Positions 1 to 64,000 of a DNA stretch of 64,000 nt are shown here, piece after piece. The stretch covers positions 192,001 to 256,000 of the IMG/VR virus record IMGVR_UViG_3300021978_000001. One strand, given 5' to 3'. This DNA comes from a virus. Taxonomy: Duplodnaviria; Caudoviricetes. Position numbers and translations under genes: made by a program. Numbering within the stretch: position 1 is the stretch's first letter; every line of letters starts with the position of its first letter. The notes under the pieces are model-generated. The model was not told the DNA's origin, did no database searches, and saw nothing but the letters and a program-made list of their open reading frames with translations.

Positions 1-237
1 CTTTGCAAGATCGGAGACACGCGTGATTTTGGTGGTGAGGTCGAGACGGACATCATCCCTTAACGCGTGGTGAAACACGTACTGGGTACGCTTTCCTTTC
101 GAGACCTGTGCAGAGACTCGCGTGGAGCGGTACTTGAACGTGACCCAACCCGACTCCCCCGCAGGACCCTCGGAGAACTCTTCCTTCTCCACCATGCCTT
201 GTTCCTGGGCTTTTTTGTACAATGTATCGAACGTCAT
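1..237 (-). CDS. hypothetical protein, truncated by window edge (MTFDTLYKKAQEQGMVEKEEF...)
   Basis: Manually translated; ATG at 237 with GGAGG RBS, open to position 1; not in the supplied track. Confidence 0.6.
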   Translation of the reverse strand, partial: MTFDTLYKKAQEQGMVEKEEFSEGPAGESGWVTFKYRSTRVSAQVSKGKRTQYVFHHALRDDVRLDLTTKITRVSDLAK

Positions 238-267
238 GAGGAACCTCCCTCGTTTGGGTTACGATTC

Positions 268-296
268 TTTATACCACAGGGAGGCTCTGACGTAAA
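268..296 (-). promoter_or_regulatory. sigma70-like promoter TTTACG-N17-TATAAA with extended -10 TG
   Basis: Minus strand tttacg tcagagcctccctgtgg tataaa, 30 nt upstream of the ATG at 237. Confidence 0.5.
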
Positions 297-299
297 ACA

Positions 300-1382
300 C
301 TAAGCCCCAGAAAGGTACCTGACGATGCGTTGCGTCATCAAATCACGGATCACATCCGAAAGCGTCTGCCGATGCTCCTCGGAATCCTCTGCCGAATGCA
401 AGAATCCGATCGGTACGCATGCACCTCCTGAGCCTTGTTTGCCCCCTGAATGCTTTGGACCAAACACTTTCTGACAAAACGTGTGTACGTTGACCGATGA
501 GTTCGAGCTTCGCACAGAAGCCTGAATGTCGGGACCAATCATGGCAAACACCACGACCGTTTCAATCCCCTCCATGCGTAGAAACTCATCCGCCATCATG
601 GGGATCGCATCGCGCCGCTTGTCCGTCAGGCGCCCGAGGTAGGAGATGAGCGCTGACGCATTCACCGTCATGTTCTCTGCCGCGCGACTGCGAAGCTCGA
701 AAAGGTAGGGAGGCAGGGGGTAGTGGACGATCTCCTGATACTTCTTCTTGTCGATGTGACAAATCAACGCAGCGTGCGCCGCGAGGTCGAGCCTGCTCGT
801 GTTATCGGACAGGAGCCCATGCGTATCATTTACGATACCGAAGAGCAGCGCGGTCGCGACCTGCTGACCCCTCTCGCTCTCGAACGAGAAATCCTTGTAC
901 CTCAAATAGTCCCAGACGATAGACGAGCATGCACCCACAGCACGAATGTCTTCATGAGGGAGGTCGAGATCGAAGTGATGGTGGTCGATGATCGCGTCCC
1001 AGGTCGAGATGATCTTCTCGAACTCACCTGTATTCTGAGGCGGGGAATCCACGACGACATGATAACCGTAACGCTCGGGTTCATACGTCGAAATATGACT
1101 CAAGCGCATATCCAGGACGTTAACCTCGGTGCGATTTTGAGGGTGACTCACCTCACCCGCATAGAACAAATCACTCACCACACCGAGCGTAGCCTCCAGA
1201 AGCCACTGGAGCCCCAGAGCGCTCCCCAGAGCATCCGGGTCAGGGGTATGCTGCGTCACAATACAAACGCGCGCCTCGGGCTGATTCTTGAGCTTGTGCT
1301 GCACCTGCTGCAAAAAGTGCTCGCACGGGTGCATCGACTCCTGCGGTATACTGTCAGGAGACTCATCAGAAGAAACGTCCAT
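300..1382 (-). CDS. DHH/DHHA1 family phosphoesterase (NrnA/c-di-AMP phosphodiesterase-like)
   Basis: Motifs HTPDPDALGS, VVDS, IIDHH, GIVNDT and C-terminal GGKQGSGG. Confidence 0.9.
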   Translation of the reverse strand: MDVSSDESPDSIPQESMHPCEHFLQQVQHKLKNQPEARVCIVTQHTPDPDALGSALGLQWLLEATLGVVSDLFYAGEVSHPQNRTEVNVLDMRLSHISTYEPERYGYHVVVDSPPQNTGEFEKIISTWDAIIDHHHFDLDLPHEDIRAVGACSSIVWDYLRYKDFSFESERGQQVATALLFGIVNDTHGLLSDNTSRLDLAAHAALICHIDKKKYQEIVHYPLPPYLFELRSRAAENMTVNASALISYLGRLTDKRRDAIPMMADEFLRMEGIETVVVFAMIGPDIQASVRSSNSSVNVHTFCQKVFGPKHSGGKQGSGGACVPIGFLHSAEDSEEHRQTLSDVIRDLMTQRIVRYLSGA

Positions 1383-1391
1383 GATCTACTC

Positions 1392-1673
1392 TCAAATGTC
1401 TTTTTTGGTTAGCCCCTGAAAGCCCCCGAGGTTACGCACCTTGTGGGACTTCACAATGGTTTTGGCGGGCCTCACGTTCGAGCCCTTGTACATGGCTTCG
1501 CGCAAGTCGAGGTGTTCTTTCACCATCTGCACCTTACGCGTATGAGTCATGACCACCTTGAGCTGGTCGGGAGCGGGCGGACTCAGCAAGAGCCCCACCA
1601 GTTCCTCTACCAAATCTCCCAGGGAGAGTTCGTTCAGGCGGTCATGGTAAGTTTCAAAAGACTCCTCAGACAT
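1392..1673 (-). CDS. hypothetical protein, 93 aa
   Basis: Tightly packed co-directional ORF with RBS. Confidence 0.6.
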   Translation of the reverse strand: MSEESFETYHDRLNELSLGDLVEELVGLLLSPPAPDQLKVVMTHTRKVQMVKEHLDLREAMYKGSNVRPAKTIVKSHKVRNLGGFQGLTKKDI

Positions 1674-1675
1674 GG

Positions 1676-2032
1676 TTATTCCTCCACGCCGGGGGTCAAG
1701 TCTTCCTCCAGGCTCTCCTCATCCCCCTCCTCGACGTCCGTTTCCCCACGCACGGGGAGCTGTTCGATGATCTCCGCGAGGCGACCATTCAAGTGCCCTA
1801 CCTCGAACATATACTCGAAGTAAGTCGAGGTCGCGGCCTCTTCCTCCTTGTAGACATACCAGAGCACCTCGTCAGCACTGACACCCACCTTGACCTGTCG
1901 GTGAGACGCCACCTCAAGCACGAAGCGATGTTCGTGGTCGGGGATGCGCTCGAAACCCAGACCCAGAAGTGCTTCTTTGATCTGGTTGGTGTCCGCCTTG
2001 TGGGTCAAACGCCACTTGAAAATAGACGACAT
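1676..2032 (-). CDS. hypothetical protein with acidic C-terminus, 118 aa
   Basis: Packed ORF with GAGGAGG RBS. Confidence 0.65.
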   Translation of the reverse strand: MSSIFKWRLTHKADTNQIKEALLGLGFERIPDHEHRFVLEVASHRQVKVGVSADEVLWYVYKEEEAATSTYFEYMFEVGHLNGRLAEIIEQLPVRGETDVEEGDEESLEEDLTPGVEE

Positions 2033-2033
2033 A

Positions 2034-2342
2034 TCATTCCTCCTCGTTCATCAGAGCACGCACAGAATCACGATGAACATACAAGCCATCATAGGGCGCT
2101 TCACCGTCATACTGATATACATGACACTCGACGATTTGTGAGATTTTCTGGGAGCGCAATGAACAACTCTCGGGCTCGAACCACCAAAAGGCCCCACGCT
2201 CCTGACCTATGAGGTCGATGAGGTACCGCAGAGCCGTGTTCGCTTCTTCGCGTTCCTGTTGCGCGGTCAGGGAGGGAGAAGGACGATACAAGAGCTGCAA
2301 CGTCTTTCCATGCTCCACTTTTTTGAAACGAAGATAATACAC
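2034..2342 (-). CDS. hypothetical protein, 102 aa
   Basis: GTG start with AGGAGG RBS; abuts next gene. Confidence 0.6.
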   Translation of the reverse strand: MYYLRFKKVEHGKTLQLLYRPSPSLTAQQEREEANTALRYLIDLIGQERGAFWWFEPESCSLRSQKISQIVECHVYQYDGEAPYDGLYVHRDSVRALMNEEE

Positions 2343-2415
2343 CTTCGTGACCTCCTACCTCTATACAATCCACAAGAAGAACATCACGAAGGTGTATCAC
2401 AGGAACCCGAAGGGG

Positions 2416-4680
2416 TCAAGGTACGCACGTTGCACTGGGCACCCTGTTACAGAAGGCTTGCTTCTCTGGCGTGGTGAGAAAGGGGTTCCCAGTGAACGTG
2501 AACGCCCCACCAAGGTTAGACAACACTGGAGCACCTGGCAAGGCATCGAAGGATGAGTAGTTGATCGCGAAATCCCCTCCCACCGTGTGGAGCTGATCGA
2601 AGCCTCGCATCTCACCCGGCAACAACATCCCGCCACCCACATGCTGCGTGTGCATCAACACCGTTCCCGTCACCTCAGTCAAAAGAGGGAAGTAATCGAA
2701 GTGCAGCACGGAAATCTTCACACCCTGGAGTCTCAAGGAGCCGTTGAGCTTCGTCACCGCATCGAAGGCGCACTCGACACCTGTCGAATCACAGAAGGTC
2801 AGGTTCATGAAGCTGAAATCCACGCCGCCCGTCTCGGTCAATGCGCTCAGGGCGCTCGCGTCTTCAATCGTGGGGCGAGCTTTGGCGCTCGTGGACTCGT
2901 GGGTTCGCACGCGCCCTTCCACCCGCGTCAAGTTCTCCAGACCATGCAGGCTGTAGATCGTCGTATCCACGTTGGAGCGGCCTGGACCTTCGATGACCAA
3001 ATCACCGCCGATGTGAACCAGGGGGAGCGCCGTGGGGTGGATCTCTGCCAAATCGTAGGACGTTCGCTTGCATTGACGAGTCGCGCCGTTGTAATCCACG
3101 ACCGTGCCCTCGTTACTCGCACCCGTTCGGATGAACAAGCTCCCCGAGATCGAGCAGTATTGCGTGGGGTCCATGATGCCTCCGTAAGGCTGGTCACAAT
3201 CCCAATCACCCACAGCCCAGCGAGGCGTTCCGATCGGAGAGTTCCAGTCCTGCTCGTTACGCGCGACCATCAAGGTCACATCTCCCTGGTACTGGGTACA
3301 GGTCGCGGGGCGTGCTGCAACCTGCTGGCAGGTAGTGGTGCAAGCGGAAGGGCAATCTTCCCATGGCTCACATTGAGGCGCCTGCGCGACGTTGGCGTTA
3401 CCGAGGTCACACTGTTCGTTCCCTTGAACCACACCGTCCCCACACGTGCCACCCTGTTCAGTGATGACACCCGAGCAATCGGCGGCACACCAGGAGCACG
3501 TCCCGTTGTAGGGAGCGGTACAAGCCTGTCCCGTTTGCGCTCCTGCGTCACACTGTTCACTGCCTTCGATGATGCCATCGCCACACACGTTCAACTCGCG
3601 ACAGGTCACGCCATCCCCCGTGTATCCGGCATCGCAATCACAACGATAACCGCCCACTTCGTTGGTGCACGTCGCGTTGGCGCCACATGGGTTGTTCTGG
3701 CATTCATCCACATCTTCACACACGAAGCGTCCTTCCCCTTGCGTGGCATCACGATTCACACAGGTCGTTCCGGCGCCACAGTTATCCTCATTGAAGAGAC
3801 ACTCGTCACGGTCGAAGCACTGGTGCGTGATGTTCTGAGAATCGGTCGCATCCTTGTTGATACACACCGAACCCACAGGGCATGACCCTGGAATGTTACA
3901 CTCGTTGATGTCCACACAGACATAGCCACCACCTTGCGCTTCCTGGCAGGCTTCACCCTCACCACAAGGGTCTCCCTGACACTCGGGGATGTCCTGACAG
4001 GTGAACCCATCCCCCGAGAAACCCGAGTTGCATTCACACATGAAGCCGCCCTGCGTGTTGGTGCAGGTCGCGTTAGCTCCACAGGGGTTATCGAGGCATT
4101 CGTTTCGATCCGCACACGCGCCACCCATGGGCACATAGCCTTCATCACAGGCACACTGTGTGCACCCAACCCCTGCCTCGCATTGTTCCGCGCCGTTCAA
4201 GACACCATCTCCACACGAGCCACCTCGCACCGTTTCTTCGCGACAGTCGAGGCCACAAAACGTGCAGGTCGCGCCGTAAGCAGGATCACACAGCTCCCCA
4301 TTACGTTGACCTTCATCACACTGCTCCGTGCCCTCCACGACGCCATCACCACACTCAGGGGCAGGCATCTCATCCATGTCTTCCTGTGGGGCCATGTCCT
4401 CTTCGCTCATGTCAGAGGACATATCTTCTGTAGGAACTTCCATGTCCTCGCCCATATCCGCCGAAGCCATATCCGTGTCGTCAGGCGTCATATCCTCTTC
4501 AAGCTGTCCCATGTCTTCCGAGAAGTCCGGCGTAATCGTCATGTCCGCCTGGACATCCATATCCCCACTTCGGGGTGTGCTGGTCCCGGAAGGGGACTCC
4601 ACACATGCTGTCATCATCAACGCCACGCAGAGCGCGGCAAGGAACATCATTTTCTGTCGCATCGTGTTCTCCGTGGTCAC
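2416..4680 (-). CDS. predicted lipoprotein with Ca-binding EGF-like repeats, myxobacterial Cys-rich repeats and C-terminal receptor-L/LRR-like repeats
   Basis: Signal/lipobox [13 protein letters not shown]; acidic DM-rich linker; 4x CGDG(V/I)xxGxEQC(D/E); D(I/V)(N/D)EC EGF repeats; repeats such as LENLTRVEG and [11 protein letters not shown]. Confidence 0.9.
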
Positions 4681-4726
4681 GAGTTTGGTTGCCGGAGATC
4701 ACCCCATGTGACCGCCGTAACACTTA

Positions 4727-4755
4727 CTGATACCACAAGGACACCTTGCCGTTAA
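4727..4755 (-). promoter_or_regulatory. sigma70-like promoter TTAACG-N17-TATCAG
   Basis: Same architecture as 268-296, including tgtgg just before the -10; lies between a terminator and the lipoprotein start. Confidence 0.45.
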
Positions 4756-4841
4756 AAAATCTTTCAAGAATAGCGCCGATTTCTGCAACAGGGAAGAGCT
4801 GGAATGATCGTATCACGGTCGAGATCGGGTCTTGACAGCAC

Positions 4842-4871
4842 AAAAAAAGCCCCCACGTGTGTGAGGGCTTT
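4842..4871 (-). terminator. intrinsic terminator after groEL operon
   Basis: Minus strand aagccctcac-acac-gtgggggctt followed by a T-run. Confidence 0.8.
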
Positions 4872-4892
4872 CGAGTACAGGTCTTGAGGGGC

Positions 4893-6834
<1,942 letters not shown>

Positions 6835-6896
6835 TCAACCATACGCTCATGTCCTTGTTTCGTCAAACGGTTTGTACTCTGGTCAGGTGCCTTGGG

Positions 6897-7265
6897 TTAA
6901 TCGTGGGACGAATCAAGTCCGCGCCCAAGGCCCGAGATTCCTGTTGCCATGTAGGTCTCAGGCAGATCACGCGAACAAAGGCGTCCCTCTGTCAAGCAGA
7001 GACTCCCCACAGCGATGTCCTTGATCACACCACGATAAGGCTTCATACCATACACGACCGACGCATACGACACCCCATAACCCTCCACGAACTTGGAGCG
7101 AATCTCCACGAGGCACGCAAAGCCGAAAGTTGTGTAGACAAGAAGCCTATCGCCCTCTTGCAGGGGGATACTGTCCAGTTCGAGATGAGGCACCTCACCA
7201 TGCATGCGCCAAACAAGGCGTCCGTAACGTGGTTGGAAGGTCTCTTCGTGCGTCTCTGTGCTCAT
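6897..7265 (-). CDS. hypothetical protein, 122 aa
   Basis: 4-nt overlap with upstream ORF. Confidence 0.55.
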   Translation of the reverse strand: MSTETHEETFQPRYGRLVWRMHGEVPHLELDSIPLQEGDRLLVYTTFGFACLVEIRSKFVEGYGVSYASVVYGMKPYRGVIKDIAVGSLCLTEGRLCSRDLPETYMATGISGLGRGLDSSHD

Positions 7266-7648
7266 GAAGGCGGCTCCTCGTAGTGTGTAGTGTAAACATA
7301 GGGATCAGGGAGAGCATCCAGCTCGCGCGCTTGCGCCGTGGTCAACGTCTCGACGAAGTACAGCGCATCCTCACGCTCCCCTCCCCACATGCATGTGACC
7401 AGATAAATAGAACCTGAACATGATTCGGTCACCATATCCCGACACAACACGAGGCCATCTATAAAAGCCTCCAGGCGCTCGGGCGTCGTGCTCTTGACGA
7501 TGTACGTCATGGACGCCTGCCCGTGGTCAATGCCATGAAAATAAGCCAACCAGGACACTCCCAGGTGGTCTCTCCATGTCATGATCACGGGAGACCCATC
7601 ATAGGTCTCCAAAACTTCCAGGGTATCCTGGTGTTGCCACCACAACAT
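7262..7648 (-). CDS. hypothetical protein, 128 aa
   Basis: RBS AGGAGAG; packed operon. Confidence 0.6.
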   Translation of the reverse strand: MLWWQHQDTLEVLETYDGSPVIMTWRDHLGVSWLAYFHGIDHGQASMTYIVKSTTPERLEAFIDGLVLCRDMVTESCSGSIYLVTCMWGGEREDALYFVETLTTAQARELDALPDPYVYTTHYEEPPS

Positions 7649-7657
7649 AAGCTCTCC

Positions 7658-8701
7658 TCAATCCTTGTATACAGGGTAAAACTTCTGACGATTCTCGACA
7701 TGCCTCTCATATCCTGCAACGCTGCGAGGAGTTAATCCCAGAGCAGAATCCCTGGCCAGCATATAGAGGCGACGCACTTTCTTCACAAACTCTTCGCGTT
7801 GTGCATCCTTGACTTCGGCAGGATCGAACAGATCCGGTTGAATAGGAGGCGCTTCATCTTCAGCCTCCCACTCCCACTCTCTCAAGACAGTGGTGTTACG
7901 ATTGCGGACGCTACAGAGCTTGAGCATCTGCTGTTTCTTGCAGATGTACACGCGCGTCTGACCTGGCATATCAAACTCATTGATGTCCGCGTAGTATTCA
8001 CCAAACTCGGAAGAGCTTTCACTCCAGGCAAAGTCCTTGATCGCGGTACCATGCAAGAGGCGGTCTACCACGAGATGACGCAAGTGCATGTCATACTCTT
8101 CGGGTTCCATCGCGACCAGCGCACGCCACCGATCGCCCCATCGTTTCTTCTCTTCCTCTTCTGCCTCTTTGGCGAGACGTTCTTCCTCCTCCTTTTCTTC
8201 TTTCCGCAGGCGCCGCTCTTCCTCTTCTGCTTCCTCGCGCTCTTTCTTGAGTCGCGCTTTCTCGCGCGCCTCTTTCTCTTCCTGTTCAGCACGAAGGCGC
8301 CGCTCCTCATCCAGCGCAGCCTCGCGCTCTGCCTCCGCACGCTCCTTCTCCAGGCGCTTGATTTCCTTCTCCTCTTCGAGAAGGCGGCGTTGCTCTTGCA
8401 GCACCATGAAACGCTCCTGGAAGCCCAGGGAGTGTTCGCCAGCAAAGATGTCCTTGGCGTCTCCTTCGAGCTTATCATCGAACGCTTCGAGGTCTGTCAG
8501 GAGCTTTAGAGGACGCTCCTGGTTATCGAGCTGCGTGCCAATATGCCCCAGCCGCGTCGCGTTACGATCGACCATGGTCGCATGTTCTTCGAGCAAGCGC
8601 GCTTGCTTCGAGGTCTTGCGCGTTAATGCGAGGTTCCAAAGGAACATCACAGTTAACACTGCCGCCAAAGCCCACGCTATGGTGCTCAGACTTACCACCA
8701 T
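7658..8701 (-). CDS. N-terminally membrane-anchored E/K/R-rich coiled-coil protein
   Basis: Hydrophobic helix IAWALAAVLTVMFLWNLAL followed by ~100 aa of charged coiled coil. Confidence 0.75.
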   Translation of the reverse strand: MVVSLSTIAWALAAVLTVMFLWNLALTRKTSKQARLLEEHATMVDRNATRLGHIGTQLDNQERPLKLLTDLEAFDDKLEGDAKDIFAGEHSLGFQERFMVLQEQRRLLEEEKEIKRLEKERAEAEREAALDEERRLRAEQEEKEAREKARLKKEREEAEEEERRLRKEEKEEEERLAKEAEEEEKKRWGDRWRALVAMEPEEYDMHLRHLVVDRLLHGTAIKDFAWSESSSEFGEYYADINEFDMPGQTRVYICKKQQMLKLCSVRNRNTTVLREWEWEAEDEAPPIQPDLFDPAEVKDAQREEFVKKVRRLYMLARDSALGLTPRSVAGYERHVENRQKFYPVYKD

Positions 8702-8766
8702 CTTTTTTCTCCGTGTAAACTATCGTGTCGTGTTGTCGATCAGGTACGCCTCGAAGCTACCACGAT

Positions 8767-9570
8767 TTAGCAGGAAGCGTCAAACTGAGAAGGCACCTCA
8801 CCTTCGTAACGATGCCAGGGGAGGGAACCGTACTCCGAGCGGCGATACCAACCCGGCGTGAGGTCCCCCAACGTCAAGCGGATCTCGATGAGCGAGGGAA
8901 ACCCCTGAATCAAGGTATCCAAGTAAGCCCTTTGTTCCTCCGACAGGGCCAACTCCCAGAACCCGTGACGCCCTTCTGGTTCGATGCCCAGGTGCTTACA
9001 CATATCCTGTTCGACATCCTTGTTCCCAAAGGGACGCTTGGTATCCACACAAGGCCACACCTCCCTTGTCGTGATGTTGAAATGGGGCAAGAGCTTGAGG
9101 TGGTCTTCGGTCACCTCGAAGTAGACCCACCCGCCATAACTTGGACCCTCGGGGTAGGGATCAACCCATGCCACCTCAGAAGTCTCGTTCTCCTCTTGAG
9201 CTTCCTGAATAACGCCTTCCTCCAGGTTCTTCTGTGGCGCCCATGCCCATTTGCGGCGCTCCTTGTCGAAGACGTAATACCCAGGGGTCATCTGCCGCGC
9301 CTGAAACACCACCTGGAGCGCGCTCGCAAGCTCACGGTGGAGCGTGTAACACGTGTCATGCTCCTCGCGAGTCAGGCTACGATCTTCCGTGGGTCCCAGG
9401 ATGCCCACCGCGCGCGCAATGTCTTCCTCGATACCCATCGAGTTACCATACGGGCGCTTCGGGTCAATCAGGGGCGCGCCGTATTCAGCATGCTCATCAA
9501 AATCAATCTCAGCTTCAGCGAGCAAAGCGAGATGCTCACGCTTCAAGAGAAAATACGTGGGGTCTGCCAT
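8767..9570 (-). CDS. hypothetical protein made of two tandem homologous ~130-aa domains
   Basis: EHLALL..IDPKRPYGNS..DIARAVGI..TPGYY versus DHLKLL..VDTKRPFGNK..DMCKHLGI..TPGWY. Confidence 0.75.
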   Translation of the reverse strand: MADPTYFLLKREHLALLAEAEIDFDEHAEYGAPLIDPKRPYGNSMGIEEDIARAVGILGPTEDRSLTREEHDTCYTLHRELASALQVVFQARQMTPGYYVFDKERRKWAWAPQKNLEEGVIQEAQEENETSEVAWVDPYPEGPSYGGWVYFEVTEDHLKLLPHFNITTREVWPCVDTKRPFGNKDVEQDMCKHLGIEPEGRHGFWELALSEEQRAYLDTLIQGFPSLIEIRLTLGDLTPGWYRRSEYGSLPWHRYEGEVPSQFDASC

Positions 9571-9635
9571 AACTACTCCGCTGGTCCCGGGGAGGGGTCC
9601 TCATGCGTAGCATGCTTTACGATAAAGTGTCAAAG

Positions 9636-9670
9636 AAAAACCCCTTGGCCAGGAAGCCAAGGGGTTTTTT
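9636..9670. terminator. bidirectional intrinsic terminator downstream of tail sheath
   Basis: aaaaaccccttggc-caggaa-gccaaggggttttt perfect stem with A/T tracts on both sides. Confidence 0.85.
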
Positions 9671-9690
9671 AAGGAGCTACCGAGGAACGC

Positions 9691-12600
9691 TTATGCGATT
9701 CCGTTCGCCGTGATCGTGAAGGTCACCTGGATGTACTTCAGCGGGAAGACCGGCTGATAGAACGCAACCACGCGAAGCAAGGTCGGGTCGTTCGCGTCTG
9801 GCGTCGCAGAGACTCCAGTGAACGCGTTGATGATGTTCTGCTCCACGAGCGTGTTGAGCAAGCCCGAAAGCGTCTGCTCGACATCCTGCGCGCGCGACAC
9901 CAGGAACTTGGTACCGATGTAGCGTTCGAGCGCTGCGCGCGTCTGCTGCTGAACGAAATCCTGGATCGCCACGATGGAAGGAATGCGCGTGAAGACCGAC
10001 GAAGGATCGGTCGTCACACCATCACGAACACGGAGCGAGAGCCCCACATTCTCCAGGACAAGCACCCCATCGACCGCGAGCGCGTTCTTGGTTGGCTCGT
10101 CGAGCTGACGGTTGATGCGCGTGAAGCCTACAAGCGTGCGACGCGTGACAGGTTGTGCGACATCGAACTGAGGGTTCGCGAGCACACCTGCCATGGCCGC
10201 TGCCAGGTAAGTCCCATCGACCACCGACTGCACCTCACCTCCCTGCCCATCCGGGAGAGAAACGATAGCGCTATCAGGGTACAGCAAGAGCGCACGTGCC
10301 GAGTTCAAGCTACGCGCGAGGGCGCGAGCATCTTCAGGACGCGTGCCAGAAGCCACACCGAAGATGCAGCGACGTTCTTGCTTGTAGCGTGGGCTCGCCT
10401 GTACTGCTGCGTGATTCACGTATGCCGCCATCACCGTGGGGTCAGACGTCAAGGGTACCAGCAGATCAGGGCGAACACCACCCGTCAAGGGCTGTCCGAG
10501 TTCCGTGAGCGCCGAGATGTACGACGTGCTCGTAGCCTGACCCAAGCCAGTCGCGCGAGGCACCTGCTTGAGACCGAGGACCACCGCGCCGTTGAGGATG
10601 GCGAAGTAAGCTGCCAATGTCAGCGGATTCTCGGGCGAAAGATCACCATACGCTGCCTGAATCGCCGCGAACGACGTGAACAGTTGCGTGGAGAAGTCCG
10701 TCTTGTTGTAGTCGTAGGTGATGTAGTAGAAGTCACCGTTCGCAGGCTCCTGGCCCGAAGAGTTGAACGTGGTGACCGTTGCCGTATCACCGATGCCAAC
10801 ATCTTCTGTGCTGGTTACCACGAGTTCGGCACCGCCCACTGCCTTGACCACGCGGCTGACCGAGGTCTCGAAGACATTGGAGACCACGAGCGTGAACGAC
10901 TCGCCCACAGGGTAGTTCCCTCCTGCCTCTTCCAGCAAGGTGAAGGTCAAGCCCGTCGTATCATCGACATAGGTCTGACCCACGACACCCGAACCCGAAG
11001 ACCCAGAGGCCGCGCTCGACGTGACATCGAAGCCATCCGTCGCAGCAACACCCGAAGCAGAATCCGCTGCCTCGAAGCCAATCCCGGTATCGTTGAGCAC
11101 CGTATCCGCGCCCGTCCCGATGGTGAACGAGGTCGTCGCTCCCGTCGAGAACGTTTCCAGGCGAAGATAGTCTCCCTCACCCTGTACCGTGAACACGGAC
11201 GCGAATGCATCCGCGATAAACTCGGTCCCGGAAACAGGAGCAGTCCAATCCGCAGCGGTCGCGTTGAGCACCGCCACGATCTCTTCCGTCTCCACACGAC
11301 GCTGTGCCGCCGCATCCCCGAGCGTGAAGCCTACGAACTCGTTGGCCGTTCCCGCGCCGATCGCAATCGAGGAGTTGTTGGTGATCGTTGCCGACGTGAT
11401 GCGGATGGTATCATCCACATCGATCACGGTTGCCGTGGCACCGAGTGCAGTGTCAATCACCGTAGCGATGTCAGCAACACTGGCCACACCACCGAAGCCC
11501 GTGATCGTGGATTCGACACCATCAATCGAGACGATGAACGAAGCCCCCGTCAAAGCAGCAAGCTGTGTGATGTCAGTCGCGCTGATCGGATCACTCAGTA
11601 GCGTCGCAGCCTTGTTAACCGCAGCTTCCGTACCTGCTGCCGAAGCAAAATCATCGAAACCGAGCGTGGCGTTGGCATTCCCATCAAGGACGCGGATCAA
11701 CGAAGGCTCGTCCGGGCCACCTGGGGTGACCTTGGAGCGCAAGAGGATACGATCCTTGTCCGCACCACCATCACGAGCTTGCGCCACGAGGATGTTGGTC
11801 ACCAGGTCGTTATCCGTAAACCCAAGCGTCGCGTTGGCGTTGCCTGTACCGATTTCGAGCGTCATGGAAGCGTCGATCTTGATCGCACCTCCCACGACCG
11901 TGACATTGACATCGTTACCAGCAACCGCCGTGTCACCCACAGTCAACCCCGCGAGCCCCAAGGCTGTCGTGATGTCCGTGAGCACATCGTTTGCTGTCTG
12001 TGCAGCACCCGCAGTGAGCGTCACGTTCACGAGCGTACCGTTAACCGTGAGGTCGAAGGCATCATTGGTCGCGCCCACGATGTTGAACGGCTCGACCTGG
12101 GTACCCGTCAAGGTCGCGGTCGTCGGTACTGCGCGCCAGATGGCTTCAACAATATCAGCCAACGAAACGGCTGCACCAGTGGGGAGCGTTGCCGAGTAGG
12201 CGGTACCATCCACCTCGAAATCGAAGGTGTCGTTCGTCGCAGCGACGATGTTGAAGGTCGCGCCATCATCGAAAGCATCCGACACCAGAACACCGAAGGC
12301 AGCCTGGTTGAGATCCACCGTGAGGTCCGAGCCGTTGACGTTGATGTACAACGTATCCGACGCAGCAGGGTAGATGTCGTAAGTGCCTGGCAAGTTGTTC
12401 GTCAGGACCGCAGGCAGTGCTTCGTTATCCGTGAAGGTCACGGTCACGGTTTCATTGACACCGCTGGTCCCCGAGATGAACGCATCTGGGTTGGTCTCAC
12501 TCCCCGAAGGGAAGTTGGCCGTGAAGGTCCCTGCGGATTTGGTCCCGAACTGCACACCGTAGAGCTGCGCTCCGAGAAGCGAGCTACGCACCGTGTACTG

Positions 12601-14250
12601 TCCAGGCGTCGAAGGCGTGGACTGCGTGTTCACCTGCAAGGTGATCGTATCATCCTGCAAGCGCGAGTAGTAGTACGTCGCCCACACGTTGTGATCTGGA
12701 GGGATAGGATCACTCACCGTCACGCGTCGCGTGGTGGGGTCCACGTTCACGACCGTGCGCGCTCCCTCTGCAATCGCTTCCTGGAGCGTCACGCCATGGT
12801 AGATCTGCACGAGATCAGGGCGCGATGTAGGAAGCCCGCTGCGATCGTTATTCACCTGATCGAAGAGGTCCGCGTCGAGAGGCGTCGAACGCCCGTTACC
12901 CGTCGTGGGGACCTTATCGAGTACAACAGTGAAGTCCGAAATCTGCGCAGGAGAAACGCTGCGGTCCACGAAACGTGTCGCGGCTTCCAGATACACACGG
13001 TTATCCACCAGGGTAGCCGTGATCTGGGAATCATCAAAGAACTCGGTCCCGGTGGTGTGCACGCCGGAAGCCACAGTCACCGCCGCACCCCAGAGGATGC
13101 GACCCGACGTGTCCAAGACGTAATCCACGCCCTGGATGTAATCGCGACGTCCAGGGCTAATGCCCACGCGCAGCACCGTCCTCACATCCGTATCAGGGAG
13201 CGTGTCAAACGTATCCTGGAAGTTGTTGAAGAAGTACGTGATCTCGACCACAGAACCCACTTCAGGGGCTTGTGCGAGCGTCACCGCACCATTGGCACCA
13301 TCCACCGCGAGCACATCGACAGCAACATCATCCACGAGCACCGTCACGTCCGTGGGGTTGGTGGAGGTGATGCCTCCGTTGTCCCCAGTTACGATCGGTG
13401 CCTGGTAGGTGTAGAAGAGCGTGTTACGTGTCGTGGATTGACCCGAAAGGAATCCAAGCGTGGCGTTCGAGGTGCCTTGACCGAGCACGAGCGAACCCTG
13501 CGAAGAGAGCTGCACGCGATTGTTCCCCTGGTTGTCAGCATCCACAGTCGCAGTCAAACCCGTGATCAGAGCGCTGTTGATGTCCAGGACAATCTGAGCT
13601 GCCGTGCGCGTCCCCGAGGTCAGCGTCACGGTAGTCTGTGCGCCACCATTCACCGAAACGATGAAGGTATCGTTGACGCCCGCAGTGATCGTGTAAGGCC
13701 CAACCTGAGCACCCTTGAGTACCGCTGCGTCCGAAGACACCTGCGACGATACATCATCCGTGGTCTGGGTGTCCGTGCGGTTGAAAAAGTACGTGACACG
13801 CACATCCGCGCCCGCCGCAGGGGGAAGCTGCAACGTCACGATACCCAACTCACCATTCACCGCCGCAGGGCTCACGAGTTCGCCATCCACAGTCACCGAG
13901 ATGTCCTGGGGATCGTTCGTGGTCACACCACGTCCATCGCCTGCAACGATGGGATAGTTCACCACGCGAAAACGAGCTTCGGCGCCGGTAGAGTCTCCCA
14001 GGATGGGTGCATCCGGGTTCGTGTTATCGACCACGAAACGGCCCGCAGCCGATTCGTTGACGATCTGTTGATCTGCTGAAGCAGAAGACCCGCGAACCAG
14101 CTCGAAGTCTGTACGTCGAAGGGTCTCTGCACCCACGCCGATAAGAACAGGAACACGAGCGCCAACAGGAGGCCCCGAGGCATCTTGTTGTACTCGCGTT
14201 TCAGTTACTACGCCGGGAGACGAATAGCTATCGAAAGGTCCACTGGCCAC
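9691..14250 (-). CDS. contractile tail sheath protein, very large (1519 aa) with inserted beta-rich repeats
   Basis: Sheath-type N-terminus (SSPGVVTETR) and C-terminal domain (PDLLVPLT...ERRCIFG...TRRTLVGF...VVAFYQPVFPLKYIQVTF). Confidence 0.85.
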   Translation of the reverse strand: MASGPFDSYSSPGVVTETRVQQDASGPPVGARVPVLIGVGAETLRRTDFELVRGSSASADQQIVNESAAGRFVVDNTNPDAPILGDSTGAEARFRVVNYPIVAGDGRGVTTNDPQDISVTVDGELVSPAAVNGELGIVTLQLPPAAGADVRVTYFFNRTDTQTTDDVSSQVSSDAAVLKGAQVGPYTITAGVNDTFIVSVNGGAQTTVTLTSGTRTAAQIVLDINSALITGLTATVDADNQGNNRVQLSSQGSLVLGQGTSNATLGFLSGQSTTRNTLFYTYQAPIVTGDNGGITSTNPTDVTVLVDDVAVDVLAVDGANGAVTLAQAPEVGSVVEITYFFNNFQDTFDTLPDTDVRTVLRVGISPGRRDYIQGVDYVLDTSGRILWGAAVTVASGVHTTGTEFFDDSQITATLVDNRVYLEAATRFVDRSVSPAQISDFTVVLDKVPTTGNGRSTPLDADLFDQVNNDRSGLPTSRPDLVQIYHGVTLQEAIAEGARTVVNVDPTTRRVTVSDPIPPDHNVWATYYYSRLQDDTITLQVNTQSTPSTPGQYTVRSSLLGAQLYGVQFGTKSAGTFTANFPSGSETNPDAFISGTSGVNETVTVTFTDNEALPAVLTNNLPGTYDIYPAASDTLYINVNGSDLTVDLNQAAFGVLVSDAFDDGATFNIVAATNDTFDFEVDGTAYSATLPTGAAVSLADIVEAIWRAVPTTATLTGTQVEPFNIVGATNDAFDLTVNGTLVNVTLTAGAAQTANDVLTDITTALGLAGLTVGDTAVAGNDVNVTVVGGAIKIDASMTLEIGTGNANATLGFTDNDLVTNILVAQARDGGADKDRILLRSKVTPGGPDEPSLIRVLDGNANATLGFDDFASAAGTEAAVNKAATLLSDPISATDITQLAALTGASFIVSIDGVESTITGFGGVASVADIATVIDTALGATATVIDVDDTIRITSATITNNSSIAIGAGTANEFVGFTLGDAAAQRRVETEEIVAVLNATAADWTAPVSGTEFIADAFASVFTVQGEGDYLRLETFSTGATTSFTIGTGADTVLNDTGIGFEAADSASGVAATDGFDVTSSAASGSSGSGVVGQTYVDDTTGLTFTLLEEAGGNYPVGESFTLVVSNVFETSVSRVVKAVGGAELVVTSTEDVGIGDTATVTTFNSSGQEPANGDFYYITYDYNKTDFSTQLFTSFAAIQAAYGDLSPENPLTLAAYFAILNGAVVLGLKQVPRATGLGQATSTSYISALTELGQPLTGGVRPDLLVPLTSDPTVMAAYVNHAAVQASPRYKQERRCIFGVASGTRPEDARALARSLNSARALLLYPDSAIVSLPDGQGGEVQSVVDGTYLAAAMAGVLANPQFDVAQPVTRRTLVGFTRINRQLDEPTKNALAVDGVLVLENVGLSLRVRDGVTTDPSSVFTRIPSIVAIQDFVQQQTRAALERYIGTKFLVSRAQDVEQTLSGLLNTLVEQNIINAFTGVSATPDANDPTLLRVVAFYQPVFPLKYIQVTFTITANGIA

Positions 14251-14315
14251 GACAACCTCATTGGTGAATAGGGGCGGTAAGCGCTCTTTGCCATCGCCCT
14301 CGGAATATCAATAGA

Positions 14316-14771
14316 TTATGATGAATCACCCTCATCGTGCAGGCCAATACCCTTGGCTTCACGTATTTTACGGTGATCATGCAATGCTTTCTGGTAACCG
14401 TTATGCAATACCTTGAAACGATCCACTTCCTCGGGAGCCATGGGGACATAATCCCCACCCTCTACCTTGACAGGAACCTTGCCCACGCCACCTGCGTCCC
14501 GCTGGACTTCACGTTTGCGCGCGAAACGATCCTTATAATACTCCCAGTTGGCCGCAGCGTCGCGACCGATGCGCTTGTCGATGTCCGTATCAAGACTGTA
14601 CACACCTGTGTTCCCAGGCACCTTCCCATCACCGAAAGCGAACCCGAAGTCCGACAGGACACGCTCCGCTTGAGCCTGACAAGATGGGCAGGCCATCGCG
14701 TCCGGCTTACCTGAGCGAACCATGCGCTCGAACTTTACACCACACGTACACTGAAACTCATAGATGGGCAT
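14316..14771 (-). CDS. FmdB-family zinc-ribbon protein
   Basis: MPIYEFQCTCGVKFE...CPSC...RVLS. Confidence 0.8.
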   Translation of the reverse strand: MPIYEFQCTCGVKFERMVRSGKPDAMACPSCQAQAERVLSDFGFAFGDGKVPGNTGVYSLDTDIDKRIGRDAAANWEYYKDRFARKREVQRDAGGVGKVPVKVEGGDYVPMAPEEVDRFKVLHNGYQKALHDHRKIREAKGIGLHDEGDSS

Positions 14772-14827
14772 CCTTTACCTCCATACGTCTGGGATTGCTC
14801 CCTACACTACAACAGAACACAAACCCA

Positions 14828-16606
14828 TCACCGGATGCGCTCGAAATCCCCTGCGGCGCGAAGTACCGTGTTGGGAAGCTCTGCGAGCGCGACAACACCA
14901 TCAGGGCGCTGATCGAGATCCTGATCATCAGCCCACCGCGCCTCTTGATCGAATGACGAGGGTGAGACGCGACGAATGATGAGGGGACGCTCGATATACA
15001 GCTCCCAATCCGCCTTCATGGAGAGCGAGAGGTTGGCCAGGTAGTAATAGTCATCCCCCACTTCATCGTAGGGCTCCTCGCTCTCACCTCCCATGGATAC
15101 CTGCTCGATGGCCAGGCCCTCTTCTGCAAGACGCTCGCGCCACCACTGGAAGAAAAAGAGCGTGACCAGATCTGCCATCTCGGAACGCGTCATGGCATCA
15201 CGAGCGATGATGTCAATGTCCAGACTCACATCTGCCTTTCCGCCATACACATCCGCGACCACCTCACGCTCGGCAGTCACGATCACCGCGCCGATGTCCC
15301 CATCCTTGAGGGATTGCCCGAAGGCCAGGATGGCGCCTGGGATAGCTTCAGCGTTCGCACAGTTTCCATCCGCGATGGGAAACGGACCTCGGGAAGCATC
15401 AGGGTAACGATAATCTGCGAAGATCTCCTCACCAGGATCGAAGGGATGCAAGAAGGTCACTTCACCCGTGGTCTCGTTAATCGAAAAATCACCCGCATCC
15501 ACAGTCCCGACCACCAAGCTGGTCGCCGCCGTTCCCGCCGTGATCTCCGCTGCAATATCAGTCACCGCGCGTTGAGGATAAGGCGTAAGATCGGTCTCGA
15601 CTTCTACGCCATCGACCACCACGCGGAACGTCGCATTCAGGGGCATGGTAGGCTGTGCCATCACGCCCGTGATCGTCACAGGTACGAAGCCCTCCGTAAA
15701 ACCAAAGACCGCATTAGCAGGGCTGGTGATGTCATCAACAAACTCAAGACTCGTCGAGCCTCCGATTTGCAACGCGCCGCCCACATTGGTCAAGGGCGCC
15801 TCGGAGCGTCCAATGTTCGCGAGATCCAACGCAGCACGAAGCTCATCAATCACTTGCTCGACGGTCAATGTGCCAGCGGTGAATACCACCGTCGCGGTTT
15901 TACCATTGATGCGCAGCACGAACTCGTCATCCAAGCCCGCCTGGAACGTGTAATCACCCGGGTTGGGCGCGAGCGCAGATGTAGGCACCTGACCAGTGGG
16001 GAATCCCAAATTCCTGTGCGTCGGAGAACCTCCGATGTAGAGAGACTCATCCGCTGTCAACGTCAAGGCGGTCCCTGTCAACAGCTCGTAGCCTGCTGCA
16101 TTGAACAGACGCAAGGAACGTCCGAGCATGGGTGCATTCAGGAGAAGTGCAGAAGGCTCGTCCCCCGTCACGAACGTGATCAGGGGTTCCTCCTCCACGG
16201 TAAGCAGGGGGTCCACGTAAAACTGAAACTCCTCACACCCGTTGGTAGGATTCACGCCGGTGGATTCGATCTGGAGGTAGTACACCCCCGGCGCCGAAGG
16301 AAAACCGAGGCTGTCTTCGAGCAAACGATCATCCTCACGCACCCACTCGATGAAGCTCCCTTCGTGATCTCCCACGCGCGCGTACATCAGATGCGAATGC
16401 AACGTCCCCATGAAGTTGTCCGCGCTCAGGGAGAGCGGAGAGATAGAGGACCCCTGAATCACGATGCCCTTCTGCGGACGCTCGCGAAACTCGTACTTCT
16501 CACGAATGAATCCTACGACATCCTTGTGCTGCTCGTGCGCGTTGAACGAGTAGCGCAGGACTTCCATCATCCGTTTCTTGACTGCGCGCGTGAATTGATA
16601 ATACAT
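14828..16606 (-). CDS. putative tail terminator/completion protein with inserted sheath-like beta modules
   Basis: Position upstream of sheath; C-terminal beta-sandwich-like segment (VSLDIDIIARD...LSLSMKADW); internal module GDYTFQAGLDDEFVLRING...ANAVFGF matches sheath repeats. Confidence 0.55.
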   Translation of the reverse strand: MYYQFTRAVKKRMMEVLRYSFNAHEQHKDVVGFIREKYEFRERPQKGIVIQGSSISPLSLSADNFMGTLHSHLMYARVGDHEGSFIEWVREDDRLLEDSLGFPSAPGVYYLQIESTGVNPTNGCEEFQFYVDPLLTVEEEPLITFVTGDEPSALLLNAPMLGRSLRLFNAAGYELLTGTALTLTADESLYIGGSPTHRNLGFPTGQVPTSALAPNPGDYTFQAGLDDEFVLRINGKTATVVFTAGTLTVEQVIDELRAALDLANIGRSEAPLTNVGGALQIGGSTSLEFVDDITSPANAVFGFTEGFVPVTITGVMAQPTMPLNATFRVVVDGVEVETDLTPYPQRAVTDIAAEITAGTAATSLVVGTVDAGDFSINETTGEVTFLHPFDPGEEIFADYRYPDASRGPFPIADGNCANAEAIPGAILAFGQSLKDGDIGAVIVTAEREVVADVYGGKADVSLDIDIIARDAMTRSEMADLVTLFFFQWWRERLAEEGLAIEQVSMGGESEEPYDEVGDDYYYLANLSLSMKADWELYIERPLIIRRVSPSSFDQEARWADDQDLDQRPDGVVALAELPNTVLRAAGDFERIR

Positions 16607-16615
16607 GCGACCCCC

Positions 16616-18091
16616 TTACAGGTTCGTGACCTCGTAAACGCGGGGCTCGTTCTCATCATCATAGCGCACGAGAAGACGATAGCTCGGGTACGTCTTCACC
16701 ATCATGTTGATGCTATGCTTCTTACCATTGCGGTCGGTGAACTCATAGCGACGCCCACCGCTCCTGTACAATGCCTTGAAGTTCAAGATCGCATCCAGGT
16801 CCTTCTTGTAGATGGCCTTGTCTGCGTAGAGCTGGTGCGCGTAGTCGTAGAGCGCCTTATCCTCAGTGACGTCGTTCATAAGCCTGGTGCGCGTGGACGC
16901 TTCCGGGTCCATCTTGGACCAGGTGACGTTCACGGTGCCAGGGTTGCGCTCGATCTCGACCTCGCCATCCTCGAAGTCCCCGACCATGTAGTGCTCCATC
17001 GGGTTCTCGACCACGAGCCAGGACACCGCCTCGCGTACATCGTCTGACAATTCAGATCGAGGATCTTCGAGGACCATGCGCAGGCTATCGAAGACGACCT
17101 CCTTGGGGCGGCTGAAGAATCCGAACGAGGGGTCCCTACGCGAAGGCTTGAAGGTTGCGCGGAAAGAAATCGACTGACCCACGAGATCGTCATCCTCGTT
17201 CGTGCGCCTGTAGACATGCGCGGGCACTGTACCCTCGACCTCGTATACTTTCTTGTTCACATCGAGCGCACGCACGCGCATCTTGACCTGGAGGCCGTAC
17301 TCACCCTGGTGATAAAACACCGAGAGGATCTCACCCCCCTTGATGGATGCATCACCCTCGGGGACTTTACCCTTCTCTTCTGCATCCGCGTCGATTGCGT
17401 TGAAGAACCCGAACTGAGGGTCATTGCGAGAACGCGTGACCTCTGCCTTGAAGTTGACCTTGGTCCCGCGAGAAGGCTTGTTTCCGTGGCGGTCGATAAG
17501 CTCGGGTGACAGGTTCCCGAACAGACGGAACTGCACACCATCCTTGACGACCTCCACGAGCATCGCAGGACCGTTTCTGTTGCTCTTGGTCGAGTAGACC
17601 GTGCCCTCGACATCATACACGCCCTCGACCACGTTACCGAGCACAGGAGCATCATCACTGGTGATAGGTTGTGCGTTGAGTTCAGGGCGCTCGAAGAGGA
17701 GGCGACGAGGTTTAGGAAGTCTGCCATCCTTGCGGAGCTTGGAAGAGGTCCAGGCGACGATCCCAGCGCGGTCGAGCAGGAAGTAGTACACCTTGCCATA
17801 GCCCTTGTTGACAATGGCTATGTGTCGCATCTGCTGGCGGTCATACCCCTTGACCGAACGTGCCCAGGCTTCGGAAGCCTCGGGGTGTTGATTTTCACGC
17901 AAGGCGTAATCGAGCGCGGTCTTGCCCTGCGCAGCAGTGCGGTAGAGACCATCGTTGTACTTGGCGATCGTGAACATCTCACGCGTGAAATCGAACGCCA
18001 ACTTGGTACGCGCCGCGTGAACGTGCTGCACCATACCATGGAGACCAGGAGCCCCCGCCAACTTGTTCAACAACTTCGTGAGATGGTCCAT
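16616..18091 (-). CDS. hypothetical protein with two OB-fold-like repeats
   Basis: Two copies ending V(N/S)F(K/R)A...SR(N/R)DP(Q/S)FGFF. Confidence 0.6.
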   Translation of the reverse strand: MDHLTKLLNKLAGAPGLHGMVQHVHAARTKLAFDFTREMFTIAKYNDGLYRTAAQGKTALDYALRENQHPEASEAWARSVKGYDRQQMRHIAIVNKGYGKVYYFLLDRAGIVAWTSSKLRKDGRLPKPRRLLFERPELNAQPITSDDAPVLGNVVEGVYDVEGTVYSTKSNRNGPAMLVEVVKDGVQFRLFGNLSPELIDRHGNKPSRGTKVNFKAEVTRSRNDPQFGFFNAIDADAEEKGKVPEGDASIKGGEILSVFYHQGEYGLQVKMRVRALDVNKKVYEVEGTVPAHVYRRTNEDDDLVGQSISFRATFKPSRRDPSFGFFSRPKEVVFDSLRMVLEDPRSELSDDVREAVSWLVVENPMEHYMVGDFEDGEVEIERNPGTVNVTWSKMDPEASTRTRLMNDVTEDKALYDYAHQLYADKAIYKKDLDAILNFKALYRSGGRRYEFTDRNGKKHSINMMVKTYPSYRLLVRYDDENEPRVYEVTNL

Positions 18092-18118
18092 TTGTGGGGG
18101 CTCCTGACTATAAGAAGG

Positions 18119-19414
18119 TTAATCTGCCTCGTTACTCGCCTGGAGTAACAGGCCCGTGGCGACCGAGTTCAGTGGCGACTTGGCGCGCCGAATTTCGCTG
18201 ATCTCGAAGGGGAAACGCTTGCGGTACTTCTTATCGAAGATACCAATGAACATTTCTATAAAACCATCAGGGAGACTCGTGCCTCCCGAGACCACGATCG
18301 GGATCGCGTCCTTGATTTTGGTTCCCGCCTGCTTCTCCTTGATGTGCTGAATCACGCTCTTGATAGAGTCGCTGATCAAACGGCGATAGTAGAACACGAG
18401 CGCCTCACGCTTGCGACCTTCCTCATCCGTTCCATAGTCCTTCAAGGAGAGATCGAGACCCTCTTCCTTGAGCACACACATGTTGGCAGCGGTGGTGTTC
18501 TTGAACTGACCCGCCGCAGACGAGTCAATCCAGTCCCCACCCTTGGCGATCGAAAACTCCAGGATAGAGAGACCCTTGTAGGCGAGAGCGACGTTGACCA
18601 TCCCCGAGCCAAAGGAAATGCCAATCCCGGAGAACATATCCGAGGCACACTCCGAGAAGACCACAGCCATCGCTTCGTTCCCCGAGTACGCGATGTATCC
18701 AAGCTCTTCGAGGATGCGCTCGAAGACCGCTTCGTGATAGATCACGTCCTTGTCCGGGCGATCGACCGGGGCAGCAGGGATCGAGTAGAAGCAGATCTCA
18801 TCCTCCTCACGAGGTTCACCCACCACGCTCTCGATCATGATCGAGAGCACTTCGAGCGCGTCGTGCTCATCCGAAGAGATCAACCCCTGGCTCAATGGAC
18901 GGCGCGCTTCCCTGCGAAAGAGCTGGGCATATTCGAGCGCGCCATCTCCGAGTACGAGGATCTTGTCCTCGTACTCGACAAAGGGCACGTCGTTGAGCTG
19001 GAGCTTACTCTTGGCGTCCAGAGGCAGATCCAGGAACGCATCTCGGATCTGGCGCACCTGGGGCTTTCCATCAGCCCCGTAACGCGCCGCGACGATATTC
19101 ATCGTCCCGATGTCCAGCCCCACGCAAGGTTTGCCCTGCGCGCTCTTCTGTGTTTCGGTGGCCTGACCCTCCGAAGGGGATGAACCTGGAGGTACCAATT
19201 TCTTCTGAGACATACTACTTCCTTTTTCTGAGGGAATCTCTTCTGACGAGGCATCACAAGCCTCTCGAAACAATGTGGTCAGTTCCCACGCCCTGAGACG
19301 TGCACGTACCGTAGAGACGCTGCACCCTAACACGGTGGCGATGTGTTGTAAAGTATGACCTTGCTTTACGAGATCAGTCAAGTGTTCTCTGGAGATGTCC
19401 AGTTTACGTGCCAT
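18119..19414 (-). CDS. actin-like ATPase (MreB/ParM/MamK superfamily) with an in-frame N-terminal HTH; alternative start at 19213
   Basis: Phosphate-1 VGLDIGTMNIV, phosphate-2 GISFGSGMVNV, GGDWID, adenosine VVSGGTS; HTH TLQHIATVLGCSVSTVRARL. Confidence 0.8.
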   Translation of the reverse strand: MARKLDISREHLTDLVKQGHTLQHIATVLGCSVSTVRARLRAWELTTLFREACDASSEEIPSEKGSSMSQKKLVPPGSSPSEGQATETQKSAQGKPCVGLDIGTMNIVAARYGADGKPQVRQIRDAFLDLPLDAKSKLQLNDVPFVEYEDKILVLGDGALEYAQLFRREARRPLSQGLISSDEHDALEVLSIMIESVVGEPREEDEICFYSIPAAPVDRPDKDVIYHEAVFERILEELGYIAYSGNEAMAVVFSECASDMFSGIGISFGSGMVNVALAYKGLSILEFSIAKGGDWIDSSAAGQFKNTTAANMCVLKEEGLDLSLKDYGTDEEGRKREALVFYYRRLISDSIKSVIQHIKEKQAGTKIKDAIPIVVSGGTSLPDGFIEMFIGIFDKKYRKRFPFEISEIRRAKSPLNSVATGLLLQASNEAD

Positions 19415-19430
19415 AATCCTCACCGCGTGC

Positions 19431-19652
19431 TTACCGCGTCTCCTGTGTGTAGTAGAAGGCACCATCACGCCAGATCACCGTACCGTTTTGACTCAACAAC
19501 GTCAAGACAGCCTCAAAGGCTTCAGGGGACTCCTGAGCCCAGGCTTCCACATCAGAGAAGCTAGACGCCTGGCGACGCAAGGGACGCGTCAGATAGCAAT
19601 GCGCCACGCGCGAGGTGAGACGTTGGAGATCATGTCGTGTTCTTCTTGCCAC
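19431..19652 (-). CDS. small protein carrying the RVAxxYL motif
   Basis: GTG at 19652 preceded by AGAGGA; RLTSRVAHCYLTRPLRRQAS. Confidence 0.45.
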   Translation of the reverse strand: MARRTRHDLQRLTSRVAHCYLTRPLRRQASSFSDVEAWAQESPEAFEAVLTLLSQNGTVIWRDGAFYYTQETR

Positions 19653-20373
19653 GTTTTTTCCTCTTGCCACGCAAAGATGCCAGCGCGTTAGCGGCATCGC
19701 TCAGGTCATCATCCAGGGTCTCAGCCTCTCCCGAAGCATCACCACGGACCGTCGCATTGCCTGTGCGCACCGTGGAAGGAACATAGATGTCATCCTCATC
19801 CTCCCACTCCAGGTCCGCGTCAGGCAGGGTCTTGACCTCACTGTCTTCTGTTGAAGAGCTGGGTGCATTAGACACGACCGGAGCCGCAACCGTGACAGGA
19901 CGCGTCAACAACTCTTGCATTTGCGCGAGCAACGCTGCTTGCGCATCCAGAAGACGCTCGGTGGTGTCCTGGAGACGCTTGTTCTGTTCCATCAACTCCT
20001 GGTGATAATCCTTGGATGCCTCCTTTTGTGGAGGCTCCTCTGCGGGCACAGGAGGCGTTACAGGGGGCTGAACAGGCGCCTCTTGTTTATGCGGGCGCGA
20101 GGGTCTAGGAGCGACTCGAACAGGCTTGGGAGGCTTGGTAGCGACTCTCGCGCTCGCGCGCGGTTGTGAATCCATGTAGTTCTTGATACGCACTTGCACC
20201 ACATAACCCAGACGAAACGCGTCTGCGAGGTCACGACTGCGCGAAGCACGCTCACGACTCAGGGAGATCTCCTGCCGATAGGGTACGGTGACCCCGAGAT
20301 CGACCAACTCATGGCCCCCTACGACCTCTCCTCGAATGATTATCATCTGTGCCATAATTCCCGTCCTTCTCAA
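19630..20373 (-). CDS. hypothetical protein (Pro-rich linker, coiled coil, basic tail)
   Basis: 4-nt overlap with upstream gene; coherent 247-aa ORF. Confidence 0.6.
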   Translation of the reverse strand: MRRTGIMAQMIIIRGEVVGGHELVDLGVTVPYRQEISLSRERASRSRDLADAFRLGYVVQVRIKNYMDSQPRASARVATKPPKPVRVAPRPSRPHKQEAPVQPPVTPPVPAEEPPQKEASKDYHQELMEQNKRLQDTTERLLDAQAALLAQMQELLTRPVTVAAPVVSNAPSSSTEDSEVKTLPDADLEWEDEDDIYVPSTVRTGNATVRGDASGEAETLDDDLSDAANALASLRGKRKKRGKKNTT

Positions 20374-20873
20374 CCCCGACCACCAAACAGCGCACCAAAC
20401 CGTTGTACGATCTGATCGCGTGTTTGAGCCATTGCTTGCTGTTTCACTTTATCCATCGCACGCTTTGCGCCACGCTCCATAAAATTCTTACCTCGAAAAC
20501 CCGGATGACGCCAGCCTCCCTTTGCCATGGATGCTTTTGTCGCAGTACGAAACACCACCTTGCCCTGGTCTGTGATAATCGGAATAGGACGACGCGCCTT
20601 GGTCAAGTGTGTCATCTGATACGCCTTCACACCTCGATTGAGATACACCGCCGCAGGGTGAGACGAAGAGATCACGAGCTGGCCGTTCTGGACCTGGTAA
20701 GAGAAGGAATCGAGGAGCTTTACAGGAAGCCCCTGGAATGACGTGCGACGAATCTCAGCCTTGACCTCTCGTAGTACCACGGGTCCCAGGGTCTCCAAGA
20801 AGTTCTTCGAGGGAGATGACGTGTCTTTGAGAGGCGTGGACCTTGCCCCTGTGGGTTTGGCGGTATCTGGCAT
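20370..20873 (-). CDS. putative neck/tail-completion protein (HK97 gp10-like)
   Basis: LLDSFSY...HPAAVYLNRG...WRHPGFRGKNFMERG pattern and position among neck genes. Confidence 0.5.
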   Translation of the reverse strand: MPDTAKPTGARSTPLKDTSSPSKNFLETLGPVVLREVKAEIRRTSFQGLPVKLLDSFSYQVQNGQLVISSSHPAAVYLNRGVKAYQMTHLTKARRPIPIITDQGKVVFRTATKASMAKGGWRHPGFRGKNFMERGAKRAMDKVKQQAMAQTRDQIVQRFGALFGGRG

Positions 20874-20959
20874 GAATCGACTCCTTGACCGAGATCACGA
20901 ACGTCGCCTCCCGGTTTTGCTCCGCGAGCAGGGCTTTGTACTCTTCGGACTCCATTGAT

Positions 20960-21643
20960 TCACTCTCCCTGGTGCTCTCGTAGCGCGGTGATGAAACCGA
21001 GCGGGTCTACACGAACGTGTACCTCATCTGAGGGAGACACATACACAACAGGGGCCGTGGGGCGATCTTCACCAAACATGTCTGCAACGCACATGATCAC
21101 TGGCGCGGGAGAACGATGAGGCATCACTTGCCTGGCAAGAGCGCGAACATCGAAGTCAGGCAACTGCCGCACAGACACCTCGAAGATGAGGAGGTCGTAA
21201 TTACGCCCGACAAGATAATCGGGACGACGCCCTCCCCGAGTAGACCCTAGAGACGCACAATGAATATTGCGACGCCCTTGCTTGACTCGTCGTTCCGACA
21301 TCAGGCGCGGCGTGGGACCGATATACGCTATCTGACACTCGGGGAACGCATCTGCAAAGCGCGACACTGCGTGAGAGTATCCCACATGCCGCCCGAGCGA
21401 GATCAGCAGATGATCATGATGCGTGAGGCGAATCCGGCGCGGGAGGTTGGTCACAAAGTGACGCCCACCACTAATGTACTCTTCAAAGAGCGACACGAGC
21501 ATATCCGTCGCCCAATCCAGGCGCGTGTTCCAACGCCACACCGGCATATGCTTGGAGCCACTTTGACACCAAAGCGATTCCTCCTCCAGAAGAGGGGAGG
21601 GAAGGTTCTGGAAGTGGCCCTCTTCCCACGCTTGAATCAACAC
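20960..21643 (-). CDS. hypothetical protein, possibly a degenerate P-loop fold
   Basis: LGRHVGYSH and DLLIFEV loosely echo Walker A/B but lack catalytic K and D. Confidence 0.45.
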   Translation of the reverse strand: MLIQAWEEGHFQNLPSPLLEEESLWCQSGSKHMPVWRWNTRLDWATDMLVSLFEEYISGGRHFVTNLPRRIRLTHHDHLLISLGRHVGYSHAVSRFADAFPECQIAYIGPTPRLMSERRVKQGRRNIHCASLGSTRGGRRPDYLVGRNYDLLIFEVSVRQLPDFDVRALARQVMPHRSPAPVIMCVADMFGEDRPTAPVVYVSPSDEVHVRVDPLGFITALREHQGE

Positions 21644-21918
21644 TACTTCTCCTCGATCATGTCCATGCTTTGAGCCATCTCGATGACGGCGCGCGTCATG
21701 GTAGGGTACAACTTGTCGTTATCCAGGTCAATCTCACCCAATTCCTTGAGCACCTCGCCCTTGACCGCGTTAAAGAACGCCTCGGGCGCGTCCGTGATGC
21801 CGAGTTGTTGCTTTGTGATCTCACCGATCATCTTCTCGACATCGGTCTCGGGCGTATATGCCAGACGATCTGCGAGGTATTGTTGTGCGACGCGAGCCGC
21901 GAGCTTACGCATGTTCAT
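21643..21918 (-). CDS. small protein carrying the RVAxxYL motif
   Basis: MNMRKLAARVAQQYLADRLAY. Confidence 0.65.
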   Translation of the reverse strand: MNMRKLAARVAQQYLADRLAYTPETDVEKMIGEITKQQLGITDAPEAFFNAVKGEVLKELGEIDLDNDKLYPTMTRAVIEMAQSMDMIEEK

Positions 21919-21928
21919 GGTGTCCCTC

Positions 21929-22921
21929 TCATGGATAGAAATAGGTCAAGAAGTTTTGCGGATGCCATGCACGATGCACTCGCCGCTCACAAGGCAATAG
22001 CTTTTCCAAAAGGCATTCTAAAGCCTCGCCCGAAAAGATTTCCGATTCGCTGAATCGGGCCACGCTATACCCTTTCCCTAAAAACAACTGATCACTCATG
22101 GCATCATGATGAGCCTTAACTACAGGGTCTACAAAGACGGTATTAGGCCCATGGAAAGCCTCACCATCACATTGCACTACAAGACAAGCGCCGCCCTGCG
22201 TTTCCAAAAGAAGATCAGCCTCTCTAACAATACGAGAGCTACCTTGTCCAAATGTAAACCAAGCATTCCTCCTCTTGATGAGGATCTGTTCTTCTTGCAG
22301 TTGAGCAACCAGGTGAGCTTCCAAAGAAGACGAGCTACATAAGCGCCCGAAATGCGCATCACGTTCGTCTTCAGTCAGATTCAACCACCACTCGCGAGCA
22401 CCTGAATGTGCTGCCTCAAGCGAACGCTGCGTGCCTTGTATCACTAACGCATCGTAATCCTCTTGCGTGTAAAAGGACAGGAAGCAGGATTTCAAGTAAG
22501 AGTAGCCCAACTTAAAGTGACCCATAGCATCCCTAATACCATTAGAAGCTATATAATCTGCGAAGACTTTGCGATCTAGTCGAGCAGGCTTTATACCAGA
22601 AAATCGTTGCAAGGGGTACTTGATGGGAGTCAGGGTAAGCGCTTCGTAGGCTCTTTTACCCAAAGAAGCCTTCAGCGCTACACAACGAGGGCATTGTTTT
22701 CGTTGCGATTGACTTTTATCTTCAACTTCCCATACGCTGGAGCACTTGCGGCATGTGAGCTGTTTACGGTATTGCGCCGTCCACAACATCCATTCTTCTT
22801 GTAATGCCACATGCGCATCGTCTGTAGCAGATACCAAGTGATTGACCCACGAGTACACACTGCGGAGAGGAGCATCGCATACGCTACAGCAACCAGGAAA
22901 TAAGTGAGAAGTTTTTGACAT
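21929..22921 (-). CDS. free-standing homing-type endonuclease (zinc ribbons + Vsr/DUF559-like nuclease domain)
   Basis: CSVC, CRKC, CPRC; C-terminal EADLLL..VVQCDGEAFHG..D..GYSVARFSE; visibly more AT-rich than flanks. Confidence 0.7.
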   Translation of the reverse strand: MSKTSHLFPGCCSVCDAPLRSVYSWVNHLVSATDDAHVALQEEWMLWTAQYRKQLTCRKCSSVWEVEDKSQSQRKQCPRCVALKASLGKRAYEALTLTPIKYPLQRFSGIKPARLDRKVFADYIASNGIRDAMGHFKLGYSYLKSCFLSFYTQEDYDALVIQGTQRSLEAAHSGAREWWLNLTEDERDAHFGRLCSSSSLEAHLVAQLQEEQILIKRRNAWFTFGQGSSRIVREADLLLETQGGACLVVQCDGEAFHGPNTVFVDPVVKAHHDAMSDQLFLGKGYSVARFSESEIFSGEALECLLEKLLPCERRVHRAWHPQNFLTYFYP

Positions 22922-22925
22922 AGCC

Positions 22926-24284
22926 TTAATAAGTGATGTTAGACCATACAGGCGTCCGTCCACGCTCTTCGATGCCATCTGGTGGCTCATCCGTACAATC
23001 ATCGCCGGTCTTGTCCGTGATCATCGGATAGCGCACGGCATCATCCGCGTCATCCCAGAGCCACGGACGCGTCTCAGGGAACGCGAGCGTGTCTGTTCCC
23101 ATCACTGGCACCTGGTAGCGAATGTCATGCTTATCGAGCAAGTTCACCGTGAAATGTTGCTGGAGGACGTTACCACGGTTGGTAGGCAAGCGCACCGGAC
23201 CGACCGAATAGCGATCCCCGTTGAGCTTGACGAAAAAGTCTCGCTGACTGAGCAACGGACGAGGCCCTGTCCACACATCGTAGCGCATCTCTTCGTAGCG
23301 TCCACGGTCCGTCTGGCGAATCTGCCGTTCGGTATCAGGAGGCGCGAGCAAAACCTCGTAAGGGCCTTCGTAGCCCCCGAGGATGCCCGTACCGAAGCAG
23401 CTCGGGCAATCATTGCGTGGATGAGGATCATTATACTGATTGCGACACCCACAAGGGACACCCTGGTATTTATGGATGAACATCTTGACGCGCTCGCCAC
23501 CCTGGTCGATCATCCAACGGTTGCGGCGAATCGCCTCGCGCCAGATGTAGTCCAGGTTCTCCATCTGGTGAATGTGACGCGATTGCGTCCACTGCAAGGG
23601 CGTCTCCTTGGTGTCCCCATCCCAGGAGTCGATACCGACCGTCGTGACGCGCCAGAAGGCGCGCTTGAAGAGGTCGAACTGGAGGCGATTCGAGTTGTAG
23701 GTGTAATCCACCGTCACCGTCGAATCCGGGAAAGGTAGCACAGGCTCGAAGCGCTCGTTCGTGCGTGGGTCGATCGTGTATGCCGTCTGGAGCACAACCT
23801 CTCCCGTCTCCCCATAAACCTTGGCGGGGCGTACCTGTTGGCCATCAATCGTGACGACCACATCATCCGGGCTATCCGCGAACGTGCGCGGGAACCCTGG
23901 CTTGATGATCGGGAAGTTGGCCGTCTTGAACGTCCAGTTATCCGCCTCATCTCCGCGCGAAAGGAAGCTCCCGGAGACGTCTTCTCCCACCACAGCCTGT
24001 TGGGTGGTTTCATCGCGGTAGTACGTGGCGCCGATGGGGTTGATGTTCAAGCGATCGAAAGGCCCGAACTCCGAGTCAAAGCTACGGTAGATGTTGACTC
24101 CGAGGATCTCGAAATCGTTGTTGTTCGGCAACAGAGCAGGATCATCCCAGTACAAGTCCACCGTGGGGAACTCGTGCTGGGCATCGAAGGCGAACTGCAC
24201 GTTGAAATTCAACGGCTGTACGGGGAAGCTGGGGTTTACCCGCTCCTTGACGGTGGTCCGTCTATCGCGTGGTCCTGCGGCCAT
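22926..24284 (-). CDS. putative head-closure/neck protein with N-terminal FN3/beta modules and a zinc finger
   Basis: WREAIRRNRW..GGERVKMF..CGC..CPSCFGTGILGGY; position in neck cluster. Confidence 0.65.
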   Translation of the reverse strand: MAAGPRDRRTTVKERVNPSFPVQPLNFNVQFAFDAQHEFPTVDLYWDDPALLPNNNDFEILGVNIYRSFDSEFGPFDRLNINPIGATYYRDETTQQAVVGEDVSGSFLSRGDEADNWTFKTANFPIIKPGFPRTFADSPDDVVVTIDGQQVRPAKVYGETGEVVLQTAYTIDPRTNERFEPVLPFPDSTVTVDYTYNSNRLQFDLFKRAFWRVTTVGIDSWDGDTKETPLQWTQSRHIHQMENLDYIWREAIRRNRWMIDQGGERVKMFIHKYQGVPCGCRNQYNDPHPRNDCPSCFGTGILGGYEGPYEVLLAPPDTERQIRQTDRGRYEEMRYDVWTGPRPLLSQRDFFVKLNGDRYSVGPVRLPTNRGNVLQQHFTVNLLDKHDIRYQVPVMGTDTLAFPETRPWLWDDADDAVRYPMITDKTGDDCTDEPPDGIEERGRTPVWSNITY

Positions 24285-24338
24285 GCGTGATCATCTCCTC
24301 GAAGGTACCAGAATACGTTGAGAAACGCGCGCGCGAGC

Positions 24339-24776
24339 TTATGCAGGCTCGGCACGCGCGAGCTTGATAATAATCGCGCCAACTCGCGCCTCACCCTCCA
24401 CACTTTTCAGGCGCAGAAGAGGAGGAATCTTACCCCGCAATGCCTTTTCGAGATCTTCGGCCATACCCCAAGCCTGTCCCATGGCCTTTTGACTGTATCC
24501 CCGCATGGGCTTACGATAACTGAGCCAGATCTCGATAGTCTTTGTGCCCAGGTCTGAGGTAGAACGCAACACCTTGACAGGCATGGCCCTCTCCGCAGCA
24601 TCCCAAACTTTACGGACAGCCATGCCCAACTCACCCTCATCTGCAAGCTCCCTGTACGTGCGCTGATTCTCAGGGTACGCTTGTTTATCAAGGTGAGCGA
24701 TCACAGGCTTGAGGTTCTTACGAAGATCAGGATTCGCGGTCCCGAGACGAATGAGCGCTTGCTTGAGGTCTGACAT
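24339..24776 (-). CDS. leader-tagged protein 1 (MSDLKQALIRLGTANPDLRKNLKPVIAHLDKQA + unique cargo)
   Basis: Shared N-terminal tag; start re-assigned to ATG 24776. Confidence 0.8.
   Translation of the reverse strand: MSDLKQALIRLGTANPDLRKNLKPVIAHLDKQAYPENQRTYRELADEGELGMAVRKVWDAAERAMPVKVLRSTSDLGTKTIEIWLSYRKPMRGYSQKAMGQAWGMAEDLEKALRGKIPPLLRLKSVEGEARVGAIIIKLARAEPA
24697..24713. repeat. 17-nt exact repeat GCGATCACAGGCTTGAG, copy 1 of 5
   Basis: Identical at 24697, 29591, 38856, 44872 and 54061; encodes LKPVIA on the minus strand. Confidence 0.9.
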
Positions 24777-24804
24777 CTGAGTCCCTTGGTTAATACATGA
24801 GAAA

Positions 24805-24831
24805 AGGCACGATGCCTTACACATCGTGCCT
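24805..24831. other. perfect 10-bp stem-loop (possible terminator or 5' UTR hairpin)
   Basis: aggcacgatg-ccttaca-catcgtgcct; preceded on the minus strand by CTTATAT and followed by TTT. Confidence 0.6.
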
Positions 24832-24872
24832 CAAATATAAGTGCATCATCACCAGACGTTTAGCGCTTGCTG

Positions 24873-25376
24873 TCAGCGCTTGCGCACAAGCACGACACGA
24901 TCAGGAACAGCGTTGACATCCGACTTGTAGTGGATCGTGTTGCGTGACATATCCATCTCAAGCGTCCCCAGCCTCTTGCCTCCTCGACTCAGCTTCACCA
25001 CAAGCAGGGTGCCAGAGGGGTACAGGTTGGACGAAGCCACGGTGCGCTGATCGTACACGACCGTCACCAGCGCAGGCTTCGGCAGGGTCGCGCGATAAAG
25101 GACGAGCTTGTCGCCCTTGGACGCTCCTGTGAGGACACCTCGGATCTGACCCGTGAGGTAGGGCTGAACGGTTTGCTTGTAGAACGTGCGATCCTTCGTC
25201 TCGATCTCACGCTCAAGCTCCAGCACCCGGTTAACATCCCCACTCGAAAGCGCTGCACGAAGCTCCCCAAACATCTCGTTGGGGTCGATGATCGAGGAGA
25301 GCACGGCCTTGATATGTGGCCGCAATGCGGGGTTCGCATTGCCCAGGCGGATGAGTTTTTGTTTCAATTCGGACAT
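24873..25376 (-). CDS. leader-tagged protein 2
   Basis: MSELKQKLIRLGNANPALRPHIKAVLSSI. Confidence 0.8.
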   Translation of the reverse strand: MSELKQKLIRLGNANPALRPHIKAVLSSIIDPNEMFGELRAALSSGDVNRVLELEREIETKDRTFYKQTVQPYLTGQIRGVLTGASKGDKLVLYRATLPKPALVTVVYDQRTVASSNLYPSGTLLVVKLSRGGKRLGTLEMDMSRNTIHYKSDVNAVPDRVVLVRKR

Positions 25377-25421
25377 GACAGCCTCTTTGCAAAGGGTGAA
25401 GAGAAGAGTCGTAACCAGGCT

Positions 25422-25805
25422 TCAAGCCATGACAAGGCTTACCTGGTCTTCAGGGGTCAGGAAGTATGCAAAGCCATAGCGGTCTCGCTGAAACGCAGCA
25501 CCGATCATGTACGCTCCAAGCTCCATGACCGCTTCATCAGGCAAGTGCATGAAGATCGCCTCTTGCTCCTGGTAGTCATCCTGTGGCCAAGTGTACCAGA
25601 CCGTGCGACCAGTTGCCAACGTTTCAGAGAACATGACGAGACGCTCGGAAACCACTTCTTCAAGGTAGAGATAGACATCCTGGTGTTCGGTGAAGGCTTC
25701 ACGACGCTGACGCTGGGCTCGGGAGCCGAGCGGGACGTAGTAGAACGTGAAGTGAGAATGCGTGGAGGGCGTAAACGTATACAGTGAAGTAGGCTTGGTC
25801 CACAT
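25422..25805 (-). CDS. hypothetical protein, 127 aa (no leader)
   Basis: ATG with GAGGGG RBS. Confidence 0.6.
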   Translation of the reverse strand: MWTKPTSLYTFTPSTHSHFTFYYVPLGSRAQRQRREAFTEHQDVYLYLEEVVSERLVMFSETLATGRTVWYTWPQDDYQEQEAIFMHLPDEAVMELGAYMIGAAFQRDRYGFAYFLTPEDQVSLVMA

Positions 25806-25903
25806 GATCCCCTCGTCGGATATAGGTTGCCTGGATCAGCAAGTCTCAGGTCCGTATGACCTGGGAACACCTACAGAGAGGATGAGTGGATTAACGCCGA
25901 AAC

Positions 25904-26329
25904 TCAGCGGCGCAGCAACCGAAAGAGCCCCTCGGGACGATGCCTCGTCAGGTCTATTTCCCCGATGGTGCGCATCTTGAGGTCGTCCACGAAGATCTCC
26001 TCGACTTCATCCTGCGGCGCAGTGGCAAAACCCGTGTTGTTGTATAGCGAAAGGTAAAAACCCTCCCCTCCTGGACCGAACACCTCATGCGTGTAACCCC
26101 TACCCTGCGGACTATCTCCTCGATAGATCCCCCCACCACGAGCGATCTCATATATCTCGGTGCCCGTACCAAGGGCCTTCTCGATTATCCTTGTGATTTG
26201 AGCAAACGTAGGGAGCGCGGCTGCGTGCCTGTGCTGCGTGCTCAGGTGCGCAATAACGGGCTTGAGGTGACGACGAAGGTCAGGATTGGCATTCCCGAGA
26301 CGGATGAGCTGAGTCTTGAGATCGGACAT
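25904..26329 (-). CDS. leader-tagged protein 3
   Basis: MSDLKTQLIRLGNANPDLRRHLKPVIAHL; start re-assigned to ATG 26329. Confidence 0.8.
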   Translation of the reverse strand: MSDLKTQLIRLGNANPDLRRHLKPVIAHLSTQHRHAAALPTFAQITRIIEKALGTGTEIYEIARGGGIYRGDSPQGRGYTHEVFGPGGEGFYLSLYNNTGFATAPQDEVEEIFVDDLKMRTIGEIDLTRHRPEGLFRLLRR

Positions 26330-26369
26330 GGAAGGTCTCCCGGTTGGAGGTTGAGGAGTTAGAAACGAC

Positions 26370-27152
26370 TTAACGCCCATCCCACCTGCGCGCAGCGCGG
26401 TCGATGACGTCTTGCAGCAGGGCCATGAACGTGTTGACATGCTTGGTCAGGAGCTTCATGTCTGCGCGTTCGTCTCCCGTCAGCTCGATGCGGCGCGAAC
26501 CAGTCGTTCCATCCTGGAACCAGGCAGAAACCGTCACGGTGTTCGGGAAGCGAGGAGAGAACTCAAGAAGCACCCACTCGCGCCTTCCACCAATCTGATA
26601 GTTCAGCGCCTCGCGCGAACTCTCGTAGGCATCGTAATCGAGGCGTTCCTTGGCGCGCACGCGCTCCATGAGACGCTTCACATATGCCGGGTCCGCATCG
26701 CTCGCGGTGCGCGTGAGCTGCGCGAGCACAGGAGTGATGTGGGGCCGCAATTCGGGGTGAAGGTTTCCGATGCGGACAAGCGCGTCACCGAGAGATGCGC
26801 TCTTGCTCTGCATCGCAGCGACCATATCCTCGAACACCTGCTTGATCTTGTTGTAGACCCCCTGGAGGTCCGAGCTGTTGTGCGTGATCTTGATGCGAGT
26901 ACGCCCCAGAAGATACCGCGCGGCCTGGTCGAACGCGTCCGCAATGACCACCTCATCTTCCTTCAACCACACATCCGTGGTGCCACGAATACCATCCACG
27001 AGCACTTGCCGCCTCGCAGATTTCGATCCTGTGCCACGGTAGTTTTGCTTGACCGAGGTGGCGCCCACATCCCGCTTCAGATCTCGAAGTTTACGAGAGA
27101 GCTTGGTGTTGAACTCGCCGGGGTCCATGTTTGCTATGCGTGTAAGATTCAT
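26370..27152 (-). CDS. two-domain protein with an internal copy of the leader
   Basis: aa ~117-151 KSAS-LGDALVRIGNLHPELRPHITPVLAQL-TRTAS. Confidence 0.8.
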   Translation of the reverse strand: MNLTRIANMDPGEFNTKLSRKLRDLKRDVGATSVKQNYRGTGSKSARRQVLVDGIRGTTDVWLKEDEVVIADAFDQAARYLLGRTRIKITHNSSDLQGVYNKIKQVFEDMVAAMQSKSASLGDALVRIGNLHPELRPHITPVLAQLTRTASDADPAYVKRLMERVRAKERLDYDAYESSREALNYQIGGRREWVLLEFSPRFPNTVTVSAWFQDGTTGSRRIELTGDERADMKLLTKHVNTFMALLQDVIDRAARRWDGR

Positions 27153-27176
27153 GTCGCTTTCTCCAATGGAAAGGGC

Positions 27177-28067
27177 TCAGATGCCCAGGAATTTGCGTGG
27201 AGTGAGGCTTCCGTTACCCGTCACAGGGCCGAAAGACGAGCGCACACCCAAACCATAGCGAGACTGACGAAGCCCTCGCATGTACTTGACCGTGCGCTGC
27301 TTGCCGTCAGTCATCATCTTCTCGAACTGCTGCTCTGCGTTCTGCTTGAGCGACTCGTATTTCGAGCTGCGTTCGATCGAGAGACTGACACCACCAATAC
27401 TGTAATCGAACTCGTCCGCGATCCAGTTGAACGTCAGCGCCATGGCTGCCATCGCCATGGCGCCCGTGATCACCCAGGGAATCCAGTTGCGTTGACCCGC
27501 GACCATGGCGTTGACATCCGGGAAGCCTGTAGCAGGAGGATAGGAGTTGATGAGCAAGACCGACTGGTCGAGGTACTCCAACAACTCCTCATCCTCCCAG
27601 ATGTAGGCGAAGACACGGTTGAACTGATTGACCGTCCCCGAGGAGGTCGGAGGGCGGAAGTGGTAGTTGCGATCCGGGTTGTTATCACGTAGACGAATCC
27701 GCAGGCGCCGGATCATGTCCAGCTCGGTCGCGGTGAACGTCACGAGCTGCAAGGTGGACGGCTCGACGATCTCGAACTCTTCGAGCACCGTATTCACCGG
27801 GTCCCCTGCATTTTCGGTGATCGACCACCGGATGCGATACAGCCCATACGCCACGTTCTCAGGAACCTGGAAGTGTGCGTAATACTGCCCCACACCCGTG
27901 CGCACAGGATCACGCGCCGCTGGACCGATCAAGACCTCGGAGCCTGTTGTCACATCATACAGGGCATACGTGATCTCGAACGGGTCCACCGGCTGGTTGG
28001 CGCCGTCGAGAACCTCGATGTCCAGGTCTGTAGGCTCGGTGATCGAACCCCGGGTGAGTTGCAGCAT
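27177..28067 (-). CDS. putative head-tail adaptor (neck) protein with N-terminal Ig-like domain
   Basis: N-terminal beta-sandwich (GVGQYYAHF..YRIRW); C-terminal IWEDEELLEYL..EFDYSIGGVSLSI..SKY. Confidence 0.6.
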   Translation of the reverse strand: MLQLTRGSITEPTDLDIEVLDGANQPVDPFEITYALYDVTTGSEVLIGPAARDPVRTGVGQYYAHFQVPENVAYGLYRIRWSITENAGDPVNTVLEEFEIVEPSTLQLVTFTATELDMIRRLRIRLRDNNPDRNYHFRPPTSSGTVNQFNRVFAYIWEDEELLEYLDQSVLLINSYPPATGFPDVNAMVAGQRNWIPWVITGAMAMAAMALTFNWIADEFDYSIGGVSLSIERSSKYESLKQNAEQQFEKMMTDGKQRTVKYMRGLRQSRYGLGVRSSFGPVTGNGSLTPRKFLGI

Positions 28068-28079
28068 GACGGTCGCCTA

Positions 28080-29207
28080 TCAGAAGTGGTCTTTCTTGAC
28101 GTACTTGACCTGGTTCGCCAACTCGTCGAAGTCATCTTCGATGTCCTCGAACTCCTGATAGATGCGGCGGTCCTCGATCTCGTCGATCCACTTCGCGCCT
28201 TCACGGGAGAGGTCGAGGAACATCTTCTCGACCTTGGCCAACATGGAACTCGAAAGGTCACGTTCCATCTCGCGGCGTGCCTGGTCGAGCTTGCGCATCC
28301 ATCCCTTGGCGTTGGGCAGATCACGCTCATAGCGCTTGAGAGCCTTGCCATAGTGCTTGAGGACATTCTCGAAGAATCCCCAGACCTCCTCGAACGCGCC
28401 TTCGGCCTTGCGAGCTTTCTCACGCTCGACGCTCTCTTCGAGGTCCGACGACATGTTGTCCTGGATCTTGCGGTAAGCGTCTTTGACTTCCTTGCCGACC
28501 TCACGCATGACCTTACCACCATCCTCGAACAAGGACTCGAAGGTGCGTGCATCACCACCGTGACCGCTCAGGTCCATATACATCTCGTAAGAGAAGTCAC
28601 TCATCTCCTTGAGCGCTTCCTCGATGAACTGAGGCGCGGACGCATCCATCTCCACGATGTCTGCGGGCTTTGGCATGTCGGGGGCGAGGTCAAGCTCGGG
28701 AGCTGCCATGTCAGGCGTGTTCAGGAGAGCATCCTGCATCTGGTATCGAGGCGAATCACGTAGCGCGCGATCCTGTTCGAGCTGCTGCTTGGTGACAAAG
28801 GGGTGTCCCTTCGCATAGAACCTGCCCCACTTGACGTTCTCTGCGTTCTTGGGGTCGAGCGCATACTCTCGAAGCGCTTGCTCGACCTTGTGCGCGAACG
28901 CGCTGAAAGCGTTGAGCGTCTTGAAGGTGACCTCACCGTGCAAGCCGTCACGATACTCCTTGGAGTAGTTCTGCTCGAACGCGATGTCGATCAAGCCCTC
29001 GATGAGCTGGTTGTTGATGCCAGGCCCAACATAGCTCCGCGCATCAGCAACACGACGGTTCAAGAGGTTTGCCTGGACGCGTCGCTTCTGACCACGCAAC
29101 ACCACCTGTTGTGGCGTGAAAGTCAACGTCGCGATGATGGGCTTGAGGCTTTGACGAAGCTCGGGAGTCTTGGTCCCGAGACGGATGAGCTGCTTACGGA
29201 TGTTCAT
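28080..29207 (-). CDS. leader-tagged protein 5 (375 aa, acidic helical cargo)
   Basis: MNIRKQLIRLGTKTPELRQSLKPIIATL. Confidence 0.8.
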   Translation of the reverse strand: MNIRKQLIRLGTKTPELRQSLKPIIATLTFTPQQVVLRGQKRRVQANLLNRRVADARSYVGPGINNQLIEGLIDIAFEQNYSKEYRDGLHGEVTFKTLNAFSAFAHKVEQALREYALDPKNAENVKWGRFYAKGHPFVTKQQLEQDRALRDSPRYQMQDALLNTPDMAAPELDLAPDMPKPADIVEMDASAPQFIEEALKEMSDFSYEMYMDLSGHGGDARTFESLFEDGGKVMREVGKEVKDAYRKIQDNMSSDLEESVEREKARKAEGAFEEVWGFFENVLKHYGKALKRYERDLPNAKGWMRKLDQARREMERDLSSSMLAKVEKMFLDLSREGAKWIDEIEDRRIYQEFEDIEDDFDELANQVKYVKKDHF

Positions 29208-29244
29208 GTCAGGGTTCTCCCGAGCTTGAGGTTAAGGGGTAACT

Positions 29245-29667
29245 TCACGCTTTTGCGAGCGCTGCCTTTGCGAGCTGATCAAGGAGACGCGTCGCGTTCC
29301 CCATATCATCTTCACCCACCTTGGTGGTCTTGTACGTGCGACGTACCTCGTTGGTGACCACGGTCACTTCGGCCTCGAAAGTGAGGTCGTAGTTATCGAG
29401 GAACACGACCGCGCTTACCGTGCGGCCTTCTCCCGAAGGGATACGCACGGACACTGTAGCGGTCTCCACGATCACATCACGAGCGGACGCGCCCATGGCC
29501 TTGCGCAGATACTCCCCTGCGGCGTTGAGCCATGCGCTGGTCGCAGCGAGCATAGGGTCACCTTGGCGACGCGCTTGCTTGTCGAGGTGAGCGATCACAG
29601 GCTTGAGGTCCTGGCGAAGATCAGGATTGGCGTTCCCGAGACGGATGAGTTGTGCTTTGAGGTTCAT
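29245..29667 (-). CDS. leader-tagged protein 6
   Basis: MNLKAQLIRLGNANPDLRQDLKPVIAHLDKQA. Confidence 0.85.
   Translation of the reverse strand: MNLKAQLIRLGNANPDLRQDLKPVIAHLDKQARRQGDPMLAATSAWLNAAGEYLRKAMGASARDVIVETATVSVRIPSGEGRTVSAVVFLDNYDLTFEAEVTVVTNEVRRTYKTTKVGEDDMGNATRLLDQLAKAALAKA
29591..29607. repeat. 17-nt exact repeat, copy 2 of 5
   Basis: GCGATCACAGGCTTGAG. Confidence 0.9.
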
Positions 29668-29677
29668 CGACGGTCTC

Positions 29678-29911
29678 CTAAAGGTGACAAAGGCGCTTGA
29701 GGTTGCGAATCTCGTTGGTCAAGGTCAGCGCGCTGACTTCACCGCGACCCGAGAAGTAGTTGTTCTTGTGCTCTCGAAGCTCGTCCACATTCTCGAACAC
29801 GAAGTAGGTCTTCGAGCCAGAACGCGCCGCTTCCAAGAAAGGCACATCAATGGCCTTGAGGTAAGCAGCGAAGTAGAGATCCGAGGTACGATAATCATGG
29901 TACACATCCAT
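29678..29911 (-). CDS. small DUF5659-like phage protein
   Basis: YRTSDLYFAAYLKA motif. Confidence 0.6.
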   Translation of the reverse strand: MDVYHDYRTSDLYFAAYLKAIDVPFLEAARSGSKTYFVFENVDELREHKNNYFSGRGEVSALTLTNEIRNLKRLCHL

Positions 29912-29937
29912 GCCACAACTCCCACTGTATGAATCGA

Positions 29938-30387
29938 TTATACGATGCGGACTTCGAGCCCGGTCCCTGCGACGCCACGCAAGTGGTTCTTGATCTCCTC
30001 TTCCGTGAGATGCCCTGCGACCTTGGCGAACGCGAAGGAAGCCTGGACGTACACGGTGGAGCCGTCTGCGCCCACATGATGGAGCTTGAGCGATTCAGGC
30101 TGCGCATACCCCGGGAGAGTCTTGAGCGTGTCGAGCACCTTGACAACCTGACGGTTGTAGCTGTCCGCAAACTTCGCGAGGCCGTTGACGTCGTACATCT
30201 CATCGGGCTTGAGGTACAAGCGGACAAAGAACGACACAGCCCAGGAATCACGACCCCTGGTGAGCATGAGACGACGCGTAGGACCTGCGGCTTGACGCTG
30301 CAATTCGGCATGCACCGCGCGAAGATCCGAGGCAAGCTCGGGGTGACGCTTCGCGAGCGTGGCGATGCGTTGGAGAAGATCAGACAT
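29938..30387 (-). CDS. leader-tagged protein 7 (divergent tag)
   Basis: MSDLLQRIATLAKRHPELASDLRAVHAELQRQAA; start re-assigned to ATG 30387. Confidence 0.7.
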   Translation of the reverse strand: MSDLLQRIATLAKRHPELASDLRAVHAELQRQAAGPTRRLMLTRGRDSWAVSFFVRLYLKPDEMYDVNGLAKFADSYNRQVVKVLDTLKTLPGYAQPESLKLHHVGADGSTVYVQASFAFAKVAGHLTEEEIKNHLRGVAGTGLEVRIV

Positions 30388-30534
30388 GGGTGTTCCTCGA
30401 ACAGAAGAGCCGCGAGGCAGCGCTGGACAGTACGAGGGTTGATCCTCGGGAGGACCATGACACTCACCATAGTCCGGGCGCTGCCTCAACGGCTCTTTTT
30501 GATTGGTTTGGTAAGACACGAGACCTTCAATGCA

Positions 30535-31215
30535 TCAAAGGCACGCCAGGGGATCGAACGTGATCATCCTGCCCTTTACAGAAGCTCCAGGACAGTTCAA
30601 GCCTGCGAGGAACTCTTGAGGGTCCGTGATGGTGTCCGCATCCAGGAAGCCCTTCATCATCCCCGAGCGTTGCTTCAGGTTCCAAAGAGAGTGATTGTGC
30701 GTGCGATCTCCCCATGCGATGATCTTTTGCATAAGCTCGGGGAACCATAGACCCGTCGTCAGGTCAATCTTGACCTCGACGACTTCCACTCTGTTTTCAC
30801 CGAGCGGGGCCGTGGTCTTTTTCTCGCTAAGGATCTTCCCGTAGACCGTCTCGATCGTACCACGCTGCTTATCATACTGCGCGTACACCGTGCTCGTGAG
30901 AGGCTTGGAGACGATCTGAGAGGTATAGATAACGCGTGATCCCGAGACCTTTACCGAGTTCGGAGACGCGAACGTCAAGCCAGGCACAGTCGGGTAGTCG
31001 TACTGGATTTTGTTATCTCGACGCGACAAAACGCCCTGAGCGACTTGAGGTGCAGAGCGAATCAGCTCACGCAGATACACGCCCCACTCCCTGGAGCTTC
31101 GCGAAGCCTGTGCCTGGCGACTCTTCGTCAAGTAGGTGAGTACCCTCTTGAGATGAGGCCGAAGCTCGGGGTGTGCATTCCCGAGCTTGATCAGGTGTTG
31201 TTTCAAATCAGACAT
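30535..31215 (-). CDS. leader-tagged protein 8
   Basis: MSDLKQHLIKLGNAHPELRPHLKRVLTYLTKSRQA. Confidence 0.8.
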   Translation of the reverse strand: MSDLKQHLIKLGNAHPELRPHLKRVLTYLTKSRQAQASRSSREWGVYLRELIRSAPQVAQGVLSRRDNKIQYDYPTVPGLTFASPNSVKVSGSRVIYTSQIVSKPLTSTVYAQYDKQRGTIETVYGKILSEKKTTAPLGENRVEVVEVKIDLTTGLWFPELMQKIIAWGDRTHNHSLWNLKQRSGMMKGFLDADTITDPQEFLAGLNCPGASVKGRMITFDPLACL

Positions 31216-31252
31216 CGCAAGTCTCCAGGGAGAAAGGGGAAGAGAAAACAGA

Positions 31253-31699
31253 TCAGAGCGTGAAGAGTGCGTCTCCCACGTCCGTGAAGACCTTGACCCA
31301 ACCCGCGTCGATCAAGCCTGCAATCACACCGTGATCGAACGACAGCAAGAACTGTCCCGTCTCGATGAGAGGGTAGGCAAGCAACGCGATGATCTGTGCT
31401 GCTTCCGCAGGAGAAGTACCTGCGATGCCGGTCAAGTTGTCTGCTTCCGTCTGCACGTTGCCGACCGAGATGTCATCGGCGCCCACGGTTGCCGCGATGA
31501 AGCCCGCAAGCTCCGCTGCGACGTTCGTCCCACCGAGTTCGATGAGGAGGTCGGTAAGCTCCCCTTCTGCGTCGATAGGGGTGATGTAGCGCTCCTGACC
31601 CACAGGGTAGAGGGTCTGCTCGCGCAAGGTCTGACGCTTGGTCAGGTCATTGAGAAGCACCCGCTCGAAGGGGGTACCGATTACTGCAATCTGTGCCAT
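31253..31699 (-). CDS. putative virion structural protein, paralogous to 32081-32698
   Basis: Shared LLSxDHGVIAGLxDxGxVxV motif. Confidence 0.6.
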   Translation of the reverse strand: MAQIAVIGTPFERVLLNDLTKRQTLREQTLYPVGQERYITPIDAEGELTDLLIELGGTNVAAELAGFIAATVGADDISVGNVQTEADNLTGIAGTSPAEAAQIIALLAYPLIETGQFLLSFDHGVIAGLIDAGWVKVFTDVGDALFTL

Positions 31700-31718
31700 T
31701 GTGTTCTCCTTGATCGTC

Positions 31719-32066
31719 TCAATCGAGGTGTCCGCCGCGTTTCATACGCGCCAGCTCTTCCAGGATGTGTCCTACGTGCGTAAAGATCATGCCCAGTTCC
31801 CGAAAGAATGAAGCGTGATCTCGTGTTCTGTCGCGCCGAAGTCGTTCATACGACAGGGCCAGCTCTCGCTGTCTTCTTTGAATCGAAGCTGTCGAAGGTA
31901 AACCCTCGACATCGAGCGCCACGACCTCCCGTACTACTTCACTGACGACTCCCAATACCAATACCACTACCGTCAAATCGAGGAGACGGCGTGGCATCCA
32001 GGTCGAACCCTGAAATTCAGGGCCACGCGACGCCAAGACGTCGAGGATGCCTTGTTTATCCGCCAT
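31719..32066 (-). CDS. hypothetical protein, 115 aa
   Basis: AGGAGA RBS; packed operon. Confidence 0.55.
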   Translation of the reverse strand: MADKQGILDVLASRGPEFQGSTWMPRRLLDLTVVVLVLGVVSEVVREVVALDVEGLPSTASIQRRQRELALSYERLRRDRTRDHASFFRELGMIFTHVGHILEELARMKRGGHLD

Positions 32067-32080
32067 CTCTTCTCCTCAGA

Positions 32081-32698
32081 TCAGATGTCACCGACTGCTG
32101 CGGTATCCGACTGGCGATCTGCGGTCACGGTGACCTCGACCACGTTGTTGGACTCATCCGTCGCGAAGCCGTGAACGGCTGCGGGGATAATGATCGACGT
32201 GTCAGTGAACGTACCACCACCACCTGTGATGTCTGCTGCGGCCAACAAAATCGTTGCAGCGTTCGCAGCGGTCACGAGGACCGTGGACACATCAGGCGCC
32301 GTCGAGAGGAAGTTGGTTCCCGTGATCTCGACGCGATAGTCATTGGTCGCATCCGTAGCGTCTGCGTTATCCTGGTTCGCGGTCGCGATAGCAGGAGCAG
32401 CGAGCGCACCATCAGCGATGTCGATGACGGTCACAAAGCCCCCATCAGCAAGACCTGCGATCACGCCATGGTCACGGCTCAGGAGAACATCATCCGTGGG
32501 GAGGAGGTCGATGAACCCGGGATTGTCCGTATCCACTTCGACCAGCCCATCGGCGTTGAAGAACTTACGGTTGAACGTCACATAGACGTCTTGCTTGTTG
32601 TAGTCGTCGAAGGGGCGACGTGGCGTGCCATCCTCGATGTCATTGACGAGCAAATCGCCAATCTGCGTTTGCGTGTGTACAAGGCGGATCTTCGCCAT
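32081..32698 (-). CDS. putative virion structural protein with C-terminal Ig-like domain
   Basis: LLSRDHGVIAGLADGGFV; VEITGTNF..EVTVTA beta-sandwich pattern. Confidence 0.6.
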   Translation of the reverse strand: MAKIRLVHTQTQIGDLLVNDIEDGTPRRPFDDYNKQDVYVTFNRKFFNADGLVEVDTDNPGFIDLLPTDDVLLSRDHGVIAGLADGGFVTVIDIADGALAAPAIATANQDNADATDATNDYRVEITGTNFLSTAPDVSTVLVTAANAATILLAAADITGGGGTFTDTSIIIPAAVHGFATDESNNVVEVTVTADRQSDTAAVGDI

Positions 32699-32781
32699 GG
32701 TAGCCTCCTATCGGTTGGGGTCGCGACGCAACTCGTGCTGCCCGGAGAGAAATATCAATGGATTACAAATGAAGCCCCGTA

Positions 32782-33744
32782 TCAGCGCAGCATGCGTTGC
32801 GCGTTCAACGTGACCGTGATGTAGATAGGCACTCCAGCACCATCCCCTCGCACCGTCAGGGTCGAGACGTTCAAGCGGTTGTTTCTTATGGTCTCACCCC
32901 CCGCCACAGTCACTTCCTGTGTCCCTGTGCCGAAGGAAACGAACAAGTCATTGGCACCGTCGAGGTTCTTCAGTTCATACGAACTTGTTTGACGGGGAAG
33001 GTTCAAAACGGTAGCGTCATCGAATGACGCCGCCGCTGGAGCTGTACCCGCCAGCGTCAACATGGTATGAGATTCGAGGAGCTGCTTTTCCGTCAACAGG
33101 ATGTCGATAGGCGTCTCCAACGGAGTCACTGCCACACCTGCAAATTGAGGGATGTACTGAAAGAAGTTCACCACATCATCCGTGAGACCGAGGTCTGCCA
33201 GGTTCAGCACGATACGCGTGTAATTGCGCATCTGGTTGGCGTTCACGGTCAAGGCATCGAGACGTTCTCGATCACGCCCCACGGTCGGTGAGACGAAGCC
33301 ATGATGACGAGACACCTCTTGTACAGAAGCGAACACCCCATCCCAGTTGGGTGCAGACTGGACATCAATCGTATCCGGGGGGTCTGGACGATAACGGATC
33401 GAACCGTCCACGTCCGTGGTGTCCACGAAGAGATTGAGTTGTCCCCCAAAGTTATCGTGTCGCAGACGGAAGGCCGCGCCACCTGTGGCAGGAGCCGCCG
33501 CCGTATAAGCAGTGGCCGGTACAGTGGAAGCGTTGATCTGCGCGATAAGGTCTGCGACGATCGCTGCCGAGCTATCCAAACCTGCGTTGGGGTCCGTCGC
33601 CTGAAAGGTTACGCCAGCCACCGTAACCGAATACACGCCCACATCTGTGGTACCATCTACCACGATGACCTGCGCCCAATCATGCTTGGGGATCAGAAGC
33701 TCGACGAGACCTTCATAGCGACGATAGGTGTAGGACAGAAGCAT
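32782..33744 (-). CDS. putative virion structural protein, beta-rich, 320 aa
   Basis: T/V/A-rich composition; position in head module. Confidence 0.55.
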   Translation of the reverse strand: MLLSYTYRRYEGLVELLIPKHDWAQVIVVDGTTDVGVYSVTVAGVTFQATDPNAGLDSSAAIVADLIAQINASTVPATAYTAAAPATGGAAFRLRHDNFGGQLNLFVDTTDVDGSIRYRPDPPDTIDVQSAPNWDGVFASVQEVSRHHGFVSPTVGRDRERLDALTVNANQMRNYTRIVLNLADLGLTDDVVNFFQYIPQFAGVAVTPLETPIDILLTEKQLLESHTMLTLAGTAPAAASFDDATVLNLPRQTSSYELKNLDGANDLFVSFGTGTQEVTVAGGETIRNNRLNVSTLTVRGDGAGVPIYITVTLNAQRMLR

Positions 33745-33756
33745 GGAAGTCTCCTC

Positions 33757-34146
33757 TTACTTGCGAATACGCTCACGTTGAATCAAGGGCTCATAAGTAA
33801 GCCCTGACTTTCCAGCTTCCACGGCAGCGTCTCGCGCTTCTTCCCAACTCCCTGCTTCTTCTCCACCATAGTTGGGGACAAGCTCCGGGGTCTTGTGATT
33901 CGTGCGCATGCGCTTTTCCATATAAGAAGAGCGTCGCTTGCGGTACGCCTTCTCTCTGTGATTCTTGTCTGCCCAAGCATCGCCTGCGAACCCGATGGTC
34001 ACCGAGCCAGGGTTGAACTTGTACACGGCGTGCTCTCCACACTCGGGACAGTCTACACCTTCTTGCTTGACGGTCTTGAACGCATCCATCGAAAGGGATT
34101 GCTCGTGCACATGGCCACAAGACTCACACTCGAAATCATACTTCAC
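33757..34146 (-). CDS. second FmdB-family zinc-ribbon protein
   Basis: MKYDFECESCGHVHE...CPECG. Confidence 0.8.
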   Translation of the reverse strand: MKYDFECESCGHVHEQSLSMDAFKTVKQEGVDCPECGEHAVYKFNPGSVTIGFAGDAWADKNHREKAYRKRRSSYMEKRMRTNHKTPELVPNYGGEEAGSWEEARDAAVEAGKSGLTYEPLIQRERIRK

Positions 34147-34157
34147 TGCCTTACTCC

Positions 34158-34574
34158 TTATGCTTTCTTCGACGCCGCCAGGTGACGACGTGCTACTTTT
34201 TTGGCGAGGGTCTGAGCACTCGCCTGATAAATTCCTGCCAGGGGCTTGGTCGCTTCACGCGAACAGTAATCCGCGTAATCACGCTCCACGCGCCCCGAGA
34301 GCGCTTCGAGACGTTGACGGCACACGTCGATCACAGAGAGAAGCTCGACGGCTTCCTGAGTGATCTCAGTGTGCATTCGCTCAAGCTCTTGCATCTCTTC
34401 TGCGGCCAAATCCAACTCGGACGCCAACATGGGCAAATCACCACAACGAGCCATGACCTTTTTGAGCACCGAGGACGAAGCCATGTATTGGCTCGCGCAC
34501 AGCTCCATGCTCAGGCGCATCTCACGCGTCTTGTTCGCGAAGGTCGAGATTTTACGCTGTTTGGTATCCGCCAC
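34158..34574 (-). CDS. coiled-coil protein with C-terminal KVARRHL motif
   Basis: ...TLAKKVARRHLAASKKA. Confidence 0.6.
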   Translation of the reverse strand: MADTKQRKISTFANKTREMRLSMELCASQYMASSSVLKKVMARCGDLPMLASELDLAAEEMQELERMHTEITQEAVELLSVIDVCRQRLEALSGRVERDYADYCSREATKPLAGIYQASAQTLAKKVARRHLAASKKA

Positions 34575-34585
34575 GGTCTCTCTCC

Positions 34586-34960
34586 TTACAGACGACGCAT
34601 CACCGCCAACACGTGCTTACACACACGATGTTGCTGGCGTGGGTCACGCTCACGAGGGGGCGATGCACTACCTCGTGGTCGCCCCTTCAAATAACCCCCA
34701 CGCAATGCGTGGTACTCGGGGCCTTGATACACCCAAAAAAGGCAGGTACAGGAGAACCTGTAGTCTGACCCTGATTGCTCGACACGTACTTCATGCTCAC
34801 CCACCCTCCAGAAAGACGCGTCGCGCTCCAGAGGCTTGAGAGCCCTGGAGCGCTGTATGATTCCTGGTGCGAGCCCACGCTCGATCTGTTGCAGCGTGGC
34901 GCTTTGCTTCTCCAGGTACATACACGCCACACGACGTGCCATCTTGGATGGCTCGGTCAT
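34586..34960 (-). CDS. SWIM zinc-finger-like protein with RVAxxYL motif
   Basis: FSCTC...CKHVLAV; MARRVACMYLEKQSA. Confidence 0.7.
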   Translation of the reverse strand: MTEPSKMARRVACMYLEKQSATLQQIERGLAPGIIQRSRALKPLERDASFWRVGEHEVRVEQSGSDYRFSCTCLFWVYQGPEYHALRGGYLKGRPRGSASPPRERDPRQQHRVCKHVLAVMRRL

Positions 34961-35541
34961 GGGACGGAATCCTGTGACACATCAGGCTTGCTGATATACG
35001 TCGAGAAATTCGAGTAGTCGATCACATCCTGATTCGGCTCTGGCGCACGCTTGGACAGGTCATCTGCACGATCGACGTCGTAGATGGATTCCTGATCTTG
35101 CTTCGTGCGCTCGATGGCCGGGGGGACATCTTCGATGTGTGTCGGGATACCTTGCAATGTCGAAGGATCTGTGATCTTGGCGGCGGCTTCCATGAGCCGG
35201 TCGAGGTCCTTGCGCAAGGCAGGGTTGAGATCCTGACCCGCAGAAGAAACCGCCATTTGATTGACCACATAACTCACAGTTGCCAAATGACGGTTCAGCT
35301 CGGTCAAGGAAGTCTGGAACCGCGTGATCATGTCTCCCGCTTCACGGTAGATATGCTCGCGGTGTTCGGACGCCTCGATGAGCTTCTGACCACGCTCGAC
35401 CATCTCTTCGAGAACAGACGCTTGCACACGCGCCTGAGACAGGGAGGCTTGCATTTGATCGCGAAGTCCCTGTCCCAGATACTTCTGAGCAACCTTGTGG
35501 GCCATGGCTCTTTGGTTACGTGCGTGCATGCTCGCTCTCAC
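34957..35541 (-). CDS. coiled-coil protein with KVAxxYL motif
   Basis: MAHKVAQKYLGQ. Confidence 0.6.
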   Translation of the reverse strand: MRASMHARNQRAMAHKVAQKYLGQGLRDQMQASLSQARVQASVLEEMVERGQKLIEASEHREHIYREAGDMITRFQTSLTELNRHLATVSYVVNQMAVSSAGQDLNPALRKDLDRLMEAAAKITDPSTLQGIPTHIEDVPPAIERTKQDQESIYDVDRADDLSKRAPEPNQDVIDYSNFSTYISKPDVSQDSVP

Positions 35542-35547
35542 TACGGG

Positions 35548-36567
35548 TCAAGCCCCGAGTTGGTATTGAGGGAAACTCTTGGCGATGTGCTTTTTCATCG
35601 CATCCGATTCGACTGCGTATGCTGCAATCACGAGGGTCGGGTTATTCGAGTCTTCCAGGAGCTTGAGCTTCGTGCGCCAATGCACCGAGAAATCCCAATC
35701 GAAGGAAGGCATCATCTGACGCGCGAGCGCCAGGCGCGCTTCCTTATCCTGGACCACATCCTCTGCGTTGATCTCAGACTCTTCATGCACCGAGGCCACC
35801 GTCACCGCACCATCACCACCATCCCAGATCGAAGAAAGGCTCTCCTCATCTTGCGCGGTGGTGCCTGCGGTGTGATGCGAGATGCCTTCCATCTCGAACT
35901 CGATGCCTTCACGGACCTGACGAGGCGCAGGTGCTTGAGCAGGAGCCTGGTTCGCGAGCTTTGCCTGGAGATCACGAATCTTGCGCTCAAGGCGCGCGTT
36001 CTCCGCTTCCTGAAGCAGGCGAGCCTTTCGAGCTGCCGTGGACTCCTCGGAAGAGATGGTCGAAGTCGAGGTCATGGCGGAGACGTCCGTAGCCTGCACG
36101 CCCATCCCCTCGGAAGCTCCTTCACCGTAAGCGCGGGTCTGGAACGAAGTACCACCCACCACCACACCTTCCTGTGCTTCGATCGGGTAGTTGGCAGGGT
36201 TCTCATAACGACCGCGCGCGCGCACCGCTTCGATGGTACCCACGTTACGCTCTTCCTCACTGATTGTGGTCGCCGCCACAATGCGATCTTGCTCTGGGGT
36301 CGCGCCAGACATTTCGATCTTGGCGCTGATCGGGCGGTAGCTTTCCACGTTCCCTTGCAACAAGGTTGCCTGGTCCACCAACCAACGCGAACTGATCGCA
36401 GACTTGAGACGAGGAAGGGTATACTCCACACCGTCAATCTTGGCGATGCGCCCGTTGTACTCGATAACATCGCCCTCTTCGATCACGAGCTGTTCCGAGT
36501 TCTCCTTGTCGTTCAAGCCAAGGTGGATCTTCTCCATGGCAATGTAAGTACGGTACTCTTTCCCCAT
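35548..36567 (-). CDS. hypothetical protein, ~340 aa
   Basis: ATG 36567 with AAGGAG RBS. Confidence 0.65.
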   Translation of the reverse strand: MGKEYRTYIAMEKIHLGLNDKENSEQLVIEEGDVIEYNGRIAKIDGVEYTLPRLKSAISSRWLVDQATLLQGNVESYRPISAKIEMSGATPEQDRIVAATTISEEERNVGTIEAVRARGRYENPANYPIEAQEGVVVGGTSFQTRAYGEGASEGMGVQATDVSAMTSTSTISSEESTAARKARLLQEAENARLERKIRDLQAKLANQAPAQAPAPRQVREGIEFEMEGISHHTAGTTAQDEESLSSIWDGGDGAVTVASVHEESEINAEDVVQDKEARLALARQMMPSFDWDFSVHWRTKLKLLEDSNNPTLVIAAYAVESDAMKKHIAKSFPQYQLGA

Positions 36568-36605
36568 CACGTCACTCCTTATCTCGGTAAAAGCCTTCAA
36601 GCCAC

Positions 36606-36634
36606 GAGCACCGTACACCACGGTGCTCTATAAG
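36606..36634 (-). promoter_or_regulatory. CTTATAG motif immediately followed by a perfect 9-bp stem-loop
   Basis: gagcaccgt-acacc-acggtgctc then tataag on the plus strand. Confidence 0.45.
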
Positions 36635-36652
36635 GGGTGAGCTACAAGCGGA

Positions 36653-37660
36653 TTATTCATCCTCCATCAGGAGGGTAGGCGTCTCGTACCCGGGGATCAT
36701 GTCCGCAGCACGTCGAATCTTCTCCGCAGCAGCGGTCTCGTTAAGTGCGTGCAAGAGACTGGAGACCTTGCGCAACGTGTAGATGATGCAGGGAGGGATG
36801 TCTTCGGTCGCGTCGGATTCGAGGACGGCATCGAAGACGTTGGCAGCCTCATAAAGGTCTTGCAAGTAAGGGACGAGCTGGACATAGGGCAGATGCCACC
36901 TCTCGCCATCACGTTGCAGAGCATGCACCATAGCTTCCCGAAAGAGCGACGCCTCATCGTAATACTTGAGGTGATCGAGGTAGTTGATCAGGGTACGCAC
37001 GAAGCCTGTGTGAAAGAAAGACAAGGCCCCTGCGTTGAACCCCCGATTGAGGGCACATCTACGACTCAAGGCCACCGCTTCTCCTGTCAAGGTATAACCC
37101 GTCTGGGGGAGAGGTCGCGAAGCGGTAAGAGTCCCCATGCCCGGCGAACCCGGCGTGAAAGGACGCACGAGGCGTTTGCCTCGAAGGAAATCCCCTTCAA
37201 GGTACTCGATCCATCCAAACGTGCGCGTGGGGTCGATGAGCATCTGCTCGTCACAGTTTCCTTGCGTAAACTTCGAGTGGCTCATCCCGATAGCGTTGGT
37301 GAACCCTGCATTGACCTCTTGCTTGAGCGGACGCTCGGGGACGCTGTGGTCCACGGAAACAGTCACCGCCAACCAGAAGCGTGGCGCCATGGGCTCGGTG
37401 TTATTGCGTAGGACAATGTACTTCGCGGTCACCGTATAATGAGAAGCCGTGGACTTGGAAACCTCGACCTCCTCGAAGTCCACCTTGCGTCCGAGAGCCT
37501 GGTACAAATAACGCTCGTACTCCGCGCGCGCACGTCGCAGTTGTGATGCAAGCGCATCAGCGTGTTGATTCACGCGCTTTGCTTCCGTGCGTTGAGATGG
37601 GTCCATCCCCAGCATGGAAGCGCGTCGTACAAACTTTTCGACCAGTTCTCGGTGTGTCAT
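36653..37660 (-). CDS. hypothetical protein, 335 aa
   Basis: Coherent ORF with 4-nt overlap to the Dps-like gene. Confidence 0.6.
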   Translation of the reverse strand: MTHRELVEKFVRRASMLGMDPSQRTEAKRVNQHADALASQLRRARAEYERYLYQALGRKVDFEEVEVSKSTASHYTVTAKYIVLRNNTEPMAPRFWLAVTVSVDHSVPERPLKQEVNAGFTNAIGMSHSKFTQGNCDEQMLIDPTRTFGWIEYLEGDFLRGKRLVRPFTPGSPGMGTLTASRPLPQTGYTLTGEAVALSRRCALNRGFNAGALSFFHTGFVRTLINYLDHLKYYDEASLFREAMVHALQRDGERWHLPYVQLVPYLQDLYEAANVFDAVLESDATEDIPPCIIYTLRKVSSLLHALNETAAAEKIRRAADMIPGYETPTLLMEDE

Positions 37661-38103
37661 GTCTCTACCTTGGTGCGTTGCTTGAGGAGGTACACATGCG
37701 TCTCATGAAGGCTTGCCACCGCAGGCAAGAAGTCATCGAGCCCCATGGTCAACTCTCCCTCATCATCCAGGCGAGCATAGACCCTCTGGAGGAACTCCAG
37801 AAACAGGGTCTCCGCACGAAGCGAACGCGAAGCGAGATCCAGCTCCTCATCGTGTGACTCGAAGATCGTCATGATGTCCGCGACCTGATCGGCCTGTTGC
37901 ATGACATCAATCTCGATGTCATACACACCAATCATCTTCTCAGCGAGCCCATCAATCTCATCCGCGATGCCTTCATAGAGCCTCTGGAAGAGGAGATGGT
38001 CCCCATACGACGGGACACCCCGTGACAACCAATGTGCGTTTTGGTGGATCTGAAAGAGCGCTCGCAAGGTGGCGAGCAATCCCAGCATGCTTTGGCTTAT
38101 CAT
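37657..38103 (-). CDS. Dps/ferritin-like four-helix bundle protein
   Basis: HQNAHW..G..YGDHLLFQRLYE..EIDGLAEKMIG..HETHVYLL. Confidence 0.8.
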   Translation of the reverse strand: MISQSMLGLLATLRALFQIHQNAHWLSRGVPSYGDHLLFQRLYEGIADEIDGLAEKMIGVYDIEIDVMQQADQVADIMTIFESHDEELDLASRSLRAETLFLEFLQRVYARLDDEGELTMGLDDFLPAVASLHETHVYLLKQRTKVET

Positions 38104-38516
38104 CAGAAATCCGAAGGTGTATCCACCCCGAGGAGCGTCGCGATCTGCCCCGCCTGGTTACGCACCTGGAGGTCGTCCCAACGGTCCGCGTTGTGGAGAA
38201 GGTTGTTGAGTTTGTTCACCGCCATCTCTTCGTTGCGCGTCAAGAGCGAACCTACAGCTCCCGCGATAGAACGCAGCATCTTGTAGGTCGCAGGGCTCGA
38301 AGAGCGGAACTTGCGTGCCAGGTTACCGAGCGCGCGCATATCGACCAGATCATCCGCATAGGACGCCGTGCGCTGCTCGGGCGCGTTATCCTGGATGGTG
38401 TCCAGGGGAGAGAGCGCGTTGACCTCACCATGCTTTTCGATCACAGGGAGCAGCACCCCCCGCAATTCAGGGTTCGCGTGCGCGAGGCGAATAAGATCAT
38501 CACGAAGCGTAGACAT
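38103..38516 (-). CDS. leader-tagged protein 9
   Basis: MSTLRDDLIRLAHANPELRGVLLPVIEK...QRTAS; start re-assigned to ATG 38516. Confidence 0.8.
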   Translation of the reverse strand: MSTLRDDLIRLAHANPELRGVLLPVIEKHGEVNALSPLDTIQDNAPEQRTASYADDLVDMRALGNLARKFRSSSPATYKMLRSIAGAVGSLLTRNEEMAVNKLNNLLHNADRWDDLQVRNQAGQIATLLGVDTPSDF

Positions 38517-38590
38517 GGGAAGCTCGGAAAGGTGGTTATAGAAGTGGCCAAAGGTTCCATTGTGCATGAGGTATAAAACCATCACCAAGC

Positions 38591-38620
38591 AAAAAAGGGC
38601 CACCCGAAGGCAGCCCTTTT
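38591..38620 (-). terminator. intrinsic terminator
   Basis: aaaagggc...gccctttt stem with c(UUCG)g loop on the minus strand and a T-run. Confidence 0.8.
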
Positions 38621-38635
38621 ACGAACCCAGAAGCG

Positions 38636-38932
38636 TTACCGCATACGGTCGATCAAGCGCTTGAGCTTGCGCATCTCGTGGTTGAGGTCCGCATACGCCG
38701 TATCGAGGCGACGCAAGCCCATGTAGTAAGGCTTCTCGTCTTCCGCCTCGGACACCATACGATAGGCTTGGTACATATCGTCTGCAATGCTCTTGAAGAC
38801 GCTGGGCATTTCACCGAGGTCATCGACAGGCGTACCCGCCTGACGGTCAAGGTGTGCGATCACAGGCTTGAGGTCTTTGCGAAGCTCGGGGTTCGCGTTC
38901 CCGAGACGAATGAGCTGCGTTTTCAGATCCAT
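38636..38932 (-). CDS. leader-tagged protein 10, flanked by terminators on both sides
   Basis: MDLKTQLIRLGNANPELRKDLKPVIAHLDRQA. Confidence 0.85.
   Translation of the reverse strand: MDLKTQLIRLGNANPELRKDLKPVIAHLDRQAGTPVDDLGEMPSVFKSIADDMYQAYRMVSEAEDEKPYYMGLRRLDTAYADLNHEMRKLKRLIDRMR
38856..38872. repeat. 17-nt exact repeat, copy 3 of 5
   Basis: GCGATCACAGGCTTGAG. Confidence 0.9.
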
Positions 38933-38956
38933 GAGGGTCTCCTTTCCTTGTGAGTC

Positions 38957-39000
38957 AAAAAAGAACCCCCTGCTGCCCAGGGCTGCAAGGGGTTCTCTTT
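38957..39000 (-). terminator. intrinsic terminator after major capsid gene
   Basis: agaacccc...ggggttct stem with an A-run on the plus strand. Confidence 0.8.
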
Positions 39001-39024
39001 AAGCCATAGCGCTCTGATCAGTGA

Positions 39025-39903
39025 TCAGCGACGCACCACCAGGCGGACGAGACCGCGAGGGTTGTGGCAGCCGATACCGAGGTTCTCGAAGATCGAGAAG
39101 CCGATGCGGCGCTGTGCAGGGTTGTCTGCCGAGAGGACGGTCAGCTCCGTGCGGACAGGGATGCGACCGAACAGCTCGGGCTCCGTGCAGATGTACACGA
39201 ACCCAGCAGGAACCAGGCGCGACACGATGATCTGGGCACCCCAGAGGGTAGCCTGGAGACCCGTGTTCAGAAGCGTAGCCTGCGACTCGATGTCGAGGAT
39301 CTCGCGACCGAACTTGCGGATGTCGCTGTAGTCCTTGGCGTTCATGTAGATACGCGCGACGCGGAGGTCGTGCTTCTCCACCTCTGCAAACGCGTCTGCG
39401 AGGACGGCCTGCGAGATAGGAGCGATCACCTGGAGGTCAGGGTTGACCGAGCCAGGGATCGAGTCGAAGCCCGTGGTCGCCACAGCGTCGAGGATCGAGA
39501 AGACACGCTCGTCTTCTGCGGCCTGGATCTGGGACTTGCCGAGCTGTTGAGCACGCTCGATGAGGTCGAAGCGACGCTCCTTGATCTGCGTGATCGGGAT
39601 GGTGGGAAGCGAAGCGATCTCGAACAAGGGGATGATCACGCGGCGTGGCTTCTGCACGGCCTGGATGGATTCACCCTCTTCCCCGATGACGTATGCGGTC
39701 ACGTCGGGGTCCTTGTCGTAGATAGGCAATGCGCCATCAGGGAGCTGCTCCACGAGGAAGGTCTTGCGACCCACCGAAGAGTAATCCCTGCGCGAACGCA
39801 AAGGCTGGATCATGGACGCTGCCAGACGCGCGCGTCCTGCGGCGGTCTTGATGAAGCGACCGATGAGCTGCTGCTTGGCAGCGATGTCGAGTGCATTGGA
39901 CAT
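39025..39903 (-). CDS. major capsid protein (HK97 fold)
   Basis: Scaffold-decoration-MCP order, strong downstream terminator; PLRSRRDYSSVGRKTFLVEQLPDGALPIYDKD..PLFEIASLP..AEDERVF; start re-assigned to 39903. Confidence 0.8.
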   Translation of the reverse strand: MSNALDIAAKQQLIGRFIKTAAGRARLAASMIQPLRSRRDYSSVGRKTFLVEQLPDGALPIYDKDPDVTAYVIGEEGESIQAVQKPRRVIIPLFEIASLPTIPITQIKERRFDLIERAQQLGKSQIQAAEDERVFSILDAVATTGFDSIPGSVNPDLQVIAPISQAVLADAFAEVEKHDLRVARIYMNAKDYSDIRKFGREILDIESQATLLNTGLQATLWGAQIIVSRLVPAGFVYICTEPELFGRIPVRTELTVLSADNPAQRRIGFSIFENLGIGCHNPRGLVRLVVRR

Positions 39904-39961
39904 ATCGAAGTCTCCTTCTTGTGAGCTGTTCAGAGGTGAGCTTGAACCGAGCGCGTCTGGG

Positions 39962-40630
39962 TCAGATGCGCTGGTCAATCACGAGTTCTGCGTGAACGGA
40001 ATCAGGTACGATCGTGATCACACCCAACGCAGTAGCGGCTGCGATGTTCGCAGCATCGCCGTAGGCCACCTCGTGCACATCAGCCGACTCCGAACCTGCT
40101 GCCGAGACAGCGGTGGTCACGTAGCCGTTGACCGATGCGTAGACGTACAGCCCATTCTCGTACAGGAGCGCATCACCCTGTGCCCCGCTGGTCGTTCCTG
40201 CACCACCAGGTGCCTGAACAGCGGTTTCATAGAGACGCAGACCCACCGTGCCCTGTGCGGACATGTAGGGACCCTTGTTGCTCGCAGCAGCAGGGGTGTT
40301 CTCGTAGGCGTTCCCGGCTGCATCATTGATGAAGAGACCGAGAGGGCGGATTGCGCCAGCAGCCGCAGCAGCGCCCGTTGGGCCACCGATGAGGCCGTTT
40401 CCTGCGGCGGGGCGCGTGAAGGCAACCGAAGCGCCAAGCACGCCACGCTTTGGAGCGGCGGGGAGGGTTGTGGACACAGCGGCAGCCGCCGTGATCACGG
40501 GAGGATTGGTCTGAGTGAACGCGTCCGTGGTGAGTTCTGCCGCGAAAGAGTTCAGCGTACCCACGTAAAGAATACGCAGAGCGGAGCTGCTTTCGGTGAA
40601 ATCACCCGATGCCTGTCCTGGGAGTGCCAT
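39962..40630 (-). CDS. putative capsid decoration/cement protein
   Basis: A/G-rich 222 aa immediately upstream of MCP; RPLGLFINDAAGNAYEN..SNKGPYM. Confidence 0.65.
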   Translation of the reverse strand: MALPGQASGDFTESSSALRILYVGTLNSFAAELTTDAFTQTNPPVITAAAAVSTTLPAAPKRGVLGASVAFTRPAAGNGLIGGPTGAAAAAGAIRPLGLFINDAAGNAYENTPAAASNKGPYMSAQGTVGLRLYETAVQAPGGAGTTSGAQGDALLYENGLYVYASVNGYVTTAVSAAGSESADVHEVAYGDAANIAAATALGVITIVPDSVHAELVIDQRI

Positions 40631-40720
40631 GATTTTCTCCTATCGAGAAGTGGTAGTGGTCGTTTGCACTTGCGTTATATTTGTGAAGGCGGTCGCATCA
40701 GCTCACGCCCAAGAGAGAGT

Positions 40721-42145
40721 TCAGAACTCACCCTTGGAGAATGCGTCAGAGACGTCGGGTGCCGAAGTCCACAGATTCGAGAGGACATCGCCCCCTCCCT
40801 GTGCACTCGATTCCTTCACCCGCCCGAGAGACTGAATGTTCTTCTTGGTGCTTGCCTGGCGCTGGCCAGCAGGCTGCGTCGAGTATTGACGCGACATCAT
40901 CGCTTCGAGATCTTCATCTCCAGCCATCATCGCGTCATCATCGAAGGTGTCCATGGCAGGCATGAGGTCGAGCCCCATTCCCATGCCCATGGCTTCCTCT
41001 TCCATACCCGTGAGCATGGCGTCGAGGTCGTCTTCCATCTCCATGCCGTCATGCATCGAGTCGCCACCCACAGGCGCCCACTCGTCACCACAGCTATCGT
41101 GCTCCATGTCCTCTTCGTCATCTTCGCTGTAGACGAGAGAGTCGTGCTGCATGCCGTCACGCTCAAGCGCGTTCAGCTCTGCGAGCATGGAGTCAAGCGA
41201 GGCTTCCTTATCGGAGTCCTCGTCTTCATCATCATGATCTTCGGCCACCTTGAGACCAGCGGCCTTGAGTGCTGCCTGAACTTCTGTGCGGATGATGTCA
41301 GCAAGAGAAGCCTCCTTGGACTCCTCTTCCTCTTCTTCCTCATCATCCCCAGCAGTCACAGTCGAAGCGTCCTTATCGGACTCGTCTTCGTCCTCTTCAG
41401 CCATCTTGAGGCCAGCAGCCTTGAGCGCAGCCTGGACTTCTTTCTGGACGAGATCAGCGATCGAGGACTCCTTGTCAGACTCTTCATCCTCGTCTTCGTC
41501 CTCGTCCTCATCGTCTTCTGCATCCTTGGAAGCAGCTTGCTTGGCTTCCGCCTGCATCTGACGAAGCATCTCATCGGGGGTCAAGGAAGCGTCCTTATCG
41601 GACTCGTCGTGATCTTCCTCCTCATCGTCTCCCGCGAGGCGCGAAAGCTCTTCTGCTTCCGCGAGGCGAAGAATGGTCGCCACGAGCGCGTCATCAGGCA
41701 TGCTCATGAAGTCGAGAGCCTGCTCGGTGATCACTTCATCGCTGGCAGTGGGGATGAGAAGGCTGGCAATACGAACGCACTGGAGGGCCTTCTTTTCAGC
41801 GTAGCGCTGCATCTGTGCGGCGCGCTGTGCAGCCTGGCGTGGGTTGGTAGGCCCGTCCGAGACACCATTGGTGTCGGTGGGCTTGAACGACCCTGCGTTA
41901 TCGTAGGGCTGGCCGTCCATTGCCTCATCCACGTCCTTGTGATCGTGGGTGTTGTCGAGCATGGTAGGCATCGACACTTCATTGCGACCCTCTTGCTCGA
42001 AGCGGCTCAGGTCTTCCACAGGCTCTTCGGCCCATGCGGAAGGCTCACCCGTCATGTAATCTTCGACAGGGGGGTTGGTCTTATCTTGATTCATGGTGTA
42101 CGGGTCAGCGGAACGCTGCCACGTAAGTCGCTTACGACGGCTCAT
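40721..42145 (-). CDS. putative scaffolding protein, highly acidic with internal duplication
   Basis: Between protease and MCP; D/E tracts; two copies of EVQAALKAAGLK(M/V)AE; start re-assigned to ATG 42145 (GGAGGA RBS). Confidence 0.65.
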   Translation of the reverse strand: MSRRKRLTWQRSADPYTMNQDKTNPPVEDYMTGEPSAWAEEPVEDLSRFEQEGRNEVSMPTMLDNTHDHKDVDEAMDGQPYDNAGSFKPTDTNGVSDGPTNPRQAAQRAAQMQRYAEKKALQCVRIASLLIPTASDEVITEQALDFMSMPDDALVATILRLAEAEELSRLAGDDEEEDHDESDKDASLTPDEMLRQMQAEAKQAASKDAEDDEDEDEDEDEESDKESSIADLVQKEVQAALKAAGLKMAEEDEDESDKDASTVTAGDDEEEEEEESKEASLADIIRTEVQAALKAAGLKVAEDHDDEDEDSDKEASLDSMLAELNALERDGMQHDSLVYSEDDEEDMEHDSCGDEWAPVGGDSMHDGMEMEDDLDAMLTGMEEEAMGMGMGLDLMPAMDTFDDDAMMAGDEDLEAMMSRQYSTQPAGQRQASTKKNIQSLGRVKESSAQGGGDVLSNLWTSAPDVSDAFSKGEF

Positions 42146-42269
42146 GTTGATCCTCCAGAGCGGTAGGGGTCTTCGGTGCTTGCAAGTCCGGTCACTTACC
42201 CCTGCCATACAGGGGAGCGTCAAAGACGGTGCCTATAAGCGTAAAACCGGCGAAAATCCCTATTTTTTA

Positions 42270-42304
42270 AAAGACCCCTCGATACAAGGCTTGTATGAGG
42301 GGTT
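42270..42304 (-). terminator. probable intrinsic terminator after protease gene
   Basis: acccctc(g)atacaag-g-cttgtatgaggggt long stem, followed by CTTTT on the minus strand. Confidence 0.65.
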
Positions 42305-42325
42305 GGCGAGTAAGAAAAAACTCAT

Positions 42326-43843
42326 TCAGTTGAGCAGCGTGGCCGCATGTAGTGCTTGTTCGGCTTCTGCACGGGTCGGTACACGCCCCAGAGACGCCAT
42401 CAATGCCTTGAGGTAGGTCTTGGTATCCGCGTGACGCTTGAATGCCCCAGCGTGGACGAGAGCCTTATAGAACGAAGCCTCACGTACCTTACGGTTGGGG
42501 TTTTCACGATCTGCCATATACAAGGCGGTCACAATCTCGGAGTTCGCGAAGCGAGGACGCAAAGTCTCGTAACGCTCGGGTGACCCCATCGTGTAAAGAA
42601 GTGCGAACAAGCGACGGCGCGTGTCGATGTCAGGGACGTCCTGTGCATAACGGCGCGTGAAGAGTGCATAGGCCGCGTGCACATCCATCGAAGAATGATG
42701 GATGCTATCATTGGGCGCCATCTCCGCGCCGGGCATGTCCTTCTTGGGCTTCTCATCGCGAAGCTCCTTGCGAAGCTCGCGCATGGCCTTGTCCTTGACC
42801 TTGGTCTTGAACTGGTCCACGGCGTCTTCGAGAGGGGACTTCTCCTCTTCGGTATCCTCTTCCTCATCATCGAAGTCGAACGCCAACTTGAGCTGCATGT
42901 TGATCTGATCCATGGCAGCCTGTGCTGCATGCGCCGCCGTCTTGCGGAACATGTCCGTCCAATCCGGGATCACCTGCGATTGCATGGTGTATGCATGTTC
43001 GATGCGTTGAGAGAGATCAGCGCTATCGTAACGACCAGGGACGTGCGTCGTGGGGCCACCTTCGAGGATGTTACGCATCACCGCTCCCTTGAACGCGGGA
43101 TTGCCCACCCAGGATGCCTCGATAAAGACCACAGACTCGGGGTCCGTGTGGTGTCCACACAGCTCCGCGACCACGCGAATGGCGCCATCGGGACCGATGA
43201 ACTTGTTGCCCTTCTCATAGCGGACGTGACGGCACAACTCGACGTCATCCTTGGCGACGTTGCCGCACTTGGTGCACACGCTGTAAGCAATGGTGCAGCC
43301 CATCGACAAGGTGTTCAACTCACCCGACTCGATGCGCGCGATCAGATCACGATGCTTGCGGTCTGTTGCCACGAGGATGTCAACATAGACGGTATCCCCG
43401 AGGTCTCGGGCCACCGCGTCGATGATCTTCCCCTTGGACAGCTCGGGCACCTGGATATGCTCGACGTAATTCTCTGCACCTACGAAGGTGTTGTACGTCG
43501 CCATCAAGAGCTTGCGCTCCCAGGCATCCCCGTTCTGGTTGATGTAACGCGAGCACTCAGGCTTGATCAGGTAGTCGGCATGGGGGCGGTTGATCTCCTC
43601 CCCATCTGCGTTCTTGACCTTCGAGCCTGTCTTGACGTTGGGGGCATCATCCACATCGACCGATGCAATGATCGTGCAGTGGGTCAAGAGATAATCATCA
43701 GGGCTGTACTGGGACAACATCGTATTCGCGACACGACTCCCATGCGCGCCCGCCTTGAGCGCGGCAGCACGGGACATGTTCCACTGATCGAGACCGACCA
43801 TCGGATGTTGAACAACAGCATTTGCAGTACGGATCATGGCCAT
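42326..43843 (-). CDS. prohead maturation protease
   Basis: YINQNGDAW..FVGAENYVEH..LSMGC..CTKCG..C.H..FIEASWVGNPAF; position upstream of scaffold and MCP. Confidence 0.75.
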   Translation of the reverse strand: MAMIRTANAVVQHPMVGLDQWNMSRAAALKAGAHGSRVANTMLSQYSPDDYLLTHCTIIASVDVDDAPNVKTGSKVKNADGEEINRPHADYLIKPECSRYINQNGDAWERKLLMATYNTFVGAENYVEHIQVPELSKGKIIDAVARDLGDTVYVDILVATDRKHRDLIARIESGELNTLSMGCTIAYSVCTKCGNVAKDDVELCRHVRYEKGNKFIGPDGAIRVVAELCGHHTDPESVVFIEASWVGNPAFKGAVMRNILEGGPTTHVPGRYDSADLSQRIEHAYTMQSQVIPDWTDMFRKTAAHAAQAAMDQINMQLKLAFDFDDEEEDTEEEKSPLEDAVDQFKTKVKDKAMRELRKELRDEKPKKDMPGAEMAPNDSIHHSSMDVHAAYALFTRRYAQDVPDIDTRRRLFALLYTMGSPERYETLRPRFANSEIVTALYMADRENPNRKVREASFYKALVHAGAFKRHADTKTYLKALMASLGRVPTRAEAEQALHAATLLN

Positions 43844-43848
43844 GGGGG

Positions 43849-44133
43849 TTACTCCTCGTTGTGCCTCTGCATGAGCAAAGGCATCAAATCCGAACGCAAC
43901 TCCGGGCGATCGAGCGCCAACTCGACCAGCTCCGCATACAAAGCGCGCTCTTCTTGATCAGTGATCTGGGGAACTCGACTCAAAGTATTCAACAACTGCA
44001 ACCCAGGCGCCTGAAGATCCTGCGAAGATGCGGTGCGTACCGTACCGAAATACAAGCGCGCGGCCTGACGAAAGGATTCATCTCGTGAAGCGCGCGCAGT
44101 AAAAGCACGCTTGATGTCCGCAGGGATTTTCAT
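43849..44133 (-). CDS. small protein with a C-terminal copy of the leader
   Basis: ATGA-coupled start at 44133; ..VRTASS..; ends ELVELALDRPELRSDLMPLLMQR. Confidence 0.65.
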   Translation of the reverse strand: MKIPADIKRAFTARASRDESFRQAARLYFGTVRTASSQDLQAPGLQLLNTLSRVPQITDQEERALYAELVELALDRPELRSDLMPLLMQRHNEE

Positions 44134-44543
44134 TTCAAATGATCCGAGAGCTTCTGGTCGATCGCAGCAAACAAATCCTCCAAGGACTCGTGTTGCCCGG
44201 TCTCCCACTTGTGGAACTGCGCATCCTGGAAGCTCGTACCCACGTGCAACATGGTCTCGATGTCGTAGCCATCACCCTTGTGCACGATGTCGAACTTGAG
44301 ACGCCATTGTACCTGTGTGATCTGACCCTCCAGATAACCAGGCTCGCGCTTGGTGATAGAAGTGTCGTAGTCACACGCGGTCGCGTAAGCGTCGGTCAAC
44401 TCCTTGAGGAAGTGGTTTCGCACGAAGTCGAAAATCGCCACATCAAGCGTGGACAACCCCGCGCGTTTGAGCACCGGACCCAACGCCTCACGCAACGTAG
44501 GCCGCGCGAGAGCGAGGCCGATGAGTTGGTGGTGCAAAGGCAT
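44130..44543 (-). CDS. leader-tagged protein 12 (divergent tag)
   Basis: MPLHHQLIGLALARPTLREALGPVLKRAG. Confidence 0.75.
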   Translation of the reverse strand: MPLHHQLIGLALARPTLREALGPVLKRAGLSTLDVAIFDFVRNHFLKELTDAYATACDYDTSITKREPGYLEGQITQVQWRLKFDIVHKGDGYDIETMLHVGTSFQDAQFHKWETGQHESLEDLFAAIDQKLSDHLK

Positions 44544-44552
44544 TCGTACTCC

Positions 44553-44948
44553 TTAGAAGCGGACGGGACCCTTCACCTTGAAGCGCTTCGCAAGAAGCGA
44601 AACCATGTCGGGCAACATATCAGGTTGGAAATTCCGCAAAGGCGCCATCACCACGAGATTCTTATCGAGGGCCTCGACCAACACCCCACCCGCGTCCGCC
44701 GCGACACCGAGCGAACGCATATGCTTCGCGATGTCCTCGGTCATCTTGGCAGTCTCCCTGGCCGTATGCTCGACCACAGCGAGCGACGCACCAGAGACGA
44801 GACTGCGCCCGATGTACACACCGTGATAAGCGGTGTACAACGTGTAGGTTGCCGCTTGCTTATCAAGGTGTGCGATCACAGGCTTGAGATCTTGACGAAG
44901 CTCGGGCTTTGCGTTACCGAGTCGAATGAGTTGCGCTTTCAAATCCAT
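44553..44948 (-). CDS. leader-tagged protein 13
   Basis: MDLKAQLIRLGNAKPELRQDLKPVIAHLDKQA; start re-assigned to 44948. Confidence 0.85.
   Translation of the reverse strand: MDLKAQLIRLGNAKPELRQDLKPVIAHLDKQAATYTLYTAYHGVYIGRSLVSGASLAVVEHTARETAKMTEDIAKHMRSLGVAADAGGVLVEALDKNLVVMAPLRNFQPDMLPDMVSLLAKRFKVKGPVRF
44872..44888. repeat. 17-nt exact repeat, copy 4 of 5
   Basis: GCGATCACAGGCTTGAG. Confidence 0.9.
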
Positions 44949-44959
44949 GAGCTTTCTCC

Positions 44960-45721
44960 TTAGAGCCATTCATTGAGGACCGAGTTGGGGCTCGTAAACT
45001 CCAAGCCCTCATCCTCTTCCTCACACTCCACGGGTTCAGCATCGCAATCCACGAGGTCACCCGGCTTGATCAAGAAAAGACACTCACCACAAGCATAGAG
45101 CCGGGTGCGCTTTTTGTAGACCGTGCGACCCATCTCGCATTTACAACGCGGACAGAAGAGCACGCCGGTCTCGCGTTCTTGCTTGGTCGGCACGTACTGA
45201 CGTCCTCGTGCCTTCCAGTAGATCGCCACCTTGTCGCTGACATCGTATGCAAACTGCACAGCCTCACGCACGACATCATCCCCGTAGGTCGAAGCGTAAC
45301 GTGTGGCCATCTTGCTGTAGGCATCCATCTCGTCGATACCGACTTCGCGCATGCGCAAAGCTGTCTCGTAGAGCGTACCTGCATGACGCGCAAAGAGCGC
45401 AGCGACCACCTTATACAAAGGAGGCGCGCTCGCGCTCTTGCGACGGTCATACGAATCGAGGAAATCAGAATACACCGCAGGTGCTCCCTCGACCTTCATG
45501 AGAAGATCAGGGCTCATACGATCCGTACCCCAGGGAAAAGCCACGTCCACAAAGCCAATGCCAGACAGCACAGCTTCGACGCGACCCTCAAGGAAGTTCG
45601 GGAACTCACGTCCCCTCACAGGATCGACCTTACGCACCAGCTCGCCCACTTTGAATTGGGCGGCAAGTGCCTGGTAGTCTACATACGATGTTTTCATGAT
45701 GAATCCTCGAAGCATCAACAA
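44960..45721 (-). CDS. hypothetical protein with N-terminal SH3-like barrel and C-terminal zinc ribbon
   Basis: FKVGELVRK..GRVEAV..VDVAF; CPRC...CGEC. Confidence 0.65.
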   Translation of the reverse strand: MLMLRGFIMKTSYVDYQALAAQFKVGELVRKVDPVRGREFPNFLEGRVEAVLSGIGFVDVAFPWGTDRMSPDLLMKVEGAPAVYSDFLDSYDRRKSASAPPLYKVVAALFARHAGTLYETALRMREVGIDEMDAYSKMATRYASTYGDDVVREAVQFAYDVSDKVAIYWKARGRQYVPTKQERETGVLFCPRCKCEMGRTVYKKRTRLYACGECLFLIKPGDLVDCDAEPVECEEEDEGLEFTSPNSVLNEWL

Positions 45722-45751
45722 AGCATTGGCTTCAACACAGCGTGCGAGGGC

Positions 45752-46192
45752 TCACCAGTTGCGCCAGTCCGAATCCGCATCTGCGTCGAGGTCTGTCATC
45801 CACCATGCGTCCGAAGCATCTACCTGGTCGCTGGAATCCTCACCACCAGGCGTCGAGTTGCCTGGCGTAAGCTCGGGGTGGTCGATGAGCTGGTCGAACG
45901 TGTCATCACGGAAATGATCCATGTAGGGCTCGTCCGCGTCCATTTGGTTATCCACGGGACCTGCTTCGTCGAAGGTCTCCATGTAGTCTTCGTCGTTCTC
46001 GTGCTCGATCACGTCAGCATCACGATCGTCACCGATCATACGCTCCAGGCGATCCGAAACGCGATCGAGGTCGTATGCGTGCTGATACGCTTCACGCGCG
46101 GAGAGCCCGTACTTGCCGGGGTTCTCCTGAATCATCGTAGCGAGCTTATCCATGCGCTGTGTCAACGACAGCACGTTTGCCTTCTTGAGCAT
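45752..46192 (-). CDS. small acidic protein with DADx(x)xYM repeats
   Basis: ENDEDYMETF / DADEPYMDHF; start re-assigned to 46192. Confidence 0.65.
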   Translation of the reverse strand: MLKKANVLSLTQRMDKLATMIQENPGKYGLSAREAYQHAYDLDRVSDRLERMIGDDRDADVIEHENDEDYMETFDEAGPVDNQMDADEPYMDHFRDDTFDQLIDHPELTPGNSTPGGEDSSDQVDASDAWWMTDLDADADSDWRNW

Positions 46193-46306
46193 GACTTGTC
46201 TCCTCGTAGTGAGGTGGAGGTTTGGGGCCTTGGACACACCTTATGCGTGCTCGAAGACCCGATGGTATCAAAGGATTATTCAACTGCCGGGTCTCTCACC
46301 TGACTT

Positions 46307-48331
46307 TCATGTGATCCGGCGAAGAATACCGAGGAGGCGTTCGTAAGTCGGAGCATCAATCATGCCTGCATACTTGTACTGCGACGCCGTGTGGATCGCA
46401 TAATCGAGAGCCAGACACAGAAGCATATCTTCCTGTGCACCTTCCATCTCACGCACATAAGCAAGGCGAGAATCCGTCAACCAGAGCTTCGCTTCGCTCA
46501 AGATGAGCTGGTAGTCTTCCAACTCCAGGCACATCGACCCCAGGGGCAATCGCCACTCGGGCGCGGGCGGGCTCTCCTTGCGGGGGAGGGGACCCGGGAG
46601 TCCTCGGTACTGCGCGGTGCGTGCACGATGCGTCGCGCTCGCACGGTATGCACGAGTCATCCCATGCGCGAAACTCTTTGCGAGCACATGAGCTTTCTTC
46701 TCATTATCCATCAGGGCCTCCAGGAGTTGGGCCATCCAGGCGCCAAAGCCATCACGAGACACATTCTCGGGGGTCTTGGTCGCGCGCTGTTCTTGCTGAC
46801 GCCTCATGATAAACGCCTTGACCTGAATCGGATCGAAGGTTCGAGCACGTCCAGGCTCATCAGGCGTCATACGCAACTGCTCGAAGTAGCCTTGCGTCAA
46901 GAAATCATCGGTCAAGTAATCGAAGAGGCGTTGACGAAAAGCCTGACTCAACACAGCTCCGTCACTCGGAGTGTCCGCATCGTAATCCAACGCCATGCGG
47001 TAGTCCGGGTTATCCTTTACCAAGTCCACAAGCTCTTTATCGGAGAGCTTGCGCATGTTATCCACGAATCCCTTGACGGCATCCGGGTCAGTAAAGTCTA
47101 CCTTGCTGGGATCAAGACCCTCCTTACCCGCGTCCTCCATGGTCTTGAGGAGCTGACCATAGCCTGTGGTAGCATCAAAGCTCTTCTTGGCCAGGACTTC
47201 ACCCATCATACCGCGCAACTCGGTGTAATACTTGTGCGCGCTCGACCCCTCCTCTTGCTTTTCGATCACTTCATCGAGGTCTTCGATGGCCTTGGCCACG
47301 TCCGCCTTCGAGGAGAACAAGGCAGACTGGTAGAGCTTGGGTGAATCGAAATTGAGCTGACGCACCATCGCGGTATCATCGAGCTTGTTGAGTGCTGTCT
47401 TCGAGGGCATCAGCTTCGTGATGCTCACGTTCTCATCCGAGAGCGAAGGCAAGTTACGAAGCTCACCACGCGCCTCTTCGTACACTTTCTGGATCTCTTC
47501 GTAGTACGCCGCCTTGTTCCGATCGTTCTCGCGCACCGCTTGCGCCATGCGCTCAGACACATCCGCCAGGCCAGCATCATGGTCATACACGTCCCAGTTC
47601 TTGGCATGAGTCTCCAACTTCTGGCGCGTCTCTGCGGAGAGTTCACCCTCGAAGTCTTCGGGCATCTCCTGGACACCTTCAGGGTACGGCTGCTTTTGTT
47701 CGAGCATCACCTGGCGGGCCGCTTGCGAGTCGATCGAATCAGGGTTATCCGAGACAGCCTTGTCATACAGATCATCGTAGGTTGCCCCTGAATCACGATA
47801 CTTCTGCGCTCGCGCGTCCACCTTCTCTTCCGGTGTCATGTCTTCGGGGGCCTTGGGCTCCTCTGGAGCGACAGACTGCCCAAGCTCCTCCATAAGCGAC
47901 CTCTCGGTCTCGGAAAGCTCTTCGACAGGCTCATCGGCCTCTGGTCGAATCTGAAGCTGCTTTTCGTGCGGCTCCTCTTCCTCGACCTCCTCTTCAGGTG
48001 ACGCCTCCTCTTCCGTCGAGGTCTCGTCTTGCTCCTGAATCGTGTGATCCTTACGGTCCGCCCCCGGGTGCTTTTCCTTGTAGGCTTCCCACGCCTCTTC
48101 GGTCGCAAACTCCATGGCCATCAAGTACAAGCGCGCGACCCTCCCCCCGATGTCCTTGTAGTTCAGGGAGAGGTCCTTGTCCTTGGTGTCTGTGTCTCGA
48201 TCCTTCTGCTCGACACGACCACGCTCCTTATCACGGCGCGGGGGTTTCTTGGTCGGGCTCTTACGCACCAAGCGCTGTGCCTCTTCTTCCTCGCGCTCTG
48301 CATCTGACTTTGTAGCGTCACGTTTCATCAT
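46307..48331 (-). CDS. large acidic hypothetical protein, probably head-associated
   Basis: 674 aa directly downstream of portal; contains GRVARLYLMA. Confidence 0.65.
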   Translation of the reverse strand: MMKRDATKSDAEREEEEAQRLVRKSPTKKPPRRDKERGRVEQKDRDTDTKDKDLSLNYKDIGGRVARLYLMAMEFATEEAWEAYKEKHPGADRKDHTIQEQDETSTEEEASPEEEVEEEEPHEKQLQIRPEADEPVEELSETERSLMEELGQSVAPEEPKAPEDMTPEEKVDARAQKYRDSGATYDDLYDKAVSDNPDSIDSQAARQVMLEQKQPYPEGVQEMPEDFEGELSAETRQKLETHAKNWDVYDHDAGLADVSERMAQAVRENDRNKAAYYEEIQKVYEEARGELRNLPSLSDENVSITKLMPSKTALNKLDDTAMVRQLNFDSPKLYQSALFSSKADVAKAIEDLDEVIEKQEEGSSAHKYYTELRGMMGEVLAKKSFDATTGYGQLLKTMEDAGKEGLDPSKVDFTDPDAVKGFVDNMRKLSDKELVDLVKDNPDYRMALDYDADTPSDGAVLSQAFRQRLFDYLTDDFLTQGYFEQLRMTPDEPGRARTFDPIQVKAFIMRRQQEQRATKTPENVSRDGFGAWMAQLLEALMDNEKKAHVLAKSFAHGMTRAYRASATHRARTAQYRGLPGPLPRKESPPAPEWRLPLGSMCLELEDYQLILSEAKLWLTDSRLAYVREMEGAQEDMLLCLALDYAIHTASQYKYAGMIDAPTYERLLGILRRIT

Positions 48332-50246
48332 CGGTGTCCATAGCAGTTTGCATCATCTGAGCCACGCGTTGACTCAGATCAGGATTTGCGGCGAGCGCTC
48401 CCGCGATATAGGAAGCCATGTGTGCCTCATCAGAAGGCGGCATGGCAGCCCCCTTCCTACGAGTCGAACCGAAGCGCGAATTGGTATCCTTGGGCGGCTT
48501 GTAAGACAGCTCCAGGTAGTCCGCCACGCGCTCCAGCATATCCGACTGCTCGGGCAGGGAACGTCCAAGCTCCGAATACGAACTCCTCAAAATCTCGTTG
48601 AACAACGAATCGTTCATGGTCAAGAAATCCTGACGCAAGCGCTCCTCGACCGCCTGGGGGTCGAGGTTGAACAGCTCCAGGATATATCCAACCGCGAGGC
48701 TTCCCTTCTGGTAGAGGTTGAACATCGCATCGAACGTGTCACGGTTATCGCGCAAGGCGAGACGCGTGAAGCTCAACTCGGGGTACAACACCACCTCATT
48801 GCCAAACTCATCATACTCTACGAAGCCCTTCTTGATCGCCACGGGGCGGAACAGGTTCTCTTCGACGTACTGCTGCATGCGTTCGCGATACAACATATAC
48901 CTCGTGTTGATCACCTCGATATTGATGCGCTCTCCTGAGTAGCTCGACTCACCCGTGAGCATGGACTCGGTGACACCCAGACCCGCGAAGAGCTGGCGAT
49001 CGGTGATGTCATACTCGGAGTTCAGGTCGAGCAGGCGATCACGCGCAGAGATCTCCTCCCAGGTCACCTGGAAGTTTGTGATCAGCGAGTAATCAGGGTC
49101 GAGCAACATCAAGTCCACCTGCTCGCGCAGCTCCTCGACGTCTGCGAGGCTCATGTCCTCTGCATAAATCAAGCGCTTGGGAGTCATGGCGCGCGATGCA
49201 ATCGACGTCTGCGCCTGACGCAGCTTGTCGCGATACACGAGCACGCGCATCACAGACTGCAAGATCGAGATGCCGTGATCTTTCCCCGGCTCCTTGTTTC
49301 GCGGGAGGTGATACACGAACGAACCCTCGTCCGGGTCTGTCCCGAGAGGAAGGTTCTCTCCCTGCGCGATGTAGTGGATGATTTCCTCGGGGACATCAGC
49401 CAGCGCTTCGATGGCGTTGGGGTCCTCCATAATAGCAGCCTGGACCAGAGCCTTGGTGCGCTCGTCCGGGACCAGCTCGACCTTGTAAGCTCTGGAGTAA
49501 GAATAAGTCTCCAGCCTTACCTGGTCGGGGGGCAGCAAGATCACACGATCCCACCCCTTGTAGTGCTGCTGCTTGTATGCTCGAATACGATCATCCGCAT
49601 CATCGACACGTTGACGAATGATGCTTGTTTCCCCCGAGGCGGTATCGAGATGATTGACGTCCTCCGTATAGACGTACTCGGGAACATCGACCTCGGAATC
49701 CTCCGCAAACAGGAAGGCTTCCCCGACCACATAGAACTCACGCGTGGCATCCACCAGGAGATTCAAGAGGTCGATACGCTTGACCATATCCTCGTAGAAT
49801 TTCAAGATTTGGCGGTTGCGCTTGGGGTCCTTCCCCTTGGGCATCGTCAAACGGAGCTTCGATAGTGGCAGCTCGGTGTGCAAGATCACCGCTTGCTGCA
49901 CATAAGGGTCGTTATTGTAGAAGAAACGGTAGTACGACCGCATCTCCGCCAGGTTTTGAGGCAGCTCCAGGAAATCAGTGGAGAGCTGTGGCGAATAGAT
50001 GTTGGTCGCGCTTCCCAGGGAGACGTTAGCCGAACCCATCCCGAGACCGCCCCCCATACCCCCACCAAAGCCATAACCGTAAGCGCCGGAGCCTCCTACA
50101 TAGTTGCTGACCTTGTTGGCGCGCGATGCGATGCGTGAGCTAGGCCGTACCTCTGCTTGACCCGAAGCAGACATCATGCGTCTTACCTGAGAGACAGAGG
50201 ACACCGTGATCGCATCCGCGTTTTGCTTGTTCAATTTCGAGGGCAT
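48318..50246 (-). CDS. portal protein
   Basis: Follows terminase; YRFFYNNDPYVQQAVILHTELP..GISILQSV..PKRLI..LFAGLGV..LTGESSYSG. Confidence 0.75.
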   Translation of the reverse strand: MPSKLNKQNADAITVSSVSQVRRMMSASGQAEVRPSSRIASRANKVSNYVGGSGAYGYGFGGGMGGGLGMGSANVSLGSATNIYSPQLSTDFLELPQNLAEMRSYYRFFYNNDPYVQQAVILHTELPLSKLRLTMPKGKDPKRNRQILKFYEDMVKRIDLLNLLVDATREFYVVGEAFLFAEDSEVDVPEYVYTEDVNHLDTASGETSIIRQRVDDADDRIRAYKQQHYKGWDRVILLPPDQVRLETYSYSRAYKVELVPDERTKALVQAAIMEDPNAIEALADVPEEIIHYIAQGENLPLGTDPDEGSFVYHLPRNKEPGKDHGISILQSVMRVLVYRDKLRQAQTSIASRAMTPKRLIYAEDMSLADVEELREQVDLMLLDPDYSLITNFQVTWEEISARDRLLDLNSEYDITDRQLFAGLGVTESMLTGESSYSGERINIEVINTRYMLYRERMQQYVEENLFRPVAIKKGFVEYDEFGNEVVLYPELSFTRLALRDNRDTFDAMFNLYQKGSLAVGYILELFNLDPQAVEERLRQDFLTMNDSLFNEILRSSYSELGRSLPEQSDMLERVADYLELSYKPPKDTNSRFGSTRRKGAAMPPSDEAHMASYIAGALAANPDLSQRVAQMMQTAMDTDDET

Positions 50247-50262
50247 GTTCTACTCCAAATAA

Positions 50263-50679
50263 TCAAAGGGACAGGAACCGGCGAAGCGCACGCTGAAGCT
50301 CATCTTCGACCTCGACCGCACCATGCTCCAATGCACGATCCGCCTGACGATGAAGAAGCTGCTTCTGATACTCCTGCTCCTGAATACGCGCACGTACCGT
50401 CACCATCTTACGGCGCATCGCACGCAACACACTGACACCCTCAAGACCTGCGACCAGGGCACGAAAGCTCCTGGACTCGTTTTGAGCAATGCGAGACAGC
50501 TCACGCTCACCACGACAGAGCGCGATCAACGTGAGCATCTGGTCAGCAAACTCGCGCGTGACCCGCAAGACACGACGCTCTGTTTGTTCCATCTGACGAA
50601 GGTGGGCTTCGATCTCATCGAGGTCTTGTAGGGTCAAACTCATTTCTGATCTCTCTTCCAGGCAACATACGCCTTGCAC
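50263..50679 (-). CDS. hypothetical coiled-coil protein
   Basis: Packed between terminase and portal. Confidence 0.55.
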   Translation of the reverse strand: MQGVCCLEERSEMSLTLQDLDEIEAHLRQMEQTERRVLRVTREFADQMLTLIALCRGERELSRIAQNESRSFRALVAGLEGVSVLRAMRRKMVTVRARIQEQEYQKQLLHRQADRALEHGAVEVEDELQRALRRFLSL

Positions 50680-50867
50680 GCTTTCTTGAGCGCGGTCCAG
50701 GCATCAGGGTCAGCATTCGCGAGCGCCTCCCACGAGCCTCCTGTGTTCTCATAGAGCGCCGCGACAGCATCGAGAACAGGCACAGGGCGTTCAGTCACGC
50801 CCATTTTGCGCAACGCTTCATCCACGCAAAGGTGAGCGAAGCGGTCATAACGCTCTGCCATCACCAT
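50640..50867 (-). CDS. hypothetical protein, 75 aa
   Basis: Overlaps terminase stop; AGGAGA RBS. Confidence 0.55.
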   Translation of the reverse strand: MVMAERYDRFAHLCVDEALRKMGVTERPVPVLDAVAALYENTGGSWEALANADPDAWTALKKACKAYVAWKRDQK

Positions 50868-52861
50868 CTCCTCTTGTGCATACGCTGAATCGCACGAAGT
50901 CGTGCGCCGCGTTGAAGCTGTGTGTTGTTACGGCGCCCCTTACGGCGGTGGTACTCGGTCGCAGAACGAGGGACATTATGGTAAGAGGCTTCACCCTGAG
51001 CGTTGTAGTTGGCACCCTTGGCGATATGCGTTTGACGCCCGGACGCCATTACGGAAAGCCATACCGAGCGAATCAACGCATCCGCAAAGTCATCGTGCTT
51101 CCCAACAACATTGGGCGCCGCGACTTCGACCACCTTCTTGGACTTGTAGCTCGCTTGCAGCTCCAACAACTCCTCGATGTAGGGCGCAGACTTGACCACA
51201 CCCGTGCCTTCGAGGTTGGAGAGGTCGATGTTCGAGTCCATGTCATCATCCCCCGCCCCAGTGTCACGCAAGGTGAAATCGTAGAGGCGCAGCTTGTTGT
51301 GGTACATCAGCGTCTTGAACGCGTCGTACATGCGGCTGGTCTCGTCCTTGGTGAATTGCTTGGACTGGATCTGGTCGAGCCCCATCTTGTCAAGTGTCTG
51401 CTGGAAACTCAACGCGTGCCACTGATCGAACAGACCTTCCTTGATGAAGAATTTGCGCGAGACCGCGCGTACCCAGTTGGCCAATTCATCAAAGTCGAGC
51501 ATCTCGACACCAGGCATCTCCTTGACGTAGGGGACCAGGGGCGCGGAGAGGTGCGGGTTCAACTCATACCAATCTGCCCCTGCCTGCCACTGCTCGTGGT
51601 ACACGAGGCGGATGTGCTCCCCTTCAGGGCGCGTCAAAACCAACGCCGTGCGGTCATTGACCACCGCGAGGTCGAGCCCCATGTAATGCGCTTGCCTCGC
51701 CTGACCACGAACCTCGGGCTTGAGATCGACATCGACACAAGCCATCAGGTCCTTGCGACGCTCGATCCAACCACTGGCGCGGTCCGTGAACTGCGCTCCA
51801 AATTCGGTATCGAACACGCGTGGGTTCGACGCCTGGAAGTTCCGCAAGAAGTTGACGGGGACTGTGGGGTTAACCTCCCAGGTAGGCGCCTGGATCATGA
51901 GCAAGTCTTCCGAATCCTCCCCGCCACGCTTGGACTGCTGATACTGGTTAAAGAACAGCCCCTCCTTGGCGAACGGCGAGGAGATCAGGATGATGCGACC
52001 CTCGGAGTTCTGAGAGAGCATCTCCCCGGGATTGTTCGGGTCCGCAGGGTTGAAGGTCGCCACAGAAGGCGTCACAGCATCATAAACGTTCTGTGCCGAG
52101 CTTCCGCCCTTGCTCTTGAAGAACGCGACCTCATCGAGAATCACGACGATGTTCGCGAAACCACGAATACCCGAGCTAGACGAGGAGAAGAATCGAATCT
52201 GATAGCTGGCGCGACCATCCTCACGTGCAGAACCCGTCGTATCCAGATCGTGCGGCGTCTGGAACTTCATGTACGTCTGCGTATCATGTGACAGATAAGG
52301 GTCAAAGAACGCACACGTCACGAAGTAGTTGCGGATCGCGTTGTACAAGATCTGCGACTGATCCTTGGTCGGAGCCACAGTAGAAAGCGTGATCTCCGCA
52401 CCTTCAGCCATGCCATAGTAATTCTGAGGATCACCCTTACGCAAGAGCTTGTAGCTCTCGAACGCCCCGATAATCGAAGACACGAAGGACTTCCCAGAAC
52501 GACGACCAATCGGCAGCACGAGCGTTCGACGCATGTGATCTTGAGACTTGAGGTTGCACCGCCCCTGATCGTGCAAGTAAGCCATGTACTCCAACTCGGT
52601 GAAGTTGTAGTAATGCTCGGGCTTTGCACTCTGCGCGTATTGCCACAGCCTGGGGATTTTGATGTTGCGTTCGGTGTTATCCAGTTCGATATGGTAAAAG
52701 GACTTGAGGATAAAGCGCTGCACAGGGTACAGTTGAACACGCTGATCAGGACCCATGTTCAAGCCATAGGGCGAGTCCACGAAATCCATGATCGACATGG
52801 CTTCCGTTTCATTATCGCGGCTCCTACGACCGATGCGACCGAAGAGATCTGAGAGTGACAT
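50861..52861 (-). CDS. terminase large subunit
   Basis: Walker A PIGRRSGKS, Walker B VVILDEVAF, coupling ISSP, nuclease GLDLA and HDDFADA. Confidence 0.9.
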   Translation of the reverse strand: MSLSDLFGRIGRRSRDNETEAMSIMDFVDSPYGLNMGPDQRVQLYPVQRFILKSFYHIELDNTERNIKIPRLWQYAQSAKPEHYYNFTELEYMAYLHDQGRCNLKSQDHMRRTLVLPIGRRSGKSFVSSIIGAFESYKLLRKGDPQNYYGMAEGAEITLSTVAPTKDQSQILYNAIRNYFVTCAFFDPYLSHDTQTYMKFQTPHDLDTTGSAREDGRASYQIRFFSSSSSGIRGFANIVVILDEVAFFKSKGGSSAQNVYDAVTPSVATFNPADPNNPGEMLSQNSEGRIILISSPFAKEGLFFNQYQQSKRGGEDSEDLLMIQAPTWEVNPTVPVNFLRNFQASNPRVFDTEFGAQFTDRASGWIERRKDLMACVDVDLKPEVRGQARQAHYMGLDLAVVNDRTALVLTRPEGEHIRLVYHEQWQAGADWYELNPHLSAPLVPYVKEMPGVEMLDFDELANWVRAVSRKFFIKEGLFDQWHALSFQQTLDKMGLDQIQSKQFTKDETSRMYDAFKTLMYHNKLRLYDFTLRDTGAGDDDMDSNIDLSNLEGTGVVKSAPYIEELLELQASYKSKKVVEVAAPNVVGKHDDFADALIRSVWLSVMASGRQTHIAKGANYNAQGEASYHNVPRSATEYHRRKGRRNNTQLQRGARLRAIQRMHKRRW

Positions 52862-52881
52862 GGGTCCTCCTTGATGGGGGT

Positions 52882-53436
52882 TTACGCGGACGGCCTACCG
52901 CCCGCTTTGATGTACTTCAGTGCCTCCTTCTCCCAGTCCTCGAAGACGGACTGCATGGCGGAGAAAAAGCGCTGAATCATCTCATCAGGCATTTGAGATT
53001 CCATGCATGCCTCCTCGATCTTGTTGCCCCAGAACTCGAACAAGAGCTTGAAGTTCTGTGAGCGGAAATCGAAGGTCTCGTCCAGCATGGTCTCACGTTT
53101 CTTCAAGAACGTGTCGATCACCGCCTTGGTCGCGCTGATCTTCTTGGAAGAAATGCTCGTGGTATCCTTCCCCTTACGCTCCGCCTCACTGCGCTCGAAA
53201 TCCAGGCTCCCGGCTTCCTTGGCCAGCTCAAGCATGGCAAGGTCCAGGATGTCCATCGAATGAGGCGCCTCTTCGAGACGGGTGATCAAGGGGTTGTCAC
53301 GTAGGTGCTTGCGCTTGTTGCGCATGAGCTGTGCGACCTCTTCGTCCACAGGCTCGATGGGAATCTTGGGAGGACGTCCAGGTCCCCTCTTTTTCTCCAC
53401 GCGCTCCAACTTGACAATCTGTAGTTTCCCCATCAC
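52882..53436 (-). CDS. putative terminase small subunit
   Basis: Immediately upstream of TerL; AT-hook-like KKRGPGRPPK and helical body. Confidence 0.45.
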   Translation of the reverse strand: MMGKLQIVKLERVEKKRGPGRPPKIPIEPVDEEVAQLMRNKRKHLRDNPLITRLEEAPHSMDILDLAMLELAKEAGSLDFERSEAERKGKDTTSISSKKISATKAVIDTFLKKRETMLDETFDFRSQNFKLLFEFWGNKIEEACMESQMPDEMIQRFFSAMQSVFEDWEKEALKYIKAGGRPSA

Positions 53437-53459
53437 GACCTCCTTAACTGTGGTTCCGG

Positions 53460-54146
53460 TTAGCGCAACTGTGCAGCAACACGCTTGAGCATGGCCGCCT
53501 CATTCGGCATATCCAATGCCGAGAAGAGTACCCCCATGGCAAACGTGATCAGGTACGCCTGTTGGCGCATCTTCTTGGGATCTTGGGACATCACGGCGTC
53601 GATAAACTTCGAGCCTCCCGCGCGGAGCTGACCCGCGAGCTGACGAATCTGACCGAAGGCATCTGCGGTAAGCTCCAACGAGCCATAGACAGACAAATCA
53701 GGGCTGACCATTTTGGTCGTATCCAGATGAAGCGTTACCTCCATCTCGCCCCCACGACCCGGCGTGATCTTCAACCTACGGACAGGCACACCTCGTCGAT
53801 CGAGAAGCCTCATCAATGTCTTCTCATCTTGCCGAGCACGGTCCAAATCCTCGATGAACTGAAGCTCTGGGTCCATGGCCACATTCACCCGGTACGTCGC
53901 TCGAATCACATCAGGACCATGCAAGTACGCATCGACATGACGACCGTTGTAATCGCTCATCCTCTTCAACTCACGGCGTACCATCTCAAGGTAGTTCTCG
54001 CGAGTAGACGCTTGACGGTTAGCACTAGGCGAAGAACCCTCCATCGTCGCGGTGACCATGGCGATCACAGGCTTGAGATTTTCCCGAAGCTCGGGGTTCG
54101 CGTTCCCGAGGCGGATGAGTTGGTTTTGTAGCTTCATCAGGTCCAT
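53460..54146 (-). CDS. leader-tagged protein 14
   Basis: MDLMKLQNQLIRLGNANPELRENLKPVIAMV...NRQAS. Confidence 0.85.
   Translation of the reverse strand: MDLMKLQNQLIRLGNANPELRENLKPVIAMVTATMEGSSPSANRQASTRENYLEMVRRELKRMSDYNGRHVDAYLHGPDVIRATYRVNVAMDPELQFIEDLDRARQDEKTLMRLLDRRGVPVRRLKITPGRGGEMEVTLHLDTTKMVSPDLSVYGSLELTADAFGQIRQLAGQLRAGGSKFIDAVMSQDPKKMRQQAYLITFAMGVLFSALDMPNEAAMLKRVAAQLR
54061..54077. repeat. 17-nt exact repeat, copy 5 of 5
   Basis: GCGATCACAGGCTTGAG. Confidence 0.9.
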
Positions 54147-54164
54147 CGAGGTTCTCCTTAGTGT

Positions 54165-57113
54165 TCAGTCGATCTGCCAATCGGCAGTCATTTCCATGTC
54201 GAAACTTCCTGGCCCTTCCTCGTGCAGATCGAAGTCCAAGCCCCCCGCAGAAGGCGCGAAGTCGAACTCGTTCATCAAGGCGTATCCCGTGGGCGCCGAA
54301 GAGCTGGTATCACTTGCCTTCTGAAACTGAGCTTGCGCTTCATGCTTGGCGGCCTCACGCTGCTGCAAGTAGGCTTGTGCCTTCGCGACATCCACACCGC
54401 GCTGTTCGAGCTGACCATGGTGTGCCTTGACATACCCGGAGTGCTTGGCGTTGTGGTGAGGAAACGCCGTGTGCGCGAGATACGTGCGCTGCTTGGCCGT
54501 TCCAGAAGCCTCGCGCAGGCGAGATGCTTCCGCCTGTGTCAGCTCACCCTTGCGGACACGCTGACCCAAAGCACGATCGACCGTGGCGTCACTGTACTGT
54601 GGCGAGGCAACGAGCTTGCGGTCATAAACCTTGCACTGCCCCTCGACATTGAAGCGGCAACCTGTACACTTGGAGGCTTGCACCACCTGATTGACTGTCG
54701 TCGAAGTCTTCTCGGCACCAAGATGGCAATCATCATAGGCATCCGCGACCACGTAAGCGCGACCATAAAGACCCTCTTCCTCACGCATCGCGAGCACGAC
54801 CGGCGCCTGGTCCACGATCTTCTCGTAGGAGAAGGCACGCTTGATGTCATCCGAGAGACGCGCACCATACGACCCTGCCATCATACGATCACGCATGAAG
54901 CGACCCGCGCGCGTCTTGAAAAATGCACCGAGAGGAGGAATCGAACCCTTCGCTTTGAAGTCAGACGCCGTAACCACCTCGATGATCTTGCGCGCTTGCT
55001 TGAGACGATCCGGCGAACTCGACGCACGCTTGGAAGCCGTGCGCTCGTCACCTGCCAGGTAGATGTCCCCGAGCGTGTCATAACCGAGACGCTTCGAGAG
55101 ACGATCGAGCATGCGATCCCCTCCTGCCTGACGGAGATAGTCTTCGAGCACAGCGAACGCACGCTTGGTCTTGGTGGTCGCGAGACGCTCGACGAACGCG
55201 CGCATGCGATCATTACTGACATACTCGGGGCGCCACTGACGGTAGGGGCTATCGTGTGTCGCGACCTTGGCCTTGACCTGGCGCGCGTATGCCGCATGAG
55301 CAATCTTCTGAACCTCGGGGCCTGAGAGCTTACCGAGCTTATCGATCGTTCGACGCAAATAAGACTGACGCGCGTTCCCTTCGAGCTGCTTCAAATCCGC
55401 CATACGCGCCGCAATGGGTGCGTGCGCGTGCGCAGACGTGAAGAACGTCTCACGGTTATCATCAGTGAGGTAAGGCAACTGCGCCAGATGAGCGTGGCGC
55501 TCTCCCAGGGACGCGAGTTGCTTCGCGGTCACCAGGCTCGTGTCCACATACAAGCGACCGAGCAAATGCAAGTGTGCCTGGAGATCGCGCATCGAAGGAT
55601 CAGATGCCACGAGCGTCGAGACACGCTTTCCGTGATCTCCCGAGAGCATCGCCTCGATAACCTCGGTGCGGTTGGCTACCTTGCGCTTGTTGGCAACCTT
55701 CACACGCTCAGGGGTGTATGCCGCGAACCGATCGAGCGCCTCCCCTTCTGTGATACCCTCGGTAGGATCATAGACATACTTGGCCGCGTGCATCTGCACA
55801 CGTTGCGGCAAGGGACGCGCATACACGCCCTGAGCAAAGGAGAGCGCCTCCTCGCGAGATGCCTGACGCATCATAGCCCAGAGCTTGTCAAAGCGCTCCT
55901 GGTGCTTTTCAGCGCGCTTCTGAGTAGGCCCATGCGTCAACTCAAGGTAGCGGTTGAGCACCGATGCCAGGAGAGAAGCATGACGCACATCGACAAACGA
56001 CGCGCTCGTGTAAGACGAGATCTCGGTTTCATTGTAGGGAATCCCCACGATGAAAGGAGGTGGCGTATCCAGCGCCTCGATAAACGAAGCTGCTTCCTTG
56101 TAGGTCGGGAAGTACGCGATGTTCGCGTACAACGAACCCATCAAGTGGAGATCTTGCTTGAGCGGCGCGAGGTCCGGGTCATGCTTGACACGTTCGACGA
56201 TCGTAGGCCCATGCTCACCCGAGAGCATCGCCTTTGCCCAACGAAGCTGCTTGCGGCGAAGCTGTACATTCCCGACGATCTCTTGCGTGCTCTCGGAAGC
56301 CATCAGGCGCCTGGCCGCTTCCTGCGGAGAAACGGAATCCGCGAGGTGAGCCTGCACAGGCTTGTGGCCCTGTGCAACTTCCCTGGCGCGCGGAGCACGA
56401 AGCATGGCTTGCTGGATGCGCTCCTTGACAGGCAACCCTTGCAGGTCTGCGATGTCCTTGTCTCGCAGGCGACCCTTGACTTGATCCCAAAGCGACTCAT
56501 CATACTGCACATCGAAGACAAGCTGCTTGGTAAAGACCGCGCAACGTCCTTCCTTGTTGTGCACACAATCCACGCACTCGCTTTTGGCGAGGACATAATT
56601 TGCCTGACGGTTGGTCGCGGTGAGATCCCGGACGAGACCTCCAGCGGCGCACTTCGGGAACAAACGCGAATCGAGATACACCGAGCCCAGAAGCCCTCGC
56701 TCACCGAGGACCGCGCGAATACGATCGAGCGACGCACTGAGTGTCCGAGGATCGAACTTCAACTTGAGGTTGGCGATAACCTGCTTGGCCTTGACACCCG
56801 CTTGAACCTGCGCCTTCGTGAAGTGCTCGACAAGCGCAACCGCTTCTGCATCCGTAATGCGCCCGAAGTGTGGACGCTCGGACCAAAACGGTGTCGTGGG
56901 TTGCACAGGCTCGCGATTTTCAGCGGCGAGATGAAACGCCTGCGCATCAGTCAAGTCCTTGAAATGTGCCAGCAGCTCGGGGACGGAATCCAGGTTTTGA
57001 TGTGGCAGCGTCTCCATATAGAGACGGTACTCTTCAGGGCTCACCTCCAACCAGGACAGGTCGTTGACGGGCTCTTCATCGAGAAAATGTCCAATATCTC
57101 CCAGGTCAGCCAT
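54165..57113 (-). CDS. large repeat protein (~980 aa) with two 4-Cys clusters
   Basis: Four GL(L/M/Y)GxxYxD-like modules; ECVDCVHNKEGRC and KCTGCRFNVEGQC; start re-assigned to 57113. Confidence 0.7.
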   Translation of the reverse strand: MADLGDIGHFLDEEPVNDLSWLEVSPEEYRLYMETLPHQNLDSVPELLAHFKDLTDAQAFHLAAENREPVQPTTPFWSERPHFGRITDAEAVALVEHFTKAQVQAGVKAKQVIANLKLKFDPRTLSASLDRIRAVLGERGLLGSVYLDSRLFPKCAAGGLVRDLTATNRQANYVLAKSECVDCVHNKEGRCAVFTKQLVFDVQYDESLWDQVKGRLRDKDIADLQGLPVKERIQQAMLRAPRAREVAQGHKPVQAHLADSVSPQEAARRLMASESTQEIVGNVQLRRKQLRWAKAMLSGEHGPTIVERVKHDPDLAPLKQDLHLMGSLYANIAYFPTYKEAASFIEALDTPPPFIVGIPYNETEISSYTSASFVDVRHASLLASVLNRYLELTHGPTQKRAEKHQERFDKLWAMMRQASREEALSFAQGVYARPLPQRVQMHAAKYVYDPTEGITEGEALDRFAAYTPERVKVANKRKVANRTEVIEAMLSGDHGKRVSTLVASDPSMRDLQAHLHLLGRLYVDTSLVTAKQLASLGERHAHLAQLPYLTDDNRETFFTSAHAHAPIAARMADLKQLEGNARQSYLRRTIDKLGKLSGPEVQKIAHAAYARQVKAKVATHDSPYRQWRPEYVSNDRMRAFVERLATTKTKRAFAVLEDYLRQAGGDRMLDRLSKRLGYDTLGDIYLAGDERTASKRASSSPDRLKQARKIIEVVTASDFKAKGSIPPLGAFFKTRAGRFMRDRMMAGSYGARLSDDIKRAFSYEKIVDQAPVVLAMREEEGLYGRAYVVADAYDDCHLGAEKTSTTVNQVVQASKCTGCRFNVEGQCKVYDRKLVASPQYSDATVDRALGQRVRKGELTQAEASRLREASGTAKQRTYLAHTAFPHHNAKHSGYVKAHHGQLEQRGVDVAKAQAYLQQREAAKHEAQAQFQKASDTSSSAPTGYALMNEFDFAPSAGGLDFDLHEEGPGSFDMEMTADWQID

Positions 57114-57702
57114 GGCCACCCCTCCTGTTGACGTTGAGCGTCGCCTTCTTGACGACCTCTTCCTTGTACTCACGCTCGACGAACGCATCAGGGTTCAAGC
57201 TGATCTCATCAGATTCTTCGAGCATCTGCTCGGCTTCTGCTTCCTCGGAAGCGGGGATAGCTAGAGCGGTAGCGTCCCAGTGCGCGGCACGAAGTTCATC
57301 ATAAAGTGTGTCCTGGAGCGCGCTCAGGGTCTCGACGGAATCCGTCATCGACTTGCGCATCCCCTTGATCGTCTGAATAAACCCTGCGCCTCCCAGCTTC
57401 CCATCAGGGGAAATGGAGACTGCCTTGATCTTGGAGAAGGTCGAGTGCGCGCTGATCAAGTGACCGAGCGCGACAGAGACCGACCACAGAACCTTCGCGA
57501 GTGGCTTCTTGGCTTTGGGGTTGTACTCATAGGCGTCGGGCAGAACGCGACCTTCCGGTCCCTGGTCCTTGATGAAACGAATTTCACCAGCGGTCCTGGT
57601 CATGGTATAACCCGAAGCCTCCAGATGGCGACGCGCGACCTCAGACGCCAGACGAAGCGTGCGCTCAGGCGTCATCGCATTTGCGGTGTGCTTTCGGGTC
57701 AT
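57106..57702 (-). CDS. hypothetical protein with EVARRHL motif
   Basis: RLASEVARRHLEASGYTMTRTAG. Confidence 0.7.
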   Translation of the reverse strand: MTRKHTANAMTPERTLRLASEVARRHLEASGYTMTRTAGEIRFIKDQGPEGRVLPDAYEYNPKAKKPLAKVLWSVSVALGHLISAHSTFSKIKAVSISPDGKLGGAGFIQTIKGMRKSMTDSVETLSALQDTLYDELRAAHWDATALAIPASEEAEAEQMLEESDEISLNPDAFVEREYKEEVVKKATLNVNRRGGHG

Positions 57703-57708
57703 GGTGTA

Positions 57709-58002
57709 TCACTCCGCCTTGAGGGGGTTACCCTCACTATCCGTAAGGCGCTCGACCACCCAGTGGCCATCTTCCCCTTGACGCAGCTTCCAGAAGTCCT
57801 GCTCCGACTTGCGAACCAGAAGATCCTGTGCGACACGACGGAAACCCTTGAGCTGCTTCACAGACGCCACACGAAAGCTCTGAGGCGGCGCGGCAACCTG
57901 AGCAGCACGAAAATCGACAGGCTCGGGCTCCTCACCGAGGTAAGAATCCAGGCCGGATTCGCCCATGGTCAATGCGTGAATATCGAAGTCTTTGTAGTCC
58001 AT
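57709..58002 (-). CDS. hypothetical protein, 97 aa
   Basis: GGGAG RBS; FRRVAQDLLVRKSEQDFWKL. Confidence 0.7.
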   Translation of the reverse strand: MDYKDFDIHALTMGESGLDSYLGEEPEPVDFRAAQVAAPPQSFRVASVKQLKGFRRVAQDLLVRKSEQDFWKLRQGEDGHWVVERLTDSEGNPLKAE

Positions 58003-58027
58003 GGTGGTATCTCCCTTGGAGGTGAGT

Positions 58028-58300
58028 TCAAAAGCCAGTCAACGTGAGCCCATCCTTGTGCGCAGCATCCGCGACAGCCGAAGCCACCTCACGGTACTGT
58101 GTCAAGAAAGTCACGTAATCAAAGCCCCGGGTCGAGGCCAGGCGATTGGGGTAAGCCGCTTGCATGCGAGCGCTGAAGGAGGTCAGATGCCGCTCATCAC
58201 TGAAATACACAGTCAGCGTCGAGGTGACCTGACCCACGCGCTCCAGATAAGCATGCGCGACTGTCTTGGACATCACCACATGTTTGGTGGTCTTTCGCAT
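58028..58300 (-). CDS. small protein with TVAxxYL motif
   Basis: MSKTVAHAYLERV. Confidence 0.6.
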   Translation of the reverse strand: MRKTTKHVVMSKTVAHAYLERVGQVTSTLTVYFSDERHLTSFSARMQAAYPNRLASTRGFDYVTFLTQYREVASAVADAAHKDGLTLTGF

Positions 58301-58327
58301 CTAGGGCCTCAAAATCCTGGTATCAGT

Positions 58328-58358
58328 GGGGTACTGTACATAACTCATACAGTACCCC
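58328..58358. other. perfect 11-bp stem-loop at the boundary between replication and virion modules
   Basis: ggggtactgta-cataactca-tacagtacccc; no U-tract. Confidence 0.7.
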
Positions 58359-58399
58359 CCATAAACAGAATATCACGTCATGAGGCTATCGTGTGCGGC

Positions 58400-59203
58400 T
58401 CACACGAGCGAGTGCTTGGGGCGGGAGGTCCACTTGGGCGAACGAATTTCGCGCAGAATGTTGAAGTGGTACCGAATGGTCAAGAAGGTCTTGTAGTAGT
58501 CACCCAACAACAGAAGGTCGGGCGGGAGGACTTCATCGTCATCAATCTCGCGCATCGCGTTGACCACCCAGAAGAGCAAATCATCTTCCGGGGCCTTGAC
58601 CTCGGGCAGGGCGCCTTCTTTCCTGAGATCATCATAGTCTTCGATCATCTCACACACGCGAACTGCTTCCGGTCCGAGTTGCACATCAGACAAGCTGTAA
58701 TCCCATTCCAGGAGGCGGTCACAAAGATGATCACCGAGCTTGGCGAGGTTAGCAATGTACCGATGACGCACACGCCCTTGCGAGATGTCGAGGATTTTGG
58801 CCACTTCTGATTGGCAAGTCGAGAGGAACATCTCCGAGAAGATGCGCGCATCGAGTTCTTCCATCAACCCGTGTAGATCCGTGAAGATCTGTTCCTTGCT
58901 CACCTCGGGGATCTCGATCAGAAAGCGGATACGCATCAGCGCGCGCTGGAGACGATAAGACACCGCTGCCTGAGTCACGCTGAAGATCTCTGCGATGTCG
59001 GTCTGGCGCTTCCCTCTGAAAAAGTAAAGGCGAACCAGGTCGGCTTCCCGCGCGGGAAGCCGGTCGAGGACCGCCTTGATCTTATCGAGATGTAGGTTCT
59101 TCCACTGCTCGTCTGTCTCCGGCAGCGGTTCGAGACCATCACCCTGTGAAAAGCGGGCGGCGATTTCCTGGGGGTCGAGGGGTTGGATATAATACGCTGT
59201 CAT
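58400..59203 (-). CDS. sigma70 region-4-like protein with two tandem HTH domains
   Basis: LDRLPAREADLVRLYFFRGKRQTDIAEIFSVTQAAVSYRLQRA and ..CQSEVAKILDISQGRVRHRY. Confidence 0.75.
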   Translation of the reverse strand: MTAYYIQPLDPQEIAARFSQGDGLEPLPETDEQWKNLHLDKIKAVLDRLPAREADLVRLYFFRGKRQTDIAEIFSVTQAAVSYRLQRALMRIRFLIEIPEVSKEQIFTDLHGLMEELDARIFSEMFLSTCQSEVAKILDISQGRVRHRYIANLAKLGDHLCDRLLEWDYSLSDVQLGPEAVRVCEMIEDYDDLRKEGALPEVKAPEDDLLFWVVNAMREIDDDEVLPPDLLLLGDYYKTFLTIRYHFNILREIRSPKWTSRPKHSLV

Positions 59204-60141
59204 CTTGGGTCTCCTGTCTTTTGAAACCCCGAGGGGCTGGACACAAACGTGCGCAACGACGACTCCAGCGAGGATAACTCCAGGGTCTCACATACATGCG
59301 CGACTGTTGATTCATTGGCCACCCCCGCGAGCACTTCCGGGGACTCGGGAGGGTTCAGCGCCATCACCTGAGCGTTGATCCTTGCCTGGGGCTCGAAAGA
59401 AACAAGAGTCTTGCGTTGGTACGCGGTCAGGCTCACCTTGAAATCTTTATAAATGGATTCCAGATCACCGCCATGCTCATTTGCGAGGCTCGCGAGCAAC
59501 TTACGAGGTACGCGCCGCGCACCGGGCATCCCATCCGAGCTATCCCCCGCGAACGTGCGATAACATAAAAACTGCTCGGGGTGCACACCGTACTCATCCC
59601 AGACAGCATCTCTATCGTAGAGCTTGGAAGCGTTGGGTGTAGAGAGAATGGTATGGTCAGACACGAGCTGCAAGAGATCTCTGTCTGAGCTTACAATGGC
59701 GCACGCTTCTCCCGGTACACGATAAGGGAGGTCTGGCAAATCACCACGCTCTTCTGGAGGAGAGACCAACCATGCAACCACATCATCCGCCTCATAGCCT
59801 TTCGCCCAACACTGGTGAATGCCCAAGGCTTGGAGTAACCGACTCAACAACGGGAGCTGGACCTCCAAAACCTCACCGAGCGCGCCACCCCTACCTTCCT
59901 TGTATGCAGGCCAGATCTCACGTCGTCGTTCGATATGGGTACCGGGACCATCCTGTGCACCCTCTTCAACCCACCAGAAAGTAGCCTTGGGGTGACGCTT
60001 ACGCCAGGAAATAAGAGACTGAGCCACGCCGTAGAGCACGCCTGTAGGGATGCCAGAAGAAGTCTTGAGACCGAAGCGCACATCATGCACGTGATGTGCG
60101 CGCATCACCAGGTTCATCCCATCGAAAATAACATGCTTCAC
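59200..60141 (-). CDS. 5'-3' exonuclease / flap endonuclease (PolA N-terminal-like)
   Basis: VIFDGMNL, RRREIWPAYKEGR, GYEADDV, SSDRDLLQL, GDSSDGMPG. Confidence 0.9.
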   Translation of the reverse strand: MKHVIFDGMNLVMRAHHVHDVRFGLKTSSGIPTGVLYGVAQSLISWRKRHPKATFWWVEEGAQDGPGTHIERRREIWPAYKEGRGGALGEVLEVQLPLLSRLLQALGIHQCWAKGYEADDVVAWLVSPPEERGDLPDLPYRVPGEACAIVSSDRDLLQLVSDHTILSTPNASKLYDRDAVWDEYGVHPEQFLCYRTFAGDSSDGMPGARRVPRKLLASLANEHGGDLESIYKDFKVSLTAYQRKTLVSFEPQARINAQVMALNPPESPEVLAGVANESTVAHVCETLELSSLESSLRTFVSSPSGFQKTGDPR

Positions 60142-60677
60142 GAAGACTCCAATGTGTGATCTGGGAGATCGACCAACTCCATAAACTGATAGGGAAGCTC
60201 GACGATGACCTCCATGGATTCGAGATCTGTCACGTGCACAGTCGCGCGCTCCTCATCGGGAAAGATGTGCAAGATCTTCCCCATCAACTGCGAGTAAGCG
60301 CCTTGCGTGATGCACACCTGGTCCCCCGGTTGGATACTCCGAGACACCAGGAGTTGCAGCTTGGCTTCCAACTCCTGGATTGTACTGTGAGGCACGTACC
60401 GTAAGTACCGCCCATCCGCCTCTTCTTGAGACAGAACAGTTTGAATGTAAAGCGTATCTTCGAGATCAAAATAACGCTCGGTCGAAAGACCCGCACCCAC
60501 AAAGACGTACCCCTCCATCACATAGATGGTGACACAAGTCTCACGACGTGTAAAGGTCATCGCAGGCACAAAGACCTCGACAGTATCGCCAAGGTGTTGC
60601 CTGAGCAGCGTCTCCAGCTCTTGCGGTGTCTTTTTCTCTCCCTGGTGACTTAGCTCCAGGACAACCCACCTCTTCAC
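60138..60677 (-). CDS. NusG/RfaH-family transcription factor (NGN + KOW)
   Basis: WVVL..EVFVP..EGYVFV; KOW PGDQVCITQGAYSQLMGKI. Confidence 0.8.
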   Translation of the reverse strand: MKRWVVLELSHQGEKKTPQELETLLRQHLGDTVEVFVPAMTFTRRETCVTIYVMEGYVFVGAGLSTERYFDLEDTLYIQTVLSQEEADGRYLRYVPHSTIQELEAKLQLLVSRSIQPGDQVCITQGAYSQLMGKILHIFPDEERATVHVTDLESMEVIVELPYQFMELVDLPDHTLESS

Positions 60678-62059
60678 GGTTCCTCCTCTGTCAGGGTCTT
60701 CAACGCATTGCGGTTACCTTTGCGTTGTTGTTGCGCACGTTGAAGCGTCGAAGGAGCGGCCTGACGCTTCGCCAGCAAGTCCTCACGGACATCCAACACG
60801 GGTTTACCTCGTGCTGATTTGCTACCGTATGACATCGCCTGATCCGCCCACCTCTGGTTTTGGTGCACGGCCTCTGAAGGCTCGACCAGATCCGCCTTGC
60901 GTTTGGTCGCTCGAACACCAACAGGCGCCGCACTTCCTTCGCCAGATACGGTTTGGTGAACCACAACAGTCTGACCTTCATGCCCCAGGCTTCCCGAGGT
61001 TAACGCATGTCGGACATAAAGCAGTTCACACAATGCCTGCGCTTCGTTCTGTACAGGGTTCGCGAGTAGATGGCGCGCGATAAGCAAAAGCTCTTCCCCC
61101 TCGAATTGATCCGAGAGTTGATGCAGCGTCACCTGATCCAACGCAGAAAGCCCTGTAGTGATGTTGTGGGAAAGTCGATAAGCCGCGAGCGCCGCTTGAG
61201 CAACACCTTGATACACAGAAGACGCGTTGGTATAGACCAATGCGTCTGCCAGTCCTCGTGCGATGGCGTTGCTATCCTGCTTCATCCCCATCAAGATCTG
61301 ATACTGGTGGTCCACTACCGCCAGCCCAAGCTGTGCCTTAACTGTTGCGGGAGTCACCTCACCCGCCACCGACACACGCTCCAGCGCAGTAACCATGTCC
61401 CGCATGTGTCCTTGACCATAATCGAAGATGGTTTCGAGAGCCTGCGAGTCAAACGACAAACCCTCTTGCCCGCAGATATAGGCCAGGCGCTCGACGGCGA
61501 CCTGACGTGTTGGAGACTGCACGTCGAACACCATGGAGCGCCCCTTGATCGTACCACGCAGTTTGTGCGGCTCCGTGGTACAAAACAAACACACCAGGCG
61601 CTTATCCTTACTCCCAGGAACCGTATCTTCCATAGGCTTGAGCAGCGCATCCATCGCTTGAGCGCTCAAGCGATGTGCCTCATCAATCAAGTAGATGGTG
61701 CGATCACGGCCTCCCAGGACAAAGTAGCCCAGGCTCTCCACGATCTGTCGGATGTTGGCGGCGCCGGAGTTGTTAGCAGCATCCATCTCCTTGAAAGAAG
61801 GCACCTCACCTCCATCCAAGAATGCACGGCAGCTTGAACACGCATCACAGGGTGTACCATCGCGCAAGTCTTCGCAAAGCATGGCACGTGCGAGGATGCG
61901 AGCGACGGTGGTCTTGCCTGTTCCCGAAGGACCCGCAAAGACATAACTACGCTCGAAGATCTTACCCTGCCCCAACAAGGTCTTCAAGACCTCGATCGTC
62001 GCGTCCTGTCCTGCCACGTCCTCGAAGGTGTGCGGACGATATGTCGTGTCGAATCCCAT
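60674..62059 (-). CDS. dnaX: DNA polymerase III gamma/tau-like clamp loader subunit
   Basis: YRPHTFEDVAGQ, GPSGTGKTTVARILA, PCDACSSC, EMDAANNSG, IDEAHRLS, CTTEPHKL; start re-assigned to 62059. Confidence 0.9.
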   Translation of the reverse strand: MGFDTTYRPHTFEDVAGQDATIEVLKTLLGQGKIFERSYVFAGPSGTGKTTVARILARAMLCEDLRDGTPCDACSSCRAFLDGGEVPSFKEMDAANNSGAANIRQIVESLGYFVLGGRDRTIYLIDEAHRLSAQAMDALLKPMEDTVPGSKDKRLVCLFCTTEPHKLRGTIKGRSMVFDVQSPTRQVAVERLAYICGQEGLSFDSQALETIFDYGQGHMRDMVTALERVSVAGEVTPATVKAQLGLAVVDHQYQILMGMKQDSNAIARGLADALVYTNASSVYQGVAQAALAAYRLSHNITTGLSALDQVTLHQLSDQFEGEELLLIARHLLANPVQNEAQALCELLYVRHALTSGSLGHEGQTVVVHQTVSGEGSAAPVGVRATKRKADLVEPSEAVHQNQRWADQAMSYGSKSARGKPVLDVREDLLAKRQAAPSTLQRAQQQRKGNRNALKTLTEEEP

Positions 62060-62169
62060 GTTTGCCCTTGTGTCCCCTGCTCCATATAAAAAAAGGGTGC
62101 GATGCCATGCCCACTCCAAAGAGAGCCACCGCACCGCACCCCAGACCTCGATGATGCATCACTGCATGA

Positions 62170-62685
62170 TCAAGAGGACACGTCCTGCGTCACCGAAGAC
62201 TCTTCCTGCTGGCGAACCTTGGGCTCGGTCAGCGTAGGCTGATCATTGAGACGCAGCGTGCGGAGAGGCGTCACACCAGTATCCCACTGGACACCGTGGC
62301 GGTTGAGGATCACGGGGAATGCAACAATCGAAGGACGGCGCAGCTTCCACTTGATCGTGCCATCATCCTTCTCCTCACCGAAGCATTGCTCCAGGCAATG
62401 ATCCACCCAGGCAGCCTTCTGGTCGCGGTTGAGTTCATTCCAGGCATCGGCGCCGAACTCCAAGATGAAATCGAAACCGATGTCACCGTTATCCTGCTCG
62501 GTCATGAAGGGCTTGTAGATCTCAGGCACCTTCTTGGCCTTTCCGACGATCGGCTGCCCATCACGCTTGCTGGCCTTGGTCTTGAAGACATAACCGATGT
62601 GAGCGCCCATCAGATCGGGGTGCAACCCGAGGTACTCTTCTGCGATCTCTGCCGCCTCATCTGCGATCCAATACTCGTTTGGCAT
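62170..62685 (-). CDS. phage putative metallopeptidase-like domain protein, degenerate active site
   Basis: HIGYVF..GKAKKV..DFILEF..W..L..AWVDHCLEQC (HELxH not intact). Confidence 0.6.
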   Translation of the reverse strand: MPNEYWIADEAAEIAEEYLGLHPDLMGAHIGYVFKTKASKRDGQPIVGKAKKVPEIYKPFMTEQDNGDIGFDFILEFGADAWNELNRDQKAAWVDHCLEQCFGEEKDDGTIKWKLRRPSIVAFPVILNRHGVQWDTGVTPLRTLRLNDQPTLTEPKVRQQEESSVTQDVSS

Positions 62686-62763
62686 TCCACTTCCTTTGTT
62701 TTCGTGTTCGTTAAAGGTGCTCGTGTCATATGTGCCTGATCACAACCCGACCAGACCTCACAC

Positions 62764-62793
62764 ATCCTAAAGCACCATGCGGTGCAAAGTCAA
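62764..62793 (-). promoter_or_regulatory. sigma70-like promoter TTGACT-N18-TAGGAT with a palindrome over the -35
   Basis: Minus strand ttgact...taggat; AAAGTCAA-G-TTGACTTT at 62786-62802. Confidence 0.5.
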
Positions 62794-62801
62794 GTTGACT
62801 T

Positions 62802-63503
62802 TTACAACGCGCCTCTCTTTAAAAGCTCCTGTTGGAACTTCTCTTCTCCCAGGCGAGCCCAAAGCTCGCTCGGGTCCTTGGCAGGTAACTTCATCCGCGC
62901 GGTATGCGTGAAGTCCCTACCGTACTTCTCTTGAAACTCACGCCAAAAACGCTCGCCTCCCCAATCCGTATCAAAGGCCACAATCACCGTATCCACATAA
63001 CGACGAAGGAACTCGATCTGATTACGACTGACATTTGCGGTGCCCGCGCATAACGTGTTCGGGAACACACGCAACAAGGGAGGCAGGTCAAACAAACCCT
63101 CGCACAAGTACACGGTACGTGTTGACCAGATGTGAGGCATCACCAGATGCGTTCCAAAGAAAATAGCATCGATACCTGACTTCTCCAGGTAAAACTTGGA
63201 GTAGTCCTTGACCGCAGGATCAGGGCTACGCAGTTGCAAACCCCGTACTTTCCCCAACGCATTGGTGATGGGGAAAATCAGCTTACCCTTCAAGCGGTAA
63301 CCATTGGACGACCATTCACACCACCGAGAAGCATCCACGCCTTCGCCCACGACTCGGGGTGGCCACACTTCCTTCGGAAAATAACCGATACCGAGTTGAC
63401 GCGCTTGCTCCAGGGGCACTCCTCGCGCGCGAAGGTAACTCGATGCCTCCGTATGCTCAAGATGGGTCTGCGCTTGTGTCAGGATCGTGTCCAGGAAGCT
63501 CAT
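62802..63503 (-). CDS. DNA primase catalytic/TOPRIM domain lacking the N-terminal zinc-binding domain
   Basis: YLRARGV..LGIGY, LIFPI..GKVRGLQLR, YLCEGLFD, FDTDWGG, KDPSE. Confidence 0.85.
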   Translation of the reverse strand: MSFLDTILTQAQTHLEHTEASSYLRARGVPLEQARQLGIGYFPKEVWPPRVVGEGVDASRWCEWSSNGYRLKGKLIFPITNALGKVRGLQLRSPDPAVKDYSKFYLEKSGIDAIFFGTHLVMPHIWSTRTVYLCEGLFDLPPLLRVFPNTLCAGTANVSRNQIEFLRRYVDTVIVAFDTDWGGERFWREFQEKYGRDFTHTARMKLPAKDPSELWARLGEEKFQQELLKRGAL

Positions 63504-63993
63504 CAGATTCCTCGTGCTCGTTTTCGTTTTCCGAACCCAACATAACTCGTATCGTCACGCACCCGCGCTCTGCATTATGCACGAGCACTGCCGCACGCTC
63601 ATCAACGCGATAGAGGTGTCCGAGCGCACGCGGCTCGACCGTGAACGCGATGTCGAGACTGATCTGGGGGTTGTAATACACGGGCACCTCCTCTTCCCCA
63701 AGGCGCCCCACGCAGTAATAGGTGCTCATCCACTCTTCGAGTGTCTCGGCAGTAAGCTGGTCTTCTGGAAAATCAGGTGACACACCTTCAGGGAACTGCA
63801 AAAGGCCCGTTGTGTAAAGTGACACCCAACCCACGAAGCCACAGAAGATCTGGTGCACGGACAGGTCATAAGCCGCGAAATACTCAGACACTTCCTGGAT
63901 ACAGCCTGGAGTCACCTCGCGGCGAGTCACCGCACCACCCCAACCTTGCTGTATGCCCTGCTCGTGGAGGAACTTGACCAGCGAAGCATGCAC
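63457..63993 (-). CDS. hypothetical protein (start may lie beyond the window)
   Basis: Coherent ORF with acidic tail overlapping the primase start. Confidence 0.55.
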   Translation of the reverse strand: MHASLVKFLHEQGIQQGWGGAVTRREVTPGCIQEVSEYFAAYDLSVHQIFCGFVGWVSLYTTGLLQFPEGVSPDFPEDQLTAETLEEWMSTYYCVGRLGEEEVPVYYNPQISLDIAFTVEPRALGHLYRVDERAAVLVHNAERGCVTIRVMLGSENENEHEESDELPGHDPDTSADPS

Positions 63994-64000
63994 GCGATCT

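What the first reader, a model, noticed from the sequence alone, without database searches (positions are those of the whole stretch)
24339..54146. A shared ~30-aa leader on about 14 unrelated cargo proteins: candidate capsid-loading tag system
Seen in sequence: the motif [L/I]xxxL[I/V]RLGxAxP[E/D]LRxxL[K/L]P[V/I][I/L]AxL starts ORFs at 24776, 25376, 26329, 29207, 29667, 30387, 31215, 38516, 38932, 44543, 44948 and 54146. It also occurs internally (26370-27152) and C-terminally (43849-44133). By eye the sequences after the tag are unrelated (about 65-345 aa). Most tags end near a [K/R]-x-A site (DKQA x3, DRQA, SRQA, QRQA, TRTA, NRQA, QRTA, LKRA). All copies sit in slots between core head/neck genes (neck, adaptor, Dps, MCP, protease, terminase) and none among the replication or left-hand accessory genes. 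Established analogy: T4 internal proteins IPI-III share an N-terminal capsid-targeting sequence removed by protease gp21, and the ip1 locus is variable and anti-restriction; phiKZ-like phages package many protease-processed head proteins. Inference: the helix-Pro-helix tag docks on the scaffold or capsid interior, is cleaved, and releases a swappable set of proteins ejected into the host (anti-defence or takeover effectors). The number and modularity of these cassettes suggest a system I cannot match to a described one.
Basis: partly seen in the sequence, partly recalled or inferred. Interest (0 to 1): 0.92.

Follow-up and report, generated by a model that had tools for sequence, protein, structure and literature searches.

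The report
Shared docking tag on megaphage proteins
A 437-kb uncultivated phage puts the same ~28-residue two-helix peptide on 17 otherwise unrelated proteins, mostly encoded among its head genes; the peptide is widespread in related huge phages, matches no Pfam or PHROG family, and is most likely an address label for loading proteins into the phage head, though loading has not been shown.

Summary
Exactly 14 minus-strand ORFs in the window carry the motif: 12 N-terminal, one internal, one C-terminal. Three more tagged genes lie elsewhere in the 437,490-bp circular phage genome.

The parts outside the tag share no BLASTP similarity. Synonymous codons differ freely inside the tag and the upstream DNA is not conserved, so selection acts on the peptide.

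The motif is not private to this phage. A profile finds 1,881 protein clusters in metagenomes, with 1-5 copies per protein at any position, often separated by charged linkers. It has no Pfam, PHROG or PDB counterpart.

Tagged genes occupy variable slots between conserved head, neck and tail genes in relatives whose capsid protein is 76-92% identical. In one relative a Dps-like protein carries the tag. The tag is bracketed by [KR]-x-A(-S). That motif also punctuates the very acidic scaffold-like protein, 8 times against 0.6 expected, and also in a tag-less relative with a homologous protease.

Best reading (about 0.5): a modular, probably protease-removable docking peptide for procapsid loading, analogous to the T4 capsid-targeting sequence but unrelated to it in sequence and layout. 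Packaging, cleavage and ejection are inferred.

This scan has noted analogous but different tags in other huge phages.

The parts
53460..54146 (-). Tagged gene, 228 aa, tag at residues 3-41, between the 1007-aa protein and the small gene upstream of the large terminase
44553..44948 (-). Tagged gene, 131 aa, N-terminal tag; absent from this slot in the relative L009 (capsid protein 92% identical)
44130..44543 (-). Tagged gene, 137 aa, divergent N-terminal tag; conserved next to the protease in relatives; K-x-A lies exactly at the tag/cargo boundary in all 10 orthologues aligned across that boundary; alpha+beta cargo in a low-confidence model
43849..44133 (-). Tagged gene, 94 aa, C-terminal tag (residues 62-94), immediately upstream of the protease gene; orthologue in L009
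38636..38932 (-). Tagged gene, 98 aa, first gene after the capsid gene; orthologue in L009
38103..38516 (-). Tagged gene, 137 aa; its stop overlaps the start of the Dps-like gene by one base
30535..31215 (-). Tagged gene, 226 aa; absent from this slot in L009
29938..30387 (-). Tagged gene, 149 aa, divergent tag; orthologue in L009
29245..29667 (-). Tagged gene, 140 aa; absent from this slot in L009
28080..29207 (-). Tagged gene, 375 aa, acidic cargo; orthologue in L009
26370..27152 (-). Tagged gene, 260 aa, internal tag at residues 118-156, flanked by KSAS just before it and RTAS at its end
25904..26329 (-). Tagged gene, 141 aa
24873..25376 (-). Tagged gene, 167 aa
24339..24776 (-). Tagged gene, 145 aa
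42326..43843 (-). Prohead protease, 505 aa. The protease domain is at about residues 100-270. A roughly 230-aa C-terminal extension is absent from the 287-300-aa proteases of the tag-less phages Tunturi_5 and G
40721..42223 (-). Very acidic scaffold-like protein (net charge about -86) with 8 [KR]x[AS]S motifs against 0.6 expected
39962..40630 (-). Ala/Gly-rich 222-aa protein in the position of a capsid decoration gene; function not tested
39025..39903 (-). HK97-fold major capsid protein, 292 aa from the ATG
37657..38103 (-). Dps/ferritin-like protein, 148 aa, untagged here; its homologue in relatives L010/L011 carries an N-terminal tag
27177..28067 (-). Conserved 296-aa probable neck/adaptor protein with tagged genes on both sides; also found near tagged genes in relatives
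48318..50246 (-). Portal protein
50861..52861 (-). Large terminase subunit
54165..57188 (-). Basic 1007-aa protein with 8 [KR]x[AS]S motifs against 1.9 expected; candidate processed internal protein

Best explanation
The motif is a self-contained peptide module of about 28 residues. Its wide consensus is S-L-R-x-x-L-I-R-L-A/G-x-x-N-P-E-L-R-x-x-L-L/K-P-L/V-L/I, with two near-invariant prolines and three conserved basic residues, and it is predicted to form two short helices. I read it as a docking label. Late in infection, proteins carrying it are recruited to a common receptor in the assembling procapsid, most likely the extremely acidic scaffold core or the inner face of the capsid shell. Proteins with several tags separated by Lys/Glu/Asp-rich linkers, which are common in relatives and occur once in this genome, would act as multivalent core components or polyproteins. 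The prohead protease then probably cuts at [KR]-x-A(-S) sites. These sites bracket the tag and punctuate the scaffold, so cutting would free the cargo inside the head and dismantle the scaffold. The cargo set turns over quickly between relatives. What the sequence data establish: the module, its protein-level selection, its modular attachment, its enrichment among virion genes, and the site enrichment. Inferred: docking, cleavage, packaging, and any ejection or effector role.
For: 1. There are 14 copies in the window and 18 tags on 17 proteins in the genome, all on one strand. Fourteen of the 17 genes lie inside a 30-kb head/neck block of a 437-kb genome.
2. The cargos are unrelated by BLASTP. 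Identical tag residues use the same codon only 33-70% of the time, and upstream DNA is not conserved, so the peptide itself is under selection.
3. The tag profile finds 1,881 clusters at E <= 1e-3. In the best 150 there are 1-5 copies per protein: 128 N-terminal, 123 internal and 25 C-terminal.
4. Modularity: in L010/L011 (capsid protein 85% identical) the Dps-like protein carries the tag, but here it does not. Cargos in relatives include LRV/HEAT, WGR and GNAT domains, zinc ribbons and an HExxH protein.
5. Slot turnover: in L009 (capsid protein 92% identical) five tagged genes have orthologues, but 44553-44948, 38103-38516, 30535-31215 and 29245-29667 are missing from the same slots. In L003 the slot between the DUF5659 gene and the adaptor gene holds a non-homologous double-tag protein.
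6. 71 IMG/VR loci were found by a tag DNA pattern alone, and all were confirmed by the profile. Of these, 48 have a neighbour with a homologue in this genome, and 33 of those 48 have a neighbour matching the virion block at genome 192-250 kb, which is 13% of the genome.
7. [KR]xA follows the tag in 66% of instances against 11% at random. [KR]x[AS][SA] directly precedes internal tags in 46% against 1%.
8. The same motif occurs 8, 9, 9 and 6 times in the scaffold-like proteins of this phage and three relatives, against 1 or fewer expected. In the tag-less Tunturi_5, whose protease is 44% identical, it occurs 5 and 7 times in the scaffold-like and ejection proteins.
9. AlphaFold2 gives helix-break-helix for each tag and a low-confidence (pLDDT under 50) linker in the two-tag protein.
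Against: No experiment or proteome places any tagged protein in a virion, and no cultivated phage in the GenBank phage set carries the tag. Three tagged genes here lie outside the head block, one of them among replication genes that are conserved with it in a relative. About a third of the mapped IMG/VR loci have only non-virion neighbours. The scaffold-like protein, protease, portal and capsid protein carry no tag, so the receptor is unknown. The [KR]-x-A(-S) motif could be a structural part of the module rather than a cleavage site. A Dps dodecamer could not pass through a tail, so at least some cargo would not be ejected.
Confidence: 0.5

Rival explanations
1. The motif is a permanent assembly ('sticker') domain rather than a removable address. 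Tags bind each other or a structural partner and build a head-internal or neck-associated protein network. Multi-tag charged proteins act as cross-linkers, and the tagged proteins are structural components rather than delivered effectors.
For: In relatives the tag is as often internal or repeated as N-terminal, with Lys/Glu/Asp-rich spacers. One protein in this genome has a tag at each end of a charged middle. Two tagged genes next to the protease are conserved like core genes.
Against: The rapid turnover of single-tag cargos, and their attachment to Dps, GNAT and LRV domains, look like client recruitment. The bracketing [KR]-x-A(-S) motif shared with the scaffold suggests removal. The two-tag AlphaFold2 model has pTM 0.41 and a low-confidence linker, so it cannot say whether the two tags pack against each other.
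Confidence: 0.2
2. The tag is a recognition peptide for a partner outside the capsid, such as a chaperone, a modifying enzyme, a degradation or regulatory factor, or a host target. Its concentration among virion genes would then only reflect late co-expression and local duplication.
For: Some tagged genes sit among replication or other non-virion genes, both here and in IMG/VR loci. An earlier finding of this scan (e1-127136) showed that a shared phage leader can turn out to be an enzyme recognition site rather than a capsid signal.
Against: No enzyme or other non-virion gene is consistently linked to the tag. The genes that recur next to tagged genes are capsid, decoration, protease, portal, Dps, adaptor, sheath and other tail genes. 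The flanking motif is shared with the scaffold-like protein.
Confidence: 0.15
3. The shared sequence is a DNA-level feature: a recombination or gene-capture cassette, or recent tandem duplication, with no function as a peptide.
For: Five or six tags in this genome are 71-93% identical in protein, and several of their genes are absent from the closest relative examined, so they were gained recently.
Against: Identical residues use different codons in 30-67% of positions. Upstream DNA shows no conservation beyond a ribosome-binding site. The motif is conserved in protein across 1,881 clusters of very different DNA.
Confidence: 0.03

Closest known systems
Capsid-targeting sequence (CTS) of phage T4 internal proteins IPI-IPIII and Alt, removed by the gp21 prohead protease (from my own knowledge; discussed in PMC5694885 and PMC9026906, both listed)
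   Same: One short peptide shared by unrelated proteins encoded by a large myovirus. It is proposed to send them into the prohead core and then be cut off by the head protease at a motif that also cuts the scaffold.
   Different: There is no sequence similarity. This tag is about 28 residues in two helices, against about 10 residues in T4. It works at N-terminal, internal and C-terminal positions and in arrays of up to five. The putative cleavage motif is [KR]-x-A(-S), not [LI]-x-E. The scale is 17 proteins per genome and 1,881 clusters. The capsid is related to that of phage G, not T4.
Propeptides of head and ejection proteins in phiKZ-like giant phages (SPN3US, 201phi2-1), processed by a gp21-like protease (PMC10052503, PMC7411985)
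   Same: Giant phages that package many proteins, several of them matured by the prohead protease.
   Different: Those propeptides are not one shared, recognisable sequence module, and the cleavage motif differs (from my own knowledge it ends in Glu). The capsid and protease lineages are unrelated to this one at the sequence level searched here.
C-terminal helix-turn-helix coat-binding domain of P22-type scaffolding proteins (from my own knowledge)
   Same: A small basic two-helix unit that docks a protein to the inside of an HK97-fold procapsid.
   Different: There is no detectable sequence relation. This module sits on many non-scaffold proteins, while the scaffold-like protein of this phage lacks it. 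Binding to the capsid protein could not be assessed.
Encapsulin cargo-loading peptides (from my own knowledge)
   Same: A short portable peptide that directs diverse cargo, including ferritin-like proteins, into an HK97-fold shell.
   Different: This is a true tailed-phage head with portal, terminase, protease and tail genes. The peptide has a different sequence and length.
Polyvalent proteins of phages and conjugative elements (Iyer, Burroughs, Anantharaman and Aravind; named in earlier finding e1-5347556, not read here)
   Same: Long mosaic phage proteins that string different domains together and are thought to travel with the DNA. Relatives here have proteins of up to 1,780 aa with five tags and a GNAT domain.
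   Different: In this genome most tagged proteins are small and carry a single cargo. The recurring element is the short tag itself, not a set of enzymatic domains with an embedded processing peptidase.

Membership tests
T4-type capsid-targeting sequence system | A short N-terminal leader shared by internal head proteins and recognisably similar to the T4 CTS | tested here: not met
   The tag is about 28 residues and occurs at N-terminal, internal and C-terminal positions. No PHROG or Pfam family, which include T4 proteins, matches any tagged protein.
T4-type capsid-targeting sequence system | The leader ends at the gp21-type cleavage motif [LI]-x-E | tested here: not met
   The residues after the tag are enriched for [KR]-x-A, not [LI]-x-E.
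T4-type capsid-targeting sequence system | Tagged proteins are packaged in the prohead core, processed, and present in virions | not testable with these tools
   No cultivated carrier of the tag was found, and there is no proteome.
Encapsulin cargo-loading peptide system | The shell gene lacks portal, terminase and tail genes, and cargo genes adjoin the shell gene | tested here: not met
   Portal, large terminase, protease, sheath-like and neck genes surround the capsid gene.
P22-type scaffolding coat-binding helix-turn-helix | A two-helix basic unit | tested here: met
   AlphaFold2 gives helix-break-helix, with tag-region pLDDT of about 63-77. Conserved R/K at tag positions 4, 9 and 18.
P22-type scaffolding coat-binding helix-turn-helix | Located on the scaffolding protein and binds the coat protein | tested here: inconclusive
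   The scaffold-like protein has no tag. The coat-tag co-fold gave no answer, which counts neither for nor against binding.
Any curated protein family (Pfam-A, PHROGs) or solved structure | A significant profile match over the tag | tested here: not met
   There are no Pfam or PHROG hits over the tag in the proteins scanned. The tag profile against the PDB finds only designed helical bundles, through the generic 'x-P-E-L-R' helix start.
Polyvalent proteins | A very large protein joining several distinct enzymatic or effector domains | tested here: inconclusive
   This is met by some relatives (1,780 aa with GNAT and five tags; 1,071 aa with LRV repeats). It is not met by the 14 window proteins of 94-375 aa.

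The most novel reading that the evidence does not exclude
The tag is a general-purpose 'sticker' of a multivalent capsid-core loading system in a large clade of uncultivated megaphages. The same two-helix peptide would be used by multi-tag, charge-rich linker proteins that build or condense the procapsid core, and by single-tag client proteins that ride in with them. It would work at any position in a protein, and the head protease would erase it at flanking [KR]-x-A(-S) sites. That would be a programmable cargo-loading mechanism for tailed-phage heads, different in kind from the T4 leader and closer in logic to encapsulin or carboxysome cargo recruitment.
Probability: 0.2. Interest if true: 0.8.

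Novelty: new variant of a known kind. Interest (0 to 1): 0.62.

Why it matters
If the reading holds, a single searchable peptide would mark the packaged and possibly injected proteome of a globally distributed clade of huge phages that nobody has cultivated. The capsid family has about 1,950 members on contigs up to 527 kb, and the tag is found in 1,881 protein clusters. Hundreds of 'hypothetical proteins' would become a defined class of candidate takeover, protection or anti-defence factors. The [KR]-x-A(-S) motif would give a testable specificity for the prohead protease. A position-independent tag of 28 residues would also be a practical handle for loading foreign proteins into HK97-fold capsids. 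Even if the capsid reading is wrong, this is a large, conserved short module with no Pfam or PHROG family, and it deserves one.

Tried and rejected
- **Co-fold of capsid protein with tag** (alignments A4 and A5): no answer. This counts neither for nor against binding. No other partner (scaffold helices, protease C-terminal extension, portal) could be tried because only one job was allowed.
- **Foldseek of the 44130-44543 model against the PDB**: nothing at E <= 0.001, and the model itself has low confidence (pLDDT 65).
- **ESM Atlas look-up of the 375-aa cargo**: no usable hit; the Atlas's own model is poor.
- **Pfam and PHROGs** on 13 of the 14 tagged window proteins (44553-44948 was not scanned against either library) gave only sub-threshold noise. 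Pfam on 128 tagged relatives found only a few cargo domains.
- **Cultivated phages:** tblastn of tagged proteins against 50,697 GenBank phages found only the uncultured record LR745208. Whole-record profile scans of phage G and Tunturi_5 found no tag.
- **Collection scans that failed or missed:** The search for related loci with tag alignments or peptides failed for technical reasons. The genome-contig scan with a multi-tag protein used linker words, not the tag, so it says nothing about cellular genomes.
- **Apparent tag-less orthologues of 44130-44543** (P0281, P0282): for P0282 this is a gene-calling artefact, since an ATG and a full tag lie in frame upstream. P0281 was not checked. I do not use either as evidence of tag loss.
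- **Phage G particle proteomics** reports a ferritin-like protein (PMC12484599), but phage G has no BLAST-level homologue of the window's Dps-like protein. This is an analogy only.
- **Tag-like sequence in core head proteins:** none in the scaffold-like protein, protease, portal, capsid protein, or the 674-aa and 1007-aa proteins.
- **DNA-level cassette hypothesis:** rejected on codon usage.
Full report
**1. What is there**

The window is bases 192,001-256,000 of a single 437,490-bp contig whose ends overlap, so this is a circularly assembled phage genome with 57% G+C. Genes in the window are packed on the minus strand. Profile searches identify:
- the large terminase (50861-52861);
- the portal (48318-50246);
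- a prohead protease (42326-43843);
- an HK97-fold major capsid protein (39025-39978 as listed; probably from the ATG at 39903);
- a Dps/ferritin-like protein (37657-38103);
- a weak head-tail connector match (27177-28067).

The nearest cultivated relatives by capsid protein are Tunturiibacter phage Tunturi_5 (48% identity) and Bacillus phage G (40%). The uncultured 485-kb record LR745208 is 75% identical.

**2.

The internal copy (residues 118-156 of 26370-27152) and the C-terminal copy (residues 62-94 of 43849-44133) are also real. A profile of the 14 copies scores each at E 8e-23 to 3e-13, and the next six-frame hit in the window has E 0.33.

Across the whole genome the same profile, and a broader one built from 294 tag instances, find three more tagged proteins, giving 18 tags on 17 proteins:
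- one with a tag at each end of a Lys/Asp-rich middle, ending at about genome position 324,832;
- one N-terminal, 272,771-274,015;
- one internal, 382,628-383,506.

With tags masked, no pair of the 17 proteins matches by BLASTP at E <= 0.1; the one hit under E 1 is at E 0.15.

**3. Selection is on the peptide, not the DNA**

Among the most similar tags (71-93% amino-acid identity), identical residues use the same codon in only 33-70% of positions. The 60 bases upstream share nothing but a GGAG-type ribosome-binding site. This excludes recent DNA duplication or a portable DNA cassette as the reason for the similarity.

**4. The motif is widespread and matches no curated family**

- No Pfam or PHROG family covers it.
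- The tag profile against 1.84 billion cluster representatives finds 1,881 proteins at E <= 1e-3 and 90 at E <= 1e-10, ranging from 79 to 1,780 aa.
- In the best 150, proteins carry 1-5 tags: 128 N-terminal, 123 internal and 25 C-terminal. Multi-tag proteins have linkers with about 30% Lys/Glu/Asp.
- The ten looked up come from metagenomes, and none carries an informative name; the only annotation is one 'hypothetical protein'.
- The wide consensus is S-L-R-x-x-L-I-R-L-A/G-x-x-N-P-E-L-R-x-x-L-L/K-P-L/V-L/I. P15 is 98-99% conserved, P23 89-94% and R18 94%.
- AlphaFold2 models of a window protein and of a two-tag relative give helix-break-helix for each tag (tag-region pLDDT about 63-77). The linker of the two-tag protein has pLDDT under 50.
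- Against PDB sequences the profile matches only designed helical bundles, through the generic helix start x-P-E-L-R.
- Cargo domains recognised in relatives are sparse and diverse: LRV/HEAT repeats, WGR, GNAT, zinc ribbons and an HExxH protein.

**5. Genomic context**

In this genome 14 of the 17 tagged genes lie in a 30-kb stretch interleaved with terminase, portal, protease, scaffold-like, capsid, Dps-like and neck genes.

Synteny with relatives is clear.
- *L009 (capsid protein 92% identical):* it keeps orthologues of 44130-44543, 43849-44133, 38636-38932, 29938-30387 and 28080-29207. It lacks 44553-44948, 38103-38516, 30535-31215 and 29245-29667 at the same slots.
- *L003 (79%):* one tagged gene sits where the window has two. 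Between the DUF5659 gene and the adaptor gene there is a 467-aa double-tag HExxH protein whose cargo is not homologous to the window's.
- *L004:* five tagged genes, including a 1,780-aa protein with five tags, sit in slots that are empty in the window.
- *L010/L011 (85%):* the Dps-like protein itself begins with the tag. This is the clearest case of the tag attached to a recognisable autonomous domain.

A degenerate DNA pattern for the tag (about 40 bits) recovered 71 IMG/VR loci, all confirmed by the profile. Of these, 48 have a neighbour homologous to something in this genome. For 33 of the 48 that includes the virion block at 192-250 kb, which is 13% of the genome. The neighbours are capsid, decoration, protease, portal, Dps, adaptor, sheath-like and other tail genes.

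The association is not exclusive:
- The tagged gene at 272,771-274,015 lies among genes for a helicase/exonuclease V-like protein, ribonucleotide reductase and a clamp loader, and a relative conserves that arrangement (L081).
- Other loci adjoin a helicase with a homing-endonuclease insert, a metallophosphoesterase, SurE, patatin or SNF2 genes.
- In LR745208 the 11 tags are scattered.

**6. A candidate protease motif brackets the tag**

- [KR]-x-A lies within 12 residues after the tag in 66% of 270 instances, against 11% of random windows from the same proteins.
- [KR]-x-[AS]-[SA] lies immediately before internal tags in 46%, against 1%.
- N-terminal tags start M-S-x-L-K/R, which is what cutting an internal K-x-A|S-L-R would expose.
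- In the 44130-44543 family, K-x-A sits exactly where the tag meets the conserved cargo in all 10 orthologues aligned across that boundary.
- The internal tag of 26370-27152 has KSAS just before it and RTAS at its end.

The same motif is heavily enriched in likely protease substrates:
- 8 against 0.6 expected in the scaffold-like protein encoded between the protease and capsid genes (net charge about -86);
- 9, 9 and 6 in that protein's homologues in three relatives, against 1 or fewer expected;
- 8 against 1.9 in the basic 1007-aa protein 54165-57188;
- 5 against 0.9 and 7 against 1.4 in the scaffold-like gp332 and the annotated 'DNA ejection protein' gp328 of Tunturi_5. That phage has no tag, but its protease is 44% identical.

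Phage G, whose protease is more distant, shows no such enrichment. I infer that [KR]-x-A(-S) is the cleavage motif of this protease clade and that the tag is removable. This is inference from sequence statistics only.

**7. Mechanism proposed**

The tag is a basic, amphipathic two-helix docking unit. It recruits any protein that bears it to a common receptor in the procapsid; my best guesses are the acidic scaffold core or the inner face of the shell. Multi-tag charged proteins act as multivalent core components or polyproteins. The head protease then cuts at the flanking sites, which frees the cargo and dismantles the scaffold. Single-tag cargos are an accessory, fast-changing set.
- Established by the sequence analyses: the module, its selection, its modularity, slot turnover, enrichment among virion genes, and motif enrichment.
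- Inferred: docking, cleavage, packaging and ejection.

I put this reading at about 0.5. The rivals are a permanent structural 'sticker' domain (0.2), a recognition peptide for a non-capsid partner (0.15) and a DNA-level cassette (0.03, contradicted).

**8. Comparison with what is known**

The logic matches the T4 capsid-targeting sequence and the processed head proteins of phiKZ-like phages (PMC5694885, PMC10052503, PMC7411985, PMC9026906). Membership fails on each feature that could be tested: no sequence relation, a different length, independence of position, arrays of tags, and a different putative cleavage motif. It resembles the P22 scaffold's coat-binding two-helix domain in shape and charge only. 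It resembles encapsulin cargo peptides in logic only.

Literature searches found no description of this motif. Earlier notes of this scan report analogous but different shared tags in other huge phages. So the general phenomenon recurs and this is one more, unusually large, instance. I rate it a new variant of a known kind.

**9. Limits**

No cultivated carrier of the tag was found, so no virion proteome can be consulted. The single co-fold allowed (capsid protein with tag) returned no answer. The structure models are of modest confidence. Cargo functions in this genome remain unknown. The count of 1,881 clusters rests on a 40-position profile, although every one of the 71 loci found independently by the DNA pattern was confirmed.

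Noticed in passing
window 37657-38103 (and L010 14267-14851, L046/L092, L031, L085): A Dps/ferritin-like gene is a conserved member of the head module. Its start overlaps the stop of the upstream tagged gene by one base. In relatives the Dps domain carries the tag (L010/L011) or forms part of proteins of 300-1,040 aa.
   Followed up: partly
window 40721-42223: A 500-aa protein with net charge about -86, built of short amphipathic helices separated by Asp/Glu runs. Each unit begins with K-[DE]-A-S. This layout is conserved in relatives even though overall identity is low.
   Followed up: partly
window 42326-43843: The prohead protease has a C-terminal extension of about 230 aa. The extension is present in the four tag-bearing relatives examined (497-515 aa) and absent from the 287-300-aa proteases of the tag-less Tunturi_5 and phage G. 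It could be the protease's own docking domain or the receptor for the tag. In L012/L013 a 1,371-aa gene at 3618-7733, upstream of the capsid gene, has Hint/LAGLIDADG matches and matches the window protease over only 84 residues (61% identity); it may be a protease gene interrupted by an intein.
   Followed up: no
window 39025-39903: The capsid protein is unusually conserved: about 1,950 database proteins match at E <= 1e-10, the best 120 are 76-92% identical, and they lie on contigs up to 527 kb. This marks a large, abundant clade of uncultivated megaphages.
   Followed up: partly
window 46307-48331 and genome about 324,131-324,832: Besides the tag, multi-tag proteins of relatives share other short modules. 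One (W-x-x-x-K-x-K/H-P-G-A-x-x-K-D-H-x-I) occurs in the 674-aa protein just after the portal gene. Another (K-V-x-N-P...V-K-x-K-S-L) occurs in the two-tag protein outside the window. A Cys-pair module (C-E-K-L-P-x-G-x-M-R-x-N-C) occurs in 12 of the 150 relatives but not in this genome.
   Followed up: partly
window 54165-57188: A basic 1007-aa protein with no family match carries 8 [KR]x[AS]S motifs against 1.9 expected. Its L004 homologue sits among tagged genes. It is a candidate processed internal or ejection protein.
   Followed up: no
window 58400-59203, 60138-60677 and 60674-62134: Three genes upstream of the head block are conserved in the same order in relative L004. There two of them match sigma-70 region 4 and a KOW domain, so they may be late-transcription factors of the virion module.
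   Followed up: no
L010 5221-5649 (protein P0282): Public gene calls start this orthologue at an internal GTG and so hide its N-terminal tag. Counts of tagged proteins taken from predicted proteomes will therefore be underestimates.
   Followed up: yes
L018 5004-5657: On a contig whose end encodes a capsid protein 82% identical to the window's, a second ORF of 218 aa shows 24% identity to the capsid protein over 258 alignment columns. It may be a capsid paralogue, and it lies upstream of a run of six tagged ORFs.
   Followed up: no
window, upstream of 24776 and of 38932: G+C-rich hairpins followed by T runs lie just upstream of these two tagged genes. The second follows the capsid gene. They suggest separate transcription units within the block.
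   Followed up: no
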